Assembly (NCBI RefSeq): GCF_054482525.1 | Contig: NZ_CM137006.1 | Strand: one strand, 5' to 3' | Length of the DNA stretch: 64,000 nucleotides | In this document: positions 1 through 64,000 of the stretch, in pieces | Layout: each line of letters opens with the position of its first letter | How positions within the stretch are numbered: the stretch's first letter is position 1 | The notes under the pieces: generated by a model | Told to the model about the DNA's origin: nothing | Databases searched by the model: none | Seen by the model: only the letters and a program-made list of their open reading frames with translations | Translations under genes and position numbers: made by a program

Positions 1-44
1 AACATCTTTGCAATCTTTTTTTGCTTATCTGTTGCGTTTGACAT
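1..44 (-). CDS. orf110 hypothetical protein, 5' 44 nt only (rest lies left of window)
   Basis: Positions 1-44 correspond to 8744-8787 of the complete copy-2 ORF 8455-8787. Confidence 0.4.
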   Translation of the reverse strand, partial: MSNATDKQKKIAKM

Positions 45-67
45 TTTCCCTTTCCCTTCAACTAGAT

Positions 68-364
68 TTAATCATTACATTCAACCGTTGCTACGGTTCC
101 ATAATAAGTAATGTAAAGAAAACTTCCATTATTGAACTGGCCAACAGAGGTCGATACTTTTACCCCGTAAATGACATTTCCTTGTCTACCTGCAGAATTC
201 ACGAACGCATCATAGGCTTCCTGGTGCTCATTTCTCTTGCGCTCCATAAAACCACGAATTAAACCTTTATCAGAAATTTCAATAGGATAGGTCTTCTCAA
301 TAAATCCATGAATCTCTACTACTTTCATATTGGAGGGCAATGTATCAGTGCTTAACACTAACAT
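68..364 (-). CDS. orf98, hypothetical accessory protein (first gene of a minus-strand two-gene cassette)
   Basis: 98-aa ORF with AAGGA Shine-Dalgarno about 8 nt upstream of the ATG; no TM segment or signal peptide apparent; no family recognised by eye. Confidence 0.55.
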   Translation of the reverse strand: MLVLSTDTLPSNMKVVEIHGFIEKTYPIEISDKGLIRGFMERKRNEHQEAYDAFVNSAGRQGNVIYGVKVSTSVGQFNNGSFLYITYYGTVATVECND

Positions 365-471
365 GTTGATTTCCTTTCAATTAAAGAACCTTAATGACAT
401 TACTTAATTATTTCATTTCAATCAACAACATATGGGTTGTTTTTTATCATTCCGACACTATATCTAGGCGA

Positions 472-494
472 GATAACTAAAATGGCTAGTTATC
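472..494. promoter_or_regulatory. Operator-like palindrome GATAACTA-N7-TAGTTATC in the divergent promoter region between orf98 and the 96-aa gene (recurs at +8743 multiples)
   Basis: Perfect 8-bp inverted repeat with 7-bp spacer, flanked by direct CACTATA repeats (456-462, 494-500), about 25 bp upstream of the ATG at 519. Confidence 0.4.
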
Positions 495-518
495 ACTATA
501 CCTCTAAAGGATAAAATA

Positions 519-809
519 ATGGCTGACTTCTACATAACAGCAGTAAAATATGATGAAAATCATGAACATATCGTTAAGGTTAAAACACGGCAACGAGTTG
601 ATGGTAAGGTTAAAGCACCAAGCATCAATTCTCGCCAATTTATCGTCGAATTGATTAATACCGGAAAGGTATCATTTTGGACTGGATTACAGGATAGCGA
701 AGGACGATGGGGAAAAGGGGCTGACGTGACCGTAACCTCTACTGGTTTCCTGACTACATCACCAAATAATACCACTCGGGATAACCTCGGCGAATTGCCT
801 GAATTTTAA
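519..809 (+). CDS. Hypothetical small protein (96 aa), possibly DUF3892-like
   Basis: AAAGG Shine-Dalgarno 8 nt upstream; the DUF3892 assignment rests on a recalled pattern only (N-terminal Y-I-T-x-V, H-x-H-I, C-terminal DNL-x-x-LPE) and needs an HMM search. Confidence 0.5.
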   Translation: MADFYITAVKYDENHEHIVKVKTRQRVDGKVKAPSINSRQFIVELINTGKVSFWTGLQDSEGRWGKGADVTVTSTGFLTTSPNNTTRDNLGELPEF

Positions 810-817
810 CCAAAAAT

Positions 818-850
818 CAAACGTGCAGTGTAGGTAATACTGCACGTTTG
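818..850. terminator. Stem-loop (11-bp stem) between convergent 96-aa gene and HTH gene; likely bidirectional terminator (recurs per copy)
   Basis: CAAACGTGCAG-N11-CTGCACGTTTG; T-run on the minus-strand side (ATTTTTGG). Confidence 0.55.
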
Positions 851-873
851 TCTCATTCCTGAGACTCTACCTT

Positions 874-1320
874 TTACTGTTCATCGCCAGTGATTAATTT
901 TCTGGTTAACATCTTTGCACTGTAGCTATATGAACTTAAAGCAGAAACCTGTCTTGCAAGTGATATGATATCTTGCTTGTCCAATGTCCTGATGTTCCAG
1001 ATAATGAAGTTATGGGCATCAGTGGTTTCTTTGTCAGTGTAACCATCTGCTGAAGTGATCAACTTTCTTTCTGTTGCGTCTTCTTTAACCGCAAGTGCAT
1101 CACCATGAGCCAAGGTGTTTAAATCCGTACCAGTGATTTTTGCGATTTCGATCACATCACTGAACTTAGGTTCTGTTTTAGCAGTCGCTATCCTAACAAG
1201 TGTCCTTACGTTGATGCCGGTTTTGTCTGCGACTTCTTCGTATGTCCCATGCTCCAGGATAGCTTTCCGTATTCTTTCTGCTCGCTTGCTATCAGCCATA
1301 ACATACAACTCTCGATTCAT
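874..1320 (-). CDS. HTH (XRE/Cro-C1-type) transcriptional regulator, candidate prophage repressor
   Basis: 148 aa; helix-turn-helix signature around residues 26-46 (TYEEVADKTGINVRTLVRIA); GGAG Shine-Dalgarno 9 nt upstream; divergent from gII across an operator-rich intergenic region. Confidence 0.7.
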   Translation of the reverse strand: MNRELYVMADSKRAERIRKAILEHGTYEEVADKTGINVRTLVRIATAKTEPKFSDVIEIAKITGTDLNTLAHGDALAVKEDATERKLITSADGYTDKETTDAHNFIIWNIRTLDKQDIISLARQVSALSSYSYSAKMLTRKLITGDEQ

Positions 1321-1364
1321 CTTAGGTGCTCCAGTTTACATCACTCTTTTTAGATGCTTTTTTT

Positions 1365-1442
1365 CATGGACAAATATGTCCTTAAAAACAAGACATCGTA
1401 TTGACAACAGATCTCAACATGCTTAGCATTTATTTGTCCATG
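1365..1442. promoter_or_regulatory. Candidate operator pair in the HTH-gII divergent intergenic region (recurs per copy)
   Basis: 12-mer TATTTGTCCATG at 1431-1442 with its reverse complement at 1365-1377; embedded palindrome GGACA-N4-TGTCC at 1368-1381; a degenerate third copy near 1455-1472. Confidence 0.45.
1401..1429 (+). promoter_or_regulatory. Candidate sigma70 promoter for gII (TTGACA-17 bp-TAGCAT)
   Basis: Consensus -35 hexamer at 1401-1406, 17-bp spacer, -10-like TAGCAT at 1424-1429; operator 12-mer lies at the predicted start region. Confidence 0.35.
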
Positions 1443-1526
1443 ACTGAAAGACACATTTGTCTATTGACATGGTAAATACAGGTAAAAGTCATTTTGATTC
1501 ATGTTTACTTGACTGCTGAGACACTT

Positions 1527-2579
1527 ATGATCGACTGGTTTACCGGAATCCTGCCTTGCACACACCGACCGTTACCGGCCGGTAGCGTCGTCAGCGTTGA
1601 TGCTGATGGTGCGGTGGAGTGGGAAACAGTAAAACGGTTGACCGTTCGCGGTTCGTATGAATCAACGATGAAAGTAAGATCTGTTGGATCTGATGGCGAA
1701 GGTCGGGCAACACATCTTTATATTGATGGGAATCCTTCAAAATTCCTTCAGGGACATTCTGTTATTGGTTCTGATGATTTGCAGGGACTGGTATTAACCG
1801 TATACGCAAGAATACTGGCATTACTTCATATTCCTCATGATCTCCCGTCATATCGTCAGGTAATGTCTGGTCAGTATAAGATTTCCCGTATTGATATTAA
1901 TTATATGTATTCATTGTCAACACTGGAAAATGTCCGTGCATGGTTATATGCCGCAGAATTTAAAGCGAAAACTCGCCATGGTCGCGCCTGTGGTAAAGGT
2001 GGCACTGTTTACTTAGGGAAAAACTCCCGTCGTTGGAGCCTGAAATTTTATTCAAAATATGATGAGCATATATCTGGCAAAAAAGGGCACCAGATGGCAG
2101 ACGAATTCGTTAAAGCAGGTTTACTGGACTGGTCAAAAGATAAATTACGCATTGAATTAACATTAAGAACAACTGAATTAATTGATTTGAATCTTACGCT
2201 TGGTAATAGCTGGAATATTCAGACGCCCAATAAATTATTCTCTGACTATGTAGGGAGAATAGAAATGAATCAAAATACTATATTAACTGATGAAAAAATA
2301 ATTAATCTCCCAAGAAAAATACAGTCTACATATTTATTGTGGAAGCAGGGCGCGAACATGAAAGAGATGTTACCGAAACCTACATTCTACCGACACCGTA
2401 AAGAATTACTTTCTTTCGGAATAGATATTAACTTTTATTGTGAGTCACCGGATTCTAATAACGTTGTTCCGTTGGTTCGTATTCTTGAAGCCAAACCGGC
2501 CAAAATTCCATCATGGTTTTATGAGAAAGGTTTAATTTTCGATCATAACCGTATTTCACATGCCAGTAACTGGTATTAA
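1527..2579 (+). CDS. gII: Rolling-circle replication initiator, gene II protein homologue
   Basis: N-terminus MIDWF and C-terminal block NNVVPLVR align with M13 gIIp as recalled; alternative in-frame ATG at 1494 (ORF-track start). Confidence 0.85.
   Translation: MIDWFTGILPCTHRPLPAGSVVSVDADGAVEWETVKRLTVRGSYESTMKVRSVGSDGEGRATHLYIDGNPSKFLQGHSVIGSDDLQGLVLTVYARILALLHIPHDLPSYRQVMSGQYKISRIDINYMYSLSTLENVRAWLYAAEFKAKTRHGRACGKGGTVYLGKNSRRWSLKFYSKYDEHISGKKGHQMADEFVKAGLLDWSKDKLRIELTLRTTELIDLNLTLGNSWNIQTPNKLFSDYVGRIEMNQNTILTDEKIINLPRKIQSTYLLWKQGANMKEMLPKPTFYRHRKELLSFGIDINFYCESPDSNNVVPLVRILEAKPAKIPSWFYEKGLIFDHNRISHASNWY
2265..2579 (+). CDS. gX: Gene X-like protein, in-frame internal restart within gII
   Basis: Internal ATG preceded by GGGAG (9 nt); MNQNT start aligns with the M13 gX start (EGDSMNIYDD versus GRIEMNQNT). 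Confidence 0.55.
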   Translation: MNQNTILTDEKIINLPRKIQSTYLLWKQGANMKEMLPKPTFYRHRKELLSFGIDINFYCESPDSNNVVPLVRILEAKPAKIPSWFYEKGLIFDHNRISHASNWY

Positions 2580-2590
2580 AGGAGAGTGAT

Positions 2591-2908
2591 ATGTCTAATT
2601 ATGGTCTTTTTGTAAAAGGTAAAATGCTTGGTGCTCGCCAGCGTAATAAGGTCAATGGTCAGGGATACTATAATGAAATTGGTATTGGCTTAGAGATCCC
2701 TGATGGTTTTGGCGGCACTAAGCAAGACCAGATTATTATTCGTGTTTCTCAGGCTCTTGTTAATGCCGGTGTAATGAATCAGGCAAATAATCTTATCGGT
2801 AAGTTAGTCCAGATACCTGTATATGTTCGTGTCTGGTCAATGGAAGGTAGAGAAGGAGTAACTTATAATATTTCATCTGACGGTGGAATCACTGAAATAA
2901 AAGGTTAA
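2591..2908 (+). CDS. gV: Putative ssDNA-binding protein, gene V analogue
   Basis: 105-aa ORF immediately after gII with AAGGAGAG Shine-Dalgarno; Ff-like position; only weak motif resemblance to M13 gVp. Confidence 0.55.
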   Translation: MSNYGLFVKGKMLGARQRNKVNGQGYYNEIGIGLEIPDGFGGTKQDQIIIRVSQALVNAGVMNQANNLIGKLVQIPVYVRVWSMEGREGVTYNISSDGGITEIKG

Positions 2909-2910
2909 AT

Positions 2911-2997
2911 ATGGCTGATGTTATACAAATATTAATAGCGTCAGGCATTGTTATCTCTTTTGGCCTCGGCGCAATTACTGCGGGGGTTTTTCGTTAA
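2911..2997 (+). CDS. gVII: Minor coat protein, gene VII analogue (28 aa)
   Basis: MADVIQILIASGIVISFGLGAITAGVFR; hydrophobic; C-terminal half resembles M13 gVIIp; too short for the ORF track. Confidence 0.5.
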   Translation: MADVIQILIASGIVISFGLGAITAGVFR

Positions 2998-3092
2998 TGT
3001 ATATAGCTTATTTCTTCGGGGCTTATACCTTTGGTTTTGCCCTTTTCTACGCGGTCGGTTCATTTAAATCATTTTCTGACCGATTAATGTAA
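2997..3092 (+). CDS. gIX: Minor coat protein, gene IX analogue (31 aa)
   Basis: MYIAYFFGAYTFGFALFYAVGSFKSFSDRLM; start overlaps the gVII stop by 1 nt (TAATG), as is typical for Ff VII/IX coupling. Confidence 0.45.
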   Translation: MYIAYFFGAYTFGFALFYAVGSFKSFSDRLM

Positions 3093-3116
3093 TGTAACTT
3101 TAATGGAGTTATTTAT

Positions 3117-3359
3117 ATGAAAGTTTTGTCTTTTGTTAAATCTAAAATTGCAGTAGCTTCAACAGCGCTTTTTGTTTCTGCGAGTTCTTTTGCGGCAGCT
3201 GAGTCTACAGGCGGGACTGATTATGCAGGTCAGGCAATGGATGCATTACTGACTCAGGCAAATGATCTTATTGGTAAAGTATGGCCTGTCGTTGTTGCTG
3301 TGGTTGGTGCTGGCCTTGCCATTCGTATTTTTAAAAAATTCGCTTCTAAAGCAGTTTAA
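3117..3359 (+). CDS. gVIII: Major coat protein precursor
   Basis: 80 aa; signal peptide ending SFAAAE, acidic N-terminus, hydrophobic core, basic C-terminus [12 protein letters not shown] (inovirus major-coat signature); GGAG Shine-Dalgarno. Confidence 0.85.
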
Positions 3360-3369
3360 AATTCACTCA

Positions 3370-3392
3370 GGGGCATTTGTTGCCCCTTTATT
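3370..3392 (+). terminator. Rho-independent terminator after the major coat gene (recurs per copy)
   Basis: GGGGCA-tttgt-TGCCCC followed by TTTATT; same position as the strong terminator after gVIII in Ff phages. Confidence 0.65.
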
Positions 3393-3405
3393 AAATTGGG
3401 TTATT

Positions 3406-4650
3406 ATGAAAAGGAAAATATTAATTACTTTCTCTATTTTTATTTCTTCTTTTTCATATGCTGATTCATGGGAAAGCATTACTAAATCTACTTTTCAAAG
3501 CTCTGCATATGCTGAAAGTAAGCAAATAACCAACCAAGATGGTACTAAACAAACTGTTTATTATATTGATGCAACCATGCAGGCTTCTTCCTGTCAGGGA
3601 GCTAAAGACAGTGCTCAGGTTGTTTTTAATCAGGTTAAACCAACTTATGAGGGAATGTGGCCTAACTCTGAATTCCGTCTTGTATTTTCTGACGCTTGTA
3701 CTTACAGCGACTCTCCAGGCCAGAAAGATAAATACTGGACTTTAACTGCTTATATTATAGGTGATATTCAACGATCTATTCCTGATGAAAAACCTTCCGA
3801 GCCTACGCCTGAAGAGATTTGTGAAGCTAAACCCCCCGAAGAAGGTGTATTCAATAATGTCTATTCTTATGACGGTGATCGTTATATTTATTATAACGGT
3901 TGTGAATATGAGGCCACTGGCGTCATTGTTTGCCAGAGTGATAGCACTGTTTGTGCTGCGACATGGAAGCCTACCGGAACTGTAGCCGCACCTTCAGATA
4001 AGCCTTCTTCTCCTGTTGGCGATGGCGGTGATACTGGAGGCGGGGATACGGGTGATGGTGATACCGGTGGAGGTGATACAGGCGGTGGTAACCCAAGTGG
4101 CAGTTCTGGCGGTGGTAATGGCTCAAGTATCACCAAAGGAGATATTCAGTCAGCTATCGAAGGTGCTTCACCTAAAATTGCCAGTGAGATTCATGATAAG
4201 TTAACAGAAAAAGATACCTCATCTGATGATAAAAAGTCGGCTGATGAACAGACTAAAAATAATATAAATCGTCTTGTTGACTCTATAAATAACCTTACTC
4301 GCGGAGCCGGACGTTTTGCTGATCCTTCTGGCGGCGATTCCCGTTATGGGGAGGGGGGGTCTGAATTAGATAGCGCTTCCACTTTAGCTGAATCTGAATT
4401 AGGAATTGCAAAGGATTCTCATGGTGCGTTATGGGAGGCTTTCTTAAATAAAGGTGCTATGTTGCCCAATTTACCTAATGGTAATGGTTGTTCTGATTTT
4501 ATTATTTTCCCCGGAGAGGTTTATCAGATCGATATTGGCTGCGATAAATTACTGACTATTAAAAATGCTCTTTCATGGGTTTTTTATTGCCTTACGTTCT
4601 GGTATGTATTTACTTCTTTAACTTCATTGCTTCGTAAAGGTGGTGAGTGA
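3406..4650 (+). CDS. gIII: Minor coat / adsorption protein pIII
   Basis: Signal peptide [19 protein letters not shown], Cys-containing N-terminal domains, Gly/Asp-rich linker repeats, C-terminal membrane anchor; ORF-track ORF 3262-4650 trimmed to the first in-frame ATG after the gVIII terminator. Confidence 0.8.
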
Positions 4651-4991
4651 TGCCTTTATTATTAGGTATTCCTGCATTGTTGCGTTTTCTTATTGGTCTT
4701 GTTCCTTTACTTATTGGCTATGCGGCAAGTTTTTTAGCTCGGCTTGCAACCAAAACAGGTTTAATAGCGGTTGCATTGGTTGCGCTAATTACAACAACTG
4801 TTACGCTTTTAATGCAGTACCTTGCTGAGGTCATGTATATCGGGTTACCCGCTGATTTTTCACATCTAATGGCGTCTGTACTGCCTGACCATTTTCAGGC
4901 GTGTGTTAACGTTATTATGGTTACTCGTATCAGTGTTTTTGTTTTCGATTTAAAACAAAAATTTCTTGATTATGCAAACAGGGTGATTTAA
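4647..4991 (+). CDS. gVI: Minor coat protein pVI
   Basis: 114 aa, hydrophobic; [15 protein letters not shown] aligns with M13 pVI MPVLLGIPLLLRFL. Confidence 0.8.
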
Positions 4992-6086
4992 ATGGCGGTT
5001 CATGTAGTAACAGGCAAATTAGGCTCAGGCAAGACACTGGTTAGTGTTTCCAGAATACAGGAAAGACTGGCTAAGGGTTGTCCTGTTGCCACTAATCTTG
5101 ATCTTAAATTGCATAATATGCCTATGGTTGGGCGTTATGCTAAAAAAACGCGCGTTATTCGTGTTCCTGATAAGCCTTCATTAAATGATTTACTGGCTAT
5201 TGGTATTGGAAATACATCTTACGATGAATCCCGCAATGGCCTTTTAGTGCTTGATGAATGTGGTACTTGGTTTAATTCCCGTTCATGGGGTGATAAAGAC
5301 AGACAACCTGTTATTGACTGGTTTTTACATGCCCGTAAATTAGGTTGGGATATTATTTTTTTGATTCAGGATATTTCGATAATGGATAAGCAAGCTCGTC
5401 TGGCACTTGCTGAACATGTTGTTTATTGTCGCCGTTCAGATAAATTAAACATTCCTTTTATTGGCTCTATTATAAATTTAGTTTCAGGAGCGCGATTTTC
5501 TTTACCAAAGGTACACTTTGGTATTGTTAAATATGGTGATAACGTTAATTCAATTACTGTTGATAAATGGATATACACCGGAAAATCATTATATTCCGCC
5601 TACAATACAAAACAGGTTTTTACTGATAACTATCCGCATGGTGCTTATTCTCTTTTACCGCCATTTATTACACATGGCCAGTTTTCTGTTCACAAAGGAC
5701 TTAATTATTATATGCGCCTCACGAAAATTTATTTCCGAAAATCAAACCGATTAATATTAATGCTTTCATTTTTTGCCTTTGGGCTTGGGCTTGGCTTCTG
5801 GCTACAATCTGGTAAGAATGCCGATGAAATTTCGGCTATTAAATCAGTTCATGCTGAACAGGTGAGGGCGGTAACACCTGACAGTACCAGCGATTTACCG
5901 AGACTTTCTATTGATTCTTTCTCTCAGCTTGGTTTTGATGTTTCTGTTACGTTTGTTGACGCTAAGGGTATGAAGTACCAGTATTTTGATTTAATTAAAG
6001 ATGGTTATTCCGTTGATATTAAAGATGCCTGCCGAATTGTTATCAGAAAAGGCCATTATTTACAAAGCGTCACCTGTCAGGAGTAA
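4992..6086 (+). CDS. gI: Assembly ATPase pI (Zot-like)
   Basis: 364 aa; Walker A GKLGSGKT; extensive similarity to M13 pI along the length as recalled. Confidence 0.9.
   Translation: MAVHVVTGKLGSGKTLVSVSRIQERLAKGCPVATNLDLKLHNMPMVGRYAKKTRVIRVPDKPSLNDLLAIGIGNTSYDESRNGLLVLDECGTWFNSRSWGDKDRQPVIDWFLHARKLGWDIIFLIQDISIMDKQARLALAEHVVYCRRSDKLNIPFIGSIINLVSGARFSLPKVHFGIVKYGDNVNSITVDKWIYTGKSLYSAYNTKQVFTDNYPHGAYSLLPPFITHGQFSVHKGLNYYMRLTKIYFRKSNRLILMLSFFAFGLGLGFWLQSGKNADEISAIKSVHAEQVRAVTPDSTSDLPRLSIDSFSQLGFDVSVTFVDAKGMKYQYFDLIKDGYSVDIKDACRIVIRKGHYLQSVTCQE
5712..6086 (+). CDS. gXI: pXI-like protein, in-frame internal restart within gI
   Basis: Internal Met at codon 241 (MRLTKIYFRK), the same codon position as M13 pXI (MKLTKIYLKK). 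Confidence 0.5.
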   Translation: MRLTKIYFRKSNRLILMLSFFAFGLGLGFWLQSGKNADEISAIKSVHAEQVRAVTPDSTSDLPRLSIDSFSQLGFDVSVTFVDAKGMKYQYFDLIKDGYSVDIKDACRIVIRKGHYLQSVTCQE

Positions 6087-6093
6087 TATTACT

Positions 6094-7359
6094 ATGCGTT
6101 TATTTTGCATTGCCATCTTATTCATTTATTCTTTTTGTGTTTCTGCTGAAACTGTTAATCTTAATAATTCATCCGTTCGTTCATTTGTCCAGTGGTATTC
6201 ATCAAAAACTGGTAAGCCTGTTATTGTTAACCCCGATGTTAAAGGCTCCGTAACAGTATTTAATGCTGATGTTAATCCCACAAATATTGATGACTTTTTC
6301 AAATCTGTTCTGAATGCTAATGGATTTGTCATGCTTTCTGGTAATCCTGCGGTAGTATCTTTGCCGTCAAAATTACCGTCACAGATGGCATCAGACCCTG
6401 ATGATTCCGATAATCAGTCTTATGACTCTTTTCCGCCAGAGCCATCCTGTCAGCCAGCGCCTGTGGCGCTCACTGTCAGAAATTTTAAGCTGACAAAAGT
6501 ACGAGCGTCTGATGTTCAGCAACTGGTTAAAATTTATCTGGATTCGAATGGCGGGGGTAATGTCGTGGATTATCCCGGCAATAACTCCCTGATTGTATCT
6601 GCGCCTGACGAGCTACTGCCTGTTCTGTCCAATTTCATTAACTCAGTTGATGTTGCCCGTGATCAGGTACTCATTCAATCGCTCATGTTTGAAACCAGTT
6701 TGTCTGATGGTGTTGATTTGTCATTTGCAGCTGGCTCTGCATCCGGCCATAAGGTGGCGGGGGGTTTTAATACTTCTGCGCTGGGTAATGCTCTTTCTAC
6801 GGTGGGCGGCTCTTTTGGTATTTTTGATGGTAACGTGTTGGCGCTGTCTCTGCGTGCTGTCCAGAGTAATTCACGCTCTAAGGTGATTTCAACACCGCGC
6901 ATTCTTACTCAGTCCGGTCAGACTGGTTATATTTCCGTAGGTAAGAATGTGCCGTTTATCACAGGAAAGGTAACGGGTGAATCTGCTGGGGTAAATAATC
7001 CGTTTCAGACTATCGAACGTCATGATGTTGGCGTTTCTCTCAAGGTAACGCCTGTTGTCATGGGGAACGGGCAATTAGTTTTGACCATCGATACCCGCGC
7101 CGATTCAATCAGCAATGATGACCAAGCATCTGATATTATTACTAATCAGCGCCAGATTCAGACCACTGTTCAGATTAAGGATGGCCAGACTCTCTTACTT
7201 GGTGGGTTGATTGATTCATCATCCAGCAATGCTGACCGTTCTGTACCATTTATCAGCAAAATTCCGGTAATTGGCTGGCTTTTCAGGAGTAAAGCTGACA
7301 GTAATGAGCAACGCATTATGTATGTCCTGCTGACTGCTCATATTATTCGTGCGCTTTGA
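6094..7359 (+). CDS. gIV: Secretin pIV (outer-membrane export channel)
   Basis: 421 aa from the ATG with AGGAG Shine-Dalgarno; signal peptide MRLFCIAILFIYSFCVSA; secretin motifs conserved with M13 pIV (e.g. GQNVPFITG-like, VPFISKIPVIG). Confidence 0.9.
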   Translation: MRLFCIAILFIYSFCVSAETVNLNNSSVRSFVQWYSSKTGKPVIVNPDVKGSVTVFNADVNPTNIDDFFKSVLNANGFVMLSGNPAVVSLPSKLPSQMASDPDDSDNQSYDSFPPEPSCQPAPVALTVRNFKLTKVRASDVQQLVKIYLDSNGGGNVVDYPGNNSLIVSAPDELLPVLSNFINSVDVARDQVLIQSLMFETSLSDGVDLSFAAGSASGHKVAGGFNTSALGNALSTVGGSFGIFDGNVLALSLRAVQSNSRSKVISTPRILTQSGQTGYISVGKNVPFITGKVTGESAGVNNPFQTIERHDVGVSLKVTPVVMGNGQLVLTIDTRADSISNDDQASDIITNQRQIQTTVQIKDGQTLLLGGLIDSSSSNADRSVPFISKIPVIGWLFRSKADSNEQRIMYVLLTAHIIRAL

Positions 7360-7402
7360 TGGGGCCGTGGCGGGTGCGTTAAGCCCCGGTATGGCCCCAT
7401 CA
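7357..7402 (+). terminator. Compound hairpin immediately after the secretin gene stop (recurs per copy)
   Basis: TGATGGGGCC ... GGCCCCATCA 10-bp inverted repeat enclosing a GC-rich inner region; start of the phage intergenic region. Confidence 0.4.
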
Positions 7403-7799
7403 AGAGCCAGATTTTACGTCTCACCACGGAGCCTCTATATGGCCTTAAAACTGACAGGATATGAACAGAAAAACATCTTCTAGGTGATTCAATTACTTAG
7501 AGGTTTTTATGTCTGTAAAAAGTAGGGGCGCGATCGACTTCCTGGTGGTCGCCTGAAGTCTTACCGTCGTGTTGGTTCACATTTTACCAGTTGTTCCAAG
7601 TGGTTTGATAAATCACCGTCCTGGTATCGCAATATGATGATGACCCGGCCAGAGCGCCGTGAAGTCAGAAAGCTTCTCAATCAGGTTGTACGTGGCCGTG
7701 ACGCTGACGGCATCGCATTTCCGGTCAGCAACAAGCCATTTGCATGGCGGTGGTGAACATTTTTAGCCGCTAAAACTTCATGCTGACGGAATTATCGAA

Positions 7800-7844
7800 A
7801 ACCCCGTACAGCAACAAAACTTGTTTTTGTTGCTGTACGGGGTT
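7800..7844. other. Perfect 20-bp-stem hairpin (5-nt loop) in the intergenic region: candidate packaging signal and/or minus-strand terminator for orf81 (recurs per copy)
   Basis: AAACCCCGTACAGCAACAAAA-cttgt-TTTTGTTGCTGTACGGGGTT; TTTTC follows on the minus strand. Confidence 0.5.
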
Positions 7845-7906
7845 GGCCAAGCCGCAACAGTACTCTATTTTTCTTTGGAGTTAATTGCGGCGCGGCTAGG
7901 GATGTA

Positions 7907-8152
7907 TCAGACTTTAATCTTAACTACTTTTTCAGTGCCGGTCATAAAACTAACCAGCTTCTTGCGGCCATCGGGATACTCTTTAATGACACATCCTTCT
8001 GGCGTATTTTTTTCAGCGTAATAAATAGGGACGCCACTAAGAAGACAGGCTCGGGCTGCTTCACCGACATCATGTTCTAGTTGCTGCTCGAAAACAGTCA
8101 AGAACTCTGCTTCCTCTGATGGTGTCATTTCAGCTAAATATGATAAGTCCAT
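7907..8152 (-). CDS. orf81, hypothetical accessory protein
   Basis: 81-aa ORF between the intergenic hairpin region and the att site; the 20-bp-stem hairpin at 7800-7844 is followed by a T-run on the minus strand and could terminate it. Confidence 0.45.
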   Translation of the reverse strand: MDLSYLAEMTPSEEAEFLTVFEQQLEHDVGEAARACLLSGVPIYYAEKNTPEGCVIKEYPDGRKKLVSFMTGTEKVVKIKV

Positions 8153-8354
8153 AAATGCTCATGCCTTCTGTAATTCATTGCTTAGTAACAATGATGAACA
8201 GGCCTGATTGGTGAGGTCAGGCTGTTCACTTACTGCTGACAGACATTTGATTCTGATTCGTTTGGAGAAACGGATGATTTTGAATCATTGTCGATAGTAA
8301 CCAGTTGACGGCCAGTGTCAACGATCCCCGCCAGATTCTGCCATCCTTACCATT

Positions 8355-8387
8355 GGTGCGCATAATGTGCTACACGTTATGTTGAAA
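8355..8387 (+). other. Phage att (dif-like) site at copy junction: XerC arm GGTGCGCATAA, 11-bp spacer TGTGCTACACG, XerD-like arm TTATGTTGAAA
   Basis: Perfect match to the XerC-binding arm of E. coli dif; best XerD-like arm (9 of 11) is displaced 5 bp relative to dif geometry. Confidence 0.8.
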
Positions 8388-8420
8388 AGGCCGCTGCGAA
8401 AATAGAACCCCGCAGCGGCC
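8385..8420 (-). terminator. Rho-independent terminator for the minus-strand orf98-orf110 cassette, abutting the att site (recurs per copy)
   Basis: GGCCGCTGCG-N12-CGCAGCGGCC with a T-run on the minus strand (8385-8388). Confidence 0.55.
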
Positions 8421-8454
8421 TCTTTAGCATAACGTCATTGTGCGAACCAATTAT

Positions 8455-8787
8455 TTATTTTTTTGATTTTTGAGTTGCCTCAATTTCTTTTTTTAAACCA
8501 TGAAGGTTTTTATGACCGGTTCCCTTTGGTTGTAACTGTCCCCTTTGTAACTTACTGATTCTATTTCCTCTTTCTGATATTACTATTTCATCATTCAGGG
8601 ATTTTTCAATCAATGCATACAACGCATTGAATACTTTGATGTTTTCTGATTCCCTCAACTCTTCGAGGATTTTACTTAGTTGTAGAAAGTCATTAATTAA
8701 ACTAACGCCATTTTTAGGATCGTAAAACTCCTCATGTCGTTTTAACATCTTTGCAATCTTTTTTTGCTTATCTGTTGCGTTTGACAT
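8455..8787 (-). CDS. orf110, hypothetical accessory protein (second gene of the minus-strand cassette)
   Basis: 110 aa, charged, basic C-terminal tail, no TM segment; 23-bp gap after orf98; followed by a hairpin plus T-run terminator at 8385-8420. Confidence 0.55.
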   Translation of the reverse strand: MSNATDKQKKIAKMLKRHEEFYDPKNGVSLINDFLQLSKILEELRESENIKVFNALYALIEKSLNDEIVISERGNRISKLQRGQLQPKGTGHKNLHGLKKEIEATQKSKK

Positions 8788-8810
8788 TTTCCCTTTCCCT
8801 TCAACTAGAT

Positions 8811-9107
8811 TTAATCATTACATTCAACCGTTGCTACGGTTCCATAATAAGTAATGTAAAGAAAACTTCCATTATTGAACTGGCCAACAGAGGTCGATAC
8901 TTTTACCCCGTAAATGACATTTCCTTGTCTACCTGCAGAATTCACGAACGCATCATAGGCTTCCTGGTGCTCATTTCTCTTGCGCTCCATAAAACCACGA
9001 ATTAAACCTTTATCAGAAATTTCAATAGGATAGGTCTTCTCAATAAATCCATGAATCTCTACTACTTTCATATTGGAGGGCAATGTATCAGTGCTTAACA
9101 CTAACAT
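8811..9107 (-). CDS. orf98 hypothetical accessory protein (copy 2)
   Basis: Repeat of 68-364 at +8743; identical translation. Confidence 0.55.
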   Translation of the reverse strand: MLVLSTDTLPSNMKVVEIHGFIEKTYPIEISDKGLIRGFMERKRNEHQEAYDAFVNSAGRQGNVIYGVKVSTSVGQFNNGSFLYITYYGTVATVECND

Positions 9108-9261
9108 GTTGATTTCCTTTCAATTAAAGAACCTTAATGACATTACTTAATTATTTCATTTCAATCAACAACATATGGGTTGTTTTTTATCATTCCGACA
9201 CTATATCTAGGCGAGATAACTAAAATGGCTAGTTATCACTATACCTCTAAAGGATAAAATA

Positions 9262-9552
9262 ATGGCTGACTTCTACATAACAGCAGTAAAATATGATGAA
9301 AATCATGAACATATCGTTAAGGTTAAAACACGGCAACGAGTTGATGGTAAGGTTAAAGCACCAAGCATCAATTCTCGCCAATTTATCGTCGAATTGATTA
9401 ATACCGGAAAGGTATCATTTTGGACTGGATTACAGGATAGCGAAGGACGATGGGGAAAAGGGGCTGACGTGACCGTAACCTCTACTGGTTTCCTGACTAC
9501 ATCACCAAATAATACCACTCGGGATAACCTCGGCGAATTGCCTGAATTTTAA
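9262..9552 (+). CDS. Hypothetical small protein (96 aa), possibly DUF3892-like (copy 2)
   Basis: Repeat of 519-809 at +8743. Confidence 0.5.
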   Translation: MADFYITAVKYDENHEHIVKVKTRQRVDGKVKAPSINSRQFIVELINTGKVSFWTGLQDSEGRWGKGADVTVTSTGFLTTSPNNTTRDNLGELPEF

Positions 9553-9616
9553 CCAAAAATCAAACGTGCAGTGTAGGTAATACTGCACGTTTGTCTCATT
9601 CCTGAGACTCTACCTT

Positions 9617-10063
9617 TTACTGTTCATCGCCAGTGATTAATTTTCTGGTTAACATCTTTGCACTGTAGCTATATGAACTTAAAGCAGAAACCTGTCTTGC
9701 AAGTGATATGATATCTTGCTTGTCCAATGTCCTGATGTTCCAGATAATGAAGTTATGGGCATCAGTGGTTTCTTTGTCAGTGTAACCATCTGCTGAAGTG
9801 ATCAACTTTCTTTCTGTTGCGTCTTCTTTAACCGCAAGTGCATCACCATGAGCCAAGGTGTTTAAATCCGTACCAGTGATTTTTGCGATTTCGATCACAT
9901 CACTGAACTTAGGTTCTGTTTTAGCAGTCGCTATCCTAACAAGTGTCCTTACGTTGATGCCGGTTTTGTCTGCGACTTCTTCGTATGTCCCATGCTCCAG
10001 GATAGCTTTCCGTATTCTTTCTGCTCGCTTGCTATCAGCCATAACATACAACTCTCGATTCAT
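9617..10063 (-). CDS. HTH regulator, candidate repressor (copy 2)
   Basis: Repeat of 874-1320 at +8743. Confidence 0.7.
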   Translation of the reverse strand: MNRELYVMADSKRAERIRKAILEHGTYEEVADKTGINVRTLVRIATAKTEPKFSDVIEIAKITGTDLNTLAHGDALAVKEDATERKLITSADGYTDKETTDAHNFIIWNIRTLDKQDIISLARQVSALSSYSYSAKMLTRKLITGDEQ

Positions 10064-10269
10064 CTTAGGTGCTCCAGTTTACATCACTCTTTTTAGATGC
10101 TTTTTTTCATGGACAAATATGTCCTTAAAAACAAGACATCGTATTGACAACAGATCTCAACATGCTTAGCATTTATTTGTCCATGACTGAAAGACACATT
10201 TGTCTATTGACATGGTAAATACAGGTAAAAGTCATTTTGATTCATGTTTACTTGACTGCTGAGACACTT

Positions 10270-11322
10270 ATGATCGACTGGTTTACCGGAATCCTGCCTT
10301 GCACACACCGACCGTTACCGGCCGGTAGCGTCGTCAGCGTTGATGCTGATGGTGCGGTGGAGTGGGAAACAGTAAAACGGTTGACCGTTCGCGGTTCGTA
10401 TGAATCAACGATGAAAGTAAGATCTGTTGGATCTGATGGCGAAGGTCGGGCAACACATCTTTATATTGATGGGAATCCTTCAAAATTCCTTCAGGGACAT
10501 TCTGTTATTGGTTCTGATGATTTGCAGGGACTGGTATTAACCGTATACGCAAGAATACTGGCATTACTTCATATTCCTCATGATCTCCCGTCATATCGTC
10601 AGGTAATGTCTGGTCAGTATAAGATTTCCCGTATTGATATTAATTATATGTATTCATTGTCAACACTGGAAAATGTCCGTGCATGGTTATATGCCGCAGA
10701 ATTTAAAGCGAAAACTCGCCATGGTCGCGCCTGTGGTAAAGGTGGCACTGTTTACTTAGGGAAAAACTCCCGTCGTTGGAGCCTGAAATTTTATTCAAAA
10801 TATGATGAGCATATATCTGGCAAAAAAGGGCACCAGATGGCAGACGAATTCGTTAAAGCAGGTTTACTGGACTGGTCAAAAGATAAATTACGCATTGAAT
10901 TAACATTAAGAACAACTGAATTAATTGATTTGAATCTTACGCTTGGTAATAGCTGGAATATTCAGACGCCCAATAAATTATTCTCTGACTATGTAGGGAG
11001 AATAGAAATGAATCAAAATACTATATTAACTGATGAAAAAATAATTAATCTCCCAAGAAAAATACAGTCTACATATTTATTGTGGAAGCAGGGCGCGAAC
11101 ATGAAAGAGATGTTACCGAAACCTACATTCTACCGACACCGTAAAGAATTACTTTCTTTCGGAATAGATATTAACTTTTATTGTGAGTCACCGGATTCTA
11201 ATAACGTTGTTCCGTTGGTTCGTATTCTTGAAGCCAAACCGGCCAAAATTCCATCATGGTTTTATGAGAAAGGTTTAATTTTCGATCATAACCGTATTTC
11301 ACATGCCAGTAACTGGTATTAA
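10270..11322 (+). CDS. gII: Replication initiator gII homologue (copy 2)
   Basis: Repeat of 1527-2579 at +8743; nested gX-like restart at 11008. Confidence 0.85.
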   Translation: MIDWFTGILPCTHRPLPAGSVVSVDADGAVEWETVKRLTVRGSYESTMKVRSVGSDGEGRATHLYIDGNPSKFLQGHSVIGSDDLQGLVLTVYARILALLHIPHDLPSYRQVMSGQYKISRIDINYMYSLSTLENVRAWLYAAEFKAKTRHGRACGKGGTVYLGKNSRRWSLKFYSKYDEHISGKKGHQMADEFVKAGLLDWSKDKLRIELTLRTTELIDLNLTLGNSWNIQTPNKLFSDYVGRIEMNQNTILTDEKIINLPRKIQSTYLLWKQGANMKEMLPKPTFYRHRKELLSFGIDINFYCESPDSNNVVPLVRILEAKPAKIPSWFYEKGLIFDHNRISHASNWY

Positions 11323-11333
11323 AGGAGAGTGAT

Positions 11334-11651
11334 ATGTCTAATTATGGTCTTTTTGTAAAAGGTAAAATGCTTGGTGCTCGCCAGCGTAATAAGGTCAATG
11401 GTCAGGGATACTATAATGAAATTGGTATTGGCTTAGAGATCCCTGATGGTTTTGGCGGCACTAAGCAAGACCAGATTATTATTCGTGTTTCTCAGGCTCT
11501 TGTTAATGCCGGTGTAATGAATCAGGCAAATAATCTTATCGGTAAGTTAGTCCAGATACCTGTATATGTTCGTGTCTGGTCAATGGAAGGTAGAGAAGGA
11601 GTAACTTATAATATTTCATCTGACGGTGGAATCACTGAAATAAAAGGTTAA
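11334..11651 (+). CDS. gV: Putative ssDNA-binding protein gV analogue (copy 2)
   Basis: Repeat at +8743. Confidence 0.55.
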   Translation: MSNYGLFVKGKMLGARQRNKVNGQGYYNEIGIGLEIPDGFGGTKQDQIIIRVSQALVNAGVMNQANNLIGKLVQIPVYVRVWSMEGREGVTYNISSDGGITEIKG

Positions 11652-11653
11652 AT

Positions 11654-11740
11654 ATGGCTGATGTTATACAAATATTAATAGCGTCAGGCATTGTTATCTC
11701 TTTTGGCCTCGGCGCAATTACTGCGGGGGTTTTTCGTTAA
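11654..11740 (+). CDS. gVII: gVII analogue (copy 2)
   Basis: Repeat at +8743. Confidence 0.5.
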   Translation: MADVIQILIASGIVISFGLGAITAGVFR

Positions 11741-11835
11741 TGTATATAGCTTATTTCTTCGGGGCTTATACCTTTGGTTTTGCCCTTTTCTACGCGGTCG
11801 GTTCATTTAAATCATTTTCTGACCGATTAATGTAA
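11740..11835 (+). CDS. gIX: gIX analogue (copy 2)
   Basis: Repeat at +8743. Confidence 0.45.
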   Translation: MYIAYFFGAYTFGFALFYAVGSFKSFSDRLM

Positions 11836-11859
11836 TGTAACTTTAATGGAGTTATTTAT

Positions 11860-12102
11860 ATGAAAGTTTTGTCTTTTGTTAAATCTAAAATTGCAGTAGC
11901 TTCAACAGCGCTTTTTGTTTCTGCGAGTTCTTTTGCGGCAGCTGAGTCTACAGGCGGGACTGATTATGCAGGTCAGGCAATGGATGCATTACTGACTCAG
12001 GCAAATGATCTTATTGGTAAAGTATGGCCTGTCGTTGTTGCTGTGGTTGGTGCTGGCCTTGCCATTCGTATTTTTAAAAAATTCGCTTCTAAAGCAGTTT
12101 AA
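11860..12102 (+). CDS. gVIII: Major coat protein precursor (copy 2)
   Basis: Repeat at +8743. Confidence 0.85.
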
Positions 12103-12148
12103 AATTCACTCAGGGGCATTTGTTGCCCCTTTATTAAATTGGGTTATT

Positions 12149-13393
12149 ATGAAAAGGAAAATATTAATTACTTTCTCTATTTTTATTTCTTCTTTTTCAT
12201 ATGCTGATTCATGGGAAAGCATTACTAAATCTACTTTTCAAAGCTCTGCATATGCTGAAAGTAAGCAAATAACCAACCAAGATGGTACTAAACAAACTGT
12301 TTATTATATTGATGCAACCATGCAGGCTTCTTCCTGTCAGGGAGCTAAAGACAGTGCTCAGGTTGTTTTTAATCAGGTTAAACCAACTTATGAGGGAATG
12401 TGGCCTAACTCTGAATTCCGTCTTGTATTTTCTGACGCTTGTACTTACAGCGACTCTCCAGGCCAGAAAGATAAATACTGGACTTTAACTGCTTATATTA
12501 TAGGTGATATTCAACGATCTATTCCTGATGAAAAACCTTCCGAGCCTACGCCTGAAGAGATTTGTGAAGCTAAACCCCCCGAAGAAGGTGTATTCAATAA
12601 TGTCTATTCTTATGACGGTGATCGTTATATTTATTATAACGGTTGTGAATATGAGGCCACTGGCGTCATTGTTTGCCAGAGTGATAGCACTGTTTGTGCT
12701 GCGACATGGAAGCCTACCGGAACTGTAGCCGCACCTTCAGATAAGCCTTCTTCTCCTGTTGGCGATGGCGGTGATACTGGAGGCGGGGATACGGGTGATG
12801 GTGATACCGGTGGAGGTGATACAGGCGGTGGTAACCCAAGTGGCAGTTCTGGCGGTGGTAATGGCTCAAGTATCACCAAAGGAGATATTCAGTCAGCTAT
12901 CGAAGGTGCTTCACCTAAAATTGCCAGTGAGATTCATGATAAGTTAACAGAAAAAGATACCTCATCTGATGATAAAAAGTCGGCTGATGAACAGACTAAA
13001 AATAATATAAATCGTCTTGTTGACTCTATAAATAACCTTACTCGCGGAGCCGGACGTTTTGCTGATCCTTCTGGCGGCGATTCCCGTTATGGGGAGGGGG
13101 GGTCTGAATTAGATAGCGCTTCCACTTTAGCTGAATCTGAATTAGGAATTGCAAAGGATTCTCATGGTGCGTTATGGGAGGCTTTCTTAAATAAAGGTGC
13201 TATGTTGCCCAATTTACCTAATGGTAATGGTTGTTCTGATTTTATTATTTTCCCCGGAGAGGTTTATCAGATCGATATTGGCTGCGATAAATTACTGACT
13301 ATTAAAAATGCTCTTTCATGGGTTTTTTATTGCCTTACGTTCTGGTATGTATTTACTTCTTTAACTTCATTGCTTCGTAAAGGTGGTGAGTGA
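12149..13393 (+). CDS. gIII: Adsorption protein pIII (copy 2)
   Basis: Repeat at +8743. Confidence 0.8.
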
Positions 13394-13734
13394 TGCCTTT
13401 ATTATTAGGTATTCCTGCATTGTTGCGTTTTCTTATTGGTCTTGTTCCTTTACTTATTGGCTATGCGGCAAGTTTTTTAGCTCGGCTTGCAACCAAAACA
13501 GGTTTAATAGCGGTTGCATTGGTTGCGCTAATTACAACAACTGTTACGCTTTTAATGCAGTACCTTGCTGAGGTCATGTATATCGGGTTACCCGCTGATT
13601 TTTCACATCTAATGGCGTCTGTACTGCCTGACCATTTTCAGGCGTGTGTTAACGTTATTATGGTTACTCGTATCAGTGTTTTTGTTTTCGATTTAAAACA
13701 AAAATTTCTTGATTATGCAAACAGGGTGATTTAA
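13390..13734 (+). CDS. gVI: Minor coat protein pVI (copy 2)
   Basis: Repeat at +8743. Confidence 0.8.
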
Positions 13735-14829
13735 ATGGCGGTTCATGTAGTAACAGGCAAATTAGGCTCAGGCAAGACACTGGTTAGTGTTTCCAGAATA
13801 CAGGAAAGACTGGCTAAGGGTTGTCCTGTTGCCACTAATCTTGATCTTAAATTGCATAATATGCCTATGGTTGGGCGTTATGCTAAAAAAACGCGCGTTA
13901 TTCGTGTTCCTGATAAGCCTTCATTAAATGATTTACTGGCTATTGGTATTGGAAATACATCTTACGATGAATCCCGCAATGGCCTTTTAGTGCTTGATGA
14001 ATGTGGTACTTGGTTTAATTCCCGTTCATGGGGTGATAAAGACAGACAACCTGTTATTGACTGGTTTTTACATGCCCGTAAATTAGGTTGGGATATTATT
14101 TTTTTGATTCAGGATATTTCGATAATGGATAAGCAAGCTCGTCTGGCACTTGCTGAACATGTTGTTTATTGTCGCCGTTCAGATAAATTAAACATTCCTT
14201 TTATTGGCTCTATTATAAATTTAGTTTCAGGAGCGCGATTTTCTTTACCAAAGGTACACTTTGGTATTGTTAAATATGGTGATAACGTTAATTCAATTAC
14301 TGTTGATAAATGGATATACACCGGAAAATCATTATATTCCGCCTACAATACAAAACAGGTTTTTACTGATAACTATCCGCATGGTGCTTATTCTCTTTTA
14401 CCGCCATTTATTACACATGGCCAGTTTTCTGTTCACAAAGGACTTAATTATTATATGCGCCTCACGAAAATTTATTTCCGAAAATCAAACCGATTAATAT
14501 TAATGCTTTCATTTTTTGCCTTTGGGCTTGGGCTTGGCTTCTGGCTACAATCTGGTAAGAATGCCGATGAAATTTCGGCTATTAAATCAGTTCATGCTGA
14601 ACAGGTGAGGGCGGTAACACCTGACAGTACCAGCGATTTACCGAGACTTTCTATTGATTCTTTCTCTCAGCTTGGTTTTGATGTTTCTGTTACGTTTGTT
14701 GACGCTAAGGGTATGAAGTACCAGTATTTTGATTTAATTAAAGATGGTTATTCCGTTGATATTAAAGATGCCTGCCGAATTGTTATCAGAAAAGGCCATT
14801 ATTTACAAAGCGTCACCTGTCAGGAGTAA
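13735..14829 (+). CDS. gI: Assembly ATPase pI (copy 2)
   Basis: Repeat at +8743; nested pXI-like restart at 14455. Confidence 0.9.
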   Translation: MAVHVVTGKLGSGKTLVSVSRIQERLAKGCPVATNLDLKLHNMPMVGRYAKKTRVIRVPDKPSLNDLLAIGIGNTSYDESRNGLLVLDECGTWFNSRSWGDKDRQPVIDWFLHARKLGWDIIFLIQDISIMDKQARLALAEHVVYCRRSDKLNIPFIGSIINLVSGARFSLPKVHFGIVKYGDNVNSITVDKWIYTGKSLYSAYNTKQVFTDNYPHGAYSLLPPFITHGQFSVHKGLNYYMRLTKIYFRKSNRLILMLSFFAFGLGLGFWLQSGKNADEISAIKSVHAEQVRAVTPDSTSDLPRLSIDSFSQLGFDVSVTFVDAKGMKYQYFDLIKDGYSVDIKDACRIVIRKGHYLQSVTCQE

Positions 14830-14836
14830 TATTACT

Positions 14837-16102
14837 ATGCGTTTATTTTGCATTGCCATCTTATTCATTTATTCTTTTTGTGTTTCTGCTGAAACTGTTA
14901 ATCTTAATAATTCATCCGTTCGTTCATTTGTCCAGTGGTATTCATCAAAAACTGGTAAGCCTGTTATTGTTAACCCCGATGTTAAAGGCTCCGTAACAGT
15001 ATTTAATGCTGATGTTAATCCCACAAATATTGATGACTTTTTCAAATCTGTTCTGAATGCTAATGGATTTGTCATGCTTTCTGGTAATCCTGCGGTAGTA
15101 TCTTTGCCGTCAAAATTACCGTCACAGATGGCATCAGACCCTGATGATTCCGATAATCAGTCTTATGACTCTTTTCCGCCAGAGCCATCCTGTCAGCCAG
15201 CGCCTGTGGCGCTCACTGTCAGAAATTTTAAGCTGACAAAAGTACGAGCGTCTGATGTTCAGCAACTGGTTAAAATTTATCTGGATTCGAATGGCGGGGG
15301 TAATGTCGTGGATTATCCCGGCAATAACTCCCTGATTGTATCTGCGCCTGACGAGCTACTGCCTGTTCTGTCCAATTTCATTAACTCAGTTGATGTTGCC
15401 CGTGATCAGGTACTCATTCAATCGCTCATGTTTGAAACCAGTTTGTCTGATGGTGTTGATTTGTCATTTGCAGCTGGCTCTGCATCCGGCCATAAGGTGG
15501 CGGGGGGTTTTAATACTTCTGCGCTGGGTAATGCTCTTTCTACGGTGGGCGGCTCTTTTGGTATTTTTGATGGTAACGTGTTGGCGCTGTCTCTGCGTGC
15601 TGTCCAGAGTAATTCACGCTCTAAGGTGATTTCAACACCGCGCATTCTTACTCAGTCCGGTCAGACTGGTTATATTTCCGTAGGTAAGAATGTGCCGTTT
15701 ATCACAGGAAAGGTAACGGGTGAATCTGCTGGGGTAAATAATCCGTTTCAGACTATCGAACGTCATGATGTTGGCGTTTCTCTCAAGGTAACGCCTGTTG
15801 TCATGGGGAACGGGCAATTAGTTTTGACCATCGATACCCGCGCCGATTCAATCAGCAATGATGACCAAGCATCTGATATTATTACTAATCAGCGCCAGAT
15901 TCAGACCACTGTTCAGATTAAGGATGGCCAGACTCTCTTACTTGGTGGGTTGATTGATTCATCATCCAGCAATGCTGACCGTTCTGTACCATTTATCAGC
16001 AAAATTCCGGTAATTGGCTGGCTTTTCAGGAGTAAAGCTGACAGTAATGAGCAACGCATTATGTATGTCCTGCTGACTGCTCATATTATTCGTGCGCTTT
16101 GA
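14837..16102 (+). CDS. gIV: Secretin pIV (copy 2)
   Basis: Repeat at +8743. Confidence 0.9.
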   Translation: MRLFCIAILFIYSFCVSAETVNLNNSSVRSFVQWYSSKTGKPVIVNPDVKGSVTVFNADVNPTNIDDFFKSVLNANGFVMLSGNPAVVSLPSKLPSQMASDPDDSDNQSYDSFPPEPSCQPAPVALTVRNFKLTKVRASDVQQLVKIYLDSNGGGNVVDYPGNNSLIVSAPDELLPVLSNFINSVDVARDQVLIQSLMFETSLSDGVDLSFAAGSASGHKVAGGFNTSALGNALSTVGGSFGIFDGNVLALSLRAVQSNSRSKVISTPRILTQSGQTGYISVGKNVPFITGKVTGESAGVNNPFQTIERHDVGVSLKVTPVVMGNGQLVLTIDTRADSISNDDQASDIITNQRQIQTTVQIKDGQTLLLGGLIDSSSSNADRSVPFISKIPVIGWLFRSKADSNEQRIMYVLLTAHIIRAL

Positions 16103-16649
16103 TGGGGCCGTGGCGGGTGCGTTAAGCCCCGGTATGGCCCCATCAAGAGCCAGATTTTACGTCTCACCACGGAGCCTCTATATGGCCTTAAAACTGACAG
16201 GATATGAACAGAAAAACATCTTCTAGGTGATTCAATTACTTAGAGGTTTTTATGTCTGTAAAAAGTAGGGGCGCGATCGACTTCCTGGTGGTCGCCTGAA
16301 GTCTTACCGTCGTGTTGGTTCACATTTTACCAGTTGTTCCAAGTGGTTTGATAAATCACCGTCCTGGTATCGCAATATGATGATGACCCGGCCAGAGCGC
16401 CGTGAAGTCAGAAAGCTTCTCAATCAGGTTGTACGTGGCCGTGACGCTGACGGCATCGCATTTCCGGTCAGCAACAAGCCATTTGCATGGCGGTGGTGAA
16501 CATTTTTAGCCGCTAAAACTTCATGCTGACGGAATTATCGAAAACCCCGTACAGCAACAAAACTTGTTTTTGTTGCTGTACGGGGTTGGCCAAGCCGCAA
16601 CAGTACTCTATTTTTCTTTGGAGTTAATTGCGGCGCGGCTAGGGATGTA

Positions 16650-16895
16650 TCAGACTTTAATCTTAACTACTTTTTCAGTGCCGGTCATAAAACTAACCAG
16701 CTTCTTGCGGCCATCGGGATACTCTTTAATGACACATCCTTCTGGCGTATTTTTTTCAGCGTAATAAATAGGGACGCCACTAAGAAGACAGGCTCGGGCT
16801 GCTTCACCGACATCATGTTCTAGTTGCTGCTCGAAAACAGTCAAGAACTCTGCTTCCTCTGATGGTGTCATTTCAGCTAAATATGATAAGTCCAT
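16650..16895 (-). CDS. orf81 hypothetical accessory protein (copy 2)
   Basis: Repeat at +8743. Confidence 0.45.
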   Translation of the reverse strand: MDLSYLAEMTPSEEAEFLTVFEQQLEHDVGEAARACLLSGVPIYYAEKNTPEGCVIKEYPDGRKKLVSFMTGTEKVVKIKV

Positions 16896-17097
16896 AAATG
16901 CTCATGCCTTCTGTAATTCATTGCTTAGTAACAATGATGAACAGGCCTGATTGGTGAGGTCAGGCTGTTCACTTACTGCTGACAGACATTTGATTCTGAT
17001 TCGTTTGGAGAAACGGATGATTTTGAATCATTGTCGATAGTAACCAGTTGACGGCCAGTGTCAACGATCCCCGCCAGATTCTGCCATCCTTACCATT

Positions 17098-17130
17098 GGT
17101 GCGCATAATGTGCTACACGTTATGTTGAAA
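17098..17130 (+). other. Phage att (dif-like) site, junction of copies 2 and 3
   Basis: Identical to 8355-8387. Confidence 0.8.
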
Positions 17131-17197
17131 AGGCCGCTGCGAAAATAGAACCCCGCAGCGGCCTCTTTAGCATAACGTCATTGTGCGAACCAATTAT

Positions 17198-17530
17198 TTA
17201 TTTTTTTGATTTTTGAGTTGCCTCAATTTCTTTTTTTAAACCATGAAGGTTTTTATGACCGGTTCCCTTTGGTTGTAACTGTCCCCTTTGTAACTTACTG
17301 ATTCTATTTCCTCTTTCTGATATTACTATTTCATCATTCAGGGATTTTTCAATCAATGCATACAACGCATTGAATACTTTGATGTTTTCTGATTCCCTCA
17401 ACTCTTCGAGGATTTTACTTAGTTGTAGAAAGTCATTAATTAAACTAACGCCATTTTTAGGATCGTAAAACTCCTCATGTCGTTTTAACATCTTTGCAAT
17501 CTTTTTTTGCTTATCTGTTGCGTTTGACAT
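17198..17530 (-). CDS. orf110 hypothetical accessory protein (copy 3)
   Basis: Repeat of 8455-8787 at +8743. Confidence 0.55.
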   Translation of the reverse strand: MSNATDKQKKIAKMLKRHEEFYDPKNGVSLINDFLQLSKILEELRESENIKVFNALYALIEKSLNDEIVISERGNRISKLQRGQLQPKGTGHKNLHGLKKEIEATQKSKK

Positions 17531-17553
17531 TTTCCCTTTCCCTTCAACTAGAT

Positions 17554-17850
17554 TTAATCATTACATTCAACCGTTGCTACGGTTCCATAATAAGTAATGT
17601 AAAGAAAACTTCCATTATTGAACTGGCCAACAGAGGTCGATACTTTTACCCCGTAAATGACATTTCCTTGTCTACCTGCAGAATTCACGAACGCATCATA
17701 GGCTTCCTGGTGCTCATTTCTCTTGCGCTCCATAAAACCACGAATTAAACCTTTATCAGAAATTTCAATAGGATAGGTCTTCTCAATAAATCCATGAATC
17801 TCTACTACTTTCATATTGGAGGGCAATGTATCAGTGCTTAACACTAACAT
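17554..17850 (-). CDS. orf98 hypothetical accessory protein (copy 3)
   Basis: Repeat at +17486. Confidence 0.55.
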   Translation of the reverse strand: MLVLSTDTLPSNMKVVEIHGFIEKTYPIEISDKGLIRGFMERKRNEHQEAYDAFVNSAGRQGNVIYGVKVSTSVGQFNNGSFLYITYYGTVATVECND

Positions 17851-18004
17851 GTTGATTTCCTTTCAATTAAAGAACCTTAATGACATTACTTAATTATTTC
17901 ATTTCAATCAACAACATATGGGTTGTTTTTTATCATTCCGACACTATATCTAGGCGAGATAACTAAAATGGCTAGTTATCACTATACCTCTAAAGGATAA
18001 AATA

Positions 18005-18295
18005 ATGGCTGACTTCTACATAACAGCAGTAAAATATGATGAAAATCATGAACATATCGTTAAGGTTAAAACACGGCAACGAGTTGATGGTAAGGTTAAA
18101 GCACCAAGCATCAATTCTCGCCAATTTATCGTCGAATTGATTAATACCGGAAAGGTATCATTTTGGACTGGATTACAGGATAGCGAAGGACGATGGGGAA
18201 AAGGGGCTGACGTGACCGTAACCTCTACTGGTTTCCTGACTACATCACCAAATAATACCACTCGGGATAACCTCGGCGAATTGCCTGAATTTTAA
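18005..18295 (+). CDS. Hypothetical small protein (96 aa), possibly DUF3892-like (copy 3)
   Basis: Repeat at +17486. Confidence 0.5.
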   Translation: MADFYITAVKYDENHEHIVKVKTRQRVDGKVKAPSINSRQFIVELINTGKVSFWTGLQDSEGRWGKGADVTVTSTGFLTTSPNNTTRDNLGELPEF

Positions 18296-18359
18296 CCAAA
18301 AATCAAACGTGCAGTGTAGGTAATACTGCACGTTTGTCTCATTCCTGAGACTCTACCTT

Positions 18360-18806
18360 TTACTGTTCATCGCCAGTGATTAATTTTCTGGTTAACATCT
18401 TTGCACTGTAGCTATATGAACTTAAAGCAGAAACCTGTCTTGCAAGTGATATGATATCTTGCTTGTCCAATGTCCTGATGTTCCAGATAATGAAGTTATG
18501 GGCATCAGTGGTTTCTTTGTCAGTGTAACCATCTGCTGAAGTGATCAACTTTCTTTCTGTTGCGTCTTCTTTAACCGCAAGTGCATCACCATGAGCCAAG
18601 GTGTTTAAATCCGTACCAGTGATTTTTGCGATTTCGATCACATCACTGAACTTAGGTTCTGTTTTAGCAGTCGCTATCCTAACAAGTGTCCTTACGTTGA
18701 TGCCGGTTTTGTCTGCGACTTCTTCGTATGTCCCATGCTCCAGGATAGCTTTCCGTATTCTTTCTGCTCGCTTGCTATCAGCCATAACATACAACTCTCG
18801 ATTCAT
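18360..18806 (-). CDS. HTH regulator, candidate repressor (copy 3)
   Basis: Repeat at +17486. Confidence 0.7.
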   Translation of the reverse strand: MNRELYVMADSKRAERIRKAILEHGTYEEVADKTGINVRTLVRIATAKTEPKFSDVIEIAKITGTDLNTLAHGDALAVKEDATERKLITSADGYTDKETTDAHNFIIWNIRTLDKQDIISLARQVSALSSYSYSAKMLTRKLITGDEQ

Positions 18807-19012
18807 CTTAGGTGCTCCAGTTTACATCACTCTTTTTAGATGCTTTTTTTCATGGACAAATATGTCCTTAAAAACAAGACATCGTATTGACAACAGATCT
18901 CAACATGCTTAGCATTTATTTGTCCATGACTGAAAGACACATTTGTCTATTGACATGGTAAATACAGGTAAAAGTCATTTTGATTCATGTTTACTTGACT
19001 GCTGAGACACTT

Positions 19013-20065
19013 ATGATCGACTGGTTTACCGGAATCCTGCCTTGCACACACCGACCGTTACCGGCCGGTAGCGTCGTCAGCGTTGATGCTGATGGTGCGG
19101 TGGAGTGGGAAACAGTAAAACGGTTGACCGTTCGCGGTTCGTATGAATCAACGATGAAAGTAAGATCTGTTGGATCTGATGGCGAAGGTCGGGCAACACA
19201 TCTTTATATTGATGGGAATCCTTCAAAATTCCTTCAGGGACATTCTGTTATTGGTTCTGATGATTTGCAGGGACTGGTATTAACCGTATACGCAAGAATA
19301 CTGGCATTACTTCATATTCCTCATGATCTCCCGTCATATCGTCAGGTAATGTCTGGTCAGTATAAGATTTCCCGTATTGATATTAATTATATGTATTCAT
19401 TGTCAACACTGGAAAATGTCCGTGCATGGTTATATGCCGCAGAATTTAAAGCGAAAACTCGCCATGGTCGCGCCTGTGGTAAAGGTGGCACTGTTTACTT
19501 AGGGAAAAACTCCCGTCGTTGGAGCCTGAAATTTTATTCAAAATATGATGAGCATATATCTGGCAAAAAAGGGCACCAGATGGCAGACGAATTCGTTAAA
19601 GCAGGTTTACTGGACTGGTCAAAAGATAAATTACGCATTGAATTAACATTAAGAACAACTGAATTAATTGATTTGAATCTTACGCTTGGTAATAGCTGGA
19701 ATATTCAGACGCCCAATAAATTATTCTCTGACTATGTAGGGAGAATAGAAATGAATCAAAATACTATATTAACTGATGAAAAAATAATTAATCTCCCAAG
19801 AAAAATACAGTCTACATATTTATTGTGGAAGCAGGGCGCGAACATGAAAGAGATGTTACCGAAACCTACATTCTACCGACACCGTAAAGAATTACTTTCT
19901 TTCGGAATAGATATTAACTTTTATTGTGAGTCACCGGATTCTAATAACGTTGTTCCGTTGGTTCGTATTCTTGAAGCCAAACCGGCCAAAATTCCATCAT
20001 GGTTTTATGAGAAAGGTTTAATTTTCGATCATAACCGTATTTCACATGCCAGTAACTGGTATTAA
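19013..20065 (+). CDS. gII: Replication initiator gII homologue (copy 3)
   Basis: Repeat at +17486; nested gX-like restart at 19751. Confidence 0.85.
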   Translation: MIDWFTGILPCTHRPLPAGSVVSVDADGAVEWETVKRLTVRGSYESTMKVRSVGSDGEGRATHLYIDGNPSKFLQGHSVIGSDDLQGLVLTVYARILALLHIPHDLPSYRQVMSGQYKISRIDINYMYSLSTLENVRAWLYAAEFKAKTRHGRACGKGGTVYLGKNSRRWSLKFYSKYDEHISGKKGHQMADEFVKAGLLDWSKDKLRIELTLRTTELIDLNLTLGNSWNIQTPNKLFSDYVGRIEMNQNTILTDEKIINLPRKIQSTYLLWKQGANMKEMLPKPTFYRHRKELLSFGIDINFYCESPDSNNVVPLVRILEAKPAKIPSWFYEKGLIFDHNRISHASNWY

Positions 20066-20076
20066 AGGAGAGTGAT

Positions 20077-20394
20077 ATGTCTAATTATGGTCTTTTTGTA
20101 AAAGGTAAAATGCTTGGTGCTCGCCAGCGTAATAAGGTCAATGGTCAGGGATACTATAATGAAATTGGTATTGGCTTAGAGATCCCTGATGGTTTTGGCG
20201 GCACTAAGCAAGACCAGATTATTATTCGTGTTTCTCAGGCTCTTGTTAATGCCGGTGTAATGAATCAGGCAAATAATCTTATCGGTAAGTTAGTCCAGAT
20301 ACCTGTATATGTTCGTGTCTGGTCAATGGAAGGTAGAGAAGGAGTAACTTATAATATTTCATCTGACGGTGGAATCACTGAAATAAAAGGTTAA
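20077..20394 (+). CDS. gV: Putative ssDNA-binding protein gV analogue (copy 3)
   Basis: Repeat at +17486. Confidence 0.55.
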   Translation: MSNYGLFVKGKMLGARQRNKVNGQGYYNEIGIGLEIPDGFGGTKQDQIIIRVSQALVNAGVMNQANNLIGKLVQIPVYVRVWSMEGREGVTYNISSDGGITEIKG

Positions 20395-20396
20395 AT

Positions 20397-20483
20397 ATGG
20401 CTGATGTTATACAAATATTAATAGCGTCAGGCATTGTTATCTCTTTTGGCCTCGGCGCAATTACTGCGGGGGTTTTTCGTTAA
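20397..20483 (+). CDS. gVII: gVII analogue (copy 3)
   Basis: Repeat at +17486. Confidence 0.5.
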   Translation: MADVIQILIASGIVISFGLGAITAGVFR

Positions 20484-20578
20484 TGTATATAGCTTATTTC
20501 TTCGGGGCTTATACCTTTGGTTTTGCCCTTTTCTACGCGGTCGGTTCATTTAAATCATTTTCTGACCGATTAATGTAA
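20483..20578 (+). CDS. gIX: gIX analogue (copy 3)
   Basis: Repeat at +17486. Confidence 0.45.
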   Translation: MYIAYFFGAYTFGFALFYAVGSFKSFSDRLM

Positions 20579-20602
20579 TGTAACTTTAATGGAGTTATTT
20601 AT

Positions 20603-20845
20603 ATGAAAGTTTTGTCTTTTGTTAAATCTAAAATTGCAGTAGCTTCAACAGCGCTTTTTGTTTCTGCGAGTTCTTTTGCGGCAGCTGAGTCTACAGGCGG
20701 GACTGATTATGCAGGTCAGGCAATGGATGCATTACTGACTCAGGCAAATGATCTTATTGGTAAAGTATGGCCTGTCGTTGTTGCTGTGGTTGGTGCTGGC
20801 CTTGCCATTCGTATTTTTAAAAAATTCGCTTCTAAAGCAGTTTAA
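20603..20845 (+). CDS. gVIII: Major coat protein precursor (copy 3)
   Basis: Repeat at +17486. Confidence 0.85.
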
Positions 20846-20891
20846 AATTCACTCAGGGGCATTTGTTGCCCCTTTATTAAATTGGGTTATT

Positions 20892-22136
20892 ATGAAAAGG
20901 AAAATATTAATTACTTTCTCTATTTTTATTTCTTCTTTTTCATATGCTGATTCATGGGAAAGCATTACTAAATCTACTTTTCAAAGCTCTGCATATGCTG
21001 AAAGTAAGCAAATAACCAACCAAGATGGTACTAAACAAACTGTTTATTATATTGATGCAACCATGCAGGCTTCTTCCTGTCAGGGAGCTAAAGACAGTGC
21101 TCAGGTTGTTTTTAATCAGGTTAAACCAACTTATGAGGGAATGTGGCCTAACTCTGAATTCCGTCTTGTATTTTCTGACGCTTGTACTTACAGCGACTCT
21201 CCAGGCCAGAAAGATAAATACTGGACTTTAACTGCTTATATTATAGGTGATATTCAACGATCTATTCCTGATGAAAAACCTTCCGAGCCTACGCCTGAAG
21301 AGATTTGTGAAGCTAAACCCCCCGAAGAAGGTGTATTCAATAATGTCTATTCTTATGACGGTGATCGTTATATTTATTATAACGGTTGTGAATATGAGGC
21401 CACTGGCGTCATTGTTTGCCAGAGTGATAGCACTGTTTGTGCTGCGACATGGAAGCCTACCGGAACTGTAGCCGCACCTTCAGATAAGCCTTCTTCTCCT
21501 GTTGGCGATGGCGGTGATACTGGAGGCGGGGATACGGGTGATGGTGATACCGGTGGAGGTGATACAGGCGGTGGTAACCCAAGTGGCAGTTCTGGCGGTG
21601 GTAATGGCTCAAGTATCACCAAAGGAGATATTCAGTCAGCTATCGAAGGTGCTTCACCTAAAATTGCCAGTGAGATTCATGATAAGTTAACAGAAAAAGA
21701 TACCTCATCTGATGATAAAAAGTCGGCTGATGAACAGACTAAAAATAATATAAATCGTCTTGTTGACTCTATAAATAACCTTACTCGCGGAGCCGGACGT
21801 TTTGCTGATCCTTCTGGCGGCGATTCCCGTTATGGGGAGGGGGGGTCTGAATTAGATAGCGCTTCCACTTTAGCTGAATCTGAATTAGGAATTGCAAAGG
21901 ATTCTCATGGTGCGTTATGGGAGGCTTTCTTAAATAAAGGTGCTATGTTGCCCAATTTACCTAATGGTAATGGTTGTTCTGATTTTATTATTTTCCCCGG
22001 AGAGGTTTATCAGATCGATATTGGCTGCGATAAATTACTGACTATTAAAAATGCTCTTTCATGGGTTTTTTATTGCCTTACGTTCTGGTATGTATTTACT
22101 TCTTTAACTTCATTGCTTCGTAAAGGTGGTGAGTGA
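20892..22136 (+). CDS. gIII: Adsorption protein pIII (copy 3)
   Basis: Repeat at +17486. Confidence 0.8.
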
Positions 22137-22477
22137 TGCCTTTATTATTAGGTATTCCTGCATTGTTGCGTTTTCTTATTGGTCTTGTTCCTTTACTTAT
22201 TGGCTATGCGGCAAGTTTTTTAGCTCGGCTTGCAACCAAAACAGGTTTAATAGCGGTTGCATTGGTTGCGCTAATTACAACAACTGTTACGCTTTTAATG
22301 CAGTACCTTGCTGAGGTCATGTATATCGGGTTACCCGCTGATTTTTCACATCTAATGGCGTCTGTACTGCCTGACCATTTTCAGGCGTGTGTTAACGTTA
22401 TTATGGTTACTCGTATCAGTGTTTTTGTTTTCGATTTAAAACAAAAATTTCTTGATTATGCAAACAGGGTGATTTAA
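22133..22477 (+). CDS. gVI: Minor coat protein pVI (copy 3)
   Basis: Repeat at +17486. Confidence 0.8.
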
Positions 22478-23572
22478 ATGGCGGTTCATGTAGTAACAGG
22501 CAAATTAGGCTCAGGCAAGACACTGGTTAGTGTTTCCAGAATACAGGAAAGACTGGCTAAGGGTTGTCCTGTTGCCACTAATCTTGATCTTAAATTGCAT
22601 AATATGCCTATGGTTGGGCGTTATGCTAAAAAAACGCGCGTTATTCGTGTTCCTGATAAGCCTTCATTAAATGATTTACTGGCTATTGGTATTGGAAATA
22701 CATCTTACGATGAATCCCGCAATGGCCTTTTAGTGCTTGATGAATGTGGTACTTGGTTTAATTCCCGTTCATGGGGTGATAAAGACAGACAACCTGTTAT
22801 TGACTGGTTTTTACATGCCCGTAAATTAGGTTGGGATATTATTTTTTTGATTCAGGATATTTCGATAATGGATAAGCAAGCTCGTCTGGCACTTGCTGAA
22901 CATGTTGTTTATTGTCGCCGTTCAGATAAATTAAACATTCCTTTTATTGGCTCTATTATAAATTTAGTTTCAGGAGCGCGATTTTCTTTACCAAAGGTAC
23001 ACTTTGGTATTGTTAAATATGGTGATAACGTTAATTCAATTACTGTTGATAAATGGATATACACCGGAAAATCATTATATTCCGCCTACAATACAAAACA
23101 GGTTTTTACTGATAACTATCCGCATGGTGCTTATTCTCTTTTACCGCCATTTATTACACATGGCCAGTTTTCTGTTCACAAAGGACTTAATTATTATATG
23201 CGCCTCACGAAAATTTATTTCCGAAAATCAAACCGATTAATATTAATGCTTTCATTTTTTGCCTTTGGGCTTGGGCTTGGCTTCTGGCTACAATCTGGTA
23301 AGAATGCCGATGAAATTTCGGCTATTAAATCAGTTCATGCTGAACAGGTGAGGGCGGTAACACCTGACAGTACCAGCGATTTACCGAGACTTTCTATTGA
23401 TTCTTTCTCTCAGCTTGGTTTTGATGTTTCTGTTACGTTTGTTGACGCTAAGGGTATGAAGTACCAGTATTTTGATTTAATTAAAGATGGTTATTCCGTT
23501 GATATTAAAGATGCCTGCCGAATTGTTATCAGAAAAGGCCATTATTTACAAAGCGTCACCTGTCAGGAGTAA
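22478..23572 (+). CDS. gI: Assembly ATPase pI (copy 3)
   Basis: Repeat at +17486; nested pXI-like restart at 23198. Confidence 0.9.
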   Translation: MAVHVVTGKLGSGKTLVSVSRIQERLAKGCPVATNLDLKLHNMPMVGRYAKKTRVIRVPDKPSLNDLLAIGIGNTSYDESRNGLLVLDECGTWFNSRSWGDKDRQPVIDWFLHARKLGWDIIFLIQDISIMDKQARLALAEHVVYCRRSDKLNIPFIGSIINLVSGARFSLPKVHFGIVKYGDNVNSITVDKWIYTGKSLYSAYNTKQVFTDNYPHGAYSLLPPFITHGQFSVHKGLNYYMRLTKIYFRKSNRLILMLSFFAFGLGLGFWLQSGKNADEISAIKSVHAEQVRAVTPDSTSDLPRLSIDSFSQLGFDVSVTFVDAKGMKYQYFDLIKDGYSVDIKDACRIVIRKGHYLQSVTCQE

Positions 23573-23579
23573 TATTACT

Positions 23580-24845
23580 ATGCGTTTATTTTGCATTGCC
23601 ATCTTATTCATTTATTCTTTTTGTGTTTCTGCTGAAACTGTTAATCTTAATAATTCATCCGTTCGTTCATTTGTCCAGTGGTATTCATCAAAAACTGGTA
23701 AGCCTGTTATTGTTAACCCCGATGTTAAAGGCTCCGTAACAGTATTTAATGCTGATGTTAATCCCACAAATATTGATGACTTTTTCAAATCTGTTCTGAA
23801 TGCTAATGGATTTGTCATGCTTTCTGGTAATCCTGCGGTAGTATCTTTGCCGTCAAAATTACCGTCACAGATGGCATCAGACCCTGATGATTCCGATAAT
23901 CAGTCTTATGACTCTTTTCCGCCAGAGCCATCCTGTCAGCCAGCGCCTGTGGCGCTCACTGTCAGAAATTTTAAGCTGACAAAAGTACGAGCGTCTGATG
24001 TTCAGCAACTGGTTAAAATTTATCTGGATTCGAATGGCGGGGGTAATGTCGTGGATTATCCCGGCAATAACTCCCTGATTGTATCTGCGCCTGACGAGCT
24101 ACTGCCTGTTCTGTCCAATTTCATTAACTCAGTTGATGTTGCCCGTGATCAGGTACTCATTCAATCGCTCATGTTTGAAACCAGTTTGTCTGATGGTGTT
24201 GATTTGTCATTTGCAGCTGGCTCTGCATCCGGCCATAAGGTGGCGGGGGGTTTTAATACTTCTGCGCTGGGTAATGCTCTTTCTACGGTGGGCGGCTCTT
24301 TTGGTATTTTTGATGGTAACGTGTTGGCGCTGTCTCTGCGTGCTGTCCAGAGTAATTCACGCTCTAAGGTGATTTCAACACCGCGCATTCTTACTCAGTC
24401 CGGTCAGACTGGTTATATTTCCGTAGGTAAGAATGTGCCGTTTATCACAGGAAAGGTAACGGGTGAATCTGCTGGGGTAAATAATCCGTTTCAGACTATC
24501 GAACGTCATGATGTTGGCGTTTCTCTCAAGGTAACGCCTGTTGTCATGGGGAACGGGCAATTAGTTTTGACCATCGATACCCGCGCCGATTCAATCAGCA
24601 ATGATGACCAAGCATCTGATATTATTACTAATCAGCGCCAGATTCAGACCACTGTTCAGATTAAGGATGGCCAGACTCTCTTACTTGGTGGGTTGATTGA
24701 TTCATCATCCAGCAATGCTGACCGTTCTGTACCATTTATCAGCAAAATTCCGGTAATTGGCTGGCTTTTCAGGAGTAAAGCTGACAGTAATGAGCAACGC
24801 ATTATGTATGTCCTGCTGACTGCTCATATTATTCGTGCGCTTTGA
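23580..24845 (+). CDS. gIV: Secretin pIV (copy 3)
   Basis: Repeat at +17486. Confidence 0.9.
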   Translation: MRLFCIAILFIYSFCVSAETVNLNNSSVRSFVQWYSSKTGKPVIVNPDVKGSVTVFNADVNPTNIDDFFKSVLNANGFVMLSGNPAVVSLPSKLPSQMASDPDDSDNQSYDSFPPEPSCQPAPVALTVRNFKLTKVRASDVQQLVKIYLDSNGGGNVVDYPGNNSLIVSAPDELLPVLSNFINSVDVARDQVLIQSLMFETSLSDGVDLSFAAGSASGHKVAGGFNTSALGNALSTVGGSFGIFDGNVLALSLRAVQSNSRSKVISTPRILTQSGQTGYISVGKNVPFITGKVTGESAGVNNPFQTIERHDVGVSLKVTPVVMGNGQLVLTIDTRADSISNDDQASDIITNQRQIQTTVQIKDGQTLLLGGLIDSSSSNADRSVPFISKIPVIGWLFRSKADSNEQRIMYVLLTAHIIRAL

Positions 24846-25392
24846 TGGGGCCGTGGCGGGTGCGTTAAGCCCCGGTATGGCCCCATCAAGAGCCAGATTT
24901 TACGTCTCACCACGGAGCCTCTATATGGCCTTAAAACTGACAGGATATGAACAGAAAAACATCTTCTAGGTGATTCAATTACTTAGAGGTTTTTATGTCT
25001 GTAAAAAGTAGGGGCGCGATCGACTTCCTGGTGGTCGCCTGAAGTCTTACCGTCGTGTTGGTTCACATTTTACCAGTTGTTCCAAGTGGTTTGATAAATC
25101 ACCGTCCTGGTATCGCAATATGATGATGACCCGGCCAGAGCGCCGTGAAGTCAGAAAGCTTCTCAATCAGGTTGTACGTGGCCGTGACGCTGACGGCATC
25201 GCATTTCCGGTCAGCAACAAGCCATTTGCATGGCGGTGGTGAACATTTTTAGCCGCTAAAACTTCATGCTGACGGAATTATCGAAAACCCCGTACAGCAA
25301 CAAAACTTGTTTTTGTTGCTGTACGGGGTTGGCCAAGCCGCAACAGTACTCTATTTTTCTTTGGAGTTAATTGCGGCGCGGCTAGGGATGTA

Positions 25393-25638
25393 TCAGACTT
25401 TAATCTTAACTACTTTTTCAGTGCCGGTCATAAAACTAACCAGCTTCTTGCGGCCATCGGGATACTCTTTAATGACACATCCTTCTGGCGTATTTTTTTC
25501 AGCGTAATAAATAGGGACGCCACTAAGAAGACAGGCTCGGGCTGCTTCACCGACATCATGTTCTAGTTGCTGCTCGAAAACAGTCAAGAACTCTGCTTCC
25601 TCTGATGGTGTCATTTCAGCTAAATATGATAAGTCCAT
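25393..25638 (-). CDS. orf81 hypothetical accessory protein (copy 3)
   Basis: Repeat at +17486. Confidence 0.45.
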   Translation of the reverse strand: MDLSYLAEMTPSEEAEFLTVFEQQLEHDVGEAARACLLSGVPIYYAEKNTPEGCVIKEYPDGRKKLVSFMTGTEKVVKIKV

Positions 25639-25840
25639 AAATGCTCATGCCTTCTGTAATTCATTGCTTAGTAACAATGATGAACAGGCCTGATTGGTGA
25701 GGTCAGGCTGTTCACTTACTGCTGACAGACATTTGATTCTGATTCGTTTGGAGAAACGGATGATTTTGAATCATTGTCGATAGTAACCAGTTGACGGCCA
25801 GTGTCAACGATCCCCGCCAGATTCTGCCATCCTTACCATT

Positions 25841-25873
25841 GGTGCGCATAATGTGCTACACGTTATGTTGAAA
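25841..25873 (+). other. Phage att (dif-like) site, junction of copies 3 and 4
   Basis: Identical to 8355-8387. Confidence 0.8.
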
Positions 25874-25940
25874 AGGCCGCTGCGAAAATAGAACCCCGCA
25901 GCGGCCTCTTTAGCATAACGTCATTGTGCGAACCAATTAT

Positions 25941-26273
25941 TTATTTTTTTGATTTTTGAGTTGCCTCAATTTCTTTTTTTAAACCATGAAGGTTTTTATG
26001 ACCGGTTCCCTTTGGTTGTAACTGTCCCCTTTGTAACTTACTGATTCTATTTCCTCTTTCTGATATTACTATTTCATCATTCAGGGATTTTTCAATCAAT
26101 GCATACAACGCATTGAATACTTTGATGTTTTCTGATTCCCTCAACTCTTCGAGGATTTTACTTAGTTGTAGAAAGTCATTAATTAAACTAACGCCATTTT
26201 TAGGATCGTAAAACTCCTCATGTCGTTTTAACATCTTTGCAATCTTTTTTTGCTTATCTGTTGCGTTTGACAT
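25941..26273 (-). CDS. orf110 hypothetical accessory protein (copy 4)
   Basis: Repeat of 8455-8787 at +17486. Confidence 0.55.
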   Translation of the reverse strand: MSNATDKQKKIAKMLKRHEEFYDPKNGVSLINDFLQLSKILEELRESENIKVFNALYALIEKSLNDEIVISERGNRISKLQRGQLQPKGTGHKNLHGLKKEIEATQKSKK

Positions 26274-26296
26274 TTTCCCTTTCCCTTCAACTAGAT

Positions 26297-26593
26297 TTAA
26301 TCATTACATTCAACCGTTGCTACGGTTCCATAATAAGTAATGTAAAGAAAACTTCCATTATTGAACTGGCCAACAGAGGTCGATACTTTTACCCCGTAAA
26401 TGACATTTCCTTGTCTACCTGCAGAATTCACGAACGCATCATAGGCTTCCTGGTGCTCATTTCTCTTGCGCTCCATAAAACCACGAATTAAACCTTTATC
26501 AGAAATTTCAATAGGATAGGTCTTCTCAATAAATCCATGAATCTCTACTACTTTCATATTGGAGGGCAATGTATCAGTGCTTAACACTAACAT
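26297..26593 (-). CDS. orf98 hypothetical accessory protein (copy 4)
   Basis: Repeat at +26229. Confidence 0.55.
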   Translation of the reverse strand: MLVLSTDTLPSNMKVVEIHGFIEKTYPIEISDKGLIRGFMERKRNEHQEAYDAFVNSAGRQGNVIYGVKVSTSVGQFNNGSFLYITYYGTVATVECND

Positions 26594-26747
26594 GTTGATT
26601 TCCTTTCAATTAAAGAACCTTAATGACATTACTTAATTATTTCATTTCAATCAACAACATATGGGTTGTTTTTTATCATTCCGACACTATATCTAGGCGA
26701 GATAACTAAAATGGCTAGTTATCACTATACCTCTAAAGGATAAAATA

Positions 26748-27038
26748 ATGGCTGACTTCTACATAACAGCAGTAAAATATGATGAAAATCATGAACATAT
26801 CGTTAAGGTTAAAACACGGCAACGAGTTGATGGTAAGGTTAAAGCACCAAGCATCAATTCTCGCCAATTTATCGTCGAATTGATTAATACCGGAAAGGTA
26901 TCATTTTGGACTGGATTACAGGATAGCGAAGGACGATGGGGAAAAGGGGCTGACGTGACCGTAACCTCTACTGGTTTCCTGACTACATCACCAAATAATA
27001 CCACTCGGGATAACCTCGGCGAATTGCCTGAATTTTAA
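26748..27038 (+). CDS. Hypothetical small protein (96 aa), possibly DUF3892-like (copy 4)
   Basis: Repeat at +26229. Confidence 0.5.
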   Translation: MADFYITAVKYDENHEHIVKVKTRQRVDGKVKAPSINSRQFIVELINTGKVSFWTGLQDSEGRWGKGADVTVTSTGFLTTSPNNTTRDNLGELPEF

Positions 27039-27102
27039 CCAAAAATCAAACGTGCAGTGTAGGTAATACTGCACGTTTGTCTCATTCCTGAGACTCTACC
27101 TT

Positions 27103-27549
27103 TTACTGTTCATCGCCAGTGATTAATTTTCTGGTTAACATCTTTGCACTGTAGCTATATGAACTTAAAGCAGAAACCTGTCTTGCAAGTGATATGATAT
27201 CTTGCTTGTCCAATGTCCTGATGTTCCAGATAATGAAGTTATGGGCATCAGTGGTTTCTTTGTCAGTGTAACCATCTGCTGAAGTGATCAACTTTCTTTC
27301 TGTTGCGTCTTCTTTAACCGCAAGTGCATCACCATGAGCCAAGGTGTTTAAATCCGTACCAGTGATTTTTGCGATTTCGATCACATCACTGAACTTAGGT
27401 TCTGTTTTAGCAGTCGCTATCCTAACAAGTGTCCTTACGTTGATGCCGGTTTTGTCTGCGACTTCTTCGTATGTCCCATGCTCCAGGATAGCTTTCCGTA
27501 TTCTTTCTGCTCGCTTGCTATCAGCCATAACATACAACTCTCGATTCAT
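27103..27549 (-). CDS. HTH regulator, candidate repressor (copy 4)
   Basis: Repeat at +26229. Confidence 0.7.
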   Translation of the reverse strand: MNRELYVMADSKRAERIRKAILEHGTYEEVADKTGINVRTLVRIATAKTEPKFSDVIEIAKITGTDLNTLAHGDALAVKEDATERKLITSADGYTDKETTDAHNFIIWNIRTLDKQDIISLARQVSALSSYSYSAKMLTRKLITGDEQ

Positions 27550-27755
27550 CTTAGGTGCTCCAGTTTACATCACTCTTTTTAGATGCTTTTTTTCATGGAC
27601 AAATATGTCCTTAAAAACAAGACATCGTATTGACAACAGATCTCAACATGCTTAGCATTTATTTGTCCATGACTGAAAGACACATTTGTCTATTGACATG
27701 GTAAATACAGGTAAAAGTCATTTTGATTCATGTTTACTTGACTGCTGAGACACTT

Positions 27756-28808
27756 ATGATCGACTGGTTTACCGGAATCCTGCCTTGCACACACCGACCG
27801 TTACCGGCCGGTAGCGTCGTCAGCGTTGATGCTGATGGTGCGGTGGAGTGGGAAACAGTAAAACGGTTGACCGTTCGCGGTTCGTATGAATCAACGATGA
27901 AAGTAAGATCTGTTGGATCTGATGGCGAAGGTCGGGCAACACATCTTTATATTGATGGGAATCCTTCAAAATTCCTTCAGGGACATTCTGTTATTGGTTC
28001 TGATGATTTGCAGGGACTGGTATTAACCGTATACGCAAGAATACTGGCATTACTTCATATTCCTCATGATCTCCCGTCATATCGTCAGGTAATGTCTGGT
28101 CAGTATAAGATTTCCCGTATTGATATTAATTATATGTATTCATTGTCAACACTGGAAAATGTCCGTGCATGGTTATATGCCGCAGAATTTAAAGCGAAAA
28201 CTCGCCATGGTCGCGCCTGTGGTAAAGGTGGCACTGTTTACTTAGGGAAAAACTCCCGTCGTTGGAGCCTGAAATTTTATTCAAAATATGATGAGCATAT
28301 ATCTGGCAAAAAAGGGCACCAGATGGCAGACGAATTCGTTAAAGCAGGTTTACTGGACTGGTCAAAAGATAAATTACGCATTGAATTAACATTAAGAACA
28401 ACTGAATTAATTGATTTGAATCTTACGCTTGGTAATAGCTGGAATATTCAGACGCCCAATAAATTATTCTCTGACTATGTAGGGAGAATAGAAATGAATC
28501 AAAATACTATATTAACTGATGAAAAAATAATTAATCTCCCAAGAAAAATACAGTCTACATATTTATTGTGGAAGCAGGGCGCGAACATGAAAGAGATGTT
28601 ACCGAAACCTACATTCTACCGACACCGTAAAGAATTACTTTCTTTCGGAATAGATATTAACTTTTATTGTGAGTCACCGGATTCTAATAACGTTGTTCCG
28701 TTGGTTCGTATTCTTGAAGCCAAACCGGCCAAAATTCCATCATGGTTTTATGAGAAAGGTTTAATTTTCGATCATAACCGTATTTCACATGCCAGTAACT
28801 GGTATTAA
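27756..28808 (+). CDS. gII: Replication initiator gII homologue (copy 4)
   Basis: Repeat at +26229; nested gX-like restart at 28494. Confidence 0.85.
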   Translation: MIDWFTGILPCTHRPLPAGSVVSVDADGAVEWETVKRLTVRGSYESTMKVRSVGSDGEGRATHLYIDGNPSKFLQGHSVIGSDDLQGLVLTVYARILALLHIPHDLPSYRQVMSGQYKISRIDINYMYSLSTLENVRAWLYAAEFKAKTRHGRACGKGGTVYLGKNSRRWSLKFYSKYDEHISGKKGHQMADEFVKAGLLDWSKDKLRIELTLRTTELIDLNLTLGNSWNIQTPNKLFSDYVGRIEMNQNTILTDEKIINLPRKIQSTYLLWKQGANMKEMLPKPTFYRHRKELLSFGIDINFYCESPDSNNVVPLVRILEAKPAKIPSWFYEKGLIFDHNRISHASNWY

Positions 28809-28819
28809 AGGAGAGTGAT

Positions 28820-29137
28820 ATGTCTAATTATGGTCTTTTTGTAAAAGGTAAAATGCTTGGTGCTCGCCAGCGTAATAAGGTCAATGGTCAGGGATACTAT
28901 AATGAAATTGGTATTGGCTTAGAGATCCCTGATGGTTTTGGCGGCACTAAGCAAGACCAGATTATTATTCGTGTTTCTCAGGCTCTTGTTAATGCCGGTG
29001 TAATGAATCAGGCAAATAATCTTATCGGTAAGTTAGTCCAGATACCTGTATATGTTCGTGTCTGGTCAATGGAAGGTAGAGAAGGAGTAACTTATAATAT
29101 TTCATCTGACGGTGGAATCACTGAAATAAAAGGTTAA
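28820..29137 (+). CDS. gV: Putative ssDNA-binding protein gV analogue (copy 4)
   Basis: Repeat at +26229. Confidence 0.55.
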   Translation: MSNYGLFVKGKMLGARQRNKVNGQGYYNEIGIGLEIPDGFGGTKQDQIIIRVSQALVNAGVMNQANNLIGKLVQIPVYVRVWSMEGREGVTYNISSDGGITEIKG

Positions 29138-29139
29138 AT

Positions 29140-29226
29140 ATGGCTGATGTTATACAAATATTAATAGCGTCAGGCATTGTTATCTCTTTTGGCCTCGGCG
29201 CAATTACTGCGGGGGTTTTTCGTTAA
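29140..29226 (+). CDS. gVII: gVII analogue (copy 4)
   Basis: Repeat at +26229. Confidence 0.5.
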   Translation: MADVIQILIASGIVISFGLGAITAGVFR

Positions 29227-29321
29227 TGTATATAGCTTATTTCTTCGGGGCTTATACCTTTGGTTTTGCCCTTTTCTACGCGGTCGGTTCATTTAAATCA
29301 TTTTCTGACCGATTAATGTAA
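29226..29321 (+). CDS. gIX: gIX analogue (copy 4)
   Basis: Repeat at +26229. Confidence 0.45.
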   Translation: MYIAYFFGAYTFGFALFYAVGSFKSFSDRLM

Positions 29322-29345
29322 TGTAACTTTAATGGAGTTATTTAT

Positions 29346-29588
29346 ATGAAAGTTTTGTCTTTTGTTAAATCTAAAATTGCAGTAGCTTCAACAGCGCTTT
29401 TTGTTTCTGCGAGTTCTTTTGCGGCAGCTGAGTCTACAGGCGGGACTGATTATGCAGGTCAGGCAATGGATGCATTACTGACTCAGGCAAATGATCTTAT
29501 TGGTAAAGTATGGCCTGTCGTTGTTGCTGTGGTTGGTGCTGGCCTTGCCATTCGTATTTTTAAAAAATTCGCTTCTAAAGCAGTTTAA
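29346..29588 (+). CDS. gVIII: Major coat protein precursor (copy 4)
   Basis: Repeat at +26229. Confidence 0.85.
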
Positions 29589-29634
29589 AATTCACTCAGG
29601 GGCATTTGTTGCCCCTTTATTAAATTGGGTTATT

Positions 29635-30879
29635 ATGAAAAGGAAAATATTAATTACTTTCTCTATTTTTATTTCTTCTTTTTCATATGCTGATTCATGG
29701 GAAAGCATTACTAAATCTACTTTTCAAAGCTCTGCATATGCTGAAAGTAAGCAAATAACCAACCAAGATGGTACTAAACAAACTGTTTATTATATTGATG
29801 CAACCATGCAGGCTTCTTCCTGTCAGGGAGCTAAAGACAGTGCTCAGGTTGTTTTTAATCAGGTTAAACCAACTTATGAGGGAATGTGGCCTAACTCTGA
29901 ATTCCGTCTTGTATTTTCTGACGCTTGTACTTACAGCGACTCTCCAGGCCAGAAAGATAAATACTGGACTTTAACTGCTTATATTATAGGTGATATTCAA
30001 CGATCTATTCCTGATGAAAAACCTTCCGAGCCTACGCCTGAAGAGATTTGTGAAGCTAAACCCCCCGAAGAAGGTGTATTCAATAATGTCTATTCTTATG
30101 ACGGTGATCGTTATATTTATTATAACGGTTGTGAATATGAGGCCACTGGCGTCATTGTTTGCCAGAGTGATAGCACTGTTTGTGCTGCGACATGGAAGCC
30201 TACCGGAACTGTAGCCGCACCTTCAGATAAGCCTTCTTCTCCTGTTGGCGATGGCGGTGATACTGGAGGCGGGGATACGGGTGATGGTGATACCGGTGGA
30301 GGTGATACAGGCGGTGGTAACCCAAGTGGCAGTTCTGGCGGTGGTAATGGCTCAAGTATCACCAAAGGAGATATTCAGTCAGCTATCGAAGGTGCTTCAC
30401 CTAAAATTGCCAGTGAGATTCATGATAAGTTAACAGAAAAAGATACCTCATCTGATGATAAAAAGTCGGCTGATGAACAGACTAAAAATAATATAAATCG
30501 TCTTGTTGACTCTATAAATAACCTTACTCGCGGAGCCGGACGTTTTGCTGATCCTTCTGGCGGCGATTCCCGTTATGGGGAGGGGGGGTCTGAATTAGAT
30601 AGCGCTTCCACTTTAGCTGAATCTGAATTAGGAATTGCAAAGGATTCTCATGGTGCGTTATGGGAGGCTTTCTTAAATAAAGGTGCTATGTTGCCCAATT
30701 TACCTAATGGTAATGGTTGTTCTGATTTTATTATTTTCCCCGGAGAGGTTTATCAGATCGATATTGGCTGCGATAAATTACTGACTATTAAAAATGCTCT
30801 TTCATGGGTTTTTTATTGCCTTACGTTCTGGTATGTATTTACTTCTTTAACTTCATTGCTTCGTAAAGGTGGTGAGTGA
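29635..30879 (+). CDS. gIII: Adsorption protein pIII (copy 4)
   Basis: Repeat at +26229. Confidence 0.8.
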
Positions 30880-31220
30880 TGCCTTTATTATTAGGTATTC
30901 CTGCATTGTTGCGTTTTCTTATTGGTCTTGTTCCTTTACTTATTGGCTATGCGGCAAGTTTTTTAGCTCGGCTTGCAACCAAAACAGGTTTAATAGCGGT
31001 TGCATTGGTTGCGCTAATTACAACAACTGTTACGCTTTTAATGCAGTACCTTGCTGAGGTCATGTATATCGGGTTACCCGCTGATTTTTCACATCTAATG
31101 GCGTCTGTACTGCCTGACCATTTTCAGGCGTGTGTTAACGTTATTATGGTTACTCGTATCAGTGTTTTTGTTTTCGATTTAAAACAAAAATTTCTTGATT
31201 ATGCAAACAGGGTGATTTAA
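30876..31220 (+). CDS. gVI: Minor coat protein pVI (copy 4)
   Basis: Repeat at +26229. Confidence 0.8.
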
Positions 31221-32315
31221 ATGGCGGTTCATGTAGTAACAGGCAAATTAGGCTCAGGCAAGACACTGGTTAGTGTTTCCAGAATACAGGAAAGACTGGC
31301 TAAGGGTTGTCCTGTTGCCACTAATCTTGATCTTAAATTGCATAATATGCCTATGGTTGGGCGTTATGCTAAAAAAACGCGCGTTATTCGTGTTCCTGAT
31401 AAGCCTTCATTAAATGATTTACTGGCTATTGGTATTGGAAATACATCTTACGATGAATCCCGCAATGGCCTTTTAGTGCTTGATGAATGTGGTACTTGGT
31501 TTAATTCCCGTTCATGGGGTGATAAAGACAGACAACCTGTTATTGACTGGTTTTTACATGCCCGTAAATTAGGTTGGGATATTATTTTTTTGATTCAGGA
31601 TATTTCGATAATGGATAAGCAAGCTCGTCTGGCACTTGCTGAACATGTTGTTTATTGTCGCCGTTCAGATAAATTAAACATTCCTTTTATTGGCTCTATT
31701 ATAAATTTAGTTTCAGGAGCGCGATTTTCTTTACCAAAGGTACACTTTGGTATTGTTAAATATGGTGATAACGTTAATTCAATTACTGTTGATAAATGGA
31801 TATACACCGGAAAATCATTATATTCCGCCTACAATACAAAACAGGTTTTTACTGATAACTATCCGCATGGTGCTTATTCTCTTTTACCGCCATTTATTAC
31901 ACATGGCCAGTTTTCTGTTCACAAAGGACTTAATTATTATATGCGCCTCACGAAAATTTATTTCCGAAAATCAAACCGATTAATATTAATGCTTTCATTT
32001 TTTGCCTTTGGGCTTGGGCTTGGCTTCTGGCTACAATCTGGTAAGAATGCCGATGAAATTTCGGCTATTAAATCAGTTCATGCTGAACAGGTGAGGGCGG
32101 TAACACCTGACAGTACCAGCGATTTACCGAGACTTTCTATTGATTCTTTCTCTCAGCTTGGTTTTGATGTTTCTGTTACGTTTGTTGACGCTAAGGGTAT
32201 GAAGTACCAGTATTTTGATTTAATTAAAGATGGTTATTCCGTTGATATTAAAGATGCCTGCCGAATTGTTATCAGAAAAGGCCATTATTTACAAAGCGTC
32301 ACCTGTCAGGAGTAA
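31221..32315 (+). CDS. gI: Assembly ATPase pI (copy 4)
   Basis: Repeat at +26229; nested pXI-like restart at 31941. Confidence 0.9.
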   Translation: MAVHVVTGKLGSGKTLVSVSRIQERLAKGCPVATNLDLKLHNMPMVGRYAKKTRVIRVPDKPSLNDLLAIGIGNTSYDESRNGLLVLDECGTWFNSRSWGDKDRQPVIDWFLHARKLGWDIIFLIQDISIMDKQARLALAEHVVYCRRSDKLNIPFIGSIINLVSGARFSLPKVHFGIVKYGDNVNSITVDKWIYTGKSLYSAYNTKQVFTDNYPHGAYSLLPPFITHGQFSVHKGLNYYMRLTKIYFRKSNRLILMLSFFAFGLGLGFWLQSGKNADEISAIKSVHAEQVRAVTPDSTSDLPRLSIDSFSQLGFDVSVTFVDAKGMKYQYFDLIKDGYSVDIKDACRIVIRKGHYLQSVTCQE

Positions 32316-32322
32316 TATTACT

Positions 32323-33588
32323 ATGCGTTTATTTTGCATTGCCATCTTATTCATTTATTCTTTTTGTGTTTCTGCTGAAACTGTTAATCTTAATAATTCA
32401 TCCGTTCGTTCATTTGTCCAGTGGTATTCATCAAAAACTGGTAAGCCTGTTATTGTTAACCCCGATGTTAAAGGCTCCGTAACAGTATTTAATGCTGATG
32501 TTAATCCCACAAATATTGATGACTTTTTCAAATCTGTTCTGAATGCTAATGGATTTGTCATGCTTTCTGGTAATCCTGCGGTAGTATCTTTGCCGTCAAA
32601 ATTACCGTCACAGATGGCATCAGACCCTGATGATTCCGATAATCAGTCTTATGACTCTTTTCCGCCAGAGCCATCCTGTCAGCCAGCGCCTGTGGCGCTC
32701 ACTGTCAGAAATTTTAAGCTGACAAAAGTACGAGCGTCTGATGTTCAGCAACTGGTTAAAATTTATCTGGATTCGAATGGCGGGGGTAATGTCGTGGATT
32801 ATCCCGGCAATAACTCCCTGATTGTATCTGCGCCTGACGAGCTACTGCCTGTTCTGTCCAATTTCATTAACTCAGTTGATGTTGCCCGTGATCAGGTACT
32901 CATTCAATCGCTCATGTTTGAAACCAGTTTGTCTGATGGTGTTGATTTGTCATTTGCAGCTGGCTCTGCATCCGGCCATAAGGTGGCGGGGGGTTTTAAT
33001 ACTTCTGCGCTGGGTAATGCTCTTTCTACGGTGGGCGGCTCTTTTGGTATTTTTGATGGTAACGTGTTGGCGCTGTCTCTGCGTGCTGTCCAGAGTAATT
33101 CACGCTCTAAGGTGATTTCAACACCGCGCATTCTTACTCAGTCCGGTCAGACTGGTTATATTTCCGTAGGTAAGAATGTGCCGTTTATCACAGGAAAGGT
33201 AACGGGTGAATCTGCTGGGGTAAATAATCCGTTTCAGACTATCGAACGTCATGATGTTGGCGTTTCTCTCAAGGTAACGCCTGTTGTCATGGGGAACGGG
33301 CAATTAGTTTTGACCATCGATACCCGCGCCGATTCAATCAGCAATGATGACCAAGCATCTGATATTATTACTAATCAGCGCCAGATTCAGACCACTGTTC
33401 AGATTAAGGATGGCCAGACTCTCTTACTTGGTGGGTTGATTGATTCATCATCCAGCAATGCTGACCGTTCTGTACCATTTATCAGCAAAATTCCGGTAAT
33501 TGGCTGGCTTTTCAGGAGTAAAGCTGACAGTAATGAGCAACGCATTATGTATGTCCTGCTGACTGCTCATATTATTCGTGCGCTTTGA
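32323..33588 (+). CDS. gIV: Secretin pIV (copy 4)
   Basis: Repeat at +26229. Confidence 0.9.
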   Translation: MRLFCIAILFIYSFCVSAETVNLNNSSVRSFVQWYSSKTGKPVIVNPDVKGSVTVFNADVNPTNIDDFFKSVLNANGFVMLSGNPAVVSLPSKLPSQMASDPDDSDNQSYDSFPPEPSCQPAPVALTVRNFKLTKVRASDVQQLVKIYLDSNGGGNVVDYPGNNSLIVSAPDELLPVLSNFINSVDVARDQVLIQSLMFETSLSDGVDLSFAAGSASGHKVAGGFNTSALGNALSTVGGSFGIFDGNVLALSLRAVQSNSRSKVISTPRILTQSGQTGYISVGKNVPFITGKVTGESAGVNNPFQTIERHDVGVSLKVTPVVMGNGQLVLTIDTRADSISNDDQASDIITNQRQIQTTVQIKDGQTLLLGGLIDSSSSNADRSVPFISKIPVIGWLFRSKADSNEQRIMYVLLTAHIIRAL

Positions 33589-34135
33589 TGGGGCCGTGGC
33601 GGGTGCGTTAAGCCCCGGTATGGCCCCATCAAGAGCCAGATTTTACGTCTCACCACGGAGCCTCTATATGGCCTTAAAACTGACAGGATATGAACAGAAA
33701 AACATCTTCTAGGTGATTCAATTACTTAGAGGTTTTTATGTCTGTAAAAAGTAGGGGCGCGATCGACTTCCTGGTGGTCGCCTGAAGTCTTACCGTCGTG
33801 TTGGTTCACATTTTACCAGTTGTTCCAAGTGGTTTGATAAATCACCGTCCTGGTATCGCAATATGATGATGACCCGGCCAGAGCGCCGTGAAGTCAGAAA
33901 GCTTCTCAATCAGGTTGTACGTGGCCGTGACGCTGACGGCATCGCATTTCCGGTCAGCAACAAGCCATTTGCATGGCGGTGGTGAACATTTTTAGCCGCT
34001 AAAACTTCATGCTGACGGAATTATCGAAAACCCCGTACAGCAACAAAACTTGTTTTTGTTGCTGTACGGGGTTGGCCAAGCCGCAACAGTACTCTATTTT
34101 TCTTTGGAGTTAATTGCGGCGCGGCTAGGGATGTA

Positions 34136-34381
34136 TCAGACTTTAATCTTAACTACTTTTTCAGTGCCGGTCATAAAACTAACCAGCTTCTTGCGGCCAT
34201 CGGGATACTCTTTAATGACACATCCTTCTGGCGTATTTTTTTCAGCGTAATAAATAGGGACGCCACTAAGAAGACAGGCTCGGGCTGCTTCACCGACATC
34301 ATGTTCTAGTTGCTGCTCGAAAACAGTCAAGAACTCTGCTTCCTCTGATGGTGTCATTTCAGCTAAATATGATAAGTCCAT
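34136..34381 (-). CDS. orf81 hypothetical accessory protein (copy 4)
   Basis: Repeat at +26229. Confidence 0.45.
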   Translation of the reverse strand: MDLSYLAEMTPSEEAEFLTVFEQQLEHDVGEAARACLLSGVPIYYAEKNTPEGCVIKEYPDGRKKLVSFMTGTEKVVKIKV

Positions 34382-34583
34382 AAATGCTCATGCCTTCTGT
34401 AATTCATTGCTTAGTAACAATGATGAACAGGCCTGATTGGTGAGGTCAGGCTGTTCACTTACTGCTGACAGACATTTGATTCTGATTCGTTTGGAGAAAC
34501 GGATGATTTTGAATCATTGTCGATAGTAACCAGTTGACGGCCAGTGTCAACGATCCCCGCCAGATTCTGCCATCCTTACCATT

Positions 34584-34611
34584 GGTGCGCATAATGTATA
34601 TTATGTTAAAT
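34584..34611 (+). other. dif: Chromosomal dif site (XerC arm, 6-bp central region, XerD arm)
   Basis: Exact 28-mer GGTGCGCATAATGTATATTATGTTAAAT, the canonical E. coli dif as recalled; phage sequence ends within or next to the central region. Confidence 0.93.
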
Positions 34612-34779
34612 GGAATTTGAGTGATGCGAAGCGATTTTCCAGTCGTCGTTATTACTTCAGGGTTCCAGAACATAAAGCCTCTCCTCTTTCATGATTGGCC
34701 TGTGCATACCGGATATAGGCTGGCAGGTTTGCCGTTTGCCGCATCTTCCCTGCGTTGAAGAGTCAGGCTGGCAAACTGC

Positions 34780-35034
34780 GTGCAAATGAACACCCCCTCT
34801 TTCTATCAACACTTCAGACAGCTTGCGGGAATGAGTTCACTCCGGTATCAGAAATGGCTACGCCTCAATGAAGCCAGGCGACTGATGCTGAATGAACATT
34901 ACGATGTCACCACTGCAGCCTATGCTGTCGGTTACGAAAGCTTATCCCATTTCAGTCGGGAATATTCGCGGATATTTGGAGAGTCACCTAAGAGAGATAT
35001 TACTAAATTAAGAAAGCCTCTTGGTCAGCTTTAA
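34780..35034 (+). pseudogene. yneL: AraC-family HTH C-terminal fragment (yneL-like remnant)
   Basis: 84-aa ORF matching only the C-terminal HTH-containing part of AraC/XylS regulators; position next to dif matches the K-12 yneL pseudogene as recalled. Confidence 0.55.
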
Positions 35035-35467
35035 TAAACCCTGCACTTATCTGGTTAGAGCATTTCGGCATTAGTTTCACTATGCAAACATTAACCATAG
35101 CTAATGATTTATAGCCATATAAACCATTAGTCGCTCTTGACTTTTCCTGACACTTCCCTTGTTCGCAATAATATTCTGTTTAGTCGCTGTTTATAAATAT
35201 CATGCATAATGAAATCGTCATGTTATTTAGCGACATAAAATGTCTTTGCAAATACTCTCTACAACAAGTGCTGCAATAAACTTGTTGTGATTAGGTGTCC
35301 TTGTAATTTAAAGATATTATCGTTCTTCGTGAAATGTAATAACCCTGGAAACTATATTCTCAGGGCAACAACCAATTAAGAATGATTCTTGTTTTATAAG
35401 CAATAACAGAATGACTTAATTGTTAACTCTCTTTATTCAGCTACTTAAATATAAATTTTGGAGAATT

Positions 35468-36031
35468 ATGAAACTCAAACATGTCGGTATGATTGTCGTT
35501 TCTGTGTTGGCGATGTCGTCTGCTGCGGTAAGCGCAGCCGAGGGTGATGAATCAGTAACGACCACTGTTAATGGCGGTGTTATTCATTTTAAAGGTGAAG
35601 TGGTAAATGCCGCTTGTGCGATTGATTCAGAATCAATGAACCAAACGGTTGAGCTGGGTCAGGTTCGTTCTTCTCGCCTGGCAAAAGCGGGTGACCTCAG
35701 CTCTGCCGTTGGCTTCAATATCAAGCTGAATGATTGTGATACCAATGTTTCCAGTAATGCAGCTGTTGCATTCCTGGGTACTACTGTCACCAGTAATGAC
35801 GATACCTTAGCGCTGCAGAGTTCAGCGGCAGGCTCTGCCCAAAATGTCGGTATTCAAATTTTGGACCGTACGGGGGAGGTATTAATACTTGATGGTGCCA
35901 CTTTTAGCGCTAAAACCGACTTGATTGATGGCACGAATATACTGCCATTCCAGGCTCGTTATATTGCTCTCGGGCAGTCAGTAGCTGGTACTGCAAACGC
36001 TGATGCGACCTTCAAAGTTCAATATCTATAA
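35468..36031 (+). CDS. Fimbrial major subunit (FimA-like), F9-type chaperone-usher operon
   Basis: 187 aa from the ATG with GGAG Shine-Dalgarno; signal peptide ending AVSAAEG; type 1 fimbrial subunit features (Cys pair, C-terminal beta-strand ending FKVQYL). Confidence 0.85.
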
Positions 36032-36384
36032 TTCAATCTTAAGATGGCTATACGTCATCTGAAATTGAAACAGGGTGTGTGTTGCATGGCTACGCACACC
36101 CGAGCAATTCACCAATGTTCATCTCATTATTAATGAGGAATAGTTTGTGTTTTGGAGCGGTATGAAAAAATCACATAATATCTAAACGATCAATAAACAA
36201 CAGTAGTTAAACTTACTGTTATTTAAAATATTTACTTTGTAGCAAGGTTTTCCTATTAAAAGAGAACCAACATTTATTACAAACGCATTAAGTCTGGAAA
36301 CCCGGCGAGTCGCCAATGTATTAGCAACATTTACCGATTGTCTGATGTAACGGTTTCCCCGCTTATCCTCTTAACACATGGAGA

Positions 36385-37104
36385 ATGCATCAGATGCAAA
36401 CTACGCGTACCCCCTACTCTATTTCCTTTATGGCGACAGTGTTACTTTTATTGCTCTTTGCTTGCCATAGCACCGTTGCCAACGCAGCTGTCGCACTGGG
36501 TGCGACGCGGGTAATTTATCCGGCAAACCAGAAACAGGTTTTATTGCCTGTCACGAATAATGATCCTGCCAGTGTCTATCTCATTCAGTCATGGATAGAA
36601 AATGCAGGTGACCAAAAAGACACCCAGTTTGTCATTACGCCACCGCTTTTTTCCATGCAAGGTAAAAAAGAGAATACGCTGCGGATAATCAACGCCACTA
36701 ATCATCAGTTACCAGGCGACCGTGAAAGCCTGTTCTGGGTTAATGTCAAAGCTATTCCTGCTATGGAAAAAGACCAGAAGAATGAGAATACATTACAGCT
36801 GGCAATTATTAGCCGCATAAAAATGTTTTATCGCCCCACGAACCTGGCAATGGCACCTGAAGAAGCGCCTGCAATGCTTCGGTTTCGTCGCAGCGGTAGC
36901 AAACTTACTCTTATTAATCCAACGCCCTACTTCATTACCGTAACAAATATGAAAGCAGGAAATAGCAATCTCCCAAATACCATGGTGCCGCCAAAAGGTG
37001 ATGTATCGGTGGATATCCCGCATGCTGCAACCGGGGATATCAGTTTTCAGACGATCAATGATTACGGTGCATTAACTCCGCGTATTAAGGCAACCATGCA
37101 GTAA
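36385..37104 (+). CDS. Periplasmic fimbrial chaperone (PapD/FimC-like)
   Basis: 239-aa ORF with signal peptide and chaperone N-domain motifs; start may be a downstream in-frame ATG (36394 or 36430). Confidence 0.8.
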   Translation: MHQMQTTRTPYSISFMATVLLLLLFACHSTVANAAVALGATRVIYPANQKQVLLPVTNNDPASVYLIQSWIENAGDQKDTQFVITPPLFSMQGKKENTLRIINATNHQLPGDRESLFWVNVKAIPAMEKDQKNENTLQLAIISRIKMFYRPTNLAMAPEEAPAMLRFRRSGSKLTLINPTPYFITVTNMKAGNSNLPNTMVPPKGDVSVDIPHAATGDISFQTINDYGALTPRIKATMQ

Positions 37105-37145
37105 ACCAGTGACCTAATTAATAATAAACTCAATCGGAATTAATA

Positions 37146-39797
37146 ATGACAGCCTTTCGTGCCGCATTTAAGGCATATCGTATGCATCAGGTATTACTAC
37201 TGCCTCGCTTTGCACGGCTTACCATTGCCCTTGGCTTAGCAACTGCGGTTTTTCCCGTTGACGCAGAGTATTATTTTAATCCACGGTTTTTAAGCAATGA
37301 TCTTGCTGAATCTGTCGATTTATCCGCCTTTACTAAGGGACGCGAGGCACCACCTGGTACATATCGGGTCGACATTTATTTGAACGACGAATTTATGACT
37401 AGTCGGGATATTACTTTTATTGCAGATGATAATAATGCAGATCTCATCCCATGCCTGAGTACAGACCTTCTTGTCAGTCTTGGCATAAAAAAATCAGCAT
37501 TATTAGACAATAAGGAACATTCGGCAGAAAAACATGTGCCGGACAACAGCGCATGCACACCACTTCGGGATCGTTTGGCTGACGCATCATCTGAGTTTAA
37601 TGTTGGTCAGCAACATCTATCACTCTCCGTTCCGCAAATTTATGTTGGCAGAATGGCTCGCGGCTATGTTTCTCCTGATCTGTGGGAAGAAGGAATAAAT
37701 GCTGGGCTTCTAAACTATAGTTTTAATGGTAATTCTATTAATAATCGTAGTAACCATAATGCAGGAAAATCCAACTATGCATATTTGAATTTACAGAGTG
37801 GCATCAACATTGGTAGTTGGCGACTGCGCGATAACTCAACGTGGAGTTATAACAGTGGGATTAGCAATTCATCTGACAGCAATAAATGGCAGCATATCAA
37901 TACGTCGGCTGAACGTGACATTATTCCCTTACGCTCACGCTTAACGGTAGGTGATAGTTATACCGATGGCGATATTTTTGATAGTGTGAACTTTCGTGGC
38001 CTCAAAATAAATTCAACAGAAGCGATGTTGCCCGATAGCCAACATGGTTTCGCTCCGGTGATTCATGGTATTGCCCGCGGCACCGCACAAGTGAGTGTAA
38101 AACAGAATGGATACGATGTTTATCAGACTACTGTCCCACCCGGCCCTTTTACTATTAATGATATCAACTCTGCGGCCAATGGTGGTGATCTGCAAGTAAC
38201 CATAAAAGAGGCAGACGGCAGTATTCAGACATTATATGTTCCTTATTCGTCTGTTCCTGTTCTCCAACGTGCTGGATATACGCGTTATGCGCTTGCCATG
38301 GGGGAATATCGTAGTGGAAATAATCTGCAAAGCTCCCCCAAGTTCATACAAGGTAGCTTGATGCATGGGCTGGAAGGAAACTGGACACCTTATGGCGGAA
38401 TGCAAATTGCAGAAGATTATCAGGCCTTCAACCTTGGTATTGGTAAAGATTTAGGACTTTTTGGTGCCTTTTCTTTCGATATCACGCAGGCCAATACGAC
38501 ACTTGCAGATGGCACCCGTCACAGCGGGCAATCGATTAAATCCGTCTACAGCAAATCCTTCTACCAGACGGGAACCAATATCCAGGTCGCAGGATATCGC
38601 TATTCTACGCAAGGTTTTTATAACTTATCCGACAGTGCCTACAGTCGAATGAGTGGTTACACCGTCAAGCCTCCTACCGGAGACAGCAACGAGCAGACAC
38701 AATTTATTGATTATTTTAATCTGTTCTACAGTAAGCGTGGTCAGGAACAAATAAGCATCTCTCAGCAGCTTGGAAATTACGGTACGACATTTTTCAGTGC
38801 CAGTCGCCAAAGTTACTGGAACACGTCACGCAGCGACCAGCAAATATCATTTGGATTAAATGTGCCGTTTGGTGATATTACGACTTCGCTGAATTACAGC
38901 TATTCCAATAATATATGGCAAAACGATCGGGATCATTTACTTGCTTTTACGCTTAATGTTCCCTTCAGTCATTGGATGCGTACAGACAGTCAGTCGGCAT
39001 TTCGTAATTCAAACGCCAGTTACAGTGTGTCAAACGATTTGAAAGGCGGCATGACCAATCTATCGGGGGTTTATGGTACTCTGCTGCCGGATAATAACCT
39101 GAATTATAGCGTTCAGGTCGGTAACACCCACGGAGGTAATACATCGTCTGGCACCAGTGGTTACAGTTCTCTTAATTATCGTGGAGCTTACGGTAATACT
39201 AATGTCGGTTACAGTCGGAGTGGGGACAGCAGCCAGATTTATTACGGAATGAGTGGTGGCATTATTGCTCATGCTGATGGCATCACCTTTGGACAGCCGC
39301 TGGGCGACACAATGGTTCTGGTTAAGGCTCCTGGCGCTGATAATGTCAAAATAGAGAACCAGACCGGAATTCATACCGACTGGCGTGGCTATGCCATATT
39401 ACCATTTGCGACAGAATATAGAGAAAATCGTGTCGCTCTTAACGCGAATTCCCTTGCAGATAATGTTGAACTGGATGAAACCGTGGTCACTGTCATCCCA
39501 ACTCACGGTGCTATTGCCAGAGCAACATTTAATGCACAAATCGGCGGGAAAGTATTAATGACGTTGAAGTACGGTAATAAGAGCGTTCCATTCGGTGCAA
39601 TTGTCACACACGGAGAGAATAAAAATGGCAGCATTGTCGCGGAAAACGGTCAGGTTTATCTGACTGGACTTCCACAGTCAGGGAAATTACAGGTTTCATG
39701 GGGCAAAGATAAAAACTCAAACTGTATTGTCGAGTACAAGCTTCCTGAAGTTTCTCCTGGTACCTTACTGAACCAGCAGACAGCAATCTGTCGCTAA
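37146..39797 (+). CDS. ydeT: Outer-membrane fimbrial usher (FimD-like), intact
   Basis: 883 aa, usher family by size and sequence character (YFNPRFL motif near the N-terminus); recalled as a truncated pseudogene (ydeT) in K-12. Confidence 0.85.
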   Translation: MTAFRAAFKAYRMHQVLLLPRFARLTIALGLATAVFPVDAEYYFNPRFLSNDLAESVDLSAFTKGREAPPGTYRVDIYLNDEFMTSRDITFIADDNNADLIPCLSTDLLVSLGIKKSALLDNKEHSAEKHVPDNSACTPLRDRLADASSEFNVGQQHLSLSVPQIYVGRMARGYVSPDLWEEGINAGLLNYSFNGNSINNRSNHNAGKSNYAYLNLQSGINIGSWRLRDNSTWSYNSGISNSSDSNKWQHINTSAERDIIPLRSRLTVGDSYTDGDIFDSVNFRGLKINSTEAMLPDSQHGFAPVIHGIARGTAQVSVKQNGYDVYQTTVPPGPFTINDINSAANGGDLQVTIKEADGSIQTLYVPYSSVPVLQRAGYTRYALAMGEYRSGNNLQSSPKFIQGSLMHGLEGNWTPYGGMQIAEDYQAFNLGIGKDLGLFGAFSFDITQANTTLADGTRHSGQSIKSVYSKSFYQTGTNIQVAGYRYSTQGFYNLSDSAYSRMSGYTVKPPTGDSNEQTQFIDYFNLFYSKRGQEQISISQQLGNYGTTFFSASRQSYWNTSRSDQQISFGLNVPFGDITTSLNYSYSNNIWQNDRDHLLAFTLNVPFSHWMRTDSQSAFRNSNASYSVSNDLKGGMTNLSGVYGTLLPDNNLNYSVQVGNTHGGNTSSGTSGYSSLNYRGAYGNTNVGYSRSGDSSQIYYGMSGGIIAHADGITFGQPLGDTMVLVKAPGADNVKIENQTGIHTDWRGYAILPFATEYRENRVALNANSLADNVELDETVVTVIPTHGAIARATFNAQIGGKVLMTLKYGNKSVPFGAIVTHGENKNGSIVAENGQVYLTGLPQSGKLQVSWGKDKNSNCIVEYKLPEVSPGTLLNQQTAICR

Positions 39798-39810
39798 GGA
39801 ACAATAGATT

Positions 39811-40341
39811 ATGAAATACAATAACATTATTTTCCTCGGTTTATGTCTGGGGTTAACCACCTATTCTGCTTTATCCGCAGATAGCGTTATTAAAATTAGC
39901 GGGCGCGTCCTCGATTATGGCTGCACAGTCTCATCGGATTCGCTTAATTTTACCGTAGATCTCCAAAAAAACAGTGCCAGACAATTTCCAACGACCGGTA
40001 GCACAAGTCCAGCCGTCCCTTTTCAGATTACGTTAAGTGAATGCAGTAAAGGGACAACGGGGGTTCGGGTTGCATTTAACGGTATTGAGGATGCAGAAAA
40101 TAATACTCTGTTGAAACTGGATGAAGGAAGCAATACGGCCTCCGGTTTGGGTATAGAAATACTGGACGGAAATATGCGTCCGGTGAAATTGAATGACCTT
40201 CATGCCGGGATGCAGTGGATCCCACTGGTACCAGAACAGAACAATATTTTGCCTTACTCCGCTCGTCTGAAGTCAACTCAGAAGTCCGTCAATCCGGGAC
40301 TGGTGAGGGCTTCGGCAACCTTTACCCTTGAATTTCAATAA
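39811..40341 (+). CDS. ydeS: Fimbrial minor subunit
   Basis: 176 aa with signal peptide; size and order match K-12 ydeS. Confidence 0.8.
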   Translation: MKYNNIIFLGLCLGLTTYSALSADSVIKISGRVLDYGCTVSSDSLNFTVDLQKNSARQFPTTGSTSPAVPFQITLSECSKGTTGVRVAFNGIEDAENNTLLKLDEGSNTASGLGIEILDGNMRPVKLNDLHAGMQWIPLVPEQNNILPYSARLKSTQKSVNPGLVRASATFTLEFQ

Positions 40342-40353
40342 TCAGAGTCAGAT

Positions 40354-40857
40354 ATGAAAAGACTTCACAAGAGGTTCCTGTTAGCTACGTTTTGCGCGTT
40401 ATTCACAGCAACTCTCCAGGCCGCCGATGTCACTATCACTGTTAATGGTCGGGTAGTCGCTAAACCCTGCACTATTCAAACCAAAGAAGCTAACGTTAAT
40501 CTCGGGGATCTTTATACGCGCAATCTGCAACAACCTGGTTCTGCATCAGGGTGGCACAATATTACTTTGTCATTAACCGATTGTCCGGTTGAAACAAGTG
40601 CAGTGACGGCAATCGTGACAGGTTCAACTGACAATACGGGTTATTACAAAAATGAAGGTACTGCCGAAAATATTCAGATAGAGCTAAGGGATGACCAGGA
40701 TGCGACGTTAAAAAATGGCGATAGCAAAACGGTTATTGTTGATGAGATCACTCGTAATGCACAGTTTCCACTTAAGGCAAGAGCTATCACGGTGAATGGA
40801 AACGCAAGCCAGGGAACGATCGAGGCGCTAATCAATGTGATCTACACCTGGCAATAA
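40354..40857 (+). CDS. ydeR: Fimbrial minor subunit
   Basis: 167 aa with signal peptide; size and order match K-12 ydeR. Confidence 0.8.
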   Translation: MKRLHKRFLLATFCALFTATLQAADVTITVNGRVVAKPCTIQTKEANVNLGDLYTRNLQQPGSASGWHNITLSLTDCPVETSAVTAIVTGSTDNTGYYKNEGTAENIQIELRDDQDATLKNGDSKTVIVDEITRNAQFPLKARAITVNGNASQGTIEALINVIYTWQ

Positions 40858-40916
40858 CGTCGATTCGATTTTCTTAGCCTCCTTTTTAAATCAATTTTTT
40901 AACCTTAGGATATATC

Positions 40917-41831
40917 ATGGGTAAAACAATAAGTATGAAGCTTCTGTTCGGTATTTATCTTCTATTAATGGCAGGCAAAGTTTTTGCCTTCAGTTGTAAT
41001 GTCGATGGCGGGTCAAGTATTGGAGCAGGTACAACCTCTGTTTATGTTAATCTCGACCCTGTAATACAACCGGGCCAGAATCTGGTTGTAGACTTGTCTC
41101 AGCATATAAGTTGCTGGAATGATTACGGCGGCTGGTACGACACTGATCATATAAACCTGGTACAAGGCTCAGCTTTCGCAGGCTCTCTACAGTCATATAA
41201 AGGATCGCTGTACTGGAATAATGTGACCTACCCCTTCCCGTTGACGACAAATACTAATGTATTAGATATTGGTGATAAGACACCGATGCCATTACCGTTA
41301 AAACTCTATATTACCCCAGTCGGGGCGGCCGGTGGAGTTGTCATAAAAGCCGGGGAAGTTATTGCCCGTATTCATATGTATAAAATTGCCACGTTAGGAA
41401 GCGGAAATCCGCGTAATTTTACGTGGAATATTATTTCAAATAACAGTGTTGTTATGCCAACAGGCGGCTGCACTGTTGATAGTCGTAATGTCACCGTGAA
41501 TCTCCCGGACTTTCCTGGAAGCGCAGAAATACCCCTTGGCGTATATTGCTCAAGCGAACAAAAGCTCTCATTTTATCTTTCGGGTGCCACCACTGACAGT
41601 GCCCGACAAGTGTTTGCTAACACAGCACCAGATGCAACAAAAGCATCGGGAGTGGGTGTCTCTCTGATGCGTAATGGAAAAATACTGGCTACGGGAGAAA
41701 ACGTCTCCCTGGGGACAGTAAATAAAAGCAAAGTACCTCTGGGTTTAAGCGCAACCTATGGACAAACAGGAAACAAGGTTGCAGCCGGAACAGTTCAGTC
41801 AGTCATTGGTGTCACTTTTATCTATGAATAA
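40917..41831 (+). CDS. ydeQ: FimH-like two-domain fimbrial tip adhesin
   Basis: 304 aa with signal peptide; adhesin-sized last gene of the operon; size matches K-12 ydeQ. Confidence 0.8.
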
Positions 41832-41903
41832 TTGTGATTTTGACATTAGTCTATGCGTTCCATTCACGAAAATTGTGCGGATAATTATTTTGTGAAGGCT
41901 ATT

Positions 41904-41921
41904 ATCCTACACTTGTAAGAA
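41904..41921. promoter_or_regulatory. EvgA-box-like inverted repeat upstream of ydeP
   Basis: ATCCTACA-CT-TGTAAGAA resembles the recalled EvgA consensus TTCYTACA-N2-TGTARGAA; ydeP is a known EvgA target. Confidence 0.5.
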
Positions 41922-42169
41922 AATCCGCGCACAATTGAAGCCAGAGTCTTATTTTTTATATTGAAAAACATGTTAATTTAAACACTATGAGAGATGATGC
42001 TTAACTTATCGTATTTATACCATTCTATTATTTAACGATAATAGGTTAAAAATAGATAGAGAGTAGTCCCCTACTCTTATATATCCATATTGACGATAAT
42101 CCCTTTGTATATACTGTGCATCATCGCTATTACAAATCCTAATAATTCATTTCCACACAGGATAAGCAG

Positions 42170-44449
42170 ATGAAGAAAAAAATTGAATCCTACCAGGGAG
42201 CTGCCGGTGGATGGGGTGCTGTTAAATCCGTAGCAAATGCAGTACGTAAGCAGATGGATATACGCCAGGATGTTATTGCCATGTTTGACATGAATAAGCC
42301 AGAGGGCTTTGACTGTCCGGGATGTGCATGGCCAGATCCTAAGCACAGTGCGTCATTCGACATTTGTGAAAACGGCGCAAAAGCAATCGCCTGGGAAGTC
42401 ACGGATAAGCAGGTAAATGCCTCTTTCTTTGCTGAGAATACGGTTCAATCATTACTTACCTGGGGAGATCACGAGCTTGAGGCTGCGGGGCGTCTCACCC
42501 AGCCTTTGAAATATGATGCCGTCAGCGACTGTTACAAGCCATTAAGCTGGCAACAAGCTTTCGACGAAATTGGCGAACGCCTTCAAAGCTATAGTGATCC
42601 CAATCAGGTTGAATTCTATACTTCGGGCCGCACTTCCAATGAAGCTGCCTTTCTTTATCAGCTTTTTGCTCGTGAATACGGGAGCAATAACTTCCCCGAC
42701 TGCTCCAACATGTGCCATGAACCGACCAGTGTGGGTTTGGCAGCGAGTATCGGTGTAGGTAAAGGGACCGTGTTGCTGGAAGACTTTGAGAAATGCGATT
42801 TAGTCATTTGCATTGGGCATAACCCTGGTACAAACCACCCTCGCATGTTGACTTCGTTGCGCGCTTTAGTGAAACGGGGAGCGAAAATGATCGCCATCAA
42901 TCCTCTACAGGAACGTGGCCTGGAGCGATTTACCGCACCGCAAAACCCGTTTGAAATGCTGACGAACTCTGAGACTCAGTTGGCCAGTGCCTACTACAAC
43001 GTGCGCATTGGTGGTGATATGGCGTTGCTCAAGGGGATGATGCGCCTGTTAATTGAGCGCGATGATGCTGCAAGCGCCGCAGGTCGGCCCTCATTGCTGG
43101 ATGACGAATTTATTCAAACGCATACCGTCGGCTTTGACGAGCTACGCCGTGACGTTCTCAATTCCGAGTGGAAAGATATCGAGCGTATTTCTGGACTAAG
43201 TCAGACTCAAATCGCCGAACTGGCTGATGCATATGCCGCTGCCGAACGCACCATTATCTGTTACGGAATGGGGATCACTCAGCACGAACATGGTACCCAG
43301 AATGTACAGCAACTGGTCAATCTGCTGTTGATGAAAGGTAACATTGGCAAGCCTGGTGCGGGTATCTGCCCACTACGAGGTCACTCTAATGTACAGGGCG
43401 ACCGAACCGTCGGTATCACCGAGAAACCGTCTGCAGAGTTTCTGGCTCGCCTGGGTGAGCGCTATGGTTTCACCCCACCTCATGCACCTGGACATGCTGC
43501 AATTGCCAGCATGCAAGCAATATGTACGGGGCAGGCTCGAGCATTGATCTGCATGGGGGGCAACTTTGCACTGGCAATGCCAGATCGGGAAGCGAGCGCT
43601 GTACCGTTAACGCAATTAGATTTGGCGGTACACGTAGCCACTAAGCTTAACCGCTCTCATCTGCTGACCGCACAGCATAGCTATATTCTGCCGGTTCTTG
43701 GGCGTAGCGAGATTGACATGCAAAAAAGCGGTGCGCAGGCGGTAACCGTTGAGGATTCAATGTCGATGATTCATGCCTCGCGTGGCGTGTTAAAACCCGC
43801 CGGTGTAATGCTGAAATCAGAGTGTGCAGTGGTCGCGGGTATCGCGCAGGCGGCACTACCCCAGAGCGTGGTAGCCTGGGAGTATCTGGTGGAAGATTAT
43901 GATCGCATTCGCAATGACATTGAAGCTGTGCTGCCAGAATTCGCCGACTATAACCAGCGCATCCGACATCCTGGAGGTTTTCACCTGATAAACGCAGCTG
44001 CTGAAAGGCGCTGGAGGACGTCGTCAGGTAAGGCTAATTTCATTACCAGCAAAGGGCTGTTAGAAGATCCCTCTTCAGCGTTTAACAGTAAGCTGGTCAT
44101 GGCGACAGTGCGCAGTCACGATCAGTACAATACGACGATTTATGGTATGGATGATCGCTATCGAGGGGTATTCGGTCAACGAGATGTGGTCTTTATGAGT
44201 GCTAAACAAGCTAAAATTTGCCGTGTGAAAAACGGCGAAAGAGTTAATCTTATTGCGCTCACGCCAGACGGTAAGCGCAGCTCACGCCGCATGGATAGAT
44301 TAAAAGTGGTCATTTACCCTATGGCTGACCGCTCACTGGTGACCTATTTTCCAGAATCGAATCACATGCTAACACTTGATAACCACGATCCATTAAGTGG
44401 CATTCCTGGCTATAAAAGTATTCCGGTTGAATTAGAACCATCAAATTAA
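42170..44449 (+). CDS. ydeP: Acid-resistance-associated molybdopterin oxidoreductase YdeP
   Basis: 759 aa; N-terminal Cys motif [11 protein letters not shown]; formate-dehydrogenase-like family; size and sequence match E. coli YdeP as recalled. Confidence 0.9.
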
Positions 44450-44462
44450 TTCGCCTCCTCAT

Positions 44463-44493
44463 TTCTTCTGCTGTCATCCGCACAGCAGAAGAA
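44463..44493 (+). terminator. Stem-loop after ydeP (12-bp perfect stem)
   Basis: TTCTTCTGCTGT-catccgc-ACAGCAGAAGAA followed by T-rich sequence. Confidence 0.55.
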
Positions 44494-44568
44494 TTCCTCA
44501 TTGACCATTGTCGCGCAATTTACTCACATGTGCTAAATTAAACTGCTCGCTATAAGATATATACCTCC

Positions 44569-44585
44569 GCCTACAGCTGTAAGAA
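44569..44585. promoter_or_regulatory. EvgA-box-like inverted repeat upstream of safA-ydeO
   Basis: GCCTACA-GC-TGTAAGAA; safA-ydeO is a known EvgA-activated operon. Confidence 0.5.
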
Positions 44586-44696
44586 ACTCCGCTCAGTACT
44601 GAAGCGCCAATCCTATTTCCTCTTTTCTCCAGCCTGTTATATTAAGCATACTGATTAACGATGCTTAACGTTATTCGCTTAATAAACACATTTGAA

Positions 44697-44894
44697 ATGC
44701 ATGCGACCATAGTGAAAAATAAAATCACGCAAAGAGACAACTATAAAGAGATCATGTTTGTAATTGTGGTTGTCTTATTATTGACACTTACGTTGATAGC
44801 CATTTTTTCGGCGATTGATCAGCTGGGTATTTCAGGAATGGGTCGCATTGCAAGAGATATTACACATTTCATTATCAATAGTTTGCAAGACTGA
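44697..44894 (+). CDS. safA: Small membrane protein SafA (sensor-associated factor linking EvgS/EvgA to PhoQ/PhoP)
   Basis: 65 aa from MHATIVKNKITQRDNYKEIM with a single TM segment; matches K-12 SafA (b1500) as recalled; ORF-track ORF 44661-44894 trimmed to the homologous start. Confidence 0.8.
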   Translation: MHATIVKNKITQRDNYKEIMFVIVVVLLLTLTLIAIFSAIDQLGISGMGRIARDITHFIINSLQD

Positions 44895-44968
44895 AAATAA
44901 ACAGCAAATTATAAATATGAGATGTTAAAAATGTATCGATAAAAACTTTATTGTTTTAAGGAGATAAA

Positions 44969-45730
44969 ATGTCGCTCGTTTGTTCTGTTATATTTATTCA
45001 TCATGCCTTCAACGCTAACATTTTAGATAAAGATTACGCCTTCTCTGACGGCGAGATCCTGATGGTAGATAACGCTGTTCGTACGCATTTTGAACCTTAT
45101 GAGCGGCATTTCAAAGAAATCGGATTTAATGAAAACACCATTAAAAAATATCTACAATGCACTAACATTCAGACAGTGACGGTGCCTGTTCCTGCGAAGT
45201 TTTTACGTGCTTCAAATGTACCGACTGGATTGCTTAATGAAATGATTGCTTATCTCAACTCGGAAGAACGCAATCATCATAATTTTTCAGAACTTTTGCT
45301 TTTTTCCTGCCTGTCTATTTTTGCCGCATGCAAAGGTTTCATTACACTATTAACTAACGGTGTGCTATCCGTTTCCGGGAAAGTGAGAAATATTGTCAAT
45401 ATGAAGCTGGCGCACCCATGGAAACTGAAAGATATTTGTGACTGCCTGTACATCAGTGAAAGCCTGCTCAAGAAAAAACTAAAGCAAGAGCAAACGACAT
45501 TCTCACAGATTCTTTTAGATGCCAGAATGCAGCACGCAAAAAATTTGATACGCGTAGAAGGTTCAGTCAATAAAATTGCCGAGCAATGTGGTTATGCCAG
45601 TACATCTTATTTTATTTATGCGTTCCGCAAACATTTCGGCAACAGTCCGAAGAGAGTTTCTAAGGAGTACCGTTGTCAAAGGCACACGGGAATAAATACG
45701 GGCAACACGATGAATGCTTTAGCTATTTGA
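44969..45730 (+). CDS. ydeO: AraC-family acid-resistance regulator YdeO
   Basis: 253 aa; C-terminal AraC HTH (GYASTSYFIYAFRKHFGNSP); conserved position after safA. Confidence 0.9.
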   Translation: MSLVCSVIFIHHAFNANILDKDYAFSDGEILMVDNAVRTHFEPYERHFKEIGFNENTIKKYLQCTNIQTVTVPVPAKFLRASNVPTGLLNEMIAYLNSEERNHHNFSELLLFSCLSIFAACKGFITLLTNGVLSVSGKVRNIVNMKLAHPWKLKDICDCLYISESLLKKKLKQEQTTFSQILLDARMQHAKNLIRVEGSVNKIAEQCGYASTSYFIYAFRKHFGNSPKRVSKEYRCQRHTGINTGNTMNALAI

Positions 45731-45779
45731 TTATTTGCTAACGAGTAGTCAACCACGCACCCTACGTAAAAATTAAAAC

Positions 45780-45800
45780 GGGGCAGCCATTCCCTGCCCC
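45780..45800 (+). terminator. Rho-independent terminator after ydeO
   Basis: GGGGCAG-ccattcc-CTGCCCC followed by GCGTTGTTTT. Confidence 0.6.
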
Positions 45801-46133
45801 GCGTTGTTTTCAGGCGATATATTTTCATGAGATAAATAAGTGACAGCCGTCACATATTTATGCATTTGCATAACTTGTTGCATGATTATTTATGATCTCA
45901 ATTCTGAATTTTGTCAGTAAAATATAATATATTATTAAATATCAATGGATTAGATGTTTATCAGCGAGAAATTACTTAGTAGAACAGAAAGTAATGTCAA
46001 CGCTTTATGGACTGTTATTTCCCTTTTTTTAGCTAAATCTGCTATCTCTTTATGTGACTAACTTCACTTACATCCACTTATTTCTCTTCGTAAAATTACT
46101 TTGGAATTAAGTACAATAAGAAGAGGAACATTT

Positions 46134-47816
46134 ATGAAGTCTGCATTAAAGAAAAGTGTCGTAAGTACCTCGATATCTTTGATACTGGCATCTGGTATGG
46201 CTGCATTTGCTGCTCATGCGGCAGATGATGTAAAGCTGAAAGCAACCAAAACAAACGTTGCTTTCTCAGACTTTACGCCGACTGAATACAGTACCAAGGG
46301 AAAGCCAAATATTATCGTACTGACTATGGATGATCTTGGTTATGGACAACTTCCTTTTGATAAGGAATCTTTTGACCCAAAAACAATGGAAAATCGTGAA
46401 GTTGTCGATACCTACAAAATAGGGATAGATAAAGCCATTGAAGCTGCGCAAAAATCAACGCCGACGCTCCTTTCATTAATGGATGAAGGCGTACGTTTTA
46501 CTAACGGCTATGTGGCGCACGGTGTTTCCGGCCCCTCCCGCGCCGCAATAATGACCGGTCGAGCGCCCGCCCGCTTTGGTGTCTATTCCAATACCGATGC
46601 TCAGGATGGTATTCCGCTAACAGAAACTTTCTTGCCTGAATTATTCCAGAATCATGGTTATTACACTGCAGCAGTAGGTAAATGGCACTTGTCAAAAATC
46701 AGTAATGTGCCGGTACCGGAAGATAAACAAACGCGTGACTATCATGACAACTTCACCACATTTTCTGCGGAAGAATGGCAACCGCAAAACCGTGGCTTTG
46801 ATTACTTTATGGGATTCCACGCTGCAGGAACGGCATATTACAACTCCCCTTCACTGTTCAAAAACCGTGAACGCGTCCCCGCAAAAGGTTATATTAGCGA
46901 TCAGTTAACCGATGAGGCAATTGGCGTTGTTGATCGTGCCAAAACACTTGACCAGCCTTTTATGCTTTACCTGGCTTATAATGCTCCGCATCTGCCAAAT
47001 GATAATCCTGCACCGGAGCAATATCAGAAGCAATTTAATACCGGTAGTCAAACAGCAGATAACTACTACGCTTCCGTTTATTCTGTTGATCAGGGTGTAA
47101 AACGCATTCTCGAACAACTGAAGAAAAACGGACAGTATGACAATACAATTATTCTCTTTACCTCCGATAATGGTGCGGTTATCGATGGTCCTCTGCCGCT
47201 GAACGGGGCGCAAAAAGGCTATAAGAGTCAGACCTATCCTGGCGGTACTCACACCCCAATGTTTATGTGGTGGAAAGGAAAACTTCAACCCGGTAATTAT
47301 GACAAGCTGATTTCCGCAATGGATTTCTACCCGACAGCTCTTGATGCAGCCGATATCAGCATTCCAAAAGACCTTAAGCTGGATGGCGTTTCCTTGCTGC
47401 CCTGGTTGCAAGATAAGAAACAAGGTGAGCCACATAAAAATCTGACCTGGATAACCTCTTATTCTCACTGGTTTGATGAGGAAAATATTCCCTTCTGGGA
47501 TAATTACCACAAATTTGTCCGCCATCAGTCAGACGATTACCCGCATAACCCCAACACCGAAGATTTAAGCCAATTCTCTTATACGGTGAGAAATAACGAT
47601 TATTCGCTAGTCTATACAGTAGAAAACAATCAGTTAGGTCTCTACAAACTGACGGATCTACAGCAAAAAGATAACCTTGCCGCCGCCAATCCGCAGGTCG
47701 TTAAAGAGATGCAAGGCGTGGTAAGAGAGTTTATCGACAGCAGCCAACCACCGCTTAGCGAGGTAAATCAGGAGAAGTTTAACAATATCAAGAAAGCACT
47801 AAGCGAAGCGAAATAA
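46134..47816 (+). CDS. ydeN: Putative sulfatase YdeN
   Basis: 560 aa from MKSALKK (AAGAGGA Shine-Dalgarno); signal peptide; sulfatase motif region SGPSRAAIMTGR; ORF-track start 46101 trimmed. Confidence 0.85.
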   Translation: MKSALKKSVVSTSISLILASGMAAFAAHAADDVKLKATKTNVAFSDFTPTEYSTKGKPNIIVLTMDDLGYGQLPFDKESFDPKTMENREVVDTYKIGIDKAIEAAQKSTPTLLSLMDEGVRFTNGYVAHGVSGPSRAAIMTGRAPARFGVYSNTDAQDGIPLTETFLPELFQNHGYYTAAVGKWHLSKISNVPVPEDKQTRDYHDNFTTFSAEEWQPQNRGFDYFMGFHAAGTAYYNSPSLFKNRERVPAKGYISDQLTDEAIGVVDRAKTLDQPFMLYLAYNAPHLPNDNPAPEQYQKQFNTGSQTADNYYASVYSVDQGVKRILEQLKKNGQYDNTIILFTSDNGAVIDGPLPLNGAQKGYKSQTYPGGTHTPMFMWWKGKLQPGNYDKLISAMDFYPTALDAADISIPKDLKLDGVSLLPWLQDKKQGEPHKNLTWITSYSHWFDEENIPFWDNYHKFVRHQSDDYPHNPNTEDLSQFSYTVRNNDYSLVYTVENNQLGLYKLTDLQQKDNLAAANPQVVKEMQGVVREFIDSSQPPLSEVNQEKFNNIKKALSEAK

Positions 47817-47828
47817 CTAAACCTTCAT

Positions 47829-47848
47829 GCGGCGGATTTTTCCGCCGC
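47829..47848 (+). terminator. Stem-loop between ydeN and ydeM
   Basis: GCGGCGGA-tttt-TCCGCCGC; weak T-run, so function uncertain. Confidence 0.35.
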
Positions 47849-47867
47849 CTTATTGAGCGAGATAGCG

Positions 47868-49025
47868 ATGCACGTTACAGCCAAGCCCTCCAGTTTTCAA
47901 TGTAATCTCAAATGTGATTACTGTTTTTATCTTGAAAAAGAGTCGCAGTTTACTCATGAAAAATGGATGGATGACAGCACTCTGAAAGAGTTCATCAAAC
48001 AATATATCGCAGCGTCTGGCAATCAGGTCTATTTTACCTGGCAAGGCGGTGAACCCACTCTGGCTGGCCTGGATTTTTTCCGTAAAGTTATTCACTATCA
48101 ACAACGCTATGCAGGCCAAAAACGTATTTTTAATGCATTACAAACGAATGGCATTTTATTGAATAATGAATGGTGTGCCTTTCTCAAAGAACATGAGTTT
48201 TTGGTTGGTATCTCGATCGATGGACCCCAGGAGCTACATGACCGTTACAGACGCAGTAATTCAGGTAACGGTACTTTTGCAAAAGTGATAGCAGCCATCG
48301 AGCGTCTGAAATCATATCAAGTAGAGTTTAATACGTTAACCGTCATTAATAACGTTAATGTCCATTACCCTCTTGAGGTTTATCATTTTTTAAAATCTAT
48401 CGGCAGTAAACATATGCAATTTATCGAATTGCTCGAAACCGGGACGCCGAATATTGATTTCAGTGGTCATAGTGAGAACACATTCCGTATCATTGATTTT
48501 TCTGTGCCTCCCACGGCTTATGGCAAGTTTATGTCAACCATTTTTATGCAATGGGTTAAAAACGATGTGGGTGAAATTTTCATCCGTCAGTTTGAAAGCT
48601 TTGTCAGCCGTTTTTTGGGGAATGGGCATACCAGTTGTATTTTCCAGGAATCCTGCAAGGATAATCTGGTTGTTGAAAGTAATGGAGATATTTACGAATG
48701 CGACCATTTTGTCTATCCACAGTACAAAATTGGAAACATTAATAAATCTGAACTCAAAACGATGAACAGTGTTCAACTGACAGCGCAAAAAAAACGGATT
48801 TCCGCGAAATGTCAGCAATGTGCATATAAACCTATCTGCAATGGCGGTTGTCCTAAGCATCGTATTACTAAAGTAAACAATGAGACTGTTTCCTATTTTT
48901 GTGAAGGTTATAAAATCCTTTTTTCAACCATGGTGCCTTATATGAACGCCATGGTGGAGTTAGCTAAGAACAGAGTACCGCTTTACCACATCATGAATGT
49001 TGCAAGACAAATGGAGAATAATTAA
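47868..49025 (+). CDS. ydeM: Anaerobic sulfatase-maturating enzyme homologue (radical SAM)
   Basis: 385 aa from [21 protein letters not shown] (CxxxCxxC radical-SAM motif); ORF-track start 47853 is a TTG and was trimmed to the ATG. Confidence 0.85.
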
Positions 49026-49078
49026 TAACGCTCCCTCTTAGCTCCAGTCTTAGCCTCCTTCTTATGACCTTAACAAGG

Positions 49079-49104
49079 CACCCGACATAAATTCCTGTCG
49101 GGTG
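49079..49104 (+). terminator. Rho-independent terminator after ydeM
   Basis: CACCCGACA-taaattcc-TGTCGGGTG followed by TTTCGTC. Confidence 0.55.
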
Positions 49105-49315
49105 TTTCGTCATCATCATCTTCCCTTGCGAAAATCCTGGCTTACGTGGTATTCGTCAGGGTATTAGCAATATCCTTGATTATCAATAGTATAACCATAA
49201 CTACTGAAAATGAAGTATTTCTTTATATTTCATATTGTTAAATGATACTTAAATAAATTTCATCAGTAAATCATTGCCATAGATAATCATTGGATGGCAC
49301 AATCAATTTTCGCTA

Positions 49316-51001
49316 ATGATAACCATTCCCATTACGTTTCGTATGTTGATAGCAAAGTATCTCTGTCTGCTGAAGCCCTTTTGGCTGCGTAAGAATAATA
49401 AAACTTCAGTGCTGTTAATCATTATTATCCTCGCCATGATCCTTGGCGTTGTTAAAATTCAGGTCTGGTTAAACGACTGGAATAATGATTTTTTCAATGC
49501 GCTAAGCCAGAAAGAAACCGATAAGCTTTGGCAGCTTGTTCTTTGGTTCCCTGCCCTGCTGGGGATCTTTGTATTAATATCTGTAAACAAAACATGGTTA
49601 ATTAAACTACTGACTATTCGCTGGCGCGAATGGTTAACAGATTACTACCTTAATCGCTGGTTTGCAGATAAAAACTACTACTTCACGCAAATCTACGGCG
49701 AGCATAAAAATACAGATAACCCTGACCAACGTATCGCTGAGGACATTCTCTTACTGATCAGTAAAACGCTCAACCTTTCATTTGGCTTCATCCAGTCGCT
49801 TAGCATGCTTATCACCTTTACCGTTATTCTTTGGCAAAGCGCGGGTACGCTCTCATTCACTGTTGGTGGAACAGAATGGAATATCCAGGGGTATATGGTC
49901 TATACCGTCGTGCTCATTGTGATCGGTGGAACTTTATTTACTCATAAGGTTGGTAAACGTATTCGTCCGCTTAATGTGGAAAAACAACGTAGCGAAGCGA
50001 CATTTCGAACTAATCTTGTGCAGCATAATAAGCAGGCTGAACTGATTGCGCTAAGCAATGCTGAGTCTCTACAACGCCAGGAGTTGAGCGACAATTTTCA
50101 TACCATTAAAGAGAACTGGCATCGTTTAATGAATCGTCAGCGGTGGCTTGATTACTGGCAGAATATTTATTCGCGCTCGCTTAGCGTTCTTCCCTACTTT
50201 CTGTTATTGCCGCAGTTTATTAGCGGACAGATCAATCTGGGCGGACTGATGAAATCGCGCCAGGCATTTATGCTGGTATCGAACAATTTAAGCTGGTTTA
50301 TTTATAAATATGATGAACTTGCTGAACTGGCTGCGGTTATCGATCGCTTGTATGAGTTCCATCAACTCACCGAACAGCGCCCTACAAATAAGCCTAAAAA
50401 TTGCCAACATGCGGTTCAAGTGGCTGACGCGAGTATTCGTACTCCTGATAATAAGGTCATATTAGAGAACCTGAACTTTCATGTTTCGCCAGGCAAATGG
50501 CTATTACTGAAAGGTTACTCTGGTGCGGGAAAAACCACACTGCTTAAAACATTATCCCACTGCTGGCCGTGGTTTAAAGGTGATATTTCGTCTCCTGCTG
50601 ACAGTTGGTATGTGTCACAAACACCGTTAATAAAAACCGGCTTACTGAAAGAGATAATTTGTAAAGCACTTCCCCTACCCGTGGATGATAAATCGTTGAG
50701 CGAAGTACTGCATCAGGTTGGTCTGGGGAAATTGGCTGCGCGTATTCATGACCACGATCGCTGGGGAGATATTCTTTCCAGCGGCGAAAAACAACGTATC
50801 GCGCTGGCACGATTAATTTTACGACGTCCGAAATGGATATTTCTTGACGAAACTACCTCTCATCTTGAGGAACAAGAGGCTATCCGCTTACTGCGTTTAG
50901 TGCGTGAAAAACTACCCTCAAGCGGCGTCATTATGGTTACACATCAACCCGGTGTCTGGAACCTGGCCGATGATATTTGTGACATTAGCGCGGTTTTATA
51001 A
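49316..51001 (+). CDS. yddA: ABC transporter, fused permease/ATP-binding protein YddA
   Basis: 561 aa; N-terminal TM region; C-terminal ABC ATPase with Walker A GYSGAGKTT and signature LSSGEKQR. Confidence 0.85.
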   Translation: MITIPITFRMLIAKYLCLLKPFWLRKNNKTSVLLIIIILAMILGVVKIQVWLNDWNNDFFNALSQKETDKLWQLVLWFPALLGIFVLISVNKTWLIKLLTIRWREWLTDYYLNRWFADKNYYFTQIYGEHKNTDNPDQRIAEDILLLISKTLNLSFGFIQSLSMLITFTVILWQSAGTLSFTVGGTEWNIQGYMVYTVVLIVIGGTLFTHKVGKRIRPLNVEKQRSEATFRTNLVQHNKQAELIALSNAESLQRQELSDNFHTIKENWHRLMNRQRWLDYWQNIYSRSLSVLPYFLLLPQFISGQINLGGLMKSRQAFMLVSNNLSWFIYKYDELAELAAVIDRLYEFHQLTEQRPTNKPKNCQHAVQVADASIRTPDNKVILENLNFHVSPGKWLLLKGYSGAGKTTLLKTLSHCWPWFKGDISSPADSWYVSQTPLIKTGLLKEIICKALPLPVDDKSLSEVLHQVGLGKLAARIHDHDRWGDILSSGEKQRIALARLILRRPKWIFLDETTSHLEEQEAIRLLRLVREKLPSSGVIMVTHQPGVWNLADDICDISAVL

Positions 51002-51038
51002 AAACAATAAAAGCCCTGCTGTACGGAGATAAAAATAA

Positions 51039-53411
51039 ATGAAGCGAGTTCTTATTCCTGGCGTCATTTTATGTGGCGCTGATGTGGCGCAGGCCGTCGA
51101 TGACAAAAACATGTACATGCATGTTTTTGAAGAGATGACGGTCTATGCTCCTGTCCCTGTACCCGTAAACGGCAACACGCATTACACCAGTGAAAGCATC
51201 GAGCGTTTACCGACCGGGAATGGCAATATCAGCGATCTGCTGAGAACAAACCCTGCGGTGCGCATGGATTCAACGCAAAGTACCTCGTTGAACCAGGGCG
51301 ATATTCGCCCGGAGAAAATCTCTATTCACGGTGCGTCGCCCTACCAGAATGCCTATTTGATTGACGGTATTAGTGCAACTAATAACCTGAACCCAGCGAA
51401 TGAGTCCGATGCCAGTAGTGCAACCAATATTAGCGGGATGTCACAGGGGTATTATCTTGATGTCAGCTTACTGGACAATGTGACGCTTTATGACAGTTTT
51501 GTGCCGGTTGAATTTGGTCGCTTCAATGGCGGGGTAATTGATGCAAAGATCAAACGCTTCAACGCTGATGATAGCAGCGTGAAACTGGGTTACCGCACTA
51601 CGCGTTCGGACTGGTTAACATCGCATATCGATGAGAATAACAAGAGCGCATTTAATCAAGGTTCTTCAGGAAGTACTTATTTCTCTCCAGATTTTAAAAA
51701 GAACTTTTATACCTTGTCGTTTAATCAGGAACTGGCTGATAACTTTGGCGTTACTGCCGGTTTATCGCGCCGCCAGTCTGATATCACCCGCGCGGATTAT
51801 GTTTCGAATGACGGCATTGTCGCCGGTCGGGCACAGTATAAAAATGTTATCGATACCGCATTGAGCAAATTTACCTGGTTTGCCAGCGACCGCTTTACCC
51901 ACGATTTAACCTTAAAATATACCGGCTCCAGTCGTGATTATAATACCAGCACCTTCCCGCAGTCTGATCGCGAAATGGGTAATAAATCCTACGGTCTGGC
52001 ATGGGATATGGATACGCAACTTGCATGGGCCAAACTACGTACCACCGTTGGTTGGGATCATATTAGTGATTATACCCGTCACGATCATGACATCTGGTAC
52101 ACCGAACTTTCATGTACATATGGTGATATTACAGGGCGTTGCACCCGTGGCGGATTAGGACACATTTCCCAGGCTGTAGATAATTACACCTTCAAAACAC
52201 GCCTGGACTGGCAAAAATTCACCGTGGGTAATGTTTCGCATCAACCCTACTTCGGCGCGGAATACATCTATTCCGATGCATGGACTGAACGCCATAACCA
52301 GTCTGAATCCTATGTGATTAATGCTGCCGGAAAGAAAACTAACCATACCATTTACCATAAAGGTAAAGGCAGCCTGGGAATTGACAACTACACGCTGTAT
52401 ATGGCGGATCGCATTAGCTGGCGTAATGTGTCATTAATGCCCGGCGTGCGGTATGACTATGACAACTATCTGTCAAACCACAATATCTCCCCGCGCTTTA
52501 TGACGGAATGGGATATTTTTGCTGATCAAACCTCAATGATTACCGCAGGTTATAACCGTTACTATGGCGGGAATATTCTTGATATGGGATTACGTGATAT
52601 CCGCAATAGCTGGACGGAATCGGTATCAGGCAATAAAACCCTGACGCGTTATCAGGATTTGAAAACACCTTATAACGATGAACTGGCAATGGGGTTGCAG
52701 CAGAAAATCGGTAAGAACGTTATTGCGCGTGCAAACTATGTTTATCGTGAAGCGCATGATCAAATCAGTAAAAGCAGTCGTACCGACAGCGCGACTAAAA
52801 CTACCATTACTGAATATAACAACGACGGCAAAACCAAAACGCATTCGTTCAACCTCAGTTTTGAACTGGCCGAACCCCTGCATATCAGCCAGGTAGATAT
52901 TAACCCGCAAATTGTCTTTAGCTATATCAAGAGCAAGGGCAACTTGTCGTTAAACAATGGTTATGAGGAAAGCAATACCGGTGATAACCAGGTGGTTTAT
53001 AACGGTAATCTGGTCTCTTACGATAGCGTTCCAGTGGCAGATTTTAATAACCCATTAAAGATCTCCTTAAACATGGATTTCACGCATCAACCGAGCGGGT
53101 TGGTGTGGGCGAATACGCTGGCCTGGCAAGAAGCGCGTAAAGCTCGCATTATCCTTGGTAAGACAAATGCGCAATACATCAGTGAATATTCAGATTACAA
53201 GCAGTATGTTGACGAAAAACTGGATAGCAGCCTGACCTGGGACACCCGCTTGTCCTGGACGCCACAATTTTTTAAACAACAAAACCTGACGATCAGTGCC
53301 GATATTCTCAATGTACTGGATAGCAAAACCGCGGTTGATACAACGAATACCGGTGTGGCGACCTACGCCAGTGGCCGTACTTTCTGGCTTGATGTCAGCA
53401 TGAGATTTTAA
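51039..53411 (+). CDS. yddB: TonB-dependent-receptor-like outer-membrane protein YddB
   Basis: 790 aa with signal peptide, beta-barrel character, C-terminal aromatic residue (F); follows yddA as in K-12. Confidence 0.8.
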   Translation: MKRVLIPGVILCGADVAQAVDDKNMYMHVFEEMTVYAPVPVPVNGNTHYTSESIERLPTGNGNISDLLRTNPAVRMDSTQSTSLNQGDIRPEKISIHGASPYQNAYLIDGISATNNLNPANESDASSATNISGMSQGYYLDVSLLDNVTLYDSFVPVEFGRFNGGVIDAKIKRFNADDSSVKLGYRTTRSDWLTSHIDENNKSAFNQGSSGSTYFSPDFKKNFYTLSFNQELADNFGVTAGLSRRQSDITRADYVSNDGIVAGRAQYKNVIDTALSKFTWFASDRFTHDLTLKYTGSSRDYNTSTFPQSDREMGNKSYGLAWDMDTQLAWAKLRTTVGWDHISDYTRHDHDIWYTELSCTYGDITGRCTRGGLGHISQAVDNYTFKTRLDWQKFTVGNVSHQPYFGAEYIYSDAWTERHNQSESYVINAAGKKTNHTIYHKGKGSLGIDNYTLYMADRISWRNVSLMPGVRYDYDNYLSNHNISPRFMTEWDIFADQTSMITAGYNRYYGGNILDMGLRDIRNSWTESVSGNKTLTRYQDLKTPYNDELAMGLQQKIGKNVIARANYVYREAHDQISKSSRTDSATKTTITEYNNDGKTKTHSFNLSFELAEPLHISQVDINPQIVFSYIKSKGNLSLNNGYEESNTGDNQVVYNGNLVSYDSVPVADFNNPLKISLNMDFTHQPSGLVWANTLAWQEARKARIILGKTNAQYISEYSDYKQYVDEKLDSSLTWDTRLSWTPQFFKQQNLTISADILNVLDSKTAVDTTNTGVATYASGRTFWLDVSMRF

Positions 53412-53455
53412 TAGTTCGGATTTTACTTAACCGGGTAAATTCGCCCGGTTTTCGC

Positions 53456-56251
53456 ATGGAGATAATTATGAGAAACCTCTGTTTCTTACTGACGTTAGTG
53501 GCAACTCTGTTGCTCCCCGGGCGACTGTTTGCCGCCGCCTTACCGCAGGATGAAAAGTTAATTACCGGGCAACTGGACAATGGCTTGCGATATATGATTT
53601 ATCCGCATGCTCAACCAAAGGATCAGGTAAATTTATGGCTGCAAATTCATACGGGTTCATTGCAGGAAGAAGCCAATGAGCGCGGCGTGGCTCATTTTGT
53701 AGAACATATGATGTTTAACGGCACAAAAACATGGCCGGGTAATAAAGTCATCGAAACATTTGAGTCGATGGGTCTGCGCTTTGGTCGCGATGTTAATGCC
53801 TATACCAGCTATGACGAAACGGTGTATCAGGTGAGTTTGCCGACTACGCAGAAACAAAATCTGCAACAAGTGATGGCAATATTCAGTGAATGGGGTAATG
53901 CCGCAACCTTTGATAAACTCGAAGTAGACGCTGAACGCGGCGTAATTACTGAGGAATGGCGTGCCCATCAGGATGTGAAATGGCGCACCTCTCAGGCACG
54001 CCGCCCTTTCCTGCTGGCAAATACCCGTAATTTAGACCGTGAACCTATCGGCCTGATGGATACTGTCGCCACGGTCACACCGGCACAATTGCGCCAATTT
54101 TATCAACGCTGGTATCAACCAAATAATATGACCTTTATCGTGGTCGGCGATATTGACAGTAAAGAAGCGCTGGCGCTGATAAAGGATAATTTAAGTAAGC
54201 TTACGGCTAACAAAGCAGCTGAAAATCGCGTCTGGCCGACTAAAGCAGAAAACCACCTGCGCTTTAATATCATTAATGATAAAGAAAACCGGGTGAACGG
54301 CATCGCTCTCTATTATCGCCTGCCAATGGTACAAGTGAACGATGAGCAAAGCTTTATCGAACAAGCTGAATGGAGCATGTTAGTTCAGCTGTTCAATCAA
54401 CGTCTGCAGGAACGCATACAGTCGGGCGAGTTGAAGACTATTTCTGGCGGCACTGCGCGCAGCGTTAAAATTGCACCCGATTATCAGTCGCTGTTTTTCC
54501 GTGTAAATGCACGAGACGATAATATGCAGGATGCTGCGAATGCATTAATGGCAGAGTTGGCAACCATTGATCAGCATGGTTTTTCTGCTGAAGAACTCGA
54601 TGATGTCAAATCTACCCGCCTCACCTGGCTGAAAAATGCGGTTGATCAGCAAGCTGAACGTGATTTACGTATGCTGACCAGTCGCCTGGCATCCAGCTCA
54701 TTAAATAATACGCCGTTCTTGTCGCCGGAAGAGACATATCAACTTTCGAAACGTCTGTGGCAGCAAATTACCGTGCAAAGTCTGGCGAAAAAATGGCAGC
54801 AGTTAAGAAAGAACCAGGACGCATTTTGGGAGCAAATGGTAAACAATGAGGTTGCCGCCAAAAAAGCATTGTCTCCTGCGGCTATCCTGGCGCTGGAAAA
54901 AGAGTACGCCAACAAAAAGCTGGCGGCTTACATCTTCCCAGGCAGAAATTTATCGTTAACAGTAGACGCTGACCCACAGGCGGAAATTAGCAGCAAAGAA
55001 ACGCTGGCTGAGAATCTGACATCATTAACACTTTCTAATGGTGCCAGGGTTATTCTGGCAAAATCCGCGGGTGAAGAGCAAAAGCTACAAATTACTGCCG
55101 TATCTAATAAAGGCGATTTAAGTTTCCCTGCGCAGCAAAAATCACTTATCGCGCTGGCAAATAAAGCAGTAAGCGGAAGCGGCGTTGGTGAACTCTCCTC
55201 TTCCAGCCTGAAACGCTGGAGTGCGGAAAACTCGGTAACCATGAGCAGTAAAGTCAGTGGCATGAATACGTTGCTCTCCGTTAGCGCGCGGGCTAATAAC
55301 CCTGAACCTGGTTTCCAGTTGATTAACCAGCGAATCACCCACAGCACGATTAACGACAATATTTGGGCATCGCTACAAAATGCTCAAATTCAGGCGTTGA
55401 AAACGCTCGACCAGCGTCCAGCGGAGAAATTCGCCCAGCAGATGTATGAGACGCGCTATGCTGATAACCGCACGAAATTACTGCAAGAAAATCAGATTGC
55501 ACAGTTTACTGCCGCAGATGCGCTGGCTGCCGATCGCCAGTTGTTTTCATCTCCAGCGGATATCACGTTTGTCATTGTCGGTGATGTCGCAGAAGACAAA
55601 CTTCTTCCGTTAATTACGCGTTACTTAGGCTCAATCAAACACTATGATTCGCCATTAGCCGCAGGTAAACCATTAACTCGCGCGACGGACAATGCATCGG
55701 TTACGGTAAAAGAACAAAATGAACCTGTGGTACAGGTTTCACAGTGGAAGCGTTATGATTCCTGGACACCTGTAAATCTGGCGACGCGTATGGCGCTCGA
55801 TGCTTTTAACGTCGCACTGGCAAAAGATCTACGCATTAATATTCGTGAACAGGCATCTGGGGCATACAGCGTTTCTTCTCGCCTCTCGATTGATCCTCAG
55901 GCCAAAGATATCAGTCATTTGCTGGCTTTTACTTGTCAACCGGAACGACATGATGAACTGTTAACGTTAGCGAATGAAGTGATGGTTAAGCGTCTGGCTA
56001 AAGGGATCAGTGAGCAAGAACTGAACGAATACCAGCAAAACGTTCAGCGCAGCCTCGATATCCAACAGCGTAGCGTTCAACAATTAGCGAACACCATTGT
56101 AAATAGTCTTATTCAATATGACGATCCTGCAGCATGGACTGAGCAGGAGCAATTGTTGAAACAAATGACGGTAGAGAATGTTAACACTGCCGTTAAACAA
56201 TATCTTTCTCATCCGGTGAATACCTATACCGGAGTATTATTGCCAAAATAA
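53456..56251 (+). CDS. pqqL: Periplasmic zinc metalloprotease PqqL (M16 family)
   Basis: 931 aa; inverted zinc-binding motif HFVEH; signal peptide; alternative start at 53468 (MRNLC, GGAG Shine-Dalgarno) because a hairpin at 53429-53450 ends 6 bp before 53456. Confidence 0.85.
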   Translation: MEIIMRNLCFLLTLVATLLLPGRLFAAALPQDEKLITGQLDNGLRYMIYPHAQPKDQVNLWLQIHTGSLQEEANERGVAHFVEHMMFNGTKTWPGNKVIETFESMGLRFGRDVNAYTSYDETVYQVSLPTTQKQNLQQVMAIFSEWGNAATFDKLEVDAERGVITEEWRAHQDVKWRTSQARRPFLLANTRNLDREPIGLMDTVATVTPAQLRQFYQRWYQPNNMTFIVVGDIDSKEALALIKDNLSKLTANKAAENRVWPTKAENHLRFNIINDKENRVNGIALYYRLPMVQVNDEQSFIEQAEWSMLVQLFNQRLQERIQSGELKTISGGTARSVKIAPDYQSLFFRVNARDDNMQDAANALMAELATIDQHGFSAEELDDVKSTRLTWLKNAVDQQAERDLRMLTSRLASSSLNNTPFLSPEETYQLSKRLWQQITVQSLAKKWQQLRKNQDAFWEQMVNNEVAAKKALSPAAILALEKEYANKKLAAYIFPGRNLSLTVDADPQAEISSKETLAENLTSLTLSNGARVILAKSAGEEQKLQITAVSNKGDLSFPAQQKSLIALANKAVSGSGVGELSSSSLKRWSAENSVTMSSKVSGMNTLLSVSARANNPEPGFQLINQRITHSTINDNIWASLQNAQIQALKTLDQRPAEKFAQQMYETRYADNRTKLLQENQIAQFTAADALAADRQLFSSPADITFVIVGDVAEDKLLPLITRYLGSIKHYDSPLAAGKPLTRATDNASVTVKEQNEPVVQVSQWKRYDSWTPVNLATRMALDAFNVALAKDLRINIREQASGAYSVSSRLSIDPQAKDISHLLAFTCQPERHDELLTLANEVMVKRLAKGISEQELNEYQQNVQRSLDIQQRSVQQLANTIVNSLIQYDDPAAWTEQEQLLKQMTVENVNTAVKQYLSHPVNTYTGVLLPK

Positions 56252-56513
56252 TAACAGCCCCGTCAACACCTCGTTGGCGGGGATTTTAGCAATATTCGCC
56301 ATTTTTATGTAATAATTTTATAAATGCGTTCAAAATAATAGCCGAGTGCTAATAATGATATTTTAAGGTCTGATTTTTACGCGATAATTCATGAGGCATA
56401 GAAAGCGCATAAAAATAACAACATAAAACACCTTACTACCACCCAACAATTCTCTATTGTATTGTTTTTTAATGAAAAAACATTATTCGCGCAATATTTC
56501 ACGATAAATAACA

Positions 56514-56533
56514 TTAGGATTTTGTTATTTAAA
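56514..56533 (+). promoter_or_regulatory. GAD box (GadE binding site) upstream of gadB
   Basis: Exact 20-mer TTAGGATTTTGTTATTTAAA, the recalled GAD-box sequence, 80 bp upstream of the gadB ATG. Confidence 0.75.
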
Positions 56534-56612
56534 CCCGAGTCCTTTGCACTTGCTTACTTTATCGATAAATCCTACTTTTTTAATGCGATCCAATCATTTT
56601 AAGGAGTTTAAA

Positions 56613-58013
56613 ATGGATAAGAAGCAAGTAACGGATTTAAGGTCGGAACTACTCGATTCACGTTTTGGTGCGAAGTCTATTTCCACTATCGCAGAATCAA
56701 AACGTTTTCCGCTGCACGAAATGCGCGATGATGTCGCATTCCAGATTATCAATGACGAATTATATCTTGATGGCAACGCTCGTCAGAACCTGGCCACTTT
56801 CTGCCAGACCTGGGACGACGAAAATGTCCATAAGTTGATGGATTTATCCATTAACAAAAACTGGATCGACAAAGAAGAATATCCGCAATCTGCAGCCATC
56901 GACCTGCGTTGCGTAAACATGGTTGCCGATCTGTGGCATGCGCCTGCGCCGAAAAATGGTCAGGCCGTTGGCACCAACACCATTGGTTCTTCCGAGGCCT
57001 GTATGCTCGGCGGGATGGCGATGAAATGGCGTTGGCGCAAGCGTATGGAAGCCGCAGGCAAACCAACAGATAAACCAAACCTGGTGTGCGGTCCGGTACA
57101 AATCTGCTGGCATAAATTCGCCCGCTACTGGGATGTGGAGCTGCGTGAGATCCCTATGCGCCCCGGTCAGTTGTTTATGGACCCGAAACGCATGATTGAA
57201 GCCTGCGACGAAAACACCATCGGCGTGGTGCCGACTTTCGGCGTGACCTATACCGGTAACTATGAGTTCCCGCAACCGCTGCACGATGCGCTGGATAAAT
57301 TCCAGGCCGACACCGGCATCGACATCGACATGCACATCGACGCCGCCAGCGGTGGCTTCCTGGCACCGTTCGTCGCCCCGGATATCGTCTGGGACTTCCG
57401 CCTGCCGCGTGTGAAATCGATCAGTGCTTCAGGCCATAAATTCGGTCTGGCTCCGCTGGGCTGTGGCTGGGTTATCTGGCGTGATGAAGAAGCGCTGCCG
57501 CAGGAACTGGTGTTCAACGTTGACTATCTCGGTGGTCAGATTGGGACTTTCGCCATCAACTTCTCCCGCCCGGCGGGTCAGGTGATTGCACAGTACTATG
57601 AATTCCTGCGCCTTGGTCGTGAAGGCTATACCAAAGTACAGAACGCTTCCTACCAGGTCGCTGCCTATCTGGCGGATGAAATCGCCAAACTGGGGCCGTA
57701 TGAGTTCATCTGTACCGGTCGCCCGGACGAAGGCATTCCGGCGGTTTGCTTCAAACTGAAAGATGGTGAAGATCCGGGATACACCCTGTATGACCTCTCT
57801 GAACGTCTGCGTCTGCGCGGCTGGCAGGTTCCAGCCTTCACTCTCGGCGGTGAAGCCACTGACATCGTGGTGATGCGCATTATGTGTCGTCGCGGCTTCG
57901 AAATGGACTTTGCTGAACTGTTGCTGGAAGACTACAAAGCCTCCCTGAAATATCTCAGCGATCACCCGAAACTGCAGGGTATTGCCCAGCAGAACAGCTT
58001 TAAACATACCTGA
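56613..58013 (+). CDS. gadB: Glutamate decarboxylase beta (PLP-dependent)
   Basis: 466 aa from [19 protein letters not shown]; immediately upstream of gadC; ORF-track ORF 56544-58013 trimmed to the homologous ATG. Confidence 0.93.
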
Positions 58014-58023
58014 TAACGTTTAA

Positions 58024-58049
58024 CGGTAACGGTGTCCCGAAACGCACCC
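58024..58049 (+). terminator. Stem-loop in the gadB-gadC intergenic region (attenuator or partial terminator)
   Basis: GTCCCGAAACG-cacc-CGTTTCGGGAC (11-bp stem). Confidence 0.4.
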
Positions 58050-58168
58050 GTTTCGGGACAATTTCCAAAGTCTGTTCACTGGCATTAGCAACGGAAAATA
58101 TTGTTCTGAATACGCTTCAGAACAAAACAGGTGCGGTTCCGACAGGAATACCGTTTTAGGGGGATAAT

Positions 58169-59704
58169 ATGGCTACATCAGTACAGACAGGTAAAGCTAA
58201 GCAGCTCACATTACTCGGATTTTTTGCCATAACGGCATCGATGGTAATGGCTGTTTATGAATACCCTACCTTCGCAACATCGGGCTTTTCATTAGTCTTC
58301 TTCCTGCTATTAGGCGGGATTTTATGGTTTATTCCCGTGGGACTTTGTGCTGCGGAAATGGCCACCGTCGACGGCTGGGAAGAAGGTGGTGTCTTCGCCT
58401 GGGTATCAAATACTCTGGGGCCGAGATGGGGATTTGCAGCGATCTCATTTGGCTATCTGCAAATCGCCATTGGTTTTATTCCGATGCTCTATTTCGTGTT
58501 AGGGGCACTCTCCTACATCCTGAAATGGCCAGCGCTGAATGAAGACCCCATTACCAAAACTATTGCAGCACTCATCATTCTTTGGGCGCTGGCATTAACG
58601 CAGTTTGGTGGCACGAAATACACGGCGCGAATCGCTAAAGTTGGCTTCTTCGCCGGTATCCTGTTACCTGCATTTATTTTGATCGCATTAGCGGCTATTT
58701 ATTTGCACTCCGGTGCCCCCGTTGCTATCGAAATGGATTCGAAGACCTTCTTCCCTGACTTCTCTAAAGTGGGCACCCTGGTTGTATTTGTTGCCTTCAT
58801 TTTGAGTTATATGGGGGTAGAAGCATCTGCAACCCACGTCAATGAAATGAGCAACCCAGGGCGCGACTATCCGTTGGCTATGTTACTGCTGATGGTGGCG
58901 GCAATCTGCTTAAGCTCTGTTGGCGGTTTGTCTATTGCGATGGTCATTCCGGGTAATGAAATCAACCTCTCCGCAGGGGTAATGCAAACCTTTACCGTTC
59001 TGATGTCCCATGTGGCACCGGAAATTGAGTGGACGGTTCGCGTGATCTCCGCACTGCTGTTGCTGGGTGTTCTGGCGGAAATCGCTTCCTGGATTGTTGG
59101 CCCTTCTCGCGGTATGTATGTGACTGCGCAGAAAAACCTGCTACCCGCTGCGTTCGCCAAAATGAATAAAAATGGCGTGCCAGTAACGCTGGTTATTTCT
59201 CAGTTGGTAATTACTTCCATCGCGTTGATTATCCTCACCAATACTGGTGGTGGTAACAACATGTCCTTCCTGATCGCACTGGCGCTGACGGTGGTGATTT
59301 ATCTGTGTGCTTATTTCATGCTGTTTATTGGCTACATTGTGTTGGTTCTTAAACATCCTGACTTAAAACGCACATTTAATATCCCTGGTGGTAAAGGGGT
59401 GAAACTGGTCGTGGCTGTTGTCGGTCTGCTGACTTCAATTATGGCGTTTATTGTTTCCTTCCTGCCGCCGGATAACATCCAGGGTGACTCTACCGATATG
59501 TATGTTGAATTACTGGTCGTTAGTTTCCTGGTGGTACTTGCCCTGCCCTTTATTCTCTATGCTGTTCATGATCGTAAAGGCAAAGCGAATACCGGCGTCA
59601 CTCTGGAGCCAATCAACAGTAAGAACGCACCAAAAGGTCACTTCTTCCTGCACCCGCGTGCACGTTCACCACACTATATTGTGATGAATGACAAGAAACA
59701 CTAA
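58169..59704 (+). CDS. gadC: Glutamate:GABA antiporter
   Basis: 511 aa, polytopic membrane protein (APC family); follows gadB. Confidence 0.93.
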
Positions 59705-59728
59705 CCGTGGCTGAATGGTTATAAGACA

Positions 59729-59753
59729 AGGGAGCGATAATTCATCGCTCCCT
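59729..59753 (+). terminator. Rho-independent terminator after gadC
   Basis: AGGGAGCGAT-aattc-ATCGCTCCCT followed by TTTTCGT. Confidence 0.7.
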
Positions 59754-59834
59754 TTTTCGTGCTCGCTGTCGTATTGACTTAACCGGGATAAGTACGAGAA
59801 TGAGCGCACATCTGTTTACCGGAAACCAGCATAT

Positions 59835-61154
59835 ATGGATATCTGCTCCCGAAACGAGAAATTAGCGATTAGAAGACCAGCGGTACTGGTTGCACTGGCA
59901 CTTTTACTGTGTAGTTGCAAAAGCACGCCTCCAGAGTCAATGGTGACACCACCAACAGGTTCGAAGCCACCAGCTACGACGCAACAATCGTCACAACCGA
60001 TGCGTGGCATCTGGCTGGCTACGGTGTCTCGCCTCGACTGGCCACCGGTTTCCTCGGTTAACATTAGTAACCCCACCAGCCGGGCCCGTGTACAACAACA
60101 GGCGATGATCGACAAACTGGATCATCTGCAACGTCTCGGCATAAACACGGTCTTTTTCCAGGTCAAGCCGGACGGTACCGCCCTGTGGCCATCGAAAATT
60201 TTGCCGTGGTCCGATCTTATGACCGGAAAGATTGGTGAAAATCCAGGTTACGATCCGCTGCAATTTATGCTCGACGAAGCCCACAAGCGTGGGATGAAAG
60301 TACACGCCTGGTTTAACCCCTATCGCGTATCGGTTAATACGAAGCCCGGTACTATCAGGGAACTGAATAGCACTCTGTCTCAACAACCAGCGAGCGTCTA
60401 TGTGCAACACCGCGACTGGATCAGAACGTCCGGCGATCGCTTTGTCCTCGACCCGGGCATCCCTGAAGTTCAGGACTGGATCACATCAATAGTCGCGGAA
60501 GTGGTTTCCCGCTATCCGGTAGATGGCGTGCAGTTTGACGACTATTTCTATACTGAGTCACCAGGTTCACGGCTAAATGATAACGAAACGTACCGCAAAT
60601 ACGGAGGCGCATTTGCGTCAAAAGCAGACTGGCGGCGCAACAATACTCAGCAGTTAATTGCGAAGGTATCGCACACCATTAAAAGCATTAAGCCGGAAGT
60701 CGAATTTGGCGTTAGCCCGGCAGGCGTGTGGCGTAACCGATCACACGATCCGCTCGGTTCCGATACCCGAGGCGCGGCAGCCTATGACGAATCCTATGCT
60801 GACACCCGTCGATGGGTGGAACAAGGATTGCTGGATTACATTGCTCCCCAAATTTACTGGCCGTTCTCACGGAGTGCCGCGCGTTATGACGTGTTGGCAA
60901 AATGGTGGGCGGATGTCGTTAAACCGACCAGGACCCGCCTGTATATCGGTATCGCCTTCTATAAAGTGGGTGAACCTTCAAAGATAGAGCCAGACTGGAT
61001 GATTAACGGCGGCGTACCGGAACTGAAAAAACAGCTCGATCTTAACGATGCCGTGCCAGAAATTAGCGGCACAATCTTGTTCCGTGAGGACTATCTGAAT
61101 AAACCGCAGACTCAACAAGCGGTTAGCTATCTGCAAAGTCGTTGGGGCAGTTAA
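59835..61154 (+). CDS. yddW: Lipoprotein YddW (glycoside-hydrolase-like)
   Basis: 439 aa; lipobox LLLCSC; size and order match K-12 yddW. Confidence 0.8.
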   Translation: MDICSRNEKLAIRRPAVLVALALLLCSCKSTPPESMVTPPTGSKPPATTQQSSQPMRGIWLATVSRLDWPPVSSVNISNPTSRARVQQQAMIDKLDHLQRLGINTVFFQVKPDGTALWPSKILPWSDLMTGKIGENPGYDPLQFMLDEAHKRGMKVHAWFNPYRVSVNTKPGTIRELNSTLSQQPASVYVQHRDWIRTSGDRFVLDPGIPEVQDWITSIVAEVVSRYPVDGVQFDDYFYTESPGSRLNDNETYRKYGGAFASKADWRRNNTQQLIAKVSHTIKSIKPEVEFGVSPAGVWRNRSHDPLGSDTRGAAAYDESYADTRRWVEQGLLDYIAPQIYWPFSRSAARYDVLAKWWADVVKPTRTRLYIGIAFYKVGEPSKIEPDWMINGGVPELKKQLDLNDAVPEISGTILFREDYLNKPQTQQAVSYLQSRWGS

Positions 61155-61529
61155 ACTCCCATTCTTACTTTGTAACAAGCCGGTGCTTTCCCCCCGGCTT
61201 GTAACCCTCTTGAAATATCCCACTAGTAATCATGCTTACTTAAGTCAAATTAACTACGCAATTAACCACACTTAGTTAAACAGTCATAAATCCCCTAATA
61301 AAAATGTATGAATATGAAAAAACATACGATATTCGCTGTCACCGAAAAATAATTACGATGGGCTATACTCTTCTGAAGAACAGTAGCGTAGATTGAAACT
61401 GTCCTAAGTCGCTTATTTGTTTTCAGTATATCTTCATATTTCAGGAGAATATGGTGCAGTTAGTCGATCTCGCACGTTGCGTTTCGTTTTGATTCCGTCT
61501 GCTTTCCCAGCCTTATAAGGGTGTGAATT

Positions 61530-62912
61530 ATGGAGATGTATTTTAAAAGAATGAAAGATGAGTGGACCGGGCTTGTCGAACAAGCAGATCCGCTCATTCG
61601 TGCTAAAGCCGCGGAAATTGCCGTTGCGCATGCCCATTATCTGAGTATTGAGTTTTACCGAATTGTCCGTATCGACCCGCATGCCGAAGAATTCTTGAGT
61701 AATGAACAAGTTGAGCGGCAGTTGAAAAGTGCGATGGAACGCTGGATTATTAACGTGCTTTCTGCCCAGGTTGACGATGTCGAAAGGCTAATACAAATCC
61801 AGCATACCGTCGCGGAAGTGCATGCCCGCATAGGAATTCCGGTAGAAATTGTCGAGATGGGGTTTCGGGTGCTGAAAAAAATCCTCTATCCGGTCATCTT
61901 CTCTTCGGATTATTCCGCCGCAGAAAAACTTCAGGTCTACCATTTCTCTATTAACAGTATTGATATCGCTATGGAAGTGATGACCCGCGCGTTTACCTTT
62001 AGTGACAGTAGCGCCTCAAAGGAAGATGAAAACTATCGTATCTTCTCGTTACTGGAAAACGCCGAAGAAGAAAAAGAACGGCAAATAGCCTCAATACTTT
62101 CATGGGAAATAGATATTATCTATAAAGTCCTGCTGGATTCTGATTTAGGCAGTAGTTTGCCTTTAAGCCAGGCTGATTTTGGCCTGTGGTTTAACCATAA
62201 AGGTCGACATTATTTTAGCGGCATAGCCGAAGTGGGCCATATCTCCCGTCTGATTCAGGATTTTGACGGTATTTTCAATCAAACCATGCGTAATACCAGG
62301 AATTTGAATAACAGAAGTTTGCGGGTGAAATTTTTATTACAGATAAGAAATACCGTATCGCAGATTATTACCTTGCTGCGTGAATTGTTTGAAGAAGTAT
62401 CGCGCCACGAAGTCGGTATGGATGTACTGACGAAATTACTTAACCGCCGTTTCCTGCCGACTATCTTCAAACGCGAAATTGCCCATGCCAACCGGACCGG
62501 TACACCGCTGTCAGTGCTGATTATTGACGTTGATAAATTCAAAGAGATTAACGATACGTGGGGCCATAACACTGGCGATGAAATTCTGCGTAAAGTCTCT
62601 CAGGCCTTTTATGACAACGTCCGCAGTAGTGATTATGTTTTCCGCTACGGGGGCGATGAATTTATCATTGTTTTGACTGAAGCTTCTGAAAACGAAACGT
62701 TACGTACCGCAGAACGTATTCGCAGTCGGGTGGAGAAAACCAAACTGAAAGCCGCAAACGGCGAAGATATTGCCCTCTCACTTTCCATCGGTGCCGCCAT
62801 GTTTAATGGACATCCTGACTATGAGCGCCTCATTCAAATAGCCGATGAAGCTCTGTATATCGCCAAAAGACGAGGTAGAAACCGTGTTGAACTCTGGAAA
62901 GCCAGTCTTTAG
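61530..62912 (+). CDS. dosC: Globin-coupled oxygen-sensing diguanylate cyclase DosC
   Basis: 460 aa; N-terminal globin-sensor region, C-terminal GGDEF domain (RYGGDEF motif); directly upstream of dosP. Confidence 0.9.
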   Translation: MEMYFKRMKDEWTGLVEQADPLIRAKAAEIAVAHAHYLSIEFYRIVRIDPHAEEFLSNEQVERQLKSAMERWIINVLSAQVDDVERLIQIQHTVAEVHARIGIPVEIVEMGFRVLKKILYPVIFSSDYSAAEKLQVYHFSINSIDIAMEVMTRAFTFSDSSASKEDENYRIFSLLENAEEEKERQIASILSWEIDIIYKVLLDSDLGSSLPLSQADFGLWFNHKGRHYFSGIAEVGHISRLIQDFDGIFNQTMRNTRNLNNRSLRVKFLLQIRNTVSQIITLLRELFEEVSRHEVGMDVLTKLLNRRFLPTIFKREIAHANRTGTPLSVLIIDVDKFKEINDTWGHNTGDEILRKVSQAFYDNVRSSDYVFRYGGDEFIIVLTEASENETLRTAERIRSRVEKTKLKAANGEDIALSLSIGAAMFNGHPDYERLIQIADEALYIAKRRGRNRVELWKASL

Positions 62913-62936
62913 ATGCGCCAGGATGCAGAGGTAATC

Positions 62937-64000
62937 ATGAAGCTAACCGATGCGGATAATGCCGCCGATGGCATCTTTTTCCCCGCCCTTGAGCAAAATA
63001 TGATGGGCGCGGTGTTAATTAACGAAAATGATGAAGTGATGTTTTTCAACCCCGCCGCAGAGAAGCTCTGGGGATACAAACGTGAAGAAGTCATTGGCAA
63101 TAACATTGATATGCTGATTCCGCGGGATTTGCGTCCTGCGCATCCTGAATACATCCGTCACAACCGTGAAGGCGGTAAAGCGCGCGTCGAGGGGATGAGT
63201 CGTGAGCTGCAGCTGGAGAAAAAAGACGGCAGTAAAATCTGGACCCGTTTTGCGCTATCGAAAGTGAGCGCCGAGGGTAAAATTTATTACCTGGCGCTGG
63301 TACGGGATGCCAGCGTAGAAATGGCGCAAAAAGAACAGACCCGACAATTGATTATTGCCGTTGACCATCTCGACCGACCGGTGATTGTCCTCGATCCGGA
63401 ACGCCATATTGTGCAGTGCAATCGCGCATTTACCGAAATGTTTGGTTACTGCATTAGCGAAGCCAGCGGTATGCAGCCCGATACACTCCTGAACATTCCA
63501 GAATTCCCTGCTGATAACCGCATTCGTTTACAACAGTTGCTATGGAAAACCGCCCGCGATCAGGACGAATTTCTGCTGTTGACGCGCACCGGTGAAAAAA
63601 TCTGGATTAAAGCCTCTATCAGCCCGGTTTATGATGTGCTCGCGCATCTGCAGAACCTGGTAATGACTTTCTCGGATATCACCGAAGAACGGCAAATCCG
63701 CCAGCTTGAAGGCAATATTCTCGCCGCCATGTGCAGCAGCCCGCCATTTCATGAAATGGGGGAAATCATTTGTCGTAACATCGAATCTGTTCTCAACGAA
63801 TCGCATGTTTCGCTGTTCGCGCTGCGCAACGGGATGCCGATACACTGGGCGTCATCTTCGCACGGTACAGAAGTTCAAAATGCGCAAAGCTGGTCAGCGA
63901 CCATTCGTCAGCGTGATGGCGCGCCGGCGGGGATCCTGCAAATTAAAACCTCGTCAGGAGCAGAAACCAGCGCCTTTATCGAACGCGTGGCAGATATCAG
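62937..64000 (+). CDS. dosP: Oxygen-sensing c-di-GMP phosphodiesterase DosP, 5' part (runs off window end)
   Basis: Open frame from ATG 62937 to the window end with PAS-domain character (MKLTDADNAADGIFFPALEQN...); absent from the ORF track because no stop lies within the window. Confidence 0.85.
   Translation, partial: MKLTDADNAADGIFFPALEQNMMGAVLINENDEVMFFNPAAEKLWGYKREEVIGNNIDMLIPRDLRPAHPEYIRHNREGGKARVEGMSRELQLEKKDGSKIWTRFALSKVSAEGKIYYLALVRDASVEMAQKEQTRQLIIAVDHLDRPVIVLDPERHIVQCNRAFTEMFGYCISEASGMQPDTLLNIPEFPADNRIRLQQLLWKTARDQDEFLLLTRTGEKIWIKASISPVYDVLAHLQNLVMTFSDITEERQIRQLEGNILAAMCSSPPFHEMGEIICRNIESVLNESHVSLFALRNGMPIHWASSSHGTEVQNAQSWSATIRQRDGAPAGILQIKTSSGAETSAFIERVADI

Follow-up and report, generated by a model that had tools for sequence, protein, structure and literature searches.

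The window analysed here, 64,000 nucleotides of one strand, opens on a head-to-tail array of a filamentous, M13-like prophage (Table 1). An exact 8,743-nt period, already claimed in a sequence-only reading of this DNA, runs from 1 to 34597 with zero mismatches when the window is shifted on itself (1-25854 against 8744-34597); the first mismatch under this shift pairs 25855 with 34598, and among alternative periods of 8,700-8,800 nt no other fits. This stretch holds 3.957 periods (~3.96 units), comprising three full att-to-att units and one partial unit at the window edge, whose first 389 nt, with the attP hairpin and the 3' part of orf110, are missing solely because the window begins inside it. 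The earlier count of at least four copies is therefore reasonable as a lower bound, but not as four full copies within the window. The rightmost unit shows 100% identity both with L014 and with the single-copy prophage of GCA_029947865.1 (L006). At 40.3% GC against 44.9% in the flank, the unit is AT-richer than its surroundings, as the same reading had noted.

Table 1. Features of the array; genes and signals within the unit are given for the rightmost copy, and positions in the other copies follow by subtracting 8,743, 17,486 or 26,229.
Feature	Position	Strand	Basis
Leftmost prophage copy, cut by window edge	1..8354	+	exact 8,743-nt periodicity, junction positions
Full unit 1, XerC arm to next junction	8355..17097	+	periodicity, junctions
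Full unit 2	17098..25840	+	periodicity, junctions
Full unit 3, rightmost	25841..34583	+	periodicity, junctions
attP region, imperfect hairpin on packaged (+) strand	25838..25937	+	inverted repeats, DNA fold, conservation
attP hairpin, further copies	8352-8451, 17095-17194	+	same unit position
orf110, accessory, adjoins attL	25941..26273	-	ORF; called as gene in public assemblies
orf98, accessory	26297..26593	-	ORF
orf96, DUF3892-domain accessory protein	26748..27038	+	Pfam PF13031 E = 4e-9; phrog_32719
HTH transcriptional regulator, putative phage repressor	27103..27549	-	phrog_3557 E = 1e-61
Inverted repeats, repressor-gII intergenic region	27586..27693	.	candidate operator, promoter or origin elements
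gII, rolling-circle replication initiator (II/X family)	27756..28808	+	TIGR01629 E = 7e-78; phrog_702
gV, ssDNA-binding protein	28820..29137	+	phrog_1547; PF17426 on identical protein
gVII, 28-aa minor coat protein	29140..29226	+	ORF; PF19978 Inovirus_G7P_2, identical gene in L010
gIX candidate, 31-aa hydrophobic ORF	29226..29321	+	position only; 31-aa gene in relative L019
gVIII, major coat protein	29346..29588	+	phrog_1646; PF19199
gIII, attachment protein, Gly/Asp-rich linker	29635..30879	+	phrog_4150 E = 2e-247; PF21443
gVI (DUF5455)	30876..31220	+	phrog_1944; PF17537
gI, Zot-family assembly ATPase	31221..32315	+	phrog_1675 E = 3e-175; 75.5% nt to I2-2 gene I
gIV, secretin	32323..33588	+	phrog_1012 E = 5e-152; 74% aa to I2-2 pIV
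Hairpin directly 3' of gIV, candidate packaging (morphogenetic) signal	33585..33632	+	inverted repeat
Small candidate ORF, 67 aa (40 aa from ATG at 33863)	33782..33985	+	called in some assemblies
orf81, accessory, adjoins attR	34136..34381	-	phrog_21003 E = 4e-55
Canonical dif restored at right end (attR)	34584..34611	+	same 28-mer in K-12 and phage-free PCN033

Matches to PHROGs, NCBIfam and Pfam bear out the expected Ff-type gene content: each unit has the complete inovirus set of repressor and genes II, V, VII, IX, VIII, III, VI, I and IV, intact and aligning end to end with relatives, with the start of the gIX candidate overlapping the gVII stop. The putative repressor gene is divergent from gII and positioned like RstR/YPO2273, and its product is 75% identical to the Ypfphi and CUS-1-type homologue. 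The hairpin after gIV aligns to the region of phage I2-2 that overlaps the annotated morphogenetic signal. Among the accessory proteins, orf110 has no match in the three family collections and orf98 no significant match to families or the PDB, and orf81 is widespread in related prophages, its exact protein occurring in 1,021 index blocks. The sequence-only reading had listed neither an integrase nor a transposase, and a scan of 13 ORFs gave no match to either.

The array terminates at the canonical dif that had already been recognised there. The 28-mer GGTGCGCATAATGTATATTATGTTAAAT occurs once in the window and is identical to the dif that K-12 MG1655 has, on the opposite strand, between yneL and hipA; it consists of the XerC arm GGTGCGCATAA, the centre TGTATA and the XerD arm TTATGTTAAAT, and the periodicity stops within it, after GGTGCGCATAATGT. 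The internal junctions (8355, 17098 and 25841) read GGTGCGCATAA-TGTGCTACACG... Across 29.4 kb the flank shares 99.986% identity with E. coli PCN033, and it has the gene order of the K-12 terminus region reversed, which supports the suggestion of an Escherichia-type host.

Every junction carries a hairpin of ~100 nt. It comprises the XerC arm GGTGCGCATAA, TG, a 6-nt bulge (TGCTAC) and an XerD-like arm TTATGTTGAAA that matches dif at 9/11 positions, followed by a GC-rich stem-loop and an inverted partner arm ending GTGCGAACCAAT. The computed DNA fold has -34 kcal/mol (z = -8.1). Relatives from E. coli, Y. pestis, Pectobacterium, Lelliottia and Kluyvera, 10 distinct ones in all, have nearly invariant arms, with variation almost confined to the bulge and loop, and keep the TGT 3' of the XerC arm throughout; compensatory changes occur in 0 of 36 stem pairs in this alignment, so it is conservation and thermodynamics that argue for the fold. 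In Y. pestis, attL has the host XerC arm GGTGCACATAA and the internal junction the phage arm GGTGCGCATAA, which places the crossover at the border of the XerC arm and the centre. The attL and attR of single-copy lysogens of this phage are as predicted. With its bulged centre between XerC- and XerD-like arms, the junction hairpin is, judged from its sequence, a predicted single-strand attP of the CTXphi/Ypfphi type. The functional logic of tandem arrays comes from CTXphi (PMC3089051, PMC3442271), and this anatomy, in a phage that lacks its own recombinase, fits it.

By analogy with CTXphi and Ypfphi, we propose that the packaged (+) single strand folds so that the hairpin would present XerC- and XerD-binding arms around the bulged centre, and that host XerC would swap one strand pair with dif where the XerC arm meets the centre, an exchange that the TGT common to attP and dif may support and that replication would then fix. 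The canonical dif would be restored at the right end, still usable for dimer resolution and for more integrations, so repeated integrations from one replicative-form pool could build an array of identical copies, possibly aided by homologous recombination. Because the hairpin site would be masked in duplex DNA, Xer excision of the prophage is not expected. In the array, a nick by gII at the origin of one copy and termination at that of the next would release unit-length (+) strands, and the tandem arrangement would be what keeps the lysogen productive. CUS-1 and Ypfphi both possess attP sites with the features required for ssDNA integration (PMC3089051), and CTXphi integration is irreversible, with tandem prophages allowing rolling-circle production (PMC3442271); the analogy fits a role of the tandem copies here in which they would allow rolling-circle production of phage DNA. 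Taking array, mosaic phage (below) and proposed mechanism together, it is likely that an 8,743-bp temperate inovirus occupies the E. coli chromosome-dimer resolution site dif here, in at least 3.96 identical copies arrayed head to tail.

The tandem state at dif is usual for such phages and already described. Ypfphi has 2-4 tandem copies at dif, with inverted XerC/XerD sites and an intact dif at the 3' end (PMC4266046), and tandem triples are known for UPphi prophages, which also shed phage DNA (PMC7307601); in 55 complete E. coli genomes carrying the structural module, the median is two copies, ~70% have at least two, and arrays reach 4 and 16 places. Given these published arrays and this median, the tandem array is not unusual. 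Many public E. coli assemblies have the same 8,743-bp phage (99.8-100% identical) at dif in one or two copies, including two-copy arrays closed by both flanks (for example L015), and the presence of this phage with at most 6 SNPs in strains with unlike flanks points to recent horizontal spread. Many of these assemblies have a single copy, so the tandem state is not obligatory for maintenance. The perfect identity between copies, earlier read as a special signal, loses that meaning: tandem copies in ECONIH2 and F11 are likewise 100% identical, and such identity is normal for these arrays.

The array might also have grown from one integration by chromosomal amplification, through RecA-dependent unequal crossing-over or replication-associated duplication near the terminus, with no role in phage production. 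We think this improbable, although all junctions are identical, so that the sequence cannot separate amplification from repeated Xer integration, and a review of Ypfphi allows homologous recombination as a source of change in copy number (PMC4266046). The integrated copies of CTXphi drop as integration efficiency drops in an nth mutant (PMC3442271), which favours successive integrations; moreover, a functional dif is restored after each event, and a single copy offers no repeat for a first duplication. There is a rather small chance that the prophage at dif is real but its copy number a product of assembly, in which an array of 1-3 copies was expanded or reads from the episomal replicative form or from rolling-circle concatemers were threaded into the chromosome, with polishing making the copies identical. 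With a repeat that is perfect for 34.6 kb, the number can be fixed only by reads that exceed the array in length, and related records invite caution: the EC5502 array has 16 frameshift-ridden places, the K-15KW01 record is linearised within its array, the L014 contig begins within one, about half of the index blocks have the phage alone on a contig of 5-10 kb, and episomal forms are known in the phage complex (the TUM14759 assembly has the replicative form of a related phage as a 9.6-kb circle beside chromosomal copies). All three complete RefSeq genomes with a close variant (96-98% identical) have one structural-module copy each. Against this, independent complete genomes have arrays of two, three and four identical copies at the same site, Ypfphi arrays have been shown experimentally (PMC4266046), the attR junction of the window is exactly that of single-copy lysogens, and no irregularity inside the array hints at a join. 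The array and the prophage at dif are real; the exact copy number depends wholly on the assembly. Integration as a double-stranded replicative form of the VGJphi type, with XerCD excision possible and tandem copies incidental, is highly unlikely, since the perfect XerC arm and TGT homology with dif at the duplex junction, and the unstable or extrachromosomal state of Ypfphi in many hosts (PMC4266046), are set against a match to dif of only 6/11 at the duplex XerD-arm position, a 9/11 arm that stands 11 bp, not 6, away from the XerC arm, and a conserved inverted partner arm 68 nt away whose only evident purpose is hairpin formation.

By its homologies, the phage is a mosaic of UPphi/I2-2-type virion and assembly genes (gVIII, gIII, gVI, gI and gIV) and a repressor, gII, gV and attachment site of Ypfphi/CUS-1 type. 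The morphogenesis genes are 82-96% identical in amino acids to the UPphi prophage of ECONIH2 and 42-74% to I2-2. Homology to the Ypfphi/CUS-1 type, represented by prophages in Y. pestis NCTC5923 (Ypfphi) and E. coli F11 (CUS-1-type; the CUS-1 host is E. coli O18:K1:H7), is limited to the repressor, gII and gV (97% and 98% to Ypfphi, nearer than to UPphi), the attP hairpin (96% of nucleotides) and a short stretch at the right end. Among the virion and assembly genes, similarity to either reference is detectable only for gIV, at just 27% identity over part of its length, and the accessory genes differ. Membership of the Ypfphi/CUS-1 group or kinship with it, as first supposed, thus holds for the repressor, gII, gV and attP and fails for the UPphi-type virion and assembly genes; with gVIII, gIII, gVI and gI lacking detectable similarity, identity as a strain of that group is rejected, yet the replication-integration module is held in common. 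Also alike are the size (8.7 kb), integration at dif, restoration of dif at the 3' end and arrays of 2-4 copies (PMC4266046).

UPphi of ECONIH2 has the same gene order, attP hairpin, and side and orientation at dif, in a tandem triple of identical copies, and in both phages the accessory ORFs are reversed, directly past the att site. The two share ~86% of nucleotides over the core, with amino acid identities of 85% (gII), 93% (gV), 89% (gVIII), 82% (gIII), 96% (gVI), 95% (gI) and 93% (gIV). However, published UPphi members are at least 98% identical in amino acids to UPphi901 (Shapiro & Putonti 2020, PMC7307601) and the present phage falls below this; the UPphi repressor does not match, all accessory genes differ (orf110, orf98, orf96 and orf81 have no UPphi counterparts), and the unit length of 8,743 bp compares with 7,560 bp in UPphi901 and 8,344 bp in ECONIH2. 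Lineavirus I2-2/IKe, of the non-integrating Ff-like phages, has homologous genes in the same order (gene I at 75.5% of nucleotides), but I2-2 is non-lysogenising and lacks an att/dif site, repressor and accessory genes. CTXphi of Vibrio cholerae (CTX-type IMEX) has another host and dif and a hairpin of ~150 nt, whereas the present phage carries no toxin cargo, has its own secretin gene (gIV) and would have a paired central region with 5 bp on one strand against 11 nt on the other. Common to both are a folded single-strand attP formed from two inverted dif-like sites, the use of no phage recombinase, a restored dif, tandem prophages and a divergent repressor beside the replication gene.

The feature is genuine and lies where stated, and the sequence-only reading was right to recognise it as an array of filamentous prophages integrated at dif. 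Compared with itself at an offset of 8,743 nt, the sole fitting period within the 8,700-8,800 nt tested, the window showed zero mismatches over positions 1-25854, reaching 34597. The periodic block of 34,597 nt corresponds to 3.957 units: three run complete from att to att, and the fourth is short of 389 nt solely through the position of the window's left edge. The earlier "at least four" copies is a fair lower bound. The array ends, as had been stated, at a canonical dif, found once in the window and present as an identical 28-mer on the opposite strand of K-12 MG1655 between yneL and hipA. The flank (34598-64000) is 99.986% identical to that of E. coli PCN033, whose dif is empty, and its gene order (yneL-like fragment, fimbrial operon ydeT-ydeQ, ydeP, safA, ydeO and onward) is that of the K-12 terminus in reverse, in agreement with the Escherichia-type host proposed before. 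The phage had also been described as AT-richer than its surroundings, and the GC content is indeed 40.3% in the unit vs 44.9% in the flank. The fimbrial usher beside dif is full length here and in PCN033; its K-12 counterpart is ydeT, a 1,149-nt remnant.

Features of the rightmost prophage copy, its junctions and the adjoining chromosome
Feature	Coordinates	Strand	Basis or remark
Internal junctions	8355, 17098, 25841		XerC arm, then phage sequence: GGTGCGCATAA-TGTGCTACACGTTATGT
attP, imperfect hairpin of ~100 nt	25838-25937		junction site is its 5' arm
orf110, orf98, orf96 (DUF3892)			accessory, after att site
HTH regulator, divergent	27103-27549	-	profile search
gII	27756-28808		profile search
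gV	28820-29137		profile search
gVII	29140-29226		profile search
gIX candidate	29226-29321		by position only
gVIII, gIII, gVI (DUF5455), gI (Zot family)			profile searches
gIV, secretin	ends 33588		profile search
Hairpin directly 3' of gIV	33585-33632		aligns with I2-2 region bearing annotated morphogenetic signal
Perfect 20-nt inverted repeat, 5-nt loop	34029-34073, and at 8,743-nt steps leftward		AACCCCGTACAGCAACAAAA / TTTTGTTGCTGTACGGGGTT
orf81 and small ORF			accessory, before att site
72-aa ORF spanning dif	34455-34673	-	runs from flank into phage; junction artefact
28-bp dif	34584-34611		GGTGCGCATAATGTATATTATGTTAAAT
84-aa C-terminal AraC/HTH regulator fragment	34780-35034	+	adjoins dif; equivalent of yneL pseudogene
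Fimbrial usher, 883 aa	37146-39797	+	by dif

The unit has the Ff-like order gII(/X)-gV-gVII-gIX-gVIII-gIII-gVI-gI-gIV, with eight genes recognised by profile and gIX by position, which bears out the complete Ff-type gene set claimed earlier. The core genes align end to end with their homologues in relatives, and therefore none is truncated. No unit ORF scanned resembled an integrase or transposase, again as claimed, and the element thus displays a set of traits of CTX-type IMEX: insertion at dif, regeneration of dif on one side, and no recombinase of its own. In searches with PADLOC, PDB sequences, NCBIfam and Pfam, DUF3892 in orf96 was the only family match of an accessory gene, with nothing significant for orf110, orf98 or orf81; no accessory gene matched a defence protein (PADLOC) or a solved structure (PDB sequence search). 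The entire window had no match in an Rfam scan. Beyond the candidate packaging hairpin, intergenic comparison with I2-2 gave only chance-level matches, and neither the replication origin nor the gII nick site was located. The perfect inverted repeat sits between the small ORF 3' of gIV and orf81 and is possibly a terminator or origin element; position 34034, one of five SNPs separating phage haplotypes, falls inside it.

The copy number, as distinct from the prophage itself and its tandem nature, could be a product of assembly, since counting a perfect 35-kb repeat requires reads that span it, and assemblers plainly struggle with related arrays. Such arrays get collapsed, broken or mis-counted; equally, identical tandem copies at dif are biology and not necessarily error. 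Among 5,426 complete E. coli genomes, counted as one place per gI-gIV copy, the structural module was present in 55, at a median of two copies: 16 genomes have one, about 33 have two, four have three, and one (K-15KW01) has four, with 16 places in the error-ridden EC5502. All inspected arrays have one orientation and lie on one same side of dif. Tandem triples have been reported for UPphi, for which triples or quadruples are possible (PMC7307601). The window array is not very unusual. Nor is its perfect repetition, which had been taken to imply very recent amplification, gene conversion or an assembly artefact: in ECONIH2 (period 8,344), as in each of the two F11 arrays (periods 8,586 and 9,088), the copies are likewise 100% identical, so identity between tandem copies is the rule and needs no special explanation.

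Several of these loci have features of their own. The dif locus of UPEC F11 (NZ_CP076123.1, 1-29278) is a mixed array ending in a canonical dif, in which at least two identical UPphi-type copies (8,586) are followed by two identical copies of CUS-1/Ypfphi type (9,088); the 2020 UPphi study recorded UPphi and Ypfphi-type phages together in a single genome out of 229, where they were not at dif (PMC7307601). In E. coli EC5502 (NZ_CP092647.1), the 16 gI-gIV places belong to a UPphi-type array that spans the record start and is full of frameshifted genes, which look like unpolished long-read consensus in a repeat and illustrate that arrays of this sort can be quite unreliable even in "complete" genomes. 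Adjoining a gene-deleted copy of a close relative, E. coli ERP001 (CP063214.1) has a short element on the hipA side that consists of orf81, gII, the regulator and two accessory ORFs only; this layout, devoid of virion genes, recalls the RS1 satellite of CTXphi.

In CTXphi, the folded (+) strand integrates through a strand exchange that involves XerC alone, and integration is irreversible because the duplex prophage masks the site; a process resembling rolling-circle replication yields new (+) strands between tandem prophages, and arrays are built by successive integrations (PMC3089051, PMC3442271). The attP sites of CUS-1 and Ypfphi possess the features that ssDNA integration requires (PMC3089051). 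Because the window phage has the same attP and gII/gV module as CUS-1/Ypfphi, it most likely shares, by analogy, the CTXphi-type life cycle. In each integration a unit would enter between the XerC arm and the centre of dif, regenerating canonical dif at the right; further units could then enter, at dif or between copies, and gII would generate unit-length (+) strands from one copy's origin to the next copy's. Homologous amplification of a single integrated copy is a competing account of how the array was built, and would leave the same sequence as repeated integration. In E. coli TUM14759, a 9,565-bp "untypable plasmid" (NZ_CP128883.1) proves to be the entire genome of a CUS-1-type inovirus, circular and with its attP hairpin intact, and the chromosome has several junction matches besides. 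The circle is most likely the replicative form, and its presence next to chromosomal copies shows that in this phage complex prophages and replicative forms occur side by side.

As ssDNA, attP is predicted to fold at -34 kcal/mol, vs -12.4 ± 2.7 for shuffles (z = -8.1). The XerC arm, 11/11 to dif, pairs in the predicted hairpin with an inverted partner arm and is followed by a 6-nt bulge, TGCTAC, and then by a XerD-like arm, TTATGTTGAAA, 9/11 to dif; two inverted dif-like sites folding on the (+) strand, a further trait of CTX-type IMEX, are thus present by prediction. In the duplex, the 9/11 XerD arm lies 11 bp from the XerC arm, not 6, and the correctly spaced position matches dif at 6/11, and for these reasons attP looks as if built to function folded. 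The internal junction was also considered as a usable duplex dif-like site and rejected on the 6/11 XerD arm at proper spacing. The poor match and spacing of the XerD arm in the duplex, together with the conservation of the inverted partner arm, argue against duplex integration of the VGJ type, with excision possible.

Conservation agrees with the predicted fold. We aligned attP from ten distinct relatives over 94 columns (E. coli UPphi-type and CUS-1-type prophages, an episomal replicative form, Y. pestis, Pectobacterium, Lelliottia, Kluyvera and a metagenomic bin). Thirteen columns vary, of which nine fall within the bulge or the loop and one on the edge of the bulge. The TGT 3' of the XerC arm, shared with the dif centre, and 32 of 36 stem pairs are invariant. 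No compensatory change was found in any of the 36 pairs, because the stems are almost invariant; the modelled fold is backed by conservation and energy, not covariation. Identity between the window repeats ends just after GGTGCGCATAATGT, and in Y. pestis NCTC5923 attL carries the host XerC arm, GGTGCACATAA, and the internal junction the phage arm found here. Both are consistent with a crossover at the border of the XerC arm and the centre. Single-copy lysogens of the same phage have the ends predicted, with host flank, XerC arm and phage centre at attL, and phage end and canonical dif at attR.

Part of attP also occurs elsewhere. A piece of 71-76 nt (window 25864-25939), comprising the XerD-like arm, GC-rich stem-loop and inverted partner arm without the XerC arm, is ~90% identical on about 425 plasmids, mostly conjugative IncF plasmids from E. 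coli, Klebsiella and Salmonella. In pCombat11I9-2 (NZ_CP021728.1, about 4001-4071), the single plasmid examined, it is intergenic and lies 3' of an efflux operon of MacB type. Either a remnant of inovirus integration or an unrelated element resembling a terminator could account for it. Two metagenome-assembled genomes from unrelated phyla, "Candidatus Nanosynbacter" (L030) and "Ruminococcaceae" (L038), include contigs with an attL of E. coli type (host flank, XerC arm and inovirus hairpin), almost certainly as binning contaminants.

The window phage is not rare. The exact orf110 protein occurs in 88 indexed blocks of public assemblies, and the complete 8,743-bp unit recurs at dif, 99.8-100% identical, in E. 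coli strains with differing flanks. It is present as one copy (e.g. GCA_029947865.1), as two bounded by both flanks (L015), or on contigs that begin within an array (L014). With differences of at most six SNPs across these unrelated backgrounds, the phage appears to have spread horizontally and recently. The exact phage is absent from complete RefSeq E. coli genomes, where the best match is APEC E19057, 97.8% over 79% of the unit. The longest contig with the gene is only 5-10 kb in 43 of the 88 index blocks with orf110 and in 366 of 1,021 with orf81; short-read assemblies often leave such phages on unit-length contigs, as expected for tandem or episomal copies, with a systematic loss of copy number.

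The true length of the array might be well above four copies: the window starts inside it, and the L014 contig, which bears the identical phage, starts inside an array too. Selection for a high dosage of the phage or its unique cargo (orf110, orf98, orf96) could lie behind a long array, or else re-integration at dif that goes on continually in a lysogen with chronic production, which would affect terminus replication or dimer resolution. The mosaic of UPphi virion genes and the Ypfphi replication-integration-immunity module could, for its part, be a phage type that has newly become successful and is spreading actively. We consider this reading as a whole improbable. Phages of these groups have been linked to fitness in extraintestinal E. 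coli and Y. pestis, so the cargo genes are perhaps worth testing. The arrangement of the array is already documented and its novelty low; its importance is modest. The dif-integrating inoviruses of Enterobacterales gain one more distinct lineage, and a widely disseminated one, and modules are shown to have been exchanged between UPphi and Ypfphi/CUS-1.

That the phage belongs with Ypfphi and CUS-1, as first proposed, holds for only part of its genome: the nearest relative was wrongly assigned, and the phage is a mosaic of known kind. We retrieved the Y. pestis prophage by a hairpin-core scan of species-representative genomes; the second prophage type of E. coli F11 is 99.4% identical to that of Y. 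pestis NCTC5923 over 7,366 nt, in agreement with the published CUS-1-Ypfphi relation (PMC4266046). A member of this group would be expected to show ~99% nucleotide identity across the ~7.1-kb core that includes structural and assembly genes, whereas the window unit matches these phages over only 1,407 nt at 93.7%, plus short pieces. The two share tandem dif integration, attP (96% nt) and the replication module (gII 97% and gV 98% aa), with a repressor at 75% aa and a right-end stretch of 294 nt at 85% nt, but gVIII, gIII, gVI and gI have no protein match and gIV is 27% identical in aa over part of its length only.

The remaining core is of UPphi type. UPphi are I2-2/IKe-like phages with only genes II and V in common with Ypfphi, and a tandem triple of "UPphi" was named in ECONIH2 by Shapiro and Putonti (PMC7307601). 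Using the ECONIH2 prophage, not UPphi901, as reference, we found the same core gene order, dif locus and orientation, about 86% nt identity, and 82-96% aa identity in all seven core proteins compared, which is below the at least 98% aa among published UPphi members (PMC7307601). None of orf110, orf98, orf96, orf81 and the repressor had a tblastn match in the ECONIH2 unit, and, judged on that unit, the accessory genes h1-h3 of UPphi901 are not shared. Export of circular ssDNA in filamentous virions without cell lysis has been shown for Ypfphi, and DNase-protected DNA for UPphi901 (PMC4266046, PMC7307601). I2-2 is more distant, at 42-74% aa in core proteins, and when the unit was compared by megablast with 50,697 phage records, a set in which Ypfphi, CUS-1 and UPphi are not deposited as phages, only 488 nt of I2-2 gene I matched. 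By these sequence comparisons, the window phage is a sister lineage of UPphi outside the published clade, with a replication and immunity module nearer Ypfphi and accessory genes of its own.

Follow-up and report, generated by a model that had tools for sequence, protein, structure and literature searches.

The stretch of DNA considered here, referred to as the window, covers 64,000 nucleotides of contig NZ_CM137006.1 (RefSeq assembly GCF_054482525.1) and contains near its start a small gene, for a protein of 96 aa, that lies behind a perfect palindrome. This arrangement raises the question of what the gene is and what carries it, and of whether the palindrome is the site through which it is regulated. 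The initial annotation, made from the sequence alone, saw in the gene a protein resembling DUF3892, and in the palindrome a candidate binding site for the adjacent HTH regulator or a host factor that could coordinate two divergent transcripts. Taken as a whole, the analysis makes it probable that the gene is a DUF3892 moron of a dif-integrated inovirus with a likely role in conflict, and that the palindrome is either a product of chance or local to the cassette, rather than the operator of the adjacent HTH repressor. The features of the locus are as follows.

68-364, minus strand: orf98, a divergent accessory gene of 98 aa (Pfam YbjQ_2, E=0.17, not significant)
456-462 and 494-500, plus strand: CACTATA direct repeats, the second overlapping the last base of the palindrome
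472-494, unstranded: palindrome GATAACTA-N7-TAGTTATC, arms 472-479 and 487-494, 25-47 nt before the ATG
506-511, plus strand: Shine-Dalgarno sequence AAAGGA, read directly
519-809, plus strand: stand-alone 96-aa DUF3892 gene (open reading frame; Pfam PF13031; PHROG 32719)
818-867, unstranded: double hairpin, with a 12-bp stem (818-829/839-850) and a 5-6 bp stem (850-865)
874-1320, minus strand: repressor-like HTH regulator of 148 aa, convergent with the DUF3892 gene (PHROG 3557, E=1e-61; weak HTH_3 match)

The family assignment was borne out by the Pfam search. PF13031 is matched with E=4.3e-9 and 37.2 bits over its full length (model positions 2-71 of 71, residues 6-94 of the protein), PHROG 32719 is matched with E=7.5e-16, and the identical protein is already present in NCBI as 'DUF3892 domain-containing protein [Escherichia coli]'. 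An exhaustive homologue search returned 309 homologous cluster representatives at E<=1e-3. Among the 150 listed of these, nearly all are around 95-105 aa long and align from end to end, and the 96-aa protein is at most 55% identical to any other cluster found. Thirteen residues are invariant in the 15 closest homologues, namely H17, I18, R39, F53, T55, G67, T80, N83, D88, N89, L90, L93, and P94, and the same 15 have a C-terminal RDNLGxLPEF motif in common. The AlphaFold (AF2) model has a pLDDT of 91.4 and a beta-beta-beta-alpha-beta-beta order followed by an ordered tail. When it was compared with AFDB50 by Foldseek, 113 matches were obtained at E<=1e-3; the top matches listed have TM values of about 0.8-0.94, with the DUF3892 models at around 0.9, are nearly all named DUF3892, and come from both bacteria and archaea. 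One of the AFDB matches is fused to a ThsB TIR-like domain. No solved structural relative was found in the structure searches. A possible domain-fusion clue, the 243-aa protein P0065, was discarded, as it consists of DUF3892 alone and a tail with an insignificant match. The protein is predicted to be a small soluble domain of beta-beta-beta-alpha-beta-beta order that carries an invariant polar set of H17, R39, T55, N83, D88, and N89. In fold, length, and DNLGxLPEF motif it is the same as the stand-alone proteins of about 100 aa that make up PF13031, and it is distinct from other DUF3892 proteins in its carrier alone, an inovirus. No description of an inovirus carrying DUF3892 was found in the literature searched.

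The nature of this carrier is apparent from a periodicity analysis, in which positions 1-34597 of the window repeat with a period of 8743 bp and zero mismatches. This region corresponds to about 3.96 identical, head-to-tail copies of an 8743-bp inovirus prophage and, because the window starts within the array, the true number of prophage copies is at least four. The presence of the array also explains why the 96-aa gene and its palindrome recur four times in identical form: the feature is repeated at +8743, +17486, and +26229, with further gene copies at 9262-9552, 18005-18295, and 26748-27038 and further palindromes at 9215, 17958, and 26701. The principal features of the array, given for its first copy, are the following.

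1-34597, plus strand: inovirus prophage array (8743-bp period; TIGR01629; PHROG 702; Pfam labels of the same genes in L001-L008)
1494-2579: Rep II/X (TIGR01629, E=8e-78; PHROG 702)
2591-2908: G5P, G5P-like
3117-3359: major coat gene
ending at 4650: G3P-like gene
4647-4991: DUF5455 gene
4992-6086: Zot/pI
6001-7359: secretin gene
8455-8787, minus strand: accessory gene of 110 aa, in the same cargo block and downstream of orf98 (no Pfam match)
34584-34611, plus strand: intact chromosomal dif site GGTGCGCATAATGTATATTATGTTAAAT, 28 bp, at the right end of the array

Here L001-L008 are eight other assemblies that bear the cassette, and the Pfam labels obtained there were used for the identical phage genes. 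An inovirus gene set, made up of Rep II/X, G5P, coat, G3P-like, Zot/pI, and secretin genes, is therefore found within one small unit. Downstream of the secretin gene, positions 7800-7844 can fold into a hairpin whose 20-bp stem is perfectly paired and whose loop has 5 nt (DNA value -24 kcal/mol), a candidate for a phage packaging signal or a terminator.

The sequence at 34584-34611 is one that we take to be the E. coli dif sequence. Every junction between copies harbors a hybrid site, attP-like and dif-like, GGTGCGCATAATGT joined to GCTACACGTTATGTTGAAA (for example at 8355-8387, and also at 17098 and 25841), in which the central region is longer than in dif. Together, dif and the hybrid junction sites would fit integration of the XerCD type. 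Beyond the array, the host flank contains fimbrial chaperone and usher genes, YdeP, GadB/GadC, and a diguanylate cyclase, and the opposite flank, visible in the draft genomes L003-L008, is hipBA; in their gene content, both flanks fit the terminus region of E. coli. A short AraC-type C-terminal fragment is found directly after dif (34780-35035) and is probably a yneL-like pseudogene of that terminus region.

The relatives of this prophage are presumably CUS-1 of E. coli O18:K1:H7, or UTI89-type, and Ypf-phi of Yersinia pestis, with the tandem arrays being of the kind that we associate with CTX-phi. Like the UTI89-type and other dif-integrating filamentous prophages, the one described here occupies the same dif site beside hipBA and has the order regulator, Rep II/X, G5P, and coat; as in CTX-phi-style arrays, the copies are found in tandem. 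In the INPHARED phage collection, a counterpart was found for only about 490 bp of the first 9 kb, namely the gene I region of I2-2 (75%).

Within this unit the DUF3892 gene occupies a variable slot that has the attachment site on one side and the phage repressor gene on the other. In seven of the eight cassette-bearing loci the DNA is identical to positions 1-1000 of the window. The eighth, L005, has a single mismatch up to window position 857, just beyond the main hairpin stem, after which it diverges: its regulator is 43% identical, and several of its structural genes have different Pfam labels and lengths, such that the cassette there sits on a second backbone. The UTI89-type prophages, which are found at the same chromosomal place, keep the backbone order and the hairpin and hold unrelated genes in the slot. 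Thus, the slot contains the 110-aa, 98-aa, and DUF3892 genes here, whereas in UTI89 it contains genes for 369 and 140 aa, and in FDAARGOS_1257 genes for 159, 91, and 140 aa. The DNA of the DUF3892 gene has no matches in 5,426 complete E. coli genomes, and that of the hairpin has matches in 133 of the 5,426. A homologue of the DUF3892 protein, with 55% identity, is found in another inovirus. Judged by these comparisons, the DUF3892 gene is an exchangeable cargo gene, or moron, of a filamentous prophage.

The neighbors of the DUF3892 gene within the slot also have homologues elsewhere. The protein encoded by orf98 has graded homologues across the Enterobacterales, outside inoviruses; its two closest relatives with readable flanks stand alone without DUF3892, and close homologues occur without either DUF3892 or the palindrome. 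A reading of orf98 as a YbjQ-family protein was rejected, given that the Pfam match is insignificant and indicates a weak YbjQ-like resemblance at most. Graded homologues of the 110-aa protein are likewise found outside inoviruses and across the Enterobacterales, including Serratia and Proteus, and also in Moraxella. A further small cargo reading frame, of 81 aa (7907-8152, minus strand), matches PHROG 21003.

The boundary of the slot on the repressor side is formed by the double hairpin, which lies beyond the range 365-809 covered by the initial annotation. Its main part is a perfect 12-bp stem with a 9-nt loop, and the folding z-score is around -7.5 on both strands. The stable, G+C-containing stem-loop is followed by a U-run, as is characteristic of an intrinsic terminator. 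The tail on the minus strand, ATTTTTGG, is the better T-run and that on the plus strand, GTTTGTCTCATT, is weak; the hairpin therefore fits the HTH gene as well as, or better than, the DUF3892 gene. Over 47-48 bp (820-867) it is 98-100% identical in 133 E. coli genomes, and alignment places this match at 820-866, with the palindrome region outside the conserved stretch. Compared with the UTI89-type prophage, the 47-bp hairpin is 98-100% identical, and the HTH gene next to it has no more than about 76% DNA identity. As it is nearly invariant while its neighbors diverge, the hairpin is a backbone element and a module junction. The terminator that had been described behind the 96-aa gene is accordingly present, but its stem has 12 bp rather than 11, and it belongs to the backbone that is shared with relatives lacking the DUF3892 gene. 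On the strength of its folding and conservation, we consider 818-867, which separates the convergent DUF3892 and HTH genes, to be an element of the phage backbone that resembles a terminator in both directions. Across three inovirus backbones the double hairpin is nearly invariant and its flanks are either unrelated or 43-76% identical, and it marks the point at which cargo blocks are exchanged.

In several respects this organization is that of the phage morons, which are cargo genes that lie at module borders and have a promoter and a terminator of their own. The DUF3892 gene has a separate orientation and its own Shine-Dalgarno sequence, is bounded by a hairpin, and varies among related phages, and its homologues lie at the integrase, repressor-lysis, and umuDC borders of tailed prophages. 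It is unlike morons in that its promoter is a predicted one and its terminator belongs to the backbone, not to the cargo. The Shine-Dalgarno sequence, which had been described as good, is indeed AAAGGA and lies 7 nt before the ATG. The view of the gene as a separately regulated accessory gene hence holds for its separate organization, with its own Shine-Dalgarno sequence and a place between a divergent spacer and a hairpin, but not for regulation by the HTH protein through the palindrome.

What such a cargo gene might do is suggested by the contexts in which its homologues are found. When 23 loci were compared no recurrent neighbor gene was found, and the homologues are solo genes. One is carried by an ICE that also has ArdA, a relaxase, and an integrase. 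A scan of IMG/VR viral contigs, with an alignment of 15 DUF3892 sequences as the query, gave 17 loci, 16 of which are on contigs of 13-87 kb, far larger than an inovirus genome. The homologues in these contigs adjoin an integrase, separate a CI-like repressor from the lysis genes, or are neighbors of umuDC, and such positions at the module borders of tailed prophages are typical of phage cargo genes. In one further locus (L017, 5001-7214) a DUF3892 homologue with 54% identity is located directly upstream of, and on the same strand as, a gene for a 617-aa NERD/UvrD-like helicase, and the two could form a defense-like pair. Another record, 'Salmonella phage S.Kent 1-2-1' (L016, GenBank OR851399.1), was rejected as a phage, since this 1.9-kb fragment resembles the dusB-fis region of a bacterial chromosome; it contains two reading frames that read as fis and dusB together with a 102-aa DUF3892 gene. 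PADLOC gave no match for the DUF3892, 98-aa, or 81-aa proteins and weak stray matches for others.

DUF3892 operons have been described under CapH/CapP-like regulators, in work that also cites an earlier prediction of a role in defense (10.1101/2022.04.27.489752), and the DUF3892 fold has been likened to the dsRNA-binding domain and to ribosome hibernation factors (10.1101/2025.01.14.632903). In both of these sources the link between DUF3892 and defense is a prediction (10.1101/2022.04.27.489752; 10.1101/2025.01.14.632903). The present locus resembles the CapH/CapP operons in that a DUF3892 gene adjoins a gene for an HTH regulator (10.1101/2022.04.27.489752). However, those operons contain an HTH repressor and a metallopeptidase that are divergent from the DUF3892 genes, whereas the HTH gene here is convergent and is the phage's own repressor homologue, present also in relatives without DUF3892. 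As no metallopeptidase partner is found in the 8743-bp unit and PADLOC gives no match, the locus is not a system of the CapH/CapP type. A role in conflict is consistent with the fusion to the ThsB TIR-like domain, with the helicase neighbor, and with the published predictions. From these contexts, DUF3892 would most likely serve as a binding module or sensor where mobile elements and hosts are in conflict, with possible outcomes such as exclusion of, or defense against, other phages, or counter-defense. The protein would be expressed in the lysogen, independently of the phage operon for replication and assembly.

How the gene is transcribed bears directly on the palindrome. The best sigma-70-like candidates in the divergent spacer are as follows.

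422-450, plus strand: candidate promoter of the DUF3892 gene, TCAACA-17-TATCAT, predicted start at about 457
397-425, minus strand: candidate promoter of orf98, TTGATT-17-TAATGT, predicted start at about 390

Both of these score at background, the candidate at 422-450 being equal to the median of background windows, so the independent transcription of the DUF3892 gene is something that we infer. The gene is probably transcribed from a weak sigma-70 promoter within the AT-rich, 154-bp spacer, and this transcription would run into the strong double hairpin of the backbone, which would also end the convergent repressor gene. Counted from the predicted start of the background-scoring candidate, the palindrome would fall within the leader of the DUF3892 gene, from about +16 to +38. 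In the same predicted geometry it would be about 80 bp upstream of the leftward start, and not between or over both promoters.

The palindrome itself is present as had been claimed, with perfect 8-bp GATAACTA/TAGTTATC arms around a 7-nt spacer, a dyad length and spacing that would suit the operator of a transcription factor. It can be extended to 10-bp arms with one mismatch (470-479/487-496), and the CACTATA repeats that were said to flank it are also found. Of shuffles of the 154-bp spacer, which has 29% G+C, 7% contain a perfect inverted repeat whose arms are >=8 and whose loop is <=12. The one-mismatch score (a 9-of-10 match), taken over the 90 nt upstream, is reached in 2.5% of shuffles, and a 7-mer direct repeat arises in 53-72%. 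At these frequencies the palindrome is no more than suggestive, and the CACTATA repeats count for nothing as evidence. Within each 8743-bp phage the palindrome is present in a single copy, and the sole other exact half-site, at 5625, falls inside the Zot gene.

Comparison with relatives gives no sign of conservation. The palindrome is confined to loci that carry the identical cassette. It is found upstream of diverged DUF3892 homologues in none of 20 loci, where only L038 has an inverted repeat that beats its own shuffles, and over 21 DUF3892 loci the mean best upstream inverted repeat is 6.1, compared with 5.8 in shuffles. DUF3892 homologues of 55% identity or less have neither alignable upstream DNA nor a common palindrome. 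For the homologues of orf98 at 90-92% protein identity, the upstream DNA is unrelated, with homology starting at the ribosome-binding site, and the palindrome is absent. Footprinting from the eight cassette-bearing loci was tried and is uninformative, as the copies are identical, with L005 having its one mismatch up to 857.

The reading that best survives these results is that the palindrome and the CACTATA repeats are functionless, chance features of the spacer, for which we would give close to an even chance. An equal or better perfect inverted repeat arises in shuffles of the spacer at the frequency given above, as do 7-mer direct repeats, and neither recurrence nor conservation is seen in any relative. 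Against this stands the p of about 0.025 under the one-mismatch score, as well as the location just upstream of the Shine-Dalgarno sequence, which is a frequent place for regulatory sites. With p at around 0.03-0.07 and a position 25 nt before the start codon, the palindrome could on these grounds be a real operator.

If it is one, it may bind some other dimeric DNA-binding protein, such as a host regulator, the 110-aa or 98-aa cargo protein, or an autoregulating DUF3892, which would then form a roadblock shortly after the DUF3892 promoter, although we regard this as unlikely. Its place relative to the best promoter candidate, from +16 to +38, and the modestly non-random symmetry both speak for such an operator, and the comparison of DUF3892 with nucleic-acid-binding folds (10.1101/2025.01.14.632903) is in keeping with it. 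It is countered by the values for the 21 loci, which show that genes of the DUF3892 family are not generally preceded by inverted repeats, and by domain searches of the 98-aa and 110-aa proteins, which gave no DNA-binding domain. Moreover, we know of no E. coli regulator whose consensus the palindrome resembles, which also counts against such an operator.

A role in RNA, as a 5'-UTR stem-loop that stabilizes the DUF3892 mRNA or modulates its translation, seems improbable. With a start at about 457 the stem-loop would lie within a 62-nt leader, and the centroid fold retains the 8-bp stem. Yet the leader folds no better than its shuffles (z=-0.25), the stem is A/U-rich and weak, with a value of -4.2 kcal/mol as a DNA hairpin, the start site is a predicted one, and an Rfam search of window positions 1-9000 gave no match.

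The original proposal, in which the 148-aa HTH regulator or a host factor uses the palindrome as its operator and the divergent orf98 and DUF3892 transcripts are coordinated through it, fares worst among the regulatory readings and is very unlikely. It has in its favor a perfect dyad with a spacing that would fit a dimeric HTH protein, the divergent intergenic position with an HTH gene nearby, and a symmetry that is somewhat rarer than chance. A filamentous-phage repressor, however, would be expected to act between its own gene and rep, and in the present phage this region contains other inverted repeats, which can be listed as one further feature.

1357-1464, unstranded: region between the HTH gene and rep with candidate HTH operators, namely CATGGACAAATA / ACAAATATGTC / ACATTTGTC-type inverted repeats

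Repeats of the inverted ACAAATATGTC/ACATTTGT type recur across this intergenic region, and alignment with L005 and UTI89 reveals their counterparts around conserved TTGACA boxes. These repeats bear no resemblance to GATAACTA, and the palindrome is absent from the region. From their position, we infer that these repeats are the operators of the HTH regulator. An 11-mer of these repeats is common to the window and L005, and UTI89 differs at the aligned position; 1357-1464 looks like an immunity-specific operator region. Attribution of the palindrome to the adjacent regulator is therefore not supported, there being different repeats in the regulator-rep region and no second palindrome in the phage. 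Coordination of both divergent transcripts is not supported either: the palindrome is missing from the orf98 relatives at 90-92% identity, and the predicted geometry places it in the DUF3892 leader, distant from the leftward promoter. In addition, the cargo block moves among backbones independently of the regulator gene. As the operator of the repressor, the palindrome is not worth pursuing. An origin, a packaging signal, or a recombination site was rejected because the palindrome lies in the variable cargo slot, the contents of which differ in related phages.

The palindrome would thus have arisen by chance in AT-rich DNA, or else be a cassette-specific site in a transcribed leader. In the second case it might serve as a roadblock operator for some other protein or form a weak 5' hairpin, and in neither case would it be the operator of the adjacent HTH repressor. 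A more ambitious proposal, in which DUF3892 is an inovirus-borne conflict factor whose expression is gated by the palindrome, either via some other repressor or by binding to its own leader, is in our view a long shot; if true, a function and a regulatory site would for the first time be assigned to this bacterial and archaeal family.

The value of the analysis is mainly one of clarification, as the exact protein was already labeled DUF3892 in NCBI. What is added is the context, in which DUF3892 appears as the swappable cargo of a dif-integrated filamentous prophage that forms a perfect tandem array. A second inovirus, tailed prophages, and an ICE likewise carry DUF3892 as a solo cargo gene. 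This pattern of carriage supports, without proving, the published idea that the family takes part in conflicts between mobile elements and their hosts and, since the carrier is a small prophage of E. coli, it would offer a convenient test bed for the function of DUF3892.

What the first reader, a model, noticed from the sequence alone, without database searches (positions are those of the whole stretch)
874..1526. Lysogeny-type switch: HTH regulator divergent from gII with paired inverted operator 12-mers
Seen in sequence: a 148-aa HTH protein is encoded opposite to gII. The 173-bp intergenic region contains TATTTGTCCATG (1431-1442) and its reverse complement (1365-1377), an embedded GGACA-N4-TGTCC palindrome (1368-1381), a third degenerate copy overlapping a TTGACA hexamer (1464-1469), and a TTGACA-17-TAGCAT promoter-like element pointing at gII. 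Established knowledge: classical Ff phages have no repressor, whereas CTX-phi uses RstR divergent from rstA. Inference: this phage controls replication-gene transcription with a repressor. The protein is too short to carry a LexA/CI-type S24 autocleavage domain and I found no obvious LexA box, so induction may not be directly SOS-coupled.
Basis: partly seen in the sequence, partly recalled or inferred. Interest (0 to 1): 0.6.

Follow-up and report, generated by a model that had tools for sequence, protein, structure and literature searches.

The report
Filamentous prophage repressor-operator immunity switch
A small DNA-binding protein encoded back-to-back with the replication gene of a filamentous prophage (four tandem copies at the E. 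coli dif site) most likely shuts off that gene by binding short palindromes in the gap between them; this is the expected, though never experimentally tested, immunity switch of the CUS-1/YpfPhi phage family.

Summary
A 148-aa Cro/CI-type HTH protein (874-1320, minus strand) lies divergent from gII. The gap contains the inverted 12/13-mer, the GGACA-N4-TGTCC palindrome and a TTGACA-17-TAGCAT promoter. One correction: gII starts at ATG 1527, so the gap is 206 bp, not 173.

The repeats exceed chance (separated inverted repeat of 13 nt or more, P about 0.0003). Comparison with eleven alleles of this regulator family suggests the recognition unit is a 14-bp palindrome rather than the 12-mer. Here that is rGACA-N4-TGTCy: O1 at 1368-1381, O3 at 1449-1462, and a half-site O2 over the -10/+1 of the gII promoter.

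Half-sites are conserved within alleles. They differ between alleles in step with the recognition helix (Arg39 with GACA, Ser39 with CTCA), and they do not track gII. O1, the promoter and O3 keep fixed positions in most alleles (nine of the eleven for O1 and O3), with O1 and O3 80-81 bp apart.

The protein is not an RstR-family member (14.7 bits against a cutoff of 80). It has no S24 domain, and the gap has no LexA box.

Verdict: a repressor-operator immunity cassette analogous to CTXphi rstR/ig-2, in a dif-integrated CUS-1/YpfPhi-type prophage. It is a new member of a known kind and of moderate interest.

The parts
1..34597 (.). Perfect tandem array (period 8743 bp, at least 3.96 copies; the window starts inside it) of a CUS-1/YpfPhi-type filamentous prophage.
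   Evidence: Self-comparison is 100% identical at offset 8743 up to position 25854/34597. It is 98% identical from gII through the secretin gene to an annotated E. coli prophage.
874..1320 (-). 148-aa Cro/CI-type HTH regulator, the putative immunity repressor. It has an HTH domain at residues 11-72, a flexible linker, and a C-terminal helical hairpin at 97-144.
   Evidence: Pfam HTH_3 1.6e-6. PHROG 3557 1e-61. AF2 mean pLDDT 82. The N-terminal domain superposes on P22 c2, 434 Cro and SinR at 1.2-2 A.
1321..1526 (.). 206-bp divergent control region between the regulator and gII (the switch).
   Evidence: Homology to prophages carrying other regulator alleles begins exactly at the gII ATG.
1368..1381 (.). 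O1: perfect palindrome GGACA-AATA-TGTCC. Its centre lies about -61.5 from the predicted gII transcription start and about 48 bp upstream of the regulator ATG.
   Evidence: The same position (+47 to +50 from the regulator ATG) holds an allele-specific palindrome (perfect 5-N4-5 in six, one half-site mismatch in F and in Vibrio L004) in the eight alleles scanned; B and C carry an equivalent but asymmetric bipartite motif near that position; no 5-N4-5 palindrome was found in L037.
1427..1440 (.). O2: half operator. The right half TGTCC (1436-1440) is conserved. The left half is degenerate and overlaps the -10 TAGCAT.
   Evidence: TATTTGTC(C/T) is kept in L028.
1449..1462 (.). O3: perfect palindrome AGACA-CATT-TGTCT, about +14 to +27 from the predicted gII transcription start and 81 bp from O1.
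   Evidence: The position (+129 to +131) and the 80-81 bp spacing from O1 are conserved in alleles A, A', D, G and H; E and F have a one-sided O3 at about the same place, and B, C, Vibrio L004 and L037 depart from it.
1401..1429 (+). Predicted gII promoter: TTGACA, 17 nt, TAGCAT.
   Evidence: 10 of 12 consensus matches. A TTGAYN-17-TANNMT element at the same relative position (+80 to +85) matched in 7 of the 11 alleles under the pattern used; an eighth match (G) is at +71 with a 16-nt spacer, B fits by eye (TACATT), and no match was found in C or in Vibrio L004.
1462..1469 (+). Second TATTGACA box abutting O3. It is conserved across alleles and its role is unexplained.
   Evidence: In most alleles it lies only 20-27 nt before the rep start codon, so it is not the rep -35.
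1364..1376 (.). Left arm of the 13-nt exact inverted repeat (TCATGGACAAATA): the O1 left half plus its flank.
1431..1443 (.). Right arm of the 13-nt exact inverted repeat (TATTTGTCCATGA), which is O2.
1333..1338 (-). Candidate -10 (TAAACT) for the regulator's own promoter. Low confidence.
   Evidence: Read by eye. The motif TA(A/G)A(A/C)T-GGAG recurs upstream of the regulator ATG in alleles A, A', B, E and F. The scan tool found no consensus leftward promoter.
1527..2579 (+). gII, the rolling-circle replication initiator (350 aa) and the regulated target.
   Evidence: PHROG 702 1e-119. Exact protein present in public data as 'replication protein, II/X family'.
9617..10269 (.). Copy 2 of the regulator plus switch (identical).
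18360..19012 (.). Copy 3 of the regulator plus switch (identical).
27103..27755 (.). Copy 4 of the regulator plus switch (identical).
34584..34611 (+). Host dif site (GGTGCGCATAATGTATATTATGTTAAAT) closing the array. Imperfect dif-like junctions start at 8355, 17098 and 25841.
   Evidence: Identifying this 28-mer as E. coli dif rests on established knowledge.

Best explanation
The 148-aa protein is the immunity repressor of a dif-integrated CUS-1/YpfPhi-type filamentous prophage.

Proposed mechanism:
- It binds as a dimer through a Cro/CI-type HTH to 14-bp palindromes rGACA-N4-TGTCy in the 206-bp gap.
- O2 covers the -10/+1 of the gII promoter (TTGACA-17-TAGCAT) and O3 lies at about +14 to +27. 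Together they block initiation or early elongation of the gII-gV-structural operon, which keeps rolling-circle replication and virion production low and gives immunity to superinfection by phages of the same allele.
- O1 is a fixed 81 bp upstream of O3, at about -61 from the gII start and just upstream of the regulator's own start. It probably mediates autoregulation. It may also loop to O3 through oligomerisation of the C-terminal helical hairpin.
- The regulator plus gap form an exchangeable specificity cassette. Its right-hand boundary is exactly the gII ATG, so related prophages with other alleles should be heteroimmune.
- Induction is probably not through RecA autocleavage or LexA.

Shown here: the anatomy, the statistics, the conservation, and the covariation of operator with recognition helix.

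Inferred: binding, repression, oligomeric state, looping, autoregulation, and the induction route.
For: 1. The protein is a Cro/CI-type HTH.
2. The divergent regulator-rep layout is found in all relatives fetched.
3. The repeats exceed chance.
4. In other alleles an allele-specific bipartite motif occurs three times, and only in the gap. In UTI89 it is TGCTCA-N4-TGAC (3 hits, 0.01 expected). In APEC E19057 it is GWACA-N4-TGTSAC (3 hits, 0.02 expected).
5. Half-sites are under purifying selection while spacers and flanks drift. Between the window and L028, 24 of 25 half-site positions are identical against 101 of 163 other positions (Fisher P = 4e-4). In group B, 27 of 27 half-site columns are invariant against 98 of 144 others (P = 1e-4).
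6. Half-site and recognition helix vary together.
   - Alleles with xxR..IA(T) use GACA: the window, L028, Vibrio L004, P0074 and P0078.
   - Alleles with SVS use GCTCA: UTI89, P0040 and P0073.
   - The SVR..LASGQ allele (P0036) uses TGCCA.
   - The operators of P0078, P0074 and P0073 were predicted from the helix before their loci were read, and all three predictions held.
7. gII is 96% identical between the window and E19057, while the regulators are 43% identical and the palindromes differ. The sites therefore track the regulator, not gII.
8. The geometry is fixed in most alleles: O1 at +48 to +50, -35 at +80 to +85, O3 at +129 to +131.
9. Literature:
   - YpfPhi lysogens are partly immune to superinfection, and YPO2273 was proposed to be RstR-like (PMC4266046).
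   - Allele-specific RstR/ig-2 repression has been demonstrated in CTXphi (PMC11509585).
   - The HTH repressor FpsR of phage SW1 binds the rep-gene promoter (PMC4762005).
Against: - There is no experimental binding or repression data for any member of this family. The review states the role 'awaits experimental demonstration'.
- No consensus promoter for the regulator itself was found.
- O2 is only a half-site.
- O1-O3 spacing of 81 bp is about 7.7 helical turns, so it is not obviously in phase for looping.
- One allele (L037) has a different site architecture. Groups B and C have asymmetric rather than palindromic sites.
- The motifs were defined after inspecting the data, so the per-motif P values are optimistic.
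- A conserved TTGACA(GG) box next to O3 is unexplained by this model.
Confidence: 0.8

Rival explanations
1. The inverted repeats are structural elements of the single-stranded phage DNA, such as a minus-strand origin or packaging hairpin, or are binding or nicking sites for the gII replication protein (plus origin). On this reading they are not operators.
For: - The region folds better than shuffles as ssDNA (z = -2.7 and -3.3).
- Ff minus-strand origins are promoter-like hairpins (established knowledge).
- Two conserved TTGACA boxes lie in the region, and no origin has been located elsewhere in this phage.
Against: - The predicted folds are only small local hairpins on each palindrome. The MFE structure has an ensemble frequency below 0.001 and an energy of -17 to -19 kcal/mol over 141 nt.
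- The 13-nt long-range complementarity is not kept in the 88%-identical allele L028.
- Within alleles the half-sites are invariant while the N4 centres vary without compensation.
- Groups B and C have two direct copies and one inverted copy.
- The palindromes differ between phages whose gII is 96% identical, and they covary with the HTH recognition helix.
Confidence: 0.07
2. The HTH protein binds the palindromes, but mainly as an activator or autoregulator of leftward genes (itself and the accessory cargo), or as an antitoxin-like regulator. On this reading it is not the repressor of gII.
For: - O1 lies about 48 bp upstream of a candidate -10 for the regulator, which has no recognisable -35. 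That is an activator-like geometry, as with lambda CI at PRM.
- XRE-family HTH proteins include many antitoxins and activators.
- Homologues at about 55% identity occur on 40-57 kb plasmid-like contigs outside filamentous phages.
Against: - O2 overlaps the -10/+1 of the gII promoter and O3 lies just downstream of it. These are classical repression positions.
- The gene downstream of the regulator differs between alleles, whereas the rep gene is always the divergent partner.
- YpfPhi lysogens show superinfection immunity (PMC4266046).
Confidence: 0.1
3. The repeats are chance features of an AT-rich intergenic region, and the HTH gene is an unrelated cargo gene.
For: The simplest statistic, longest inverted match including self-palindromes, gives only P = 0.065. 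Two perfect 5-N4-5 palindromes alone give P = 0.04.
Against: - The separated 13-nt inverted repeat has P of about 0.0003, and the GACA enrichment was reached by 0 of 3000 shuffles.
- Equivalent site sets recur at the same positions in most of the alleles examined.
- Half-site conservation is significant.
Confidence: 0.02

Closest known systems
CTXphi RstR / ig-2 immunity module (Vibrio cholerae)
   Same: - A small HTH repressor without a protease domain is encoded divergently from the replication gene of a dif-integrated filamentous prophage that forms tandem arrays.
- The compact gap carries about three binding sites (PMC4762005, Fig. 4 legend).
- Regulator plus gap form an allele-specific cassette that determines immunity (PMC11509585).
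- Here the cassette is bounded exactly at the gII ATG. In alleles B and C it is also bounded on the left by a 96%-identical membrane-protein gene.
   Different: - It is not an RstR-family protein. The NCBIfam RstR model scores 14.7 bits against a cutoff of 80. BLASTP to RstR-ET gives 28% identity over 43 residues of the HTH only.
- It is longer (148 against 112 aa) and has a conserved C-terminal helical hairpin.
- Its operators are short 14-bp palindromes.
- The gap has no LexA box, whereas CTXphi induction requires LexA cleavage (Quinones et al. 2005, cited in PMC11509585).
- The rep gene is of the gII/CRI type, not RstA.
YPO2273 of Yersinia pestis YpfPhi and the regulator of E. coli CUS-1
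   Same: The phage type is the same: gII, gV, coat genes, g3, g6, Zot-like g1, secretin, variable cargo next to attL, dif integration, and 2-4 tandem copies (PMC4266046). The regulator sits in the same place. The UTI89-type allele is 75% identical in protein.
   Different: - The window carries a different allele. None of 5,426 complete E. coli genomes has this regulator and gap at more than 76% nucleotide identity, and none matches the gap at all.
- Its operators are GACA-type, whereas the UTI89-type allele uses GCTCA.
- YPO2273 itself was not compared directly. That UTI89 carries the CUS-1/YpfPhi allele is an inference from its O18:K1:H7 lineage.
- The function of YPO2273 has not been tested.
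FpsR of Shewanella filamentous phage SW1
   Same: A roughly 13-kDa Cro/CI-type HTH repressor that lacks a protease domain, is encoded opposite the replication gene, and is shown by EMSA to bind the rep-gene promoter (PMC4762005).
   Different: In SW1 the two promoters are separated and have long overlapping 5'UTRs, and FpsR does not bind its own promoter. SW1 was not among the five records, all Vibrio phages, that tblastn found with the window regulator at E <= 1e-3. It is not known whether SW1 is in that collection.
Cro/CI-type dimeric HTH repressors on short palindromes (434 Cro/cI, P22 c2) and SinR-type proteins (HTH plus helical oligomerisation domain)
   Same: The N-terminal domain superposes at 1.2-2 A rmsd over about 63 residues. 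Half-sites about 9 bp apart centre to centre fit a dimer contacting successive major grooves. The variable residues that correlate with half-site identity sit at the start of the recognition helix (37-39) and within it (46).
   Different: There is no sequence-level relative with a solved structure. The C-terminal hairpin has no confident structural match. There is no S24 domain.

Membership tests
RstR family transcriptional repressor (NCBIfam NF041951) | Protein scores at or above the curated cutoff (80 bits) of the family HMM. | tested here: not met
   14.7 bits, E = 0.027. CTXphi RstR-ET scores 139.5 bits as a positive control.
RstR family transcriptional repressor (NCBIfam NF041951) | Encoded divergently from the phage replication gene, with operators in the shared gap. 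| tested here: met
   The CTXphi layout was checked in L005. Operator status is inferred, not shown.
RstR family transcriptional repressor (NCBIfam NF041951) | LexA site in the control region, coupling induction to SOS. | tested here: not met
   No CTGT-N8-ACAG with up to 1 mismatch and no CTG-N10-CAG in 1290-1540.
RstR family transcriptional repressor (NCBIfam NF041951) | Allele-specific repression of the cognate promoter (immunity). | not testable with these tools
   Only indirect support: operator half-sites covary with recognition-helix residues across 11 alleles.
PHROG 3557 (inovirus HTH regulator; CUS-1/YpfPhi-type regulator) | Full-length match to the family profile: HTH plus C-terminal IIWN..L helical region. 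| tested here: met
   1.1e-61 over residues 2-143 of 148. The UTI89, E19057 and Vibrio homologues hit the same family. The family is small, with 234 representatives at E <= 1e-3 among 1.84 billion.
PHROG 3557 (inovirus HTH regulator; CUS-1/YpfPhi-type regulator) | Direct homology to YPO2273 of YpfPhi. | not tested
Its relation is inferred through the UTI89 allele and PMC4266046.
Cro/CI-type HTH (Pfam HTH_3, PF01381) | Pfam domain match and the five-helix fold. | tested here: met
   HTH_3 i-Evalue 1.6e-6 over residues 24-68. AF2 helices span 11-72 with pLDDT above 90. Foldseek matches P22 c2, 434 Cro and SinR N-terminal domains at rmsd 1.2-2 A.
LexA/lambda-CI-type autocleaving repressors | C-terminal Peptidase_S24 domain. 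| tested here: not met
   No S24 hit even at E <= 10. The C-terminus is predicted as a two-helix hairpin.
CUS-1/YpfPhi-type dif-integrating filamentous prophage | Inovirus gene set (gII, gV, g7/9, g8, g3, g6, Zot-like g1, secretin g4) with variable cargo beside attL. | tested here: met
   97.8% nucleotide identity across window 1527-8462 to an annotated E. coli prophage with these genes.
CUS-1/YpfPhi-type dif-integrating filamentous prophage | Integration at chromosomal dif as tandem repeats with imperfect dif junctions. | tested here: met
   The array ends at GGTGCGCATAATGTATATTATGTTAAAT (34584-34611). Internal junctions read GGTGCGCATAATGTGCTACACG... at 8355, 17098 and 25841. This matches the 2-4 copies described for YpfPhi (PMC4266046).

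The most novel reading that the evidence does not exclude
The PHROG 3557 regulators and their gaps form a conserved switch scaffold with plug-in specificity. In most of the alleles examined, two palindromic operators are held 80-81 bp apart around a fixed rep promoter, from E. coli to metagenomic alleles. A simple recognition code at the start of helix 3 sets heteroimmunity groups: Arg39/Thr46 reads GACA, Ser39 reads CTCA, and the SVR..LASGQ helix reads GCCA. Repression would work by a tetramer-mediated loop enclosing the promoter (lac/gal-like) rather than by simple occlusion. Induction would run through a route independent of RecA and LexA, for example a host SlyA/RovA-type factor or an antirepressor.
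Probability: 0.35. Interest if true: 0.5.

Novelty: new member of a known kind. Interest (0 to 1): 0.33.

Why it matters
Filamentous prophages of the CUS-1/YpfPhi type are widespread in extraintestinal pathogenic E. coli, Salmonella and Yersinia pestis, and they modestly affect fitness in the host. What keeps them quiet, and what makes co-resident phages compatible, has never been tested.

This analysis gives a concrete and cheap experimental handle:
- defined 14-bp operators;
- a predicted promoter;
- a set of natural alleles with predicted non-overlapping specificities;
- a one- or two-residue specificity swap to try.

If confirmed, it would extend the CTXphi immunity paradigm to a sequence-unrelated repressor family in Enterobacterales. 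It could also supply a small set of orthogonal repressor-operator pairs. It does not overturn any current view.

Tried and rejected
- **LexA box:** no CTGT-N8-ACAG with up to 1 mismatch in the gap. The only site with 2 mismatches lacks both CTG and CAG.
- **Known RNA families:** nothing relevant in 1-9000 at E <= 0.1.
- **Solved-structure relatives by sequence:** none better than E = 0.2. Whole-chain fold matches are weak (TM about 0.4) and only the HTH domain matches well.
- **RstR membership:** rejected.
- **Phage collection:** megablast found only a 6% match, to gene I of I2-2. tblastn with the regulator found only five Vibrio inoviruses.
- **Consensus leftward promoter for the regulator:** none at 9 of 12 or better. 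Manual candidates are weak, so autoregulation stays an inference.
- **The 12-mer as the operator unit:** rejected in favour of the 14-bp palindrome. L028 keeps the half-sites but not the 12-mer identity.
- **The TTGACA at 1464-1469 as the gII -35:** rejected. In most alleles it lies only 20-27 nt before the rep start codon.
- **ssDNA hairpin or origin reading:** considered and judged unlikely.
- **Defence or toxin annotation of the cargo ORFs:** no convincing PADLOC or NCBIfam hits. One of the seven scanned ORFs hits DUF3892.
- **Literature:** no paper in the library reports experiments on YPO2273 or on CUS-1-type regulators.
Full report
**What is in the window**

Positions 1-34597 are a perfect tandem array with a period of 8743 bp. 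It holds at least 3.96 copies, all 100% identical, and the window begins inside it. The array ends at GGTGCGCATAATGTATATTATGTTAAAT (34584-34611), the E. coli dif site, and a fimbrial operon follows. The internal junctions are imperfect dif-like sites at 8355, 17098 and 25841.

From the gII start to just past the junction (1527-8462), the unit is 97.8% identical to an annotated E. coli prophage. That prophage carries gII, a ssDNA-binding protein, G7P, the major coat protein, the attachment protein, DUF5455 (g6), a Zot-like g1 and a secretin. This is the CUS-1/YpfPhi type of filamentous prophage, which is known to integrate at dif as 2-4 tandem copies (PMC4266046). The finding's module therefore occurs four times, at 1321, 10064, 18807 and 27550.

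**Check of the observation**

- CATGGACAAATA at 1365-1376 and TATTTGTCCATG at 1431-1442. The exact complementarity is 13 nt, 1364-1376 against 1431-1443.
- GGACA-AATA-TGTCC at 1368-1381.
- ATTTGTCTAT at 1455-1464, abutting TTGACA at 1464-1469.
- TTGACA-17-TAGCAT at 1401-1429, the best sigma-70 match in the region.

The 148-aa ORF at 874-1320 (minus strand) is a Cro/CI-type HTH protein (Pfam HTH_3 at 1.6e-6; PHROG 3557 at 1e-61).

Two corrections apply. First, gII starts at ATG 1527. That gives the 350-aa protein with the conserved MIDWFTG N-terminus, and the exact protein is present in public data. Homology to relatives begins at that ATG. The gap is therefore 206 bp, not 173. Second, some database entries start the regulator at M8 (141 aa). 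A GGAG 8-10 nt upstream of the first ATG and a 6-7-residue extension in most alleles examined (13 residues in the E19057/group C allele) favour the 148-aa form.

On statistics, the crude longest-inverted-match measure, which counts self-palindromes, gives only P = 0.065. A separated inverted repeat of at least 13 nt occurred in 1 of 3000 dinucleotide shuffles. GACA/TGTC occurs 9 times against a background of 1.6, and none of 3000 shuffles reached that. RGACA-N4-TGTCY is found in the 64 kb only at 1368 and 1449 and at their tandem copies, against 0.19 expected. That motif was chosen after inspecting the data.

**What the repeats are: comparative evidence**

I collected the regulator-rep gap from three allele groups in E. 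coli and IMG/VR contigs. I added more distant alleles from public assemblies and a Vibrio inovirus. In every locus where the neighbouring gene could be identified, the regulator lies divergent from a gII/CRI-type replication gene; in L034 the divergent neighbour is an unannotated 213-aa ORF. The gaps are unalignable between alleles, yet most keep the same geometry, measured from the regulator ATG:

| Element | Position from regulator ATG |
|---|---|
| O1 palindrome | +47 to +50 |
| TTGAC -35 box (TAnnAT 17 bp later) | +80 to +85 |
| O3 site | +129 to +131 |
| Second TTGACA box | +141 to +146 |

O1 and O3 are 80-81 bp apart. Not every allele fits this table. Group C and Vibrio L004 have no TTGAC box at +80 to +85. 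In group C the three sites are spaced differently. L037 has no palindrome at the O1 position.

The half-sites are specific to each allele:

| Allele | Locus | Operators |
|---|---|---|
| A | window | GGACA-N4-TGTCC and AGACA-N4-TGTCT |
| A' (88% identical regulator) | L028 | GGACA-TATC-TGTCC and AGACA-CTTT-TGTCT |
| B | UTI89 | TGCTCA-N4-TGAC, three copies, only in the gap |
| C | E19057 | GWACA-N4-TGTSAC, three copies, only in the gap |
| D | L030 | TGCCA-CATG-TGGCA and TGCCA-CTTC-TGGCT |
| E | L032 | ATGCTCA-TTAG-TGAGCAT |
| Vibrio | L004 | GACA-ATTG-TGTC |

Within alleles the half-sites are conserved while the N4 centres and flanks drift. Between the window and L028, 24 of 25 half-site positions are identical against 101 of 163 elsewhere in the gap (Fisher P = 4e-4). 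Across eight group-B variants, 27 of 27 half-site columns are invariant against 98 of 144 others (P = 1e-4).

The recognition unit is therefore more likely the 14-bp palindrome. O2 (1427-1440) is a half-site whose degenerate half overlaps the -10.

**Covariation with the protein**

AF2 places the recognition helix at residues 38-45. Its sequence correlates with the half-site:
- Alleles with xxR...IAT(A/G)K use GACA. These are the window and L028 (NVR), Vibrio L004 (GSR), P0074 (NSR) and P0078 (GTR).
- Alleles with SVS use GCTCA. These are UTI89, P0040 and P0073, even though UTI89 and P0040 are only 60% identical overall.
- P0036 (SVR...LASGQ) uses TGCCA.

For P0078, P0074 and P0073 I predicted the half-site from the helix sequence before reading their loci. 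All three predictions held. One allele, L037 (helix SKS), has a different site architecture.

By contrast, gII is 96% identical between the window and E19057, while their regulators are 43% identical and their palindromes differ. The sites therefore follow the regulator, not the replication protein.

In alleles B and C the gene on the other side of the regulator is a 140-aa membrane protein that is 96% identical between them. The regulator plus gap is thus a cassette bounded on both sides. On the right, the boundary is exactly the gII ATG.

**The protein**

AF2 (mean pLDDT 82) predicts three parts:
- a five-helix HTH domain at residues 11-72, with pLDDT above 90;
- a poorly ordered linker at 75-96;
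- a confident two-helix hairpin at 97-144.

The HTH domain superposes on P22 c2, 434 Cro, SinR, DdrO and C-proteins at 1.2-2 A. The C-terminal part has no confident match, and no homologue with a solved structure exists by sequence.

There is no Peptidase_S24 domain. The protein fails the RstR family model, scoring 14.7 bits against a cutoff of 80 where RstR-ET scores 139.5. It shares only 28% identity with RstR over 43 HTH residues.

The family is small. It has 234 50%-identity representatives at E <= 1e-3 among 1.84 billion proteins, and only a few dozen of those cover both domains.

**Mechanism proposed**

If transcription starts about 7 nt after TAGCAT, near 1436, the sites sit as follows:
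- O2 covers the -10/+1.
- O3 lies at about +14 to +27.
- O1 is centred near -61.5.

A dimer on each palindrome fits the geometry, because the half-site centres are about 9 bp apart. O2 and O3 are 22 bp apart, roughly two helical turns, which would allow cooperative binding. The invariant 80-81-bp spacing between O1 and O3, together with the conserved C-terminal hairpin, suggests higher-order assembly or looping. At 10.5 bp per turn, however, 81 bp is 7.7 turns, so this is only a hypothesis.

O1 is also the natural site for autoregulation. No consensus leftward promoter was found. A recurrent TA(A/G)A(A/C)T just before the GGAG upstream of the regulator ATG is a weak candidate -10. If real, it would give a very short leader.

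The gap has no LexA box. Induction is therefore probably not wired as in CTXphi. In Y. pestis the host regulator RovA represses the corresponding operon (PMC4266046), so a SlyA/RovA-type input is possible in E. coli.

**Rivals**

An ssDNA hairpin or origin reading is not excluded outright. The region folds better than shuffles (z = -2.7 and -3.3), but only into small local hairpins with ensemble frequency below 0.001. This reading does not explain four things: the uncompensated variation in the spacers, the mix of direct and inverted copies in groups B and C, the loss of the 13-mer complementarity in L028, and the covariation with the HTH.

A gII-binding role is contradicted by near-identical gII proteins paired with different palindromes. 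An activator-only role is hard to square with sites on and just downstream of the -10/+1. Chance is excluded by the comparative data.

**Relation to what is known**

Functionally this is the analogue of CTXphi rstR/ig-2. That module is an allele-specific repressor and promoter cassette (PMC11509585) with three binding sites in a compact divergent region (PMC4762005). It also resembles SW1 FpsR, whose binding to the rep promoter is demonstrated (PMC4762005).

[quoted passage not shown] I found no later experimental work.

The window's allele is rare. Among 5,426 complete E. coli genomes, 659 carry related phage DNA. None has this regulator at more than 76% nucleotide identity, and none matches the gap. 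The identical protein does occur in other E. coli and Salmonella assemblies.

**Verdict**

The finding is a new allele, and the first operator-level description, of a known kind of switch. It is not a new kind of system. Interest is moderate to low, at 0.33. The comparative operator and recognition-helix pattern is the most useful product, because it is directly testable.

Noticed in passing
window 1-34611: The prophage is present as about four perfectly identical tandem copies (period 8743 bp) ending at the host dif site. Imperfect dif-like junctions (GGTGCGCATAATGTGCTACACGTTATG...) lie between copies. The window starts inside the array, so the true copy number may be higher.
   Followed up: yes
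window 1462-1469 (and L035, L037, L034, L036, L004 at +141 to +146 from the regulator ATG): A box (C/T)TTGACA(G/T)G, followed in most alleles by a T-run and then a G-run, sits right after O3. In most alleles it lies only 20-27 nt before the rep start codon, so it cannot be the rep -35. The T-run/G-run leader (for example ACAGGTTTTTTGGGGAGG in L037) resembles the M13 gene II leader CCTGTTTTTGGGGCTTTTCTG. From memory, that M13 leader is the gene V protein translational operator.
   Followed up: partly
window 1411-1416 (AGATCT); equivalent positions in L002, L001, L028, L030: A GATC (Dam) site, usually within AGATCT, sits in the spacer of the predicted gII promoter in alleles A, A', most of B, C and D, even though the gaps are otherwise unalignable. 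It is lost in L007 and L018. This may point to methylation-sensitive promoter control.
   Followed up: no
window 8455-8787(-), 8811-9107(-), 9262-9552(+) (the last two also at 68-364(-) and 519-809(+) in copy 1; only the first 44 nt of the 8455-8787 ORF fall in copy 1, at 1-44): Three small cargo ORFs (110, 98 and 96 aa) lie between the dif-like junction and the regulator. They differ from the cargo of CUS-1-type relatives and have no NCBIfam or PADLOC match. The 96-aa ORF hits PHROG 32719 (unknown function). One of the ORFs scanned hits DUF3892. The 98-aa and 110-aa ORFs look like a two-gene operon.
   Followed up: partly
L003 996-1859 (E. coli A20 prophage, cargo slot left of the regulator): A related filamentous prophage carries a TIR-domain protein gene and a second ORF in the attL-adjacent cargo position. 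This suggests the slot can hold defence-type cargo.
   Followed up: no
L002 1948-2370(-) and L001 3497-3919(-): A 140-aa predicted membrane protein lies immediately downstream of the regulator. It is 96% identical between alleles B and C although the regulators are only about 43% identical. It marks the left boundary of the swapped cassette. The window allele lacks it.
   Followed up: partly
window 874-1320 (database records for the same protein): Public annotations disagree on the start codon (148 aa against 141 aa, 'MADSKRAE...'). The upstream GGAG and the extension length in most alleles favour the longer form.
   Followed up: partly
hits H51-H57; P0044-P0065: Homologues of the regulator (about 55-62% identical, 122-127 aa) occur on 40-57 kb E. 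coli, Salmonella and Klebsiella plasmid-like records. The family is therefore not confined to filamentous phages.
   Followed up: no

Follow-up and report, generated by a model that had tools for sequence, protein, structure and literature searches.

The filamentous prophage found in the window, a 64,000-nucleotide stretch of contig NZ_CM137006.1 (assembly GCF_054482525.1), very probably produces two extra in-frame proteins by independent internal initiation in the manner of the Ff phages, a reading that is given a probability of roughly 85%. What the sequences show is start codons, Shine-Dalgarno (SD) sequences, conservation in relatives, domain boundaries and, in the case of gX, constraint on synonymous sites; production of the two proteins and the roles proposed below are inferred. 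The two genes, gX nested in gII and gXI nested in gI (Table 1), are a correct but ordinary finding, a textbook feature of filamentous phages in a prophage group that has already been described. Both points are in print: gene X has been recognised inside gene II of the UPphi phages (Shapiro & Putonti 2020, PMC7307601), and internal gene XI starts are said to occur in most filamentous phages (PMC5408679).

Table 1. Features of the prophage discussed in the text (positions are those of the window).
Feature	Coordinates	Strand	Remarks
Repressor-like HTH gene	874-1320	minus	
gII, replication initiator pII, 350 aa	1527..2579	+	Pfam Phage_CRI, G2P_X_C; TIGR01629
Possible 8-bp hairpin	2236..2261	+	Arms 2236-2243 and 2254-2261
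gX Shine-Dalgarno AGGGAG	2252..2257	+	Gly243 codon GGG and Arg244 codon AGA
gX, within gII (same frame), putative product pX, 104 aa	2265..2579	+	Conserved ATG, domains
gX, identical repeats	11008-11322, 19751-20065, 28494-28808		
gI, assembly ATPase pI (Zot family), 364 aa	4992..6086	+	Pfam Zot, phrog_1675
Weak SD-like AAAGGA	5694..5699	+	Spacer of 12 nt to the gXI start
gXI, within gI (same frame), putative product pXI, 124 aa	5712..6086	+	Column of M13 Met241
gXI, identical repeats	14455-14829, 23198-23572, 31941-32315		

Identity of the prophage

The resident phage is a UPphi-group filamentous prophage (a Lineavirus-like inovirus) inserted as tandem copies at the E. coli dif site. The array has a period of 8743 nt, with 3.96 identical copies ending in dif, and at least four 100% identical tandem copies are present; the dif flanking the array is intact, and so are all the core genes of the prophage. 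Placement in the group was made against the published description of UPphi (PMC7307601), from which the following traits were found: tandem insertion at dif, gI, gIII, gIV and gVI of the IKe/I2-2 type, and gII and gV in common with YpfPhi/CUSphi. The accessory genes specific to the group are h1 and h2. A megablast search against a phage collection matched no Ff genome and aligned only 488 nt, to the gI of I2-2. Among 5426 complete E. coli genomes an identical prophage was absent, the best match reaching 97.8% over 94%. The 8.7-kb size and the tandem copies at dif had first suggested a YpfPhi/CUS identity, which was rejected: just gII and gV resemble the Ypf/CUS-type prophage of UTI89, with pII being 97% identical and pI 19%, and the architecture is that of the UPphi group.

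The probable gene X start within gII

The gII reading frame opens at TTG 1494, and its homologous start is ATG 1527, from which the protein begins MIDW; this is the start in RefSeq relatives and it is homologous to the MID- of M13, IKe and I2-2. The product matches Phage_CRI (PF05144, 1e-72) and G2P_X_C (PF05155, 3e-34) in Pfam and scores above the cutoff of TIGR01629 rep_II_X (7e-78), which identifies it as a rolling-circle initiator of the II/X family; in RefSeq, its relatives of 350 aa carry the annotation 'II/X family' protein. ATG 2265 lies in frame within gII, at codon 247 when counted from ATG 1527 and at codon 258 from TTG 1494, and the predicted pX is identical in sequence to the C-terminal domain of pII. 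The first-pass annotation had described a strong GGGAG SD at this site, and the description holds. ATG 2265 is preceded by gtAGGGAGaatagaaATG, in which GGGAG occupies 2253-2257 and leaves a spacer of 7 nt. The duplex with the 16S 3' end (-8.9 kcal/mol) is equal in strength to those of gV and gVI and ranks this start 3rd among the 199 ATGs that one phage unit has on its + strand. No sigma-70-like promoter for gX was found on the + strand between 1531 and 2265, where the count of sites stays at shuffle level, so that gX would depend on gII transcripts.

Comparison across 152 related viral loci provides strong support for gX as a putative nested in-frame gene. All relatives, the most distant of them at 39% identity, have ATG in the gX column. 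The Gly codon at the SD is GGG in 57 of the 63 relatives having Gly there, versus a background of 23%; where this Gly has been replaced, the SD is kept by means of AAG-AGG or AGG-AAA, and in 29 close relatives the two SD codons (GGG and AGA) are invariant. SD strength stands out from the in-gene background with a Fisher P of 6e-9; the value is approximate, the 15 representatives behind it being phylogenetically non-independent. Synonymous diversity in the 12 codons upstream of the start (235-246) is 0.034 as against 0.285 (permutation P<5e-5). SD energy, GGG codon bias and synonymous constraint thus point to a ribosome-binding site that is maintained by selection. The in-frame ATG stands at the N-terminal edge of the X domain and is homologous to known gX starts: phrog_17464 (profile length 100) matches pX residues 1-100 end to end (1e-51) and begins at Met247, G2P_X_C begins at pX residue 7 in Pfam, and in TIGR01629 the first residue of pX corresponds to profile position 299, in line with M13 codon 300. 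These comparisons show that gX is older than the split of Ff-type from I2-2/UPphi/Ypf-type replication modules.

Ribosomes would initiate at ATG 2265 on the gII mRNA by using the strong AGGGAG motif, giving rise to pX. Devoid of the nicking domain, pX may inhibit the initiation of plus-strand synthesis driven by pII, by analogy with f1, and this inhibition would limit the amplification of the replicative form (RF) and favor the accumulation of single-stranded DNA. Inhibition of pII-mediated initiation by pX has been described (PMC11962056).

A possible hairpin, with a minimum free energy of -7.4 kcal/mol, would pair the gX SD with the upstream anti-SD-like UAUUCUCU. In 29 relatives the codons of its arms are invariant and those of its loop variable, and SD sequestration to this extent occurs in only 5% of synonymous recodings, a borderline result that applies to the clade of the present phage only. 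The 80-nt fold is not unusual (z-score -0.44), and sequestration of the SD as a family-wide feature of gX found no support when compared with synonymous recodings (Fisher P 0.51). The hairpin is therefore weakly supported and clade-specific. It is doubtful that, in the UPphi/YpfPhi-type gII module, it makes initiation at gX await its opening by the ribosomes translating gII or by some other factor; if that were the case, synthesis of the inhibitor (pX) would have a built-in coupling to synthesis of the initiator (pII). Since pII is 86-97% identical at the amino acid level between UPphi and YpfPhi/CUSphi-type prophages, the pX of one phage might cross-inhibit the replication of the other.

The probable gene XI start within gI

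The gI stop codon ends at position 6086. The encoded protein matches Pfam Zot (PF05707, 7e-40) and phrog_1675 'morphogenesis (protein I of M13)' (3e-175), and it is an assembly ATPase of the pI/Zot type that bears Walker A and B motifs; Walker A G8-T15 (GKLGxGKT), D88/E89 and C347/C362 are invariant with respect to M13, IKe and If1. ATG 5712 is codon 241 of gI and lies 12 residues ahead of the hydrophobic stretch, just upstream of the transmembrane segment. In the MAFFT alignment its Met241 shares a column with Met241 of M13, Met241 of If1 and Met242 of IKe and I2-2, so that the agreement with M13 initially noticed extends from the codon number to the alignment. The column is occupied by ATG in 71 of 72 distinct relatives (51-100% identity), and the sole exception carries GTG, followed two codons later by an ATG. 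The predicted pXI is composed of a basic stretch, MRLTKIYFRKSNR, a hydrophobic segment, LILMLSFFAFGLGLGFWL (nt 5748-5801), and a periplasmic domain with two Cys, a pair that is conserved. In M13, M241 is the experimentally established start of gp11 and the M241L change abolishes gp11, a protein that is essential in f1 (PMC5408679). Conservation of the start codon and homology to the proven M13 site give moderate support to gXI as a likely nested in-frame gene. The two internal starts, ATG 2265 and ATG 5712, that the first-pass annotation had placed in gII and gI exist and are conserved in related phages beyond what chance would give; its proposal that they open nested, Ff-homologous genes X and XI is borne out strongly for the former and moderately for the latter.

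The putative ribosome-binding site of gXI is where a different explanation finds its arguments. The SD-like motif is weak and distant (-5.3 kcal/mol, 12-nt spacer), the ATG ranks 21st of 199, and no synonymous constraint was found upstream of gXI (P 0.2-0.3), so that Met241 could be conserved as a residue of a juxtamembrane motif instead of as a start. Met241 does open a strongly conserved protein motif, the block M-[RK]-x-T-[KR]-I-Y, which begins exactly at this residue and is preceded by 8 residues that vary. It is nevertheless improbable that, with gX being real, Met241 owes its conservation solely to its place in the juxtamembrane helix of pI and that hardly any distinct pXI, or none, is produced. 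The homologous codon of M13 is a proven start, the GTG of the single exceptional relative is also a start codon, and rare AGG, GGA and GGG codons recur upstream across clades; a purine-rich GG motif also recurs upstream in relatives, a modest enrichment with a Fisher P of 3e-5 among 15 non-independent representatives. In addition, the context of the gXI start is AU-rich and poorly structured (z +1.58), a situation that favors initiation. Displacement of the start to Met257 (ATG 5760) in the clade of the present phage was rejected as highly improbable: this Met is conserved here, in IKe and in I2-2 (column 267), but it has no SD (+0.3 kcal/mol), it is absent from M13 and If1, and its position within the hydrophobic segment would leave the product without an intact membrane anchor.

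Initiation at Met241 is the preferred reading. Ribosomes would start at ATG 5712, probably inefficiently, to yield a pXI that lacks the cytoplasmic ATPase domain of pI; left in it would be the basic helix next to the membrane, the transmembrane segment and the periplasmic domain. If f1 and M13 are a guide, pXI may co-assemble with pI in the inner membrane and contact the pIV secretin.

Activity of the prophage

The nested starts had also been taken as a sign of a functional phage as opposed to a decayed remnant. The opposite view would be that the prophage copies are silent or defective, in which case this strain would carry the nested starts as inherited sequence that serves no present function. 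In its favor, the sequence offers no proof of activity, a repressor-like HTH gene is present, and new infections with UPphi were not obtained by the authors who described these phages (PMC7307601). However, the preservation of every core gene, the identity of the tandem copies and the intact dif speak against silent copies, UPphi901 has been reported to be shed, with its DNA recovered in supernatants (PMC7307601), and across relatives the gX SD bears the marks of purifying selection; silence of the prophage has a low probability. A functional phage is plausible, and it is the intact core genes, the identical tandem copies, the intact dif and the shedding of UPphi901 that support it better, the nested starts themselves being a lesser support.

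Relevance for annotation

Both gX and gXI are unannotated in the RefSeq relatives of the prophage, and two probably essential phage proteins are consequently missing from gene lists. The main value of the findings is annotation, in a prophage group known from hundreds of clinical E. coli genomes. In addition, the comparisons provide a clean positive control for the detection of nested starts from sequence alone: the ATG is conserved, rare codons preserve the SD, and synonymous variation collapses locally. The current understanding of filamentous phage biology is left unchanged.

Comparison with known filamentous phages

Like gX here, gene X of the Ff phages (f1, M13 and fd; gII codon 300) lies in a gene of the TIGR01629 family with Phage_CRI and G2P_X_C domains, starts at an internal ATG at the beginning of the C-terminal domain and has a strong G-rich SD on the aligned Gly codon GGG (GAG-GGG-GAT in M13, GTA-GGG-AGA here). 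Nonetheless, pII is only 24% identical to that of M13 and IKe, pX has 104 aa versus 111 in Ff, and its Met comes 4 residues after the conserved Gly, compared with 3 in Ff. The BLASTP alignment with M13 pX runs from residue 36 on, the N-terminal 35 residues not being alignable, and in two alignments M13 Met300 and IKe Met301 are displaced from the gX Met by 2-3 columns; a third alignment puts them in its column. The claim that this start aligns with that of M13 is therefore approximate (0-3 columns off), given an offset of 1-3 residues in a weakly alignable stretch. The exact match is found in I2-2 (Lineavirus), whose gX is annotated at codon 247 of a 344-aa pII, with the same codon number and the same column as here; its pX is 51% identical from residue 1, the GRIEM context is common to both, and the pII proteins are 58% identical. 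The gX SD of I2-2 is weaker than the present one (GGGG, -5.9 kcal/mol) and, unlike the phage described here, I2-2 does not integrate.

Conservation down to the codon position, which the first-pass annotation had extended to both genes, is restricted to gI, where the internal Met is codon 241 here, in M13 and in If1, 242 in IKe and I2-2 and 239 in another clade; in gII it fails (247 versus 300/301). Nor does 'closely Ff-like' fit the replication and assembly module as a whole: the term suits assembly, with pI 55% identical to M13 and 64-65% to IKe and I2-2, and does not suit replication. These pII and pI values, together with the lack of a megablast match to any Ff genome, place the phage outside Ff proper (genus Inovirus: M13, f1 and fd). 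Ff gene XI starts at the same codon number and column of gI, and Ff pXI (gp11), which is essential for assembly, has the layout predicted here, with a basic helix, a transmembrane segment and a periplasmic domain with two conserved Cys. Its size is 108 aa, as compared with 124 aa here, the identity is only 28%, and the SD-like motif stands at about 7 nt in Ff and at 12 nt here. By description, the prophage corresponds to UPphi901 and the UPphi phages, which are inserted in tandem at the E. coli dif site, combine structural and assembly genes of the IKe/I2-2 type with gII and gV common to YpfPhi/CUSphi, and carry accessory ORFs around the core, as does the present prophage (PMC7307601).

A probable in-frame gene nested in gII

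The start codon of gX, ATG 2265, lies in the gII frame at codon 247 of the 350-aa protein (codon 258 if the ORF is numbered from its first TTG); both this start and that of gXI at ATG 5712 had been correctly placed in the first-pass annotation. The strong Shine-Dalgarno (SD) sequence that had been noted in gII is borne out, since AGGGAG precedes the ATG with a 7-nt spacer and pairs with the 16S 3' end at -8.9 kcal/mol, a value comparable to that of gV (-9.1) and the 3rd among the 199 ATG triplets on the plus strand of one unit. Conservation of the two internal methionines was likewise sustained by protein alignment. In 68 distinct sequences aligned from 80 viral-contig loci with pII relatives, the Met247 column holds ATG in every relative down to 39% identity, within the context Y-x-G-[RE]-[IL]-[ED]-M. 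For the conserved glycine four residues before the start, 57 of 63 sequences use GGG, versus 23% of all Gly codons in these genes, as do 11 of the 14 representatives below 80% identity that have Gly; where the glycine is replaced, AAG-AGG or AGG-AAA supply GAGG instead. The M13 gX SD (GAG-GGG-GAT) is made from the same aligned glycine. Compared with all in-frame positions of the same genes, the SD before gX is exceptional (Fisher P 6e-9, a value that is only approximate because the representatives are phylogenetically non-independent). Moreover, synonymous diversity averages 0.285 over the gene but drops to 0.034 in codons 235-246 (29 relatives, 85-100% identity; permutation P<5e-5).

Profile matches also delimit the predicted 104-aa pX: Pfam G2P_X_C starts at its residue 7, position 299 of TIGR01629 corresponds to residue 1, and the 100-residue profile phrog_17464 matches residues 1-100 end to end. 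In I2-2, the annotated gX begins at the identical codon, with 51% identity from residue 1. The proposed alignment with the M13 gX start holds only approximately, because the M13 and IKe starts lie 0-3 columns off Met247, varying with the alignment, and the BLASTP alignment of M13 pX to the window pX begins only at residue 36. On these sequence comparisons, the reading of gX as a nested gene is well supported.

The invariant stretch before gX exceeds the length that an SD requires. Among the 29 relatives, gII codons 237-239 (TTA TTC TCT) and 243-246 (GGG AGA ATA GAA) show no or almost no variation, and the intervening codons 240-242 are variable. The two invariant blocks (2236-2261) can pair in an 8-bp hairpin of -7.4 kcal/mol that is predicted to sequester the gX SD, and only 5% of synonymous recodings sequester it equally. 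The hairpin displays no covariation and no tendency to SD sequestration was seen in other clades (Fisher P 0.51). Sequestration of the gX SD by this hairpin is a weak, clade-specific hypothesis. No promoter-like site was found directly upstream of gX, which is therefore most likely read from gII transcripts.

A probable in-frame gene nested in gI

ATG 5712 is gI codon 241 and, as previously claimed, shares one alignment column with M13 Met241, and also with If1 Met241 and IKe/I2-2 Met242. Among 72 distinct pI relatives, 51-100% identical, ATG occupies this column in 71; the sole exception, IMGVR_UViG_2740892187_000001, has GTG at codon 239, preceded by a GAGG motif and followed two codons later by an ATG. 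The block M-[RK]-x-T-[KR]-I-Y-x-[KR]-[KR] opens exactly at Met241, and the eight preceding residues are freely variable. In the predicted pXI (124 aa), a basic stretch is followed by 18 hydrophobic residues and then by a periplasmic domain retaining C347 and C362, the counterparts of an essential M13 cysteine pair (PMC5408679). Its ribosome-binding site is weak (AAAGGA, 12 nt before the ATG, -5.3 kcal/mol; 21st of 199 ATGs), the RNA around the start is poorly structured (z +1.58), and upstream synonymous sites show no constraint (P 0.2-0.3). Purine-rich motifs from rare AGG/GGA/GGG codons recur before gXI in other clades (Fisher P 3e-5; representatives non-independent). It has been demonstrated that the M13 M241L mutation abolishes gp11, and an internal gI start has been stated for most filamentous phages (PMC5408679). 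Because of the weak ribosome-binding site and the unconstrained upstream synonymous sites, the case for gXI rests on start-codon conservation and on the homologous site proven in M13; the nested reading suggested by these sequences is reasonably supported.

Proposed roles of pX and pXI

By homology with f1/M13, pX would be the C-terminal domain of the replication initiator pII without the nicking domain, and would inhibit pII-mediated initiation at the plus-strand origin, a block that has been described (PMC11962056). Similarly, pXI, devoid of the ATPase domain, would join pI in an inner-membrane assembly that faces the pIV secretin, as it does in f1/M13 (PMC5408679; PMC8563730).

Organization of the prophage array

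Each unit has the canonical inovirus gene order, with the core genes flanked by accessory ORFs that presumably represent the variable accessory region reported in UPphi phages. gIX is preceded by a strong SD (-9.3 kcal/mol), and its start shares one base with the gVII stop (TAATG).

Predicted genes of one prophage unit
Feature	Position	Strand	Remark
Accessory ORF	68-364	minus	
Accessory ORF	519-809		DUF3892 protein
Repressor-like HTH gene	874-1320	minus	
gII	1527-2579		
gV	2591-2908		
gVII	2911-2997		
gIX	2997-3092		31 aa
gVIII	3117-3359		
gIII	3406-4650		
gVI	4650-4991		
gI	4992-6086		
gIV	6094-7359		
Accessory ORF	7907-8152	minus	
Accessory ORF	8455-8787	minus	

The tandem array spans positions 1-34597 with a period of 8743 bp, each base equalling the base 8743 downstream up to 34597. 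There are 3.96 visible copies, all 100% identical and the first truncated at the window edge, hence at least four in tandem. A perfect E. coli dif, GGTGCGCATAATGTATATTATGTTAAAT, closes the array at 34584-34611, adjoining the prophage. At the inter-copy junctions (8355-8385 and repeats), the XerC arm and TGT are retained and the sequence beyond them diverges; only the rightmost site is therefore a true dif. Directly past the dif-like junction site lies a 72-77 bp stretch (~8378-8453 and repeats) containing the hairpin GCCGCTGCG...CGCAGCGGC; matches to this stretch at ~90% identity occur in E. coli, in some chromosomes and in hundreds of plasmids. To the right of the array, host DNA with a fimbrial operon and ydeP (34598-44500) matches three E. 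coli strains (PCN033, SCU-102 and 19KM1776) at 100% identity; in PCN033, dif is free of any prophage. The exact phage is absent from the complete E. coli genomes in the collection (best match 97.8% over 94%).

Relationship to known filamentous phages

Nested gX and gXI are a textbook feature, and gene X was previously noted in UPphi phages (PMC7307601); in practical terms, both are missing from the RefSeq annotations of close relatives, as is gIX. The description of the replication and assembly module as closely Ff-like proved overstated for replication, whose module by pII identity (24% to M13/IKe, 58% to I2-2, 97% to the UTI89 prophage beside hipA) is of the I2-2/UPphi/Ypf type. For the window pI, identity is 64-65% with IKe/I2-2, 55-56% with M13/If1 and just 19% with the pI of the UTI89 prophage. 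The DNA match to the latter (~94%) is confined to the gII/gV region (1527-2908), about 20% of the phage; the structural genes of the two are unrelated. Judged from these identities, the phage is a modular mosaic of a gII/gV module and the remainder of the unit. The UPphi group integrates in tandem at dif (Shapiro & Putonti 2020, PMC7307601), with IKe/I2-2-like structural genes and genes II and V common to YpfPhi/CUSphi (PMC7307601). A YpfPhi/CUS identity is rejected, because the mosaic and the tandem dif integration in the window fit the description of UPphi.
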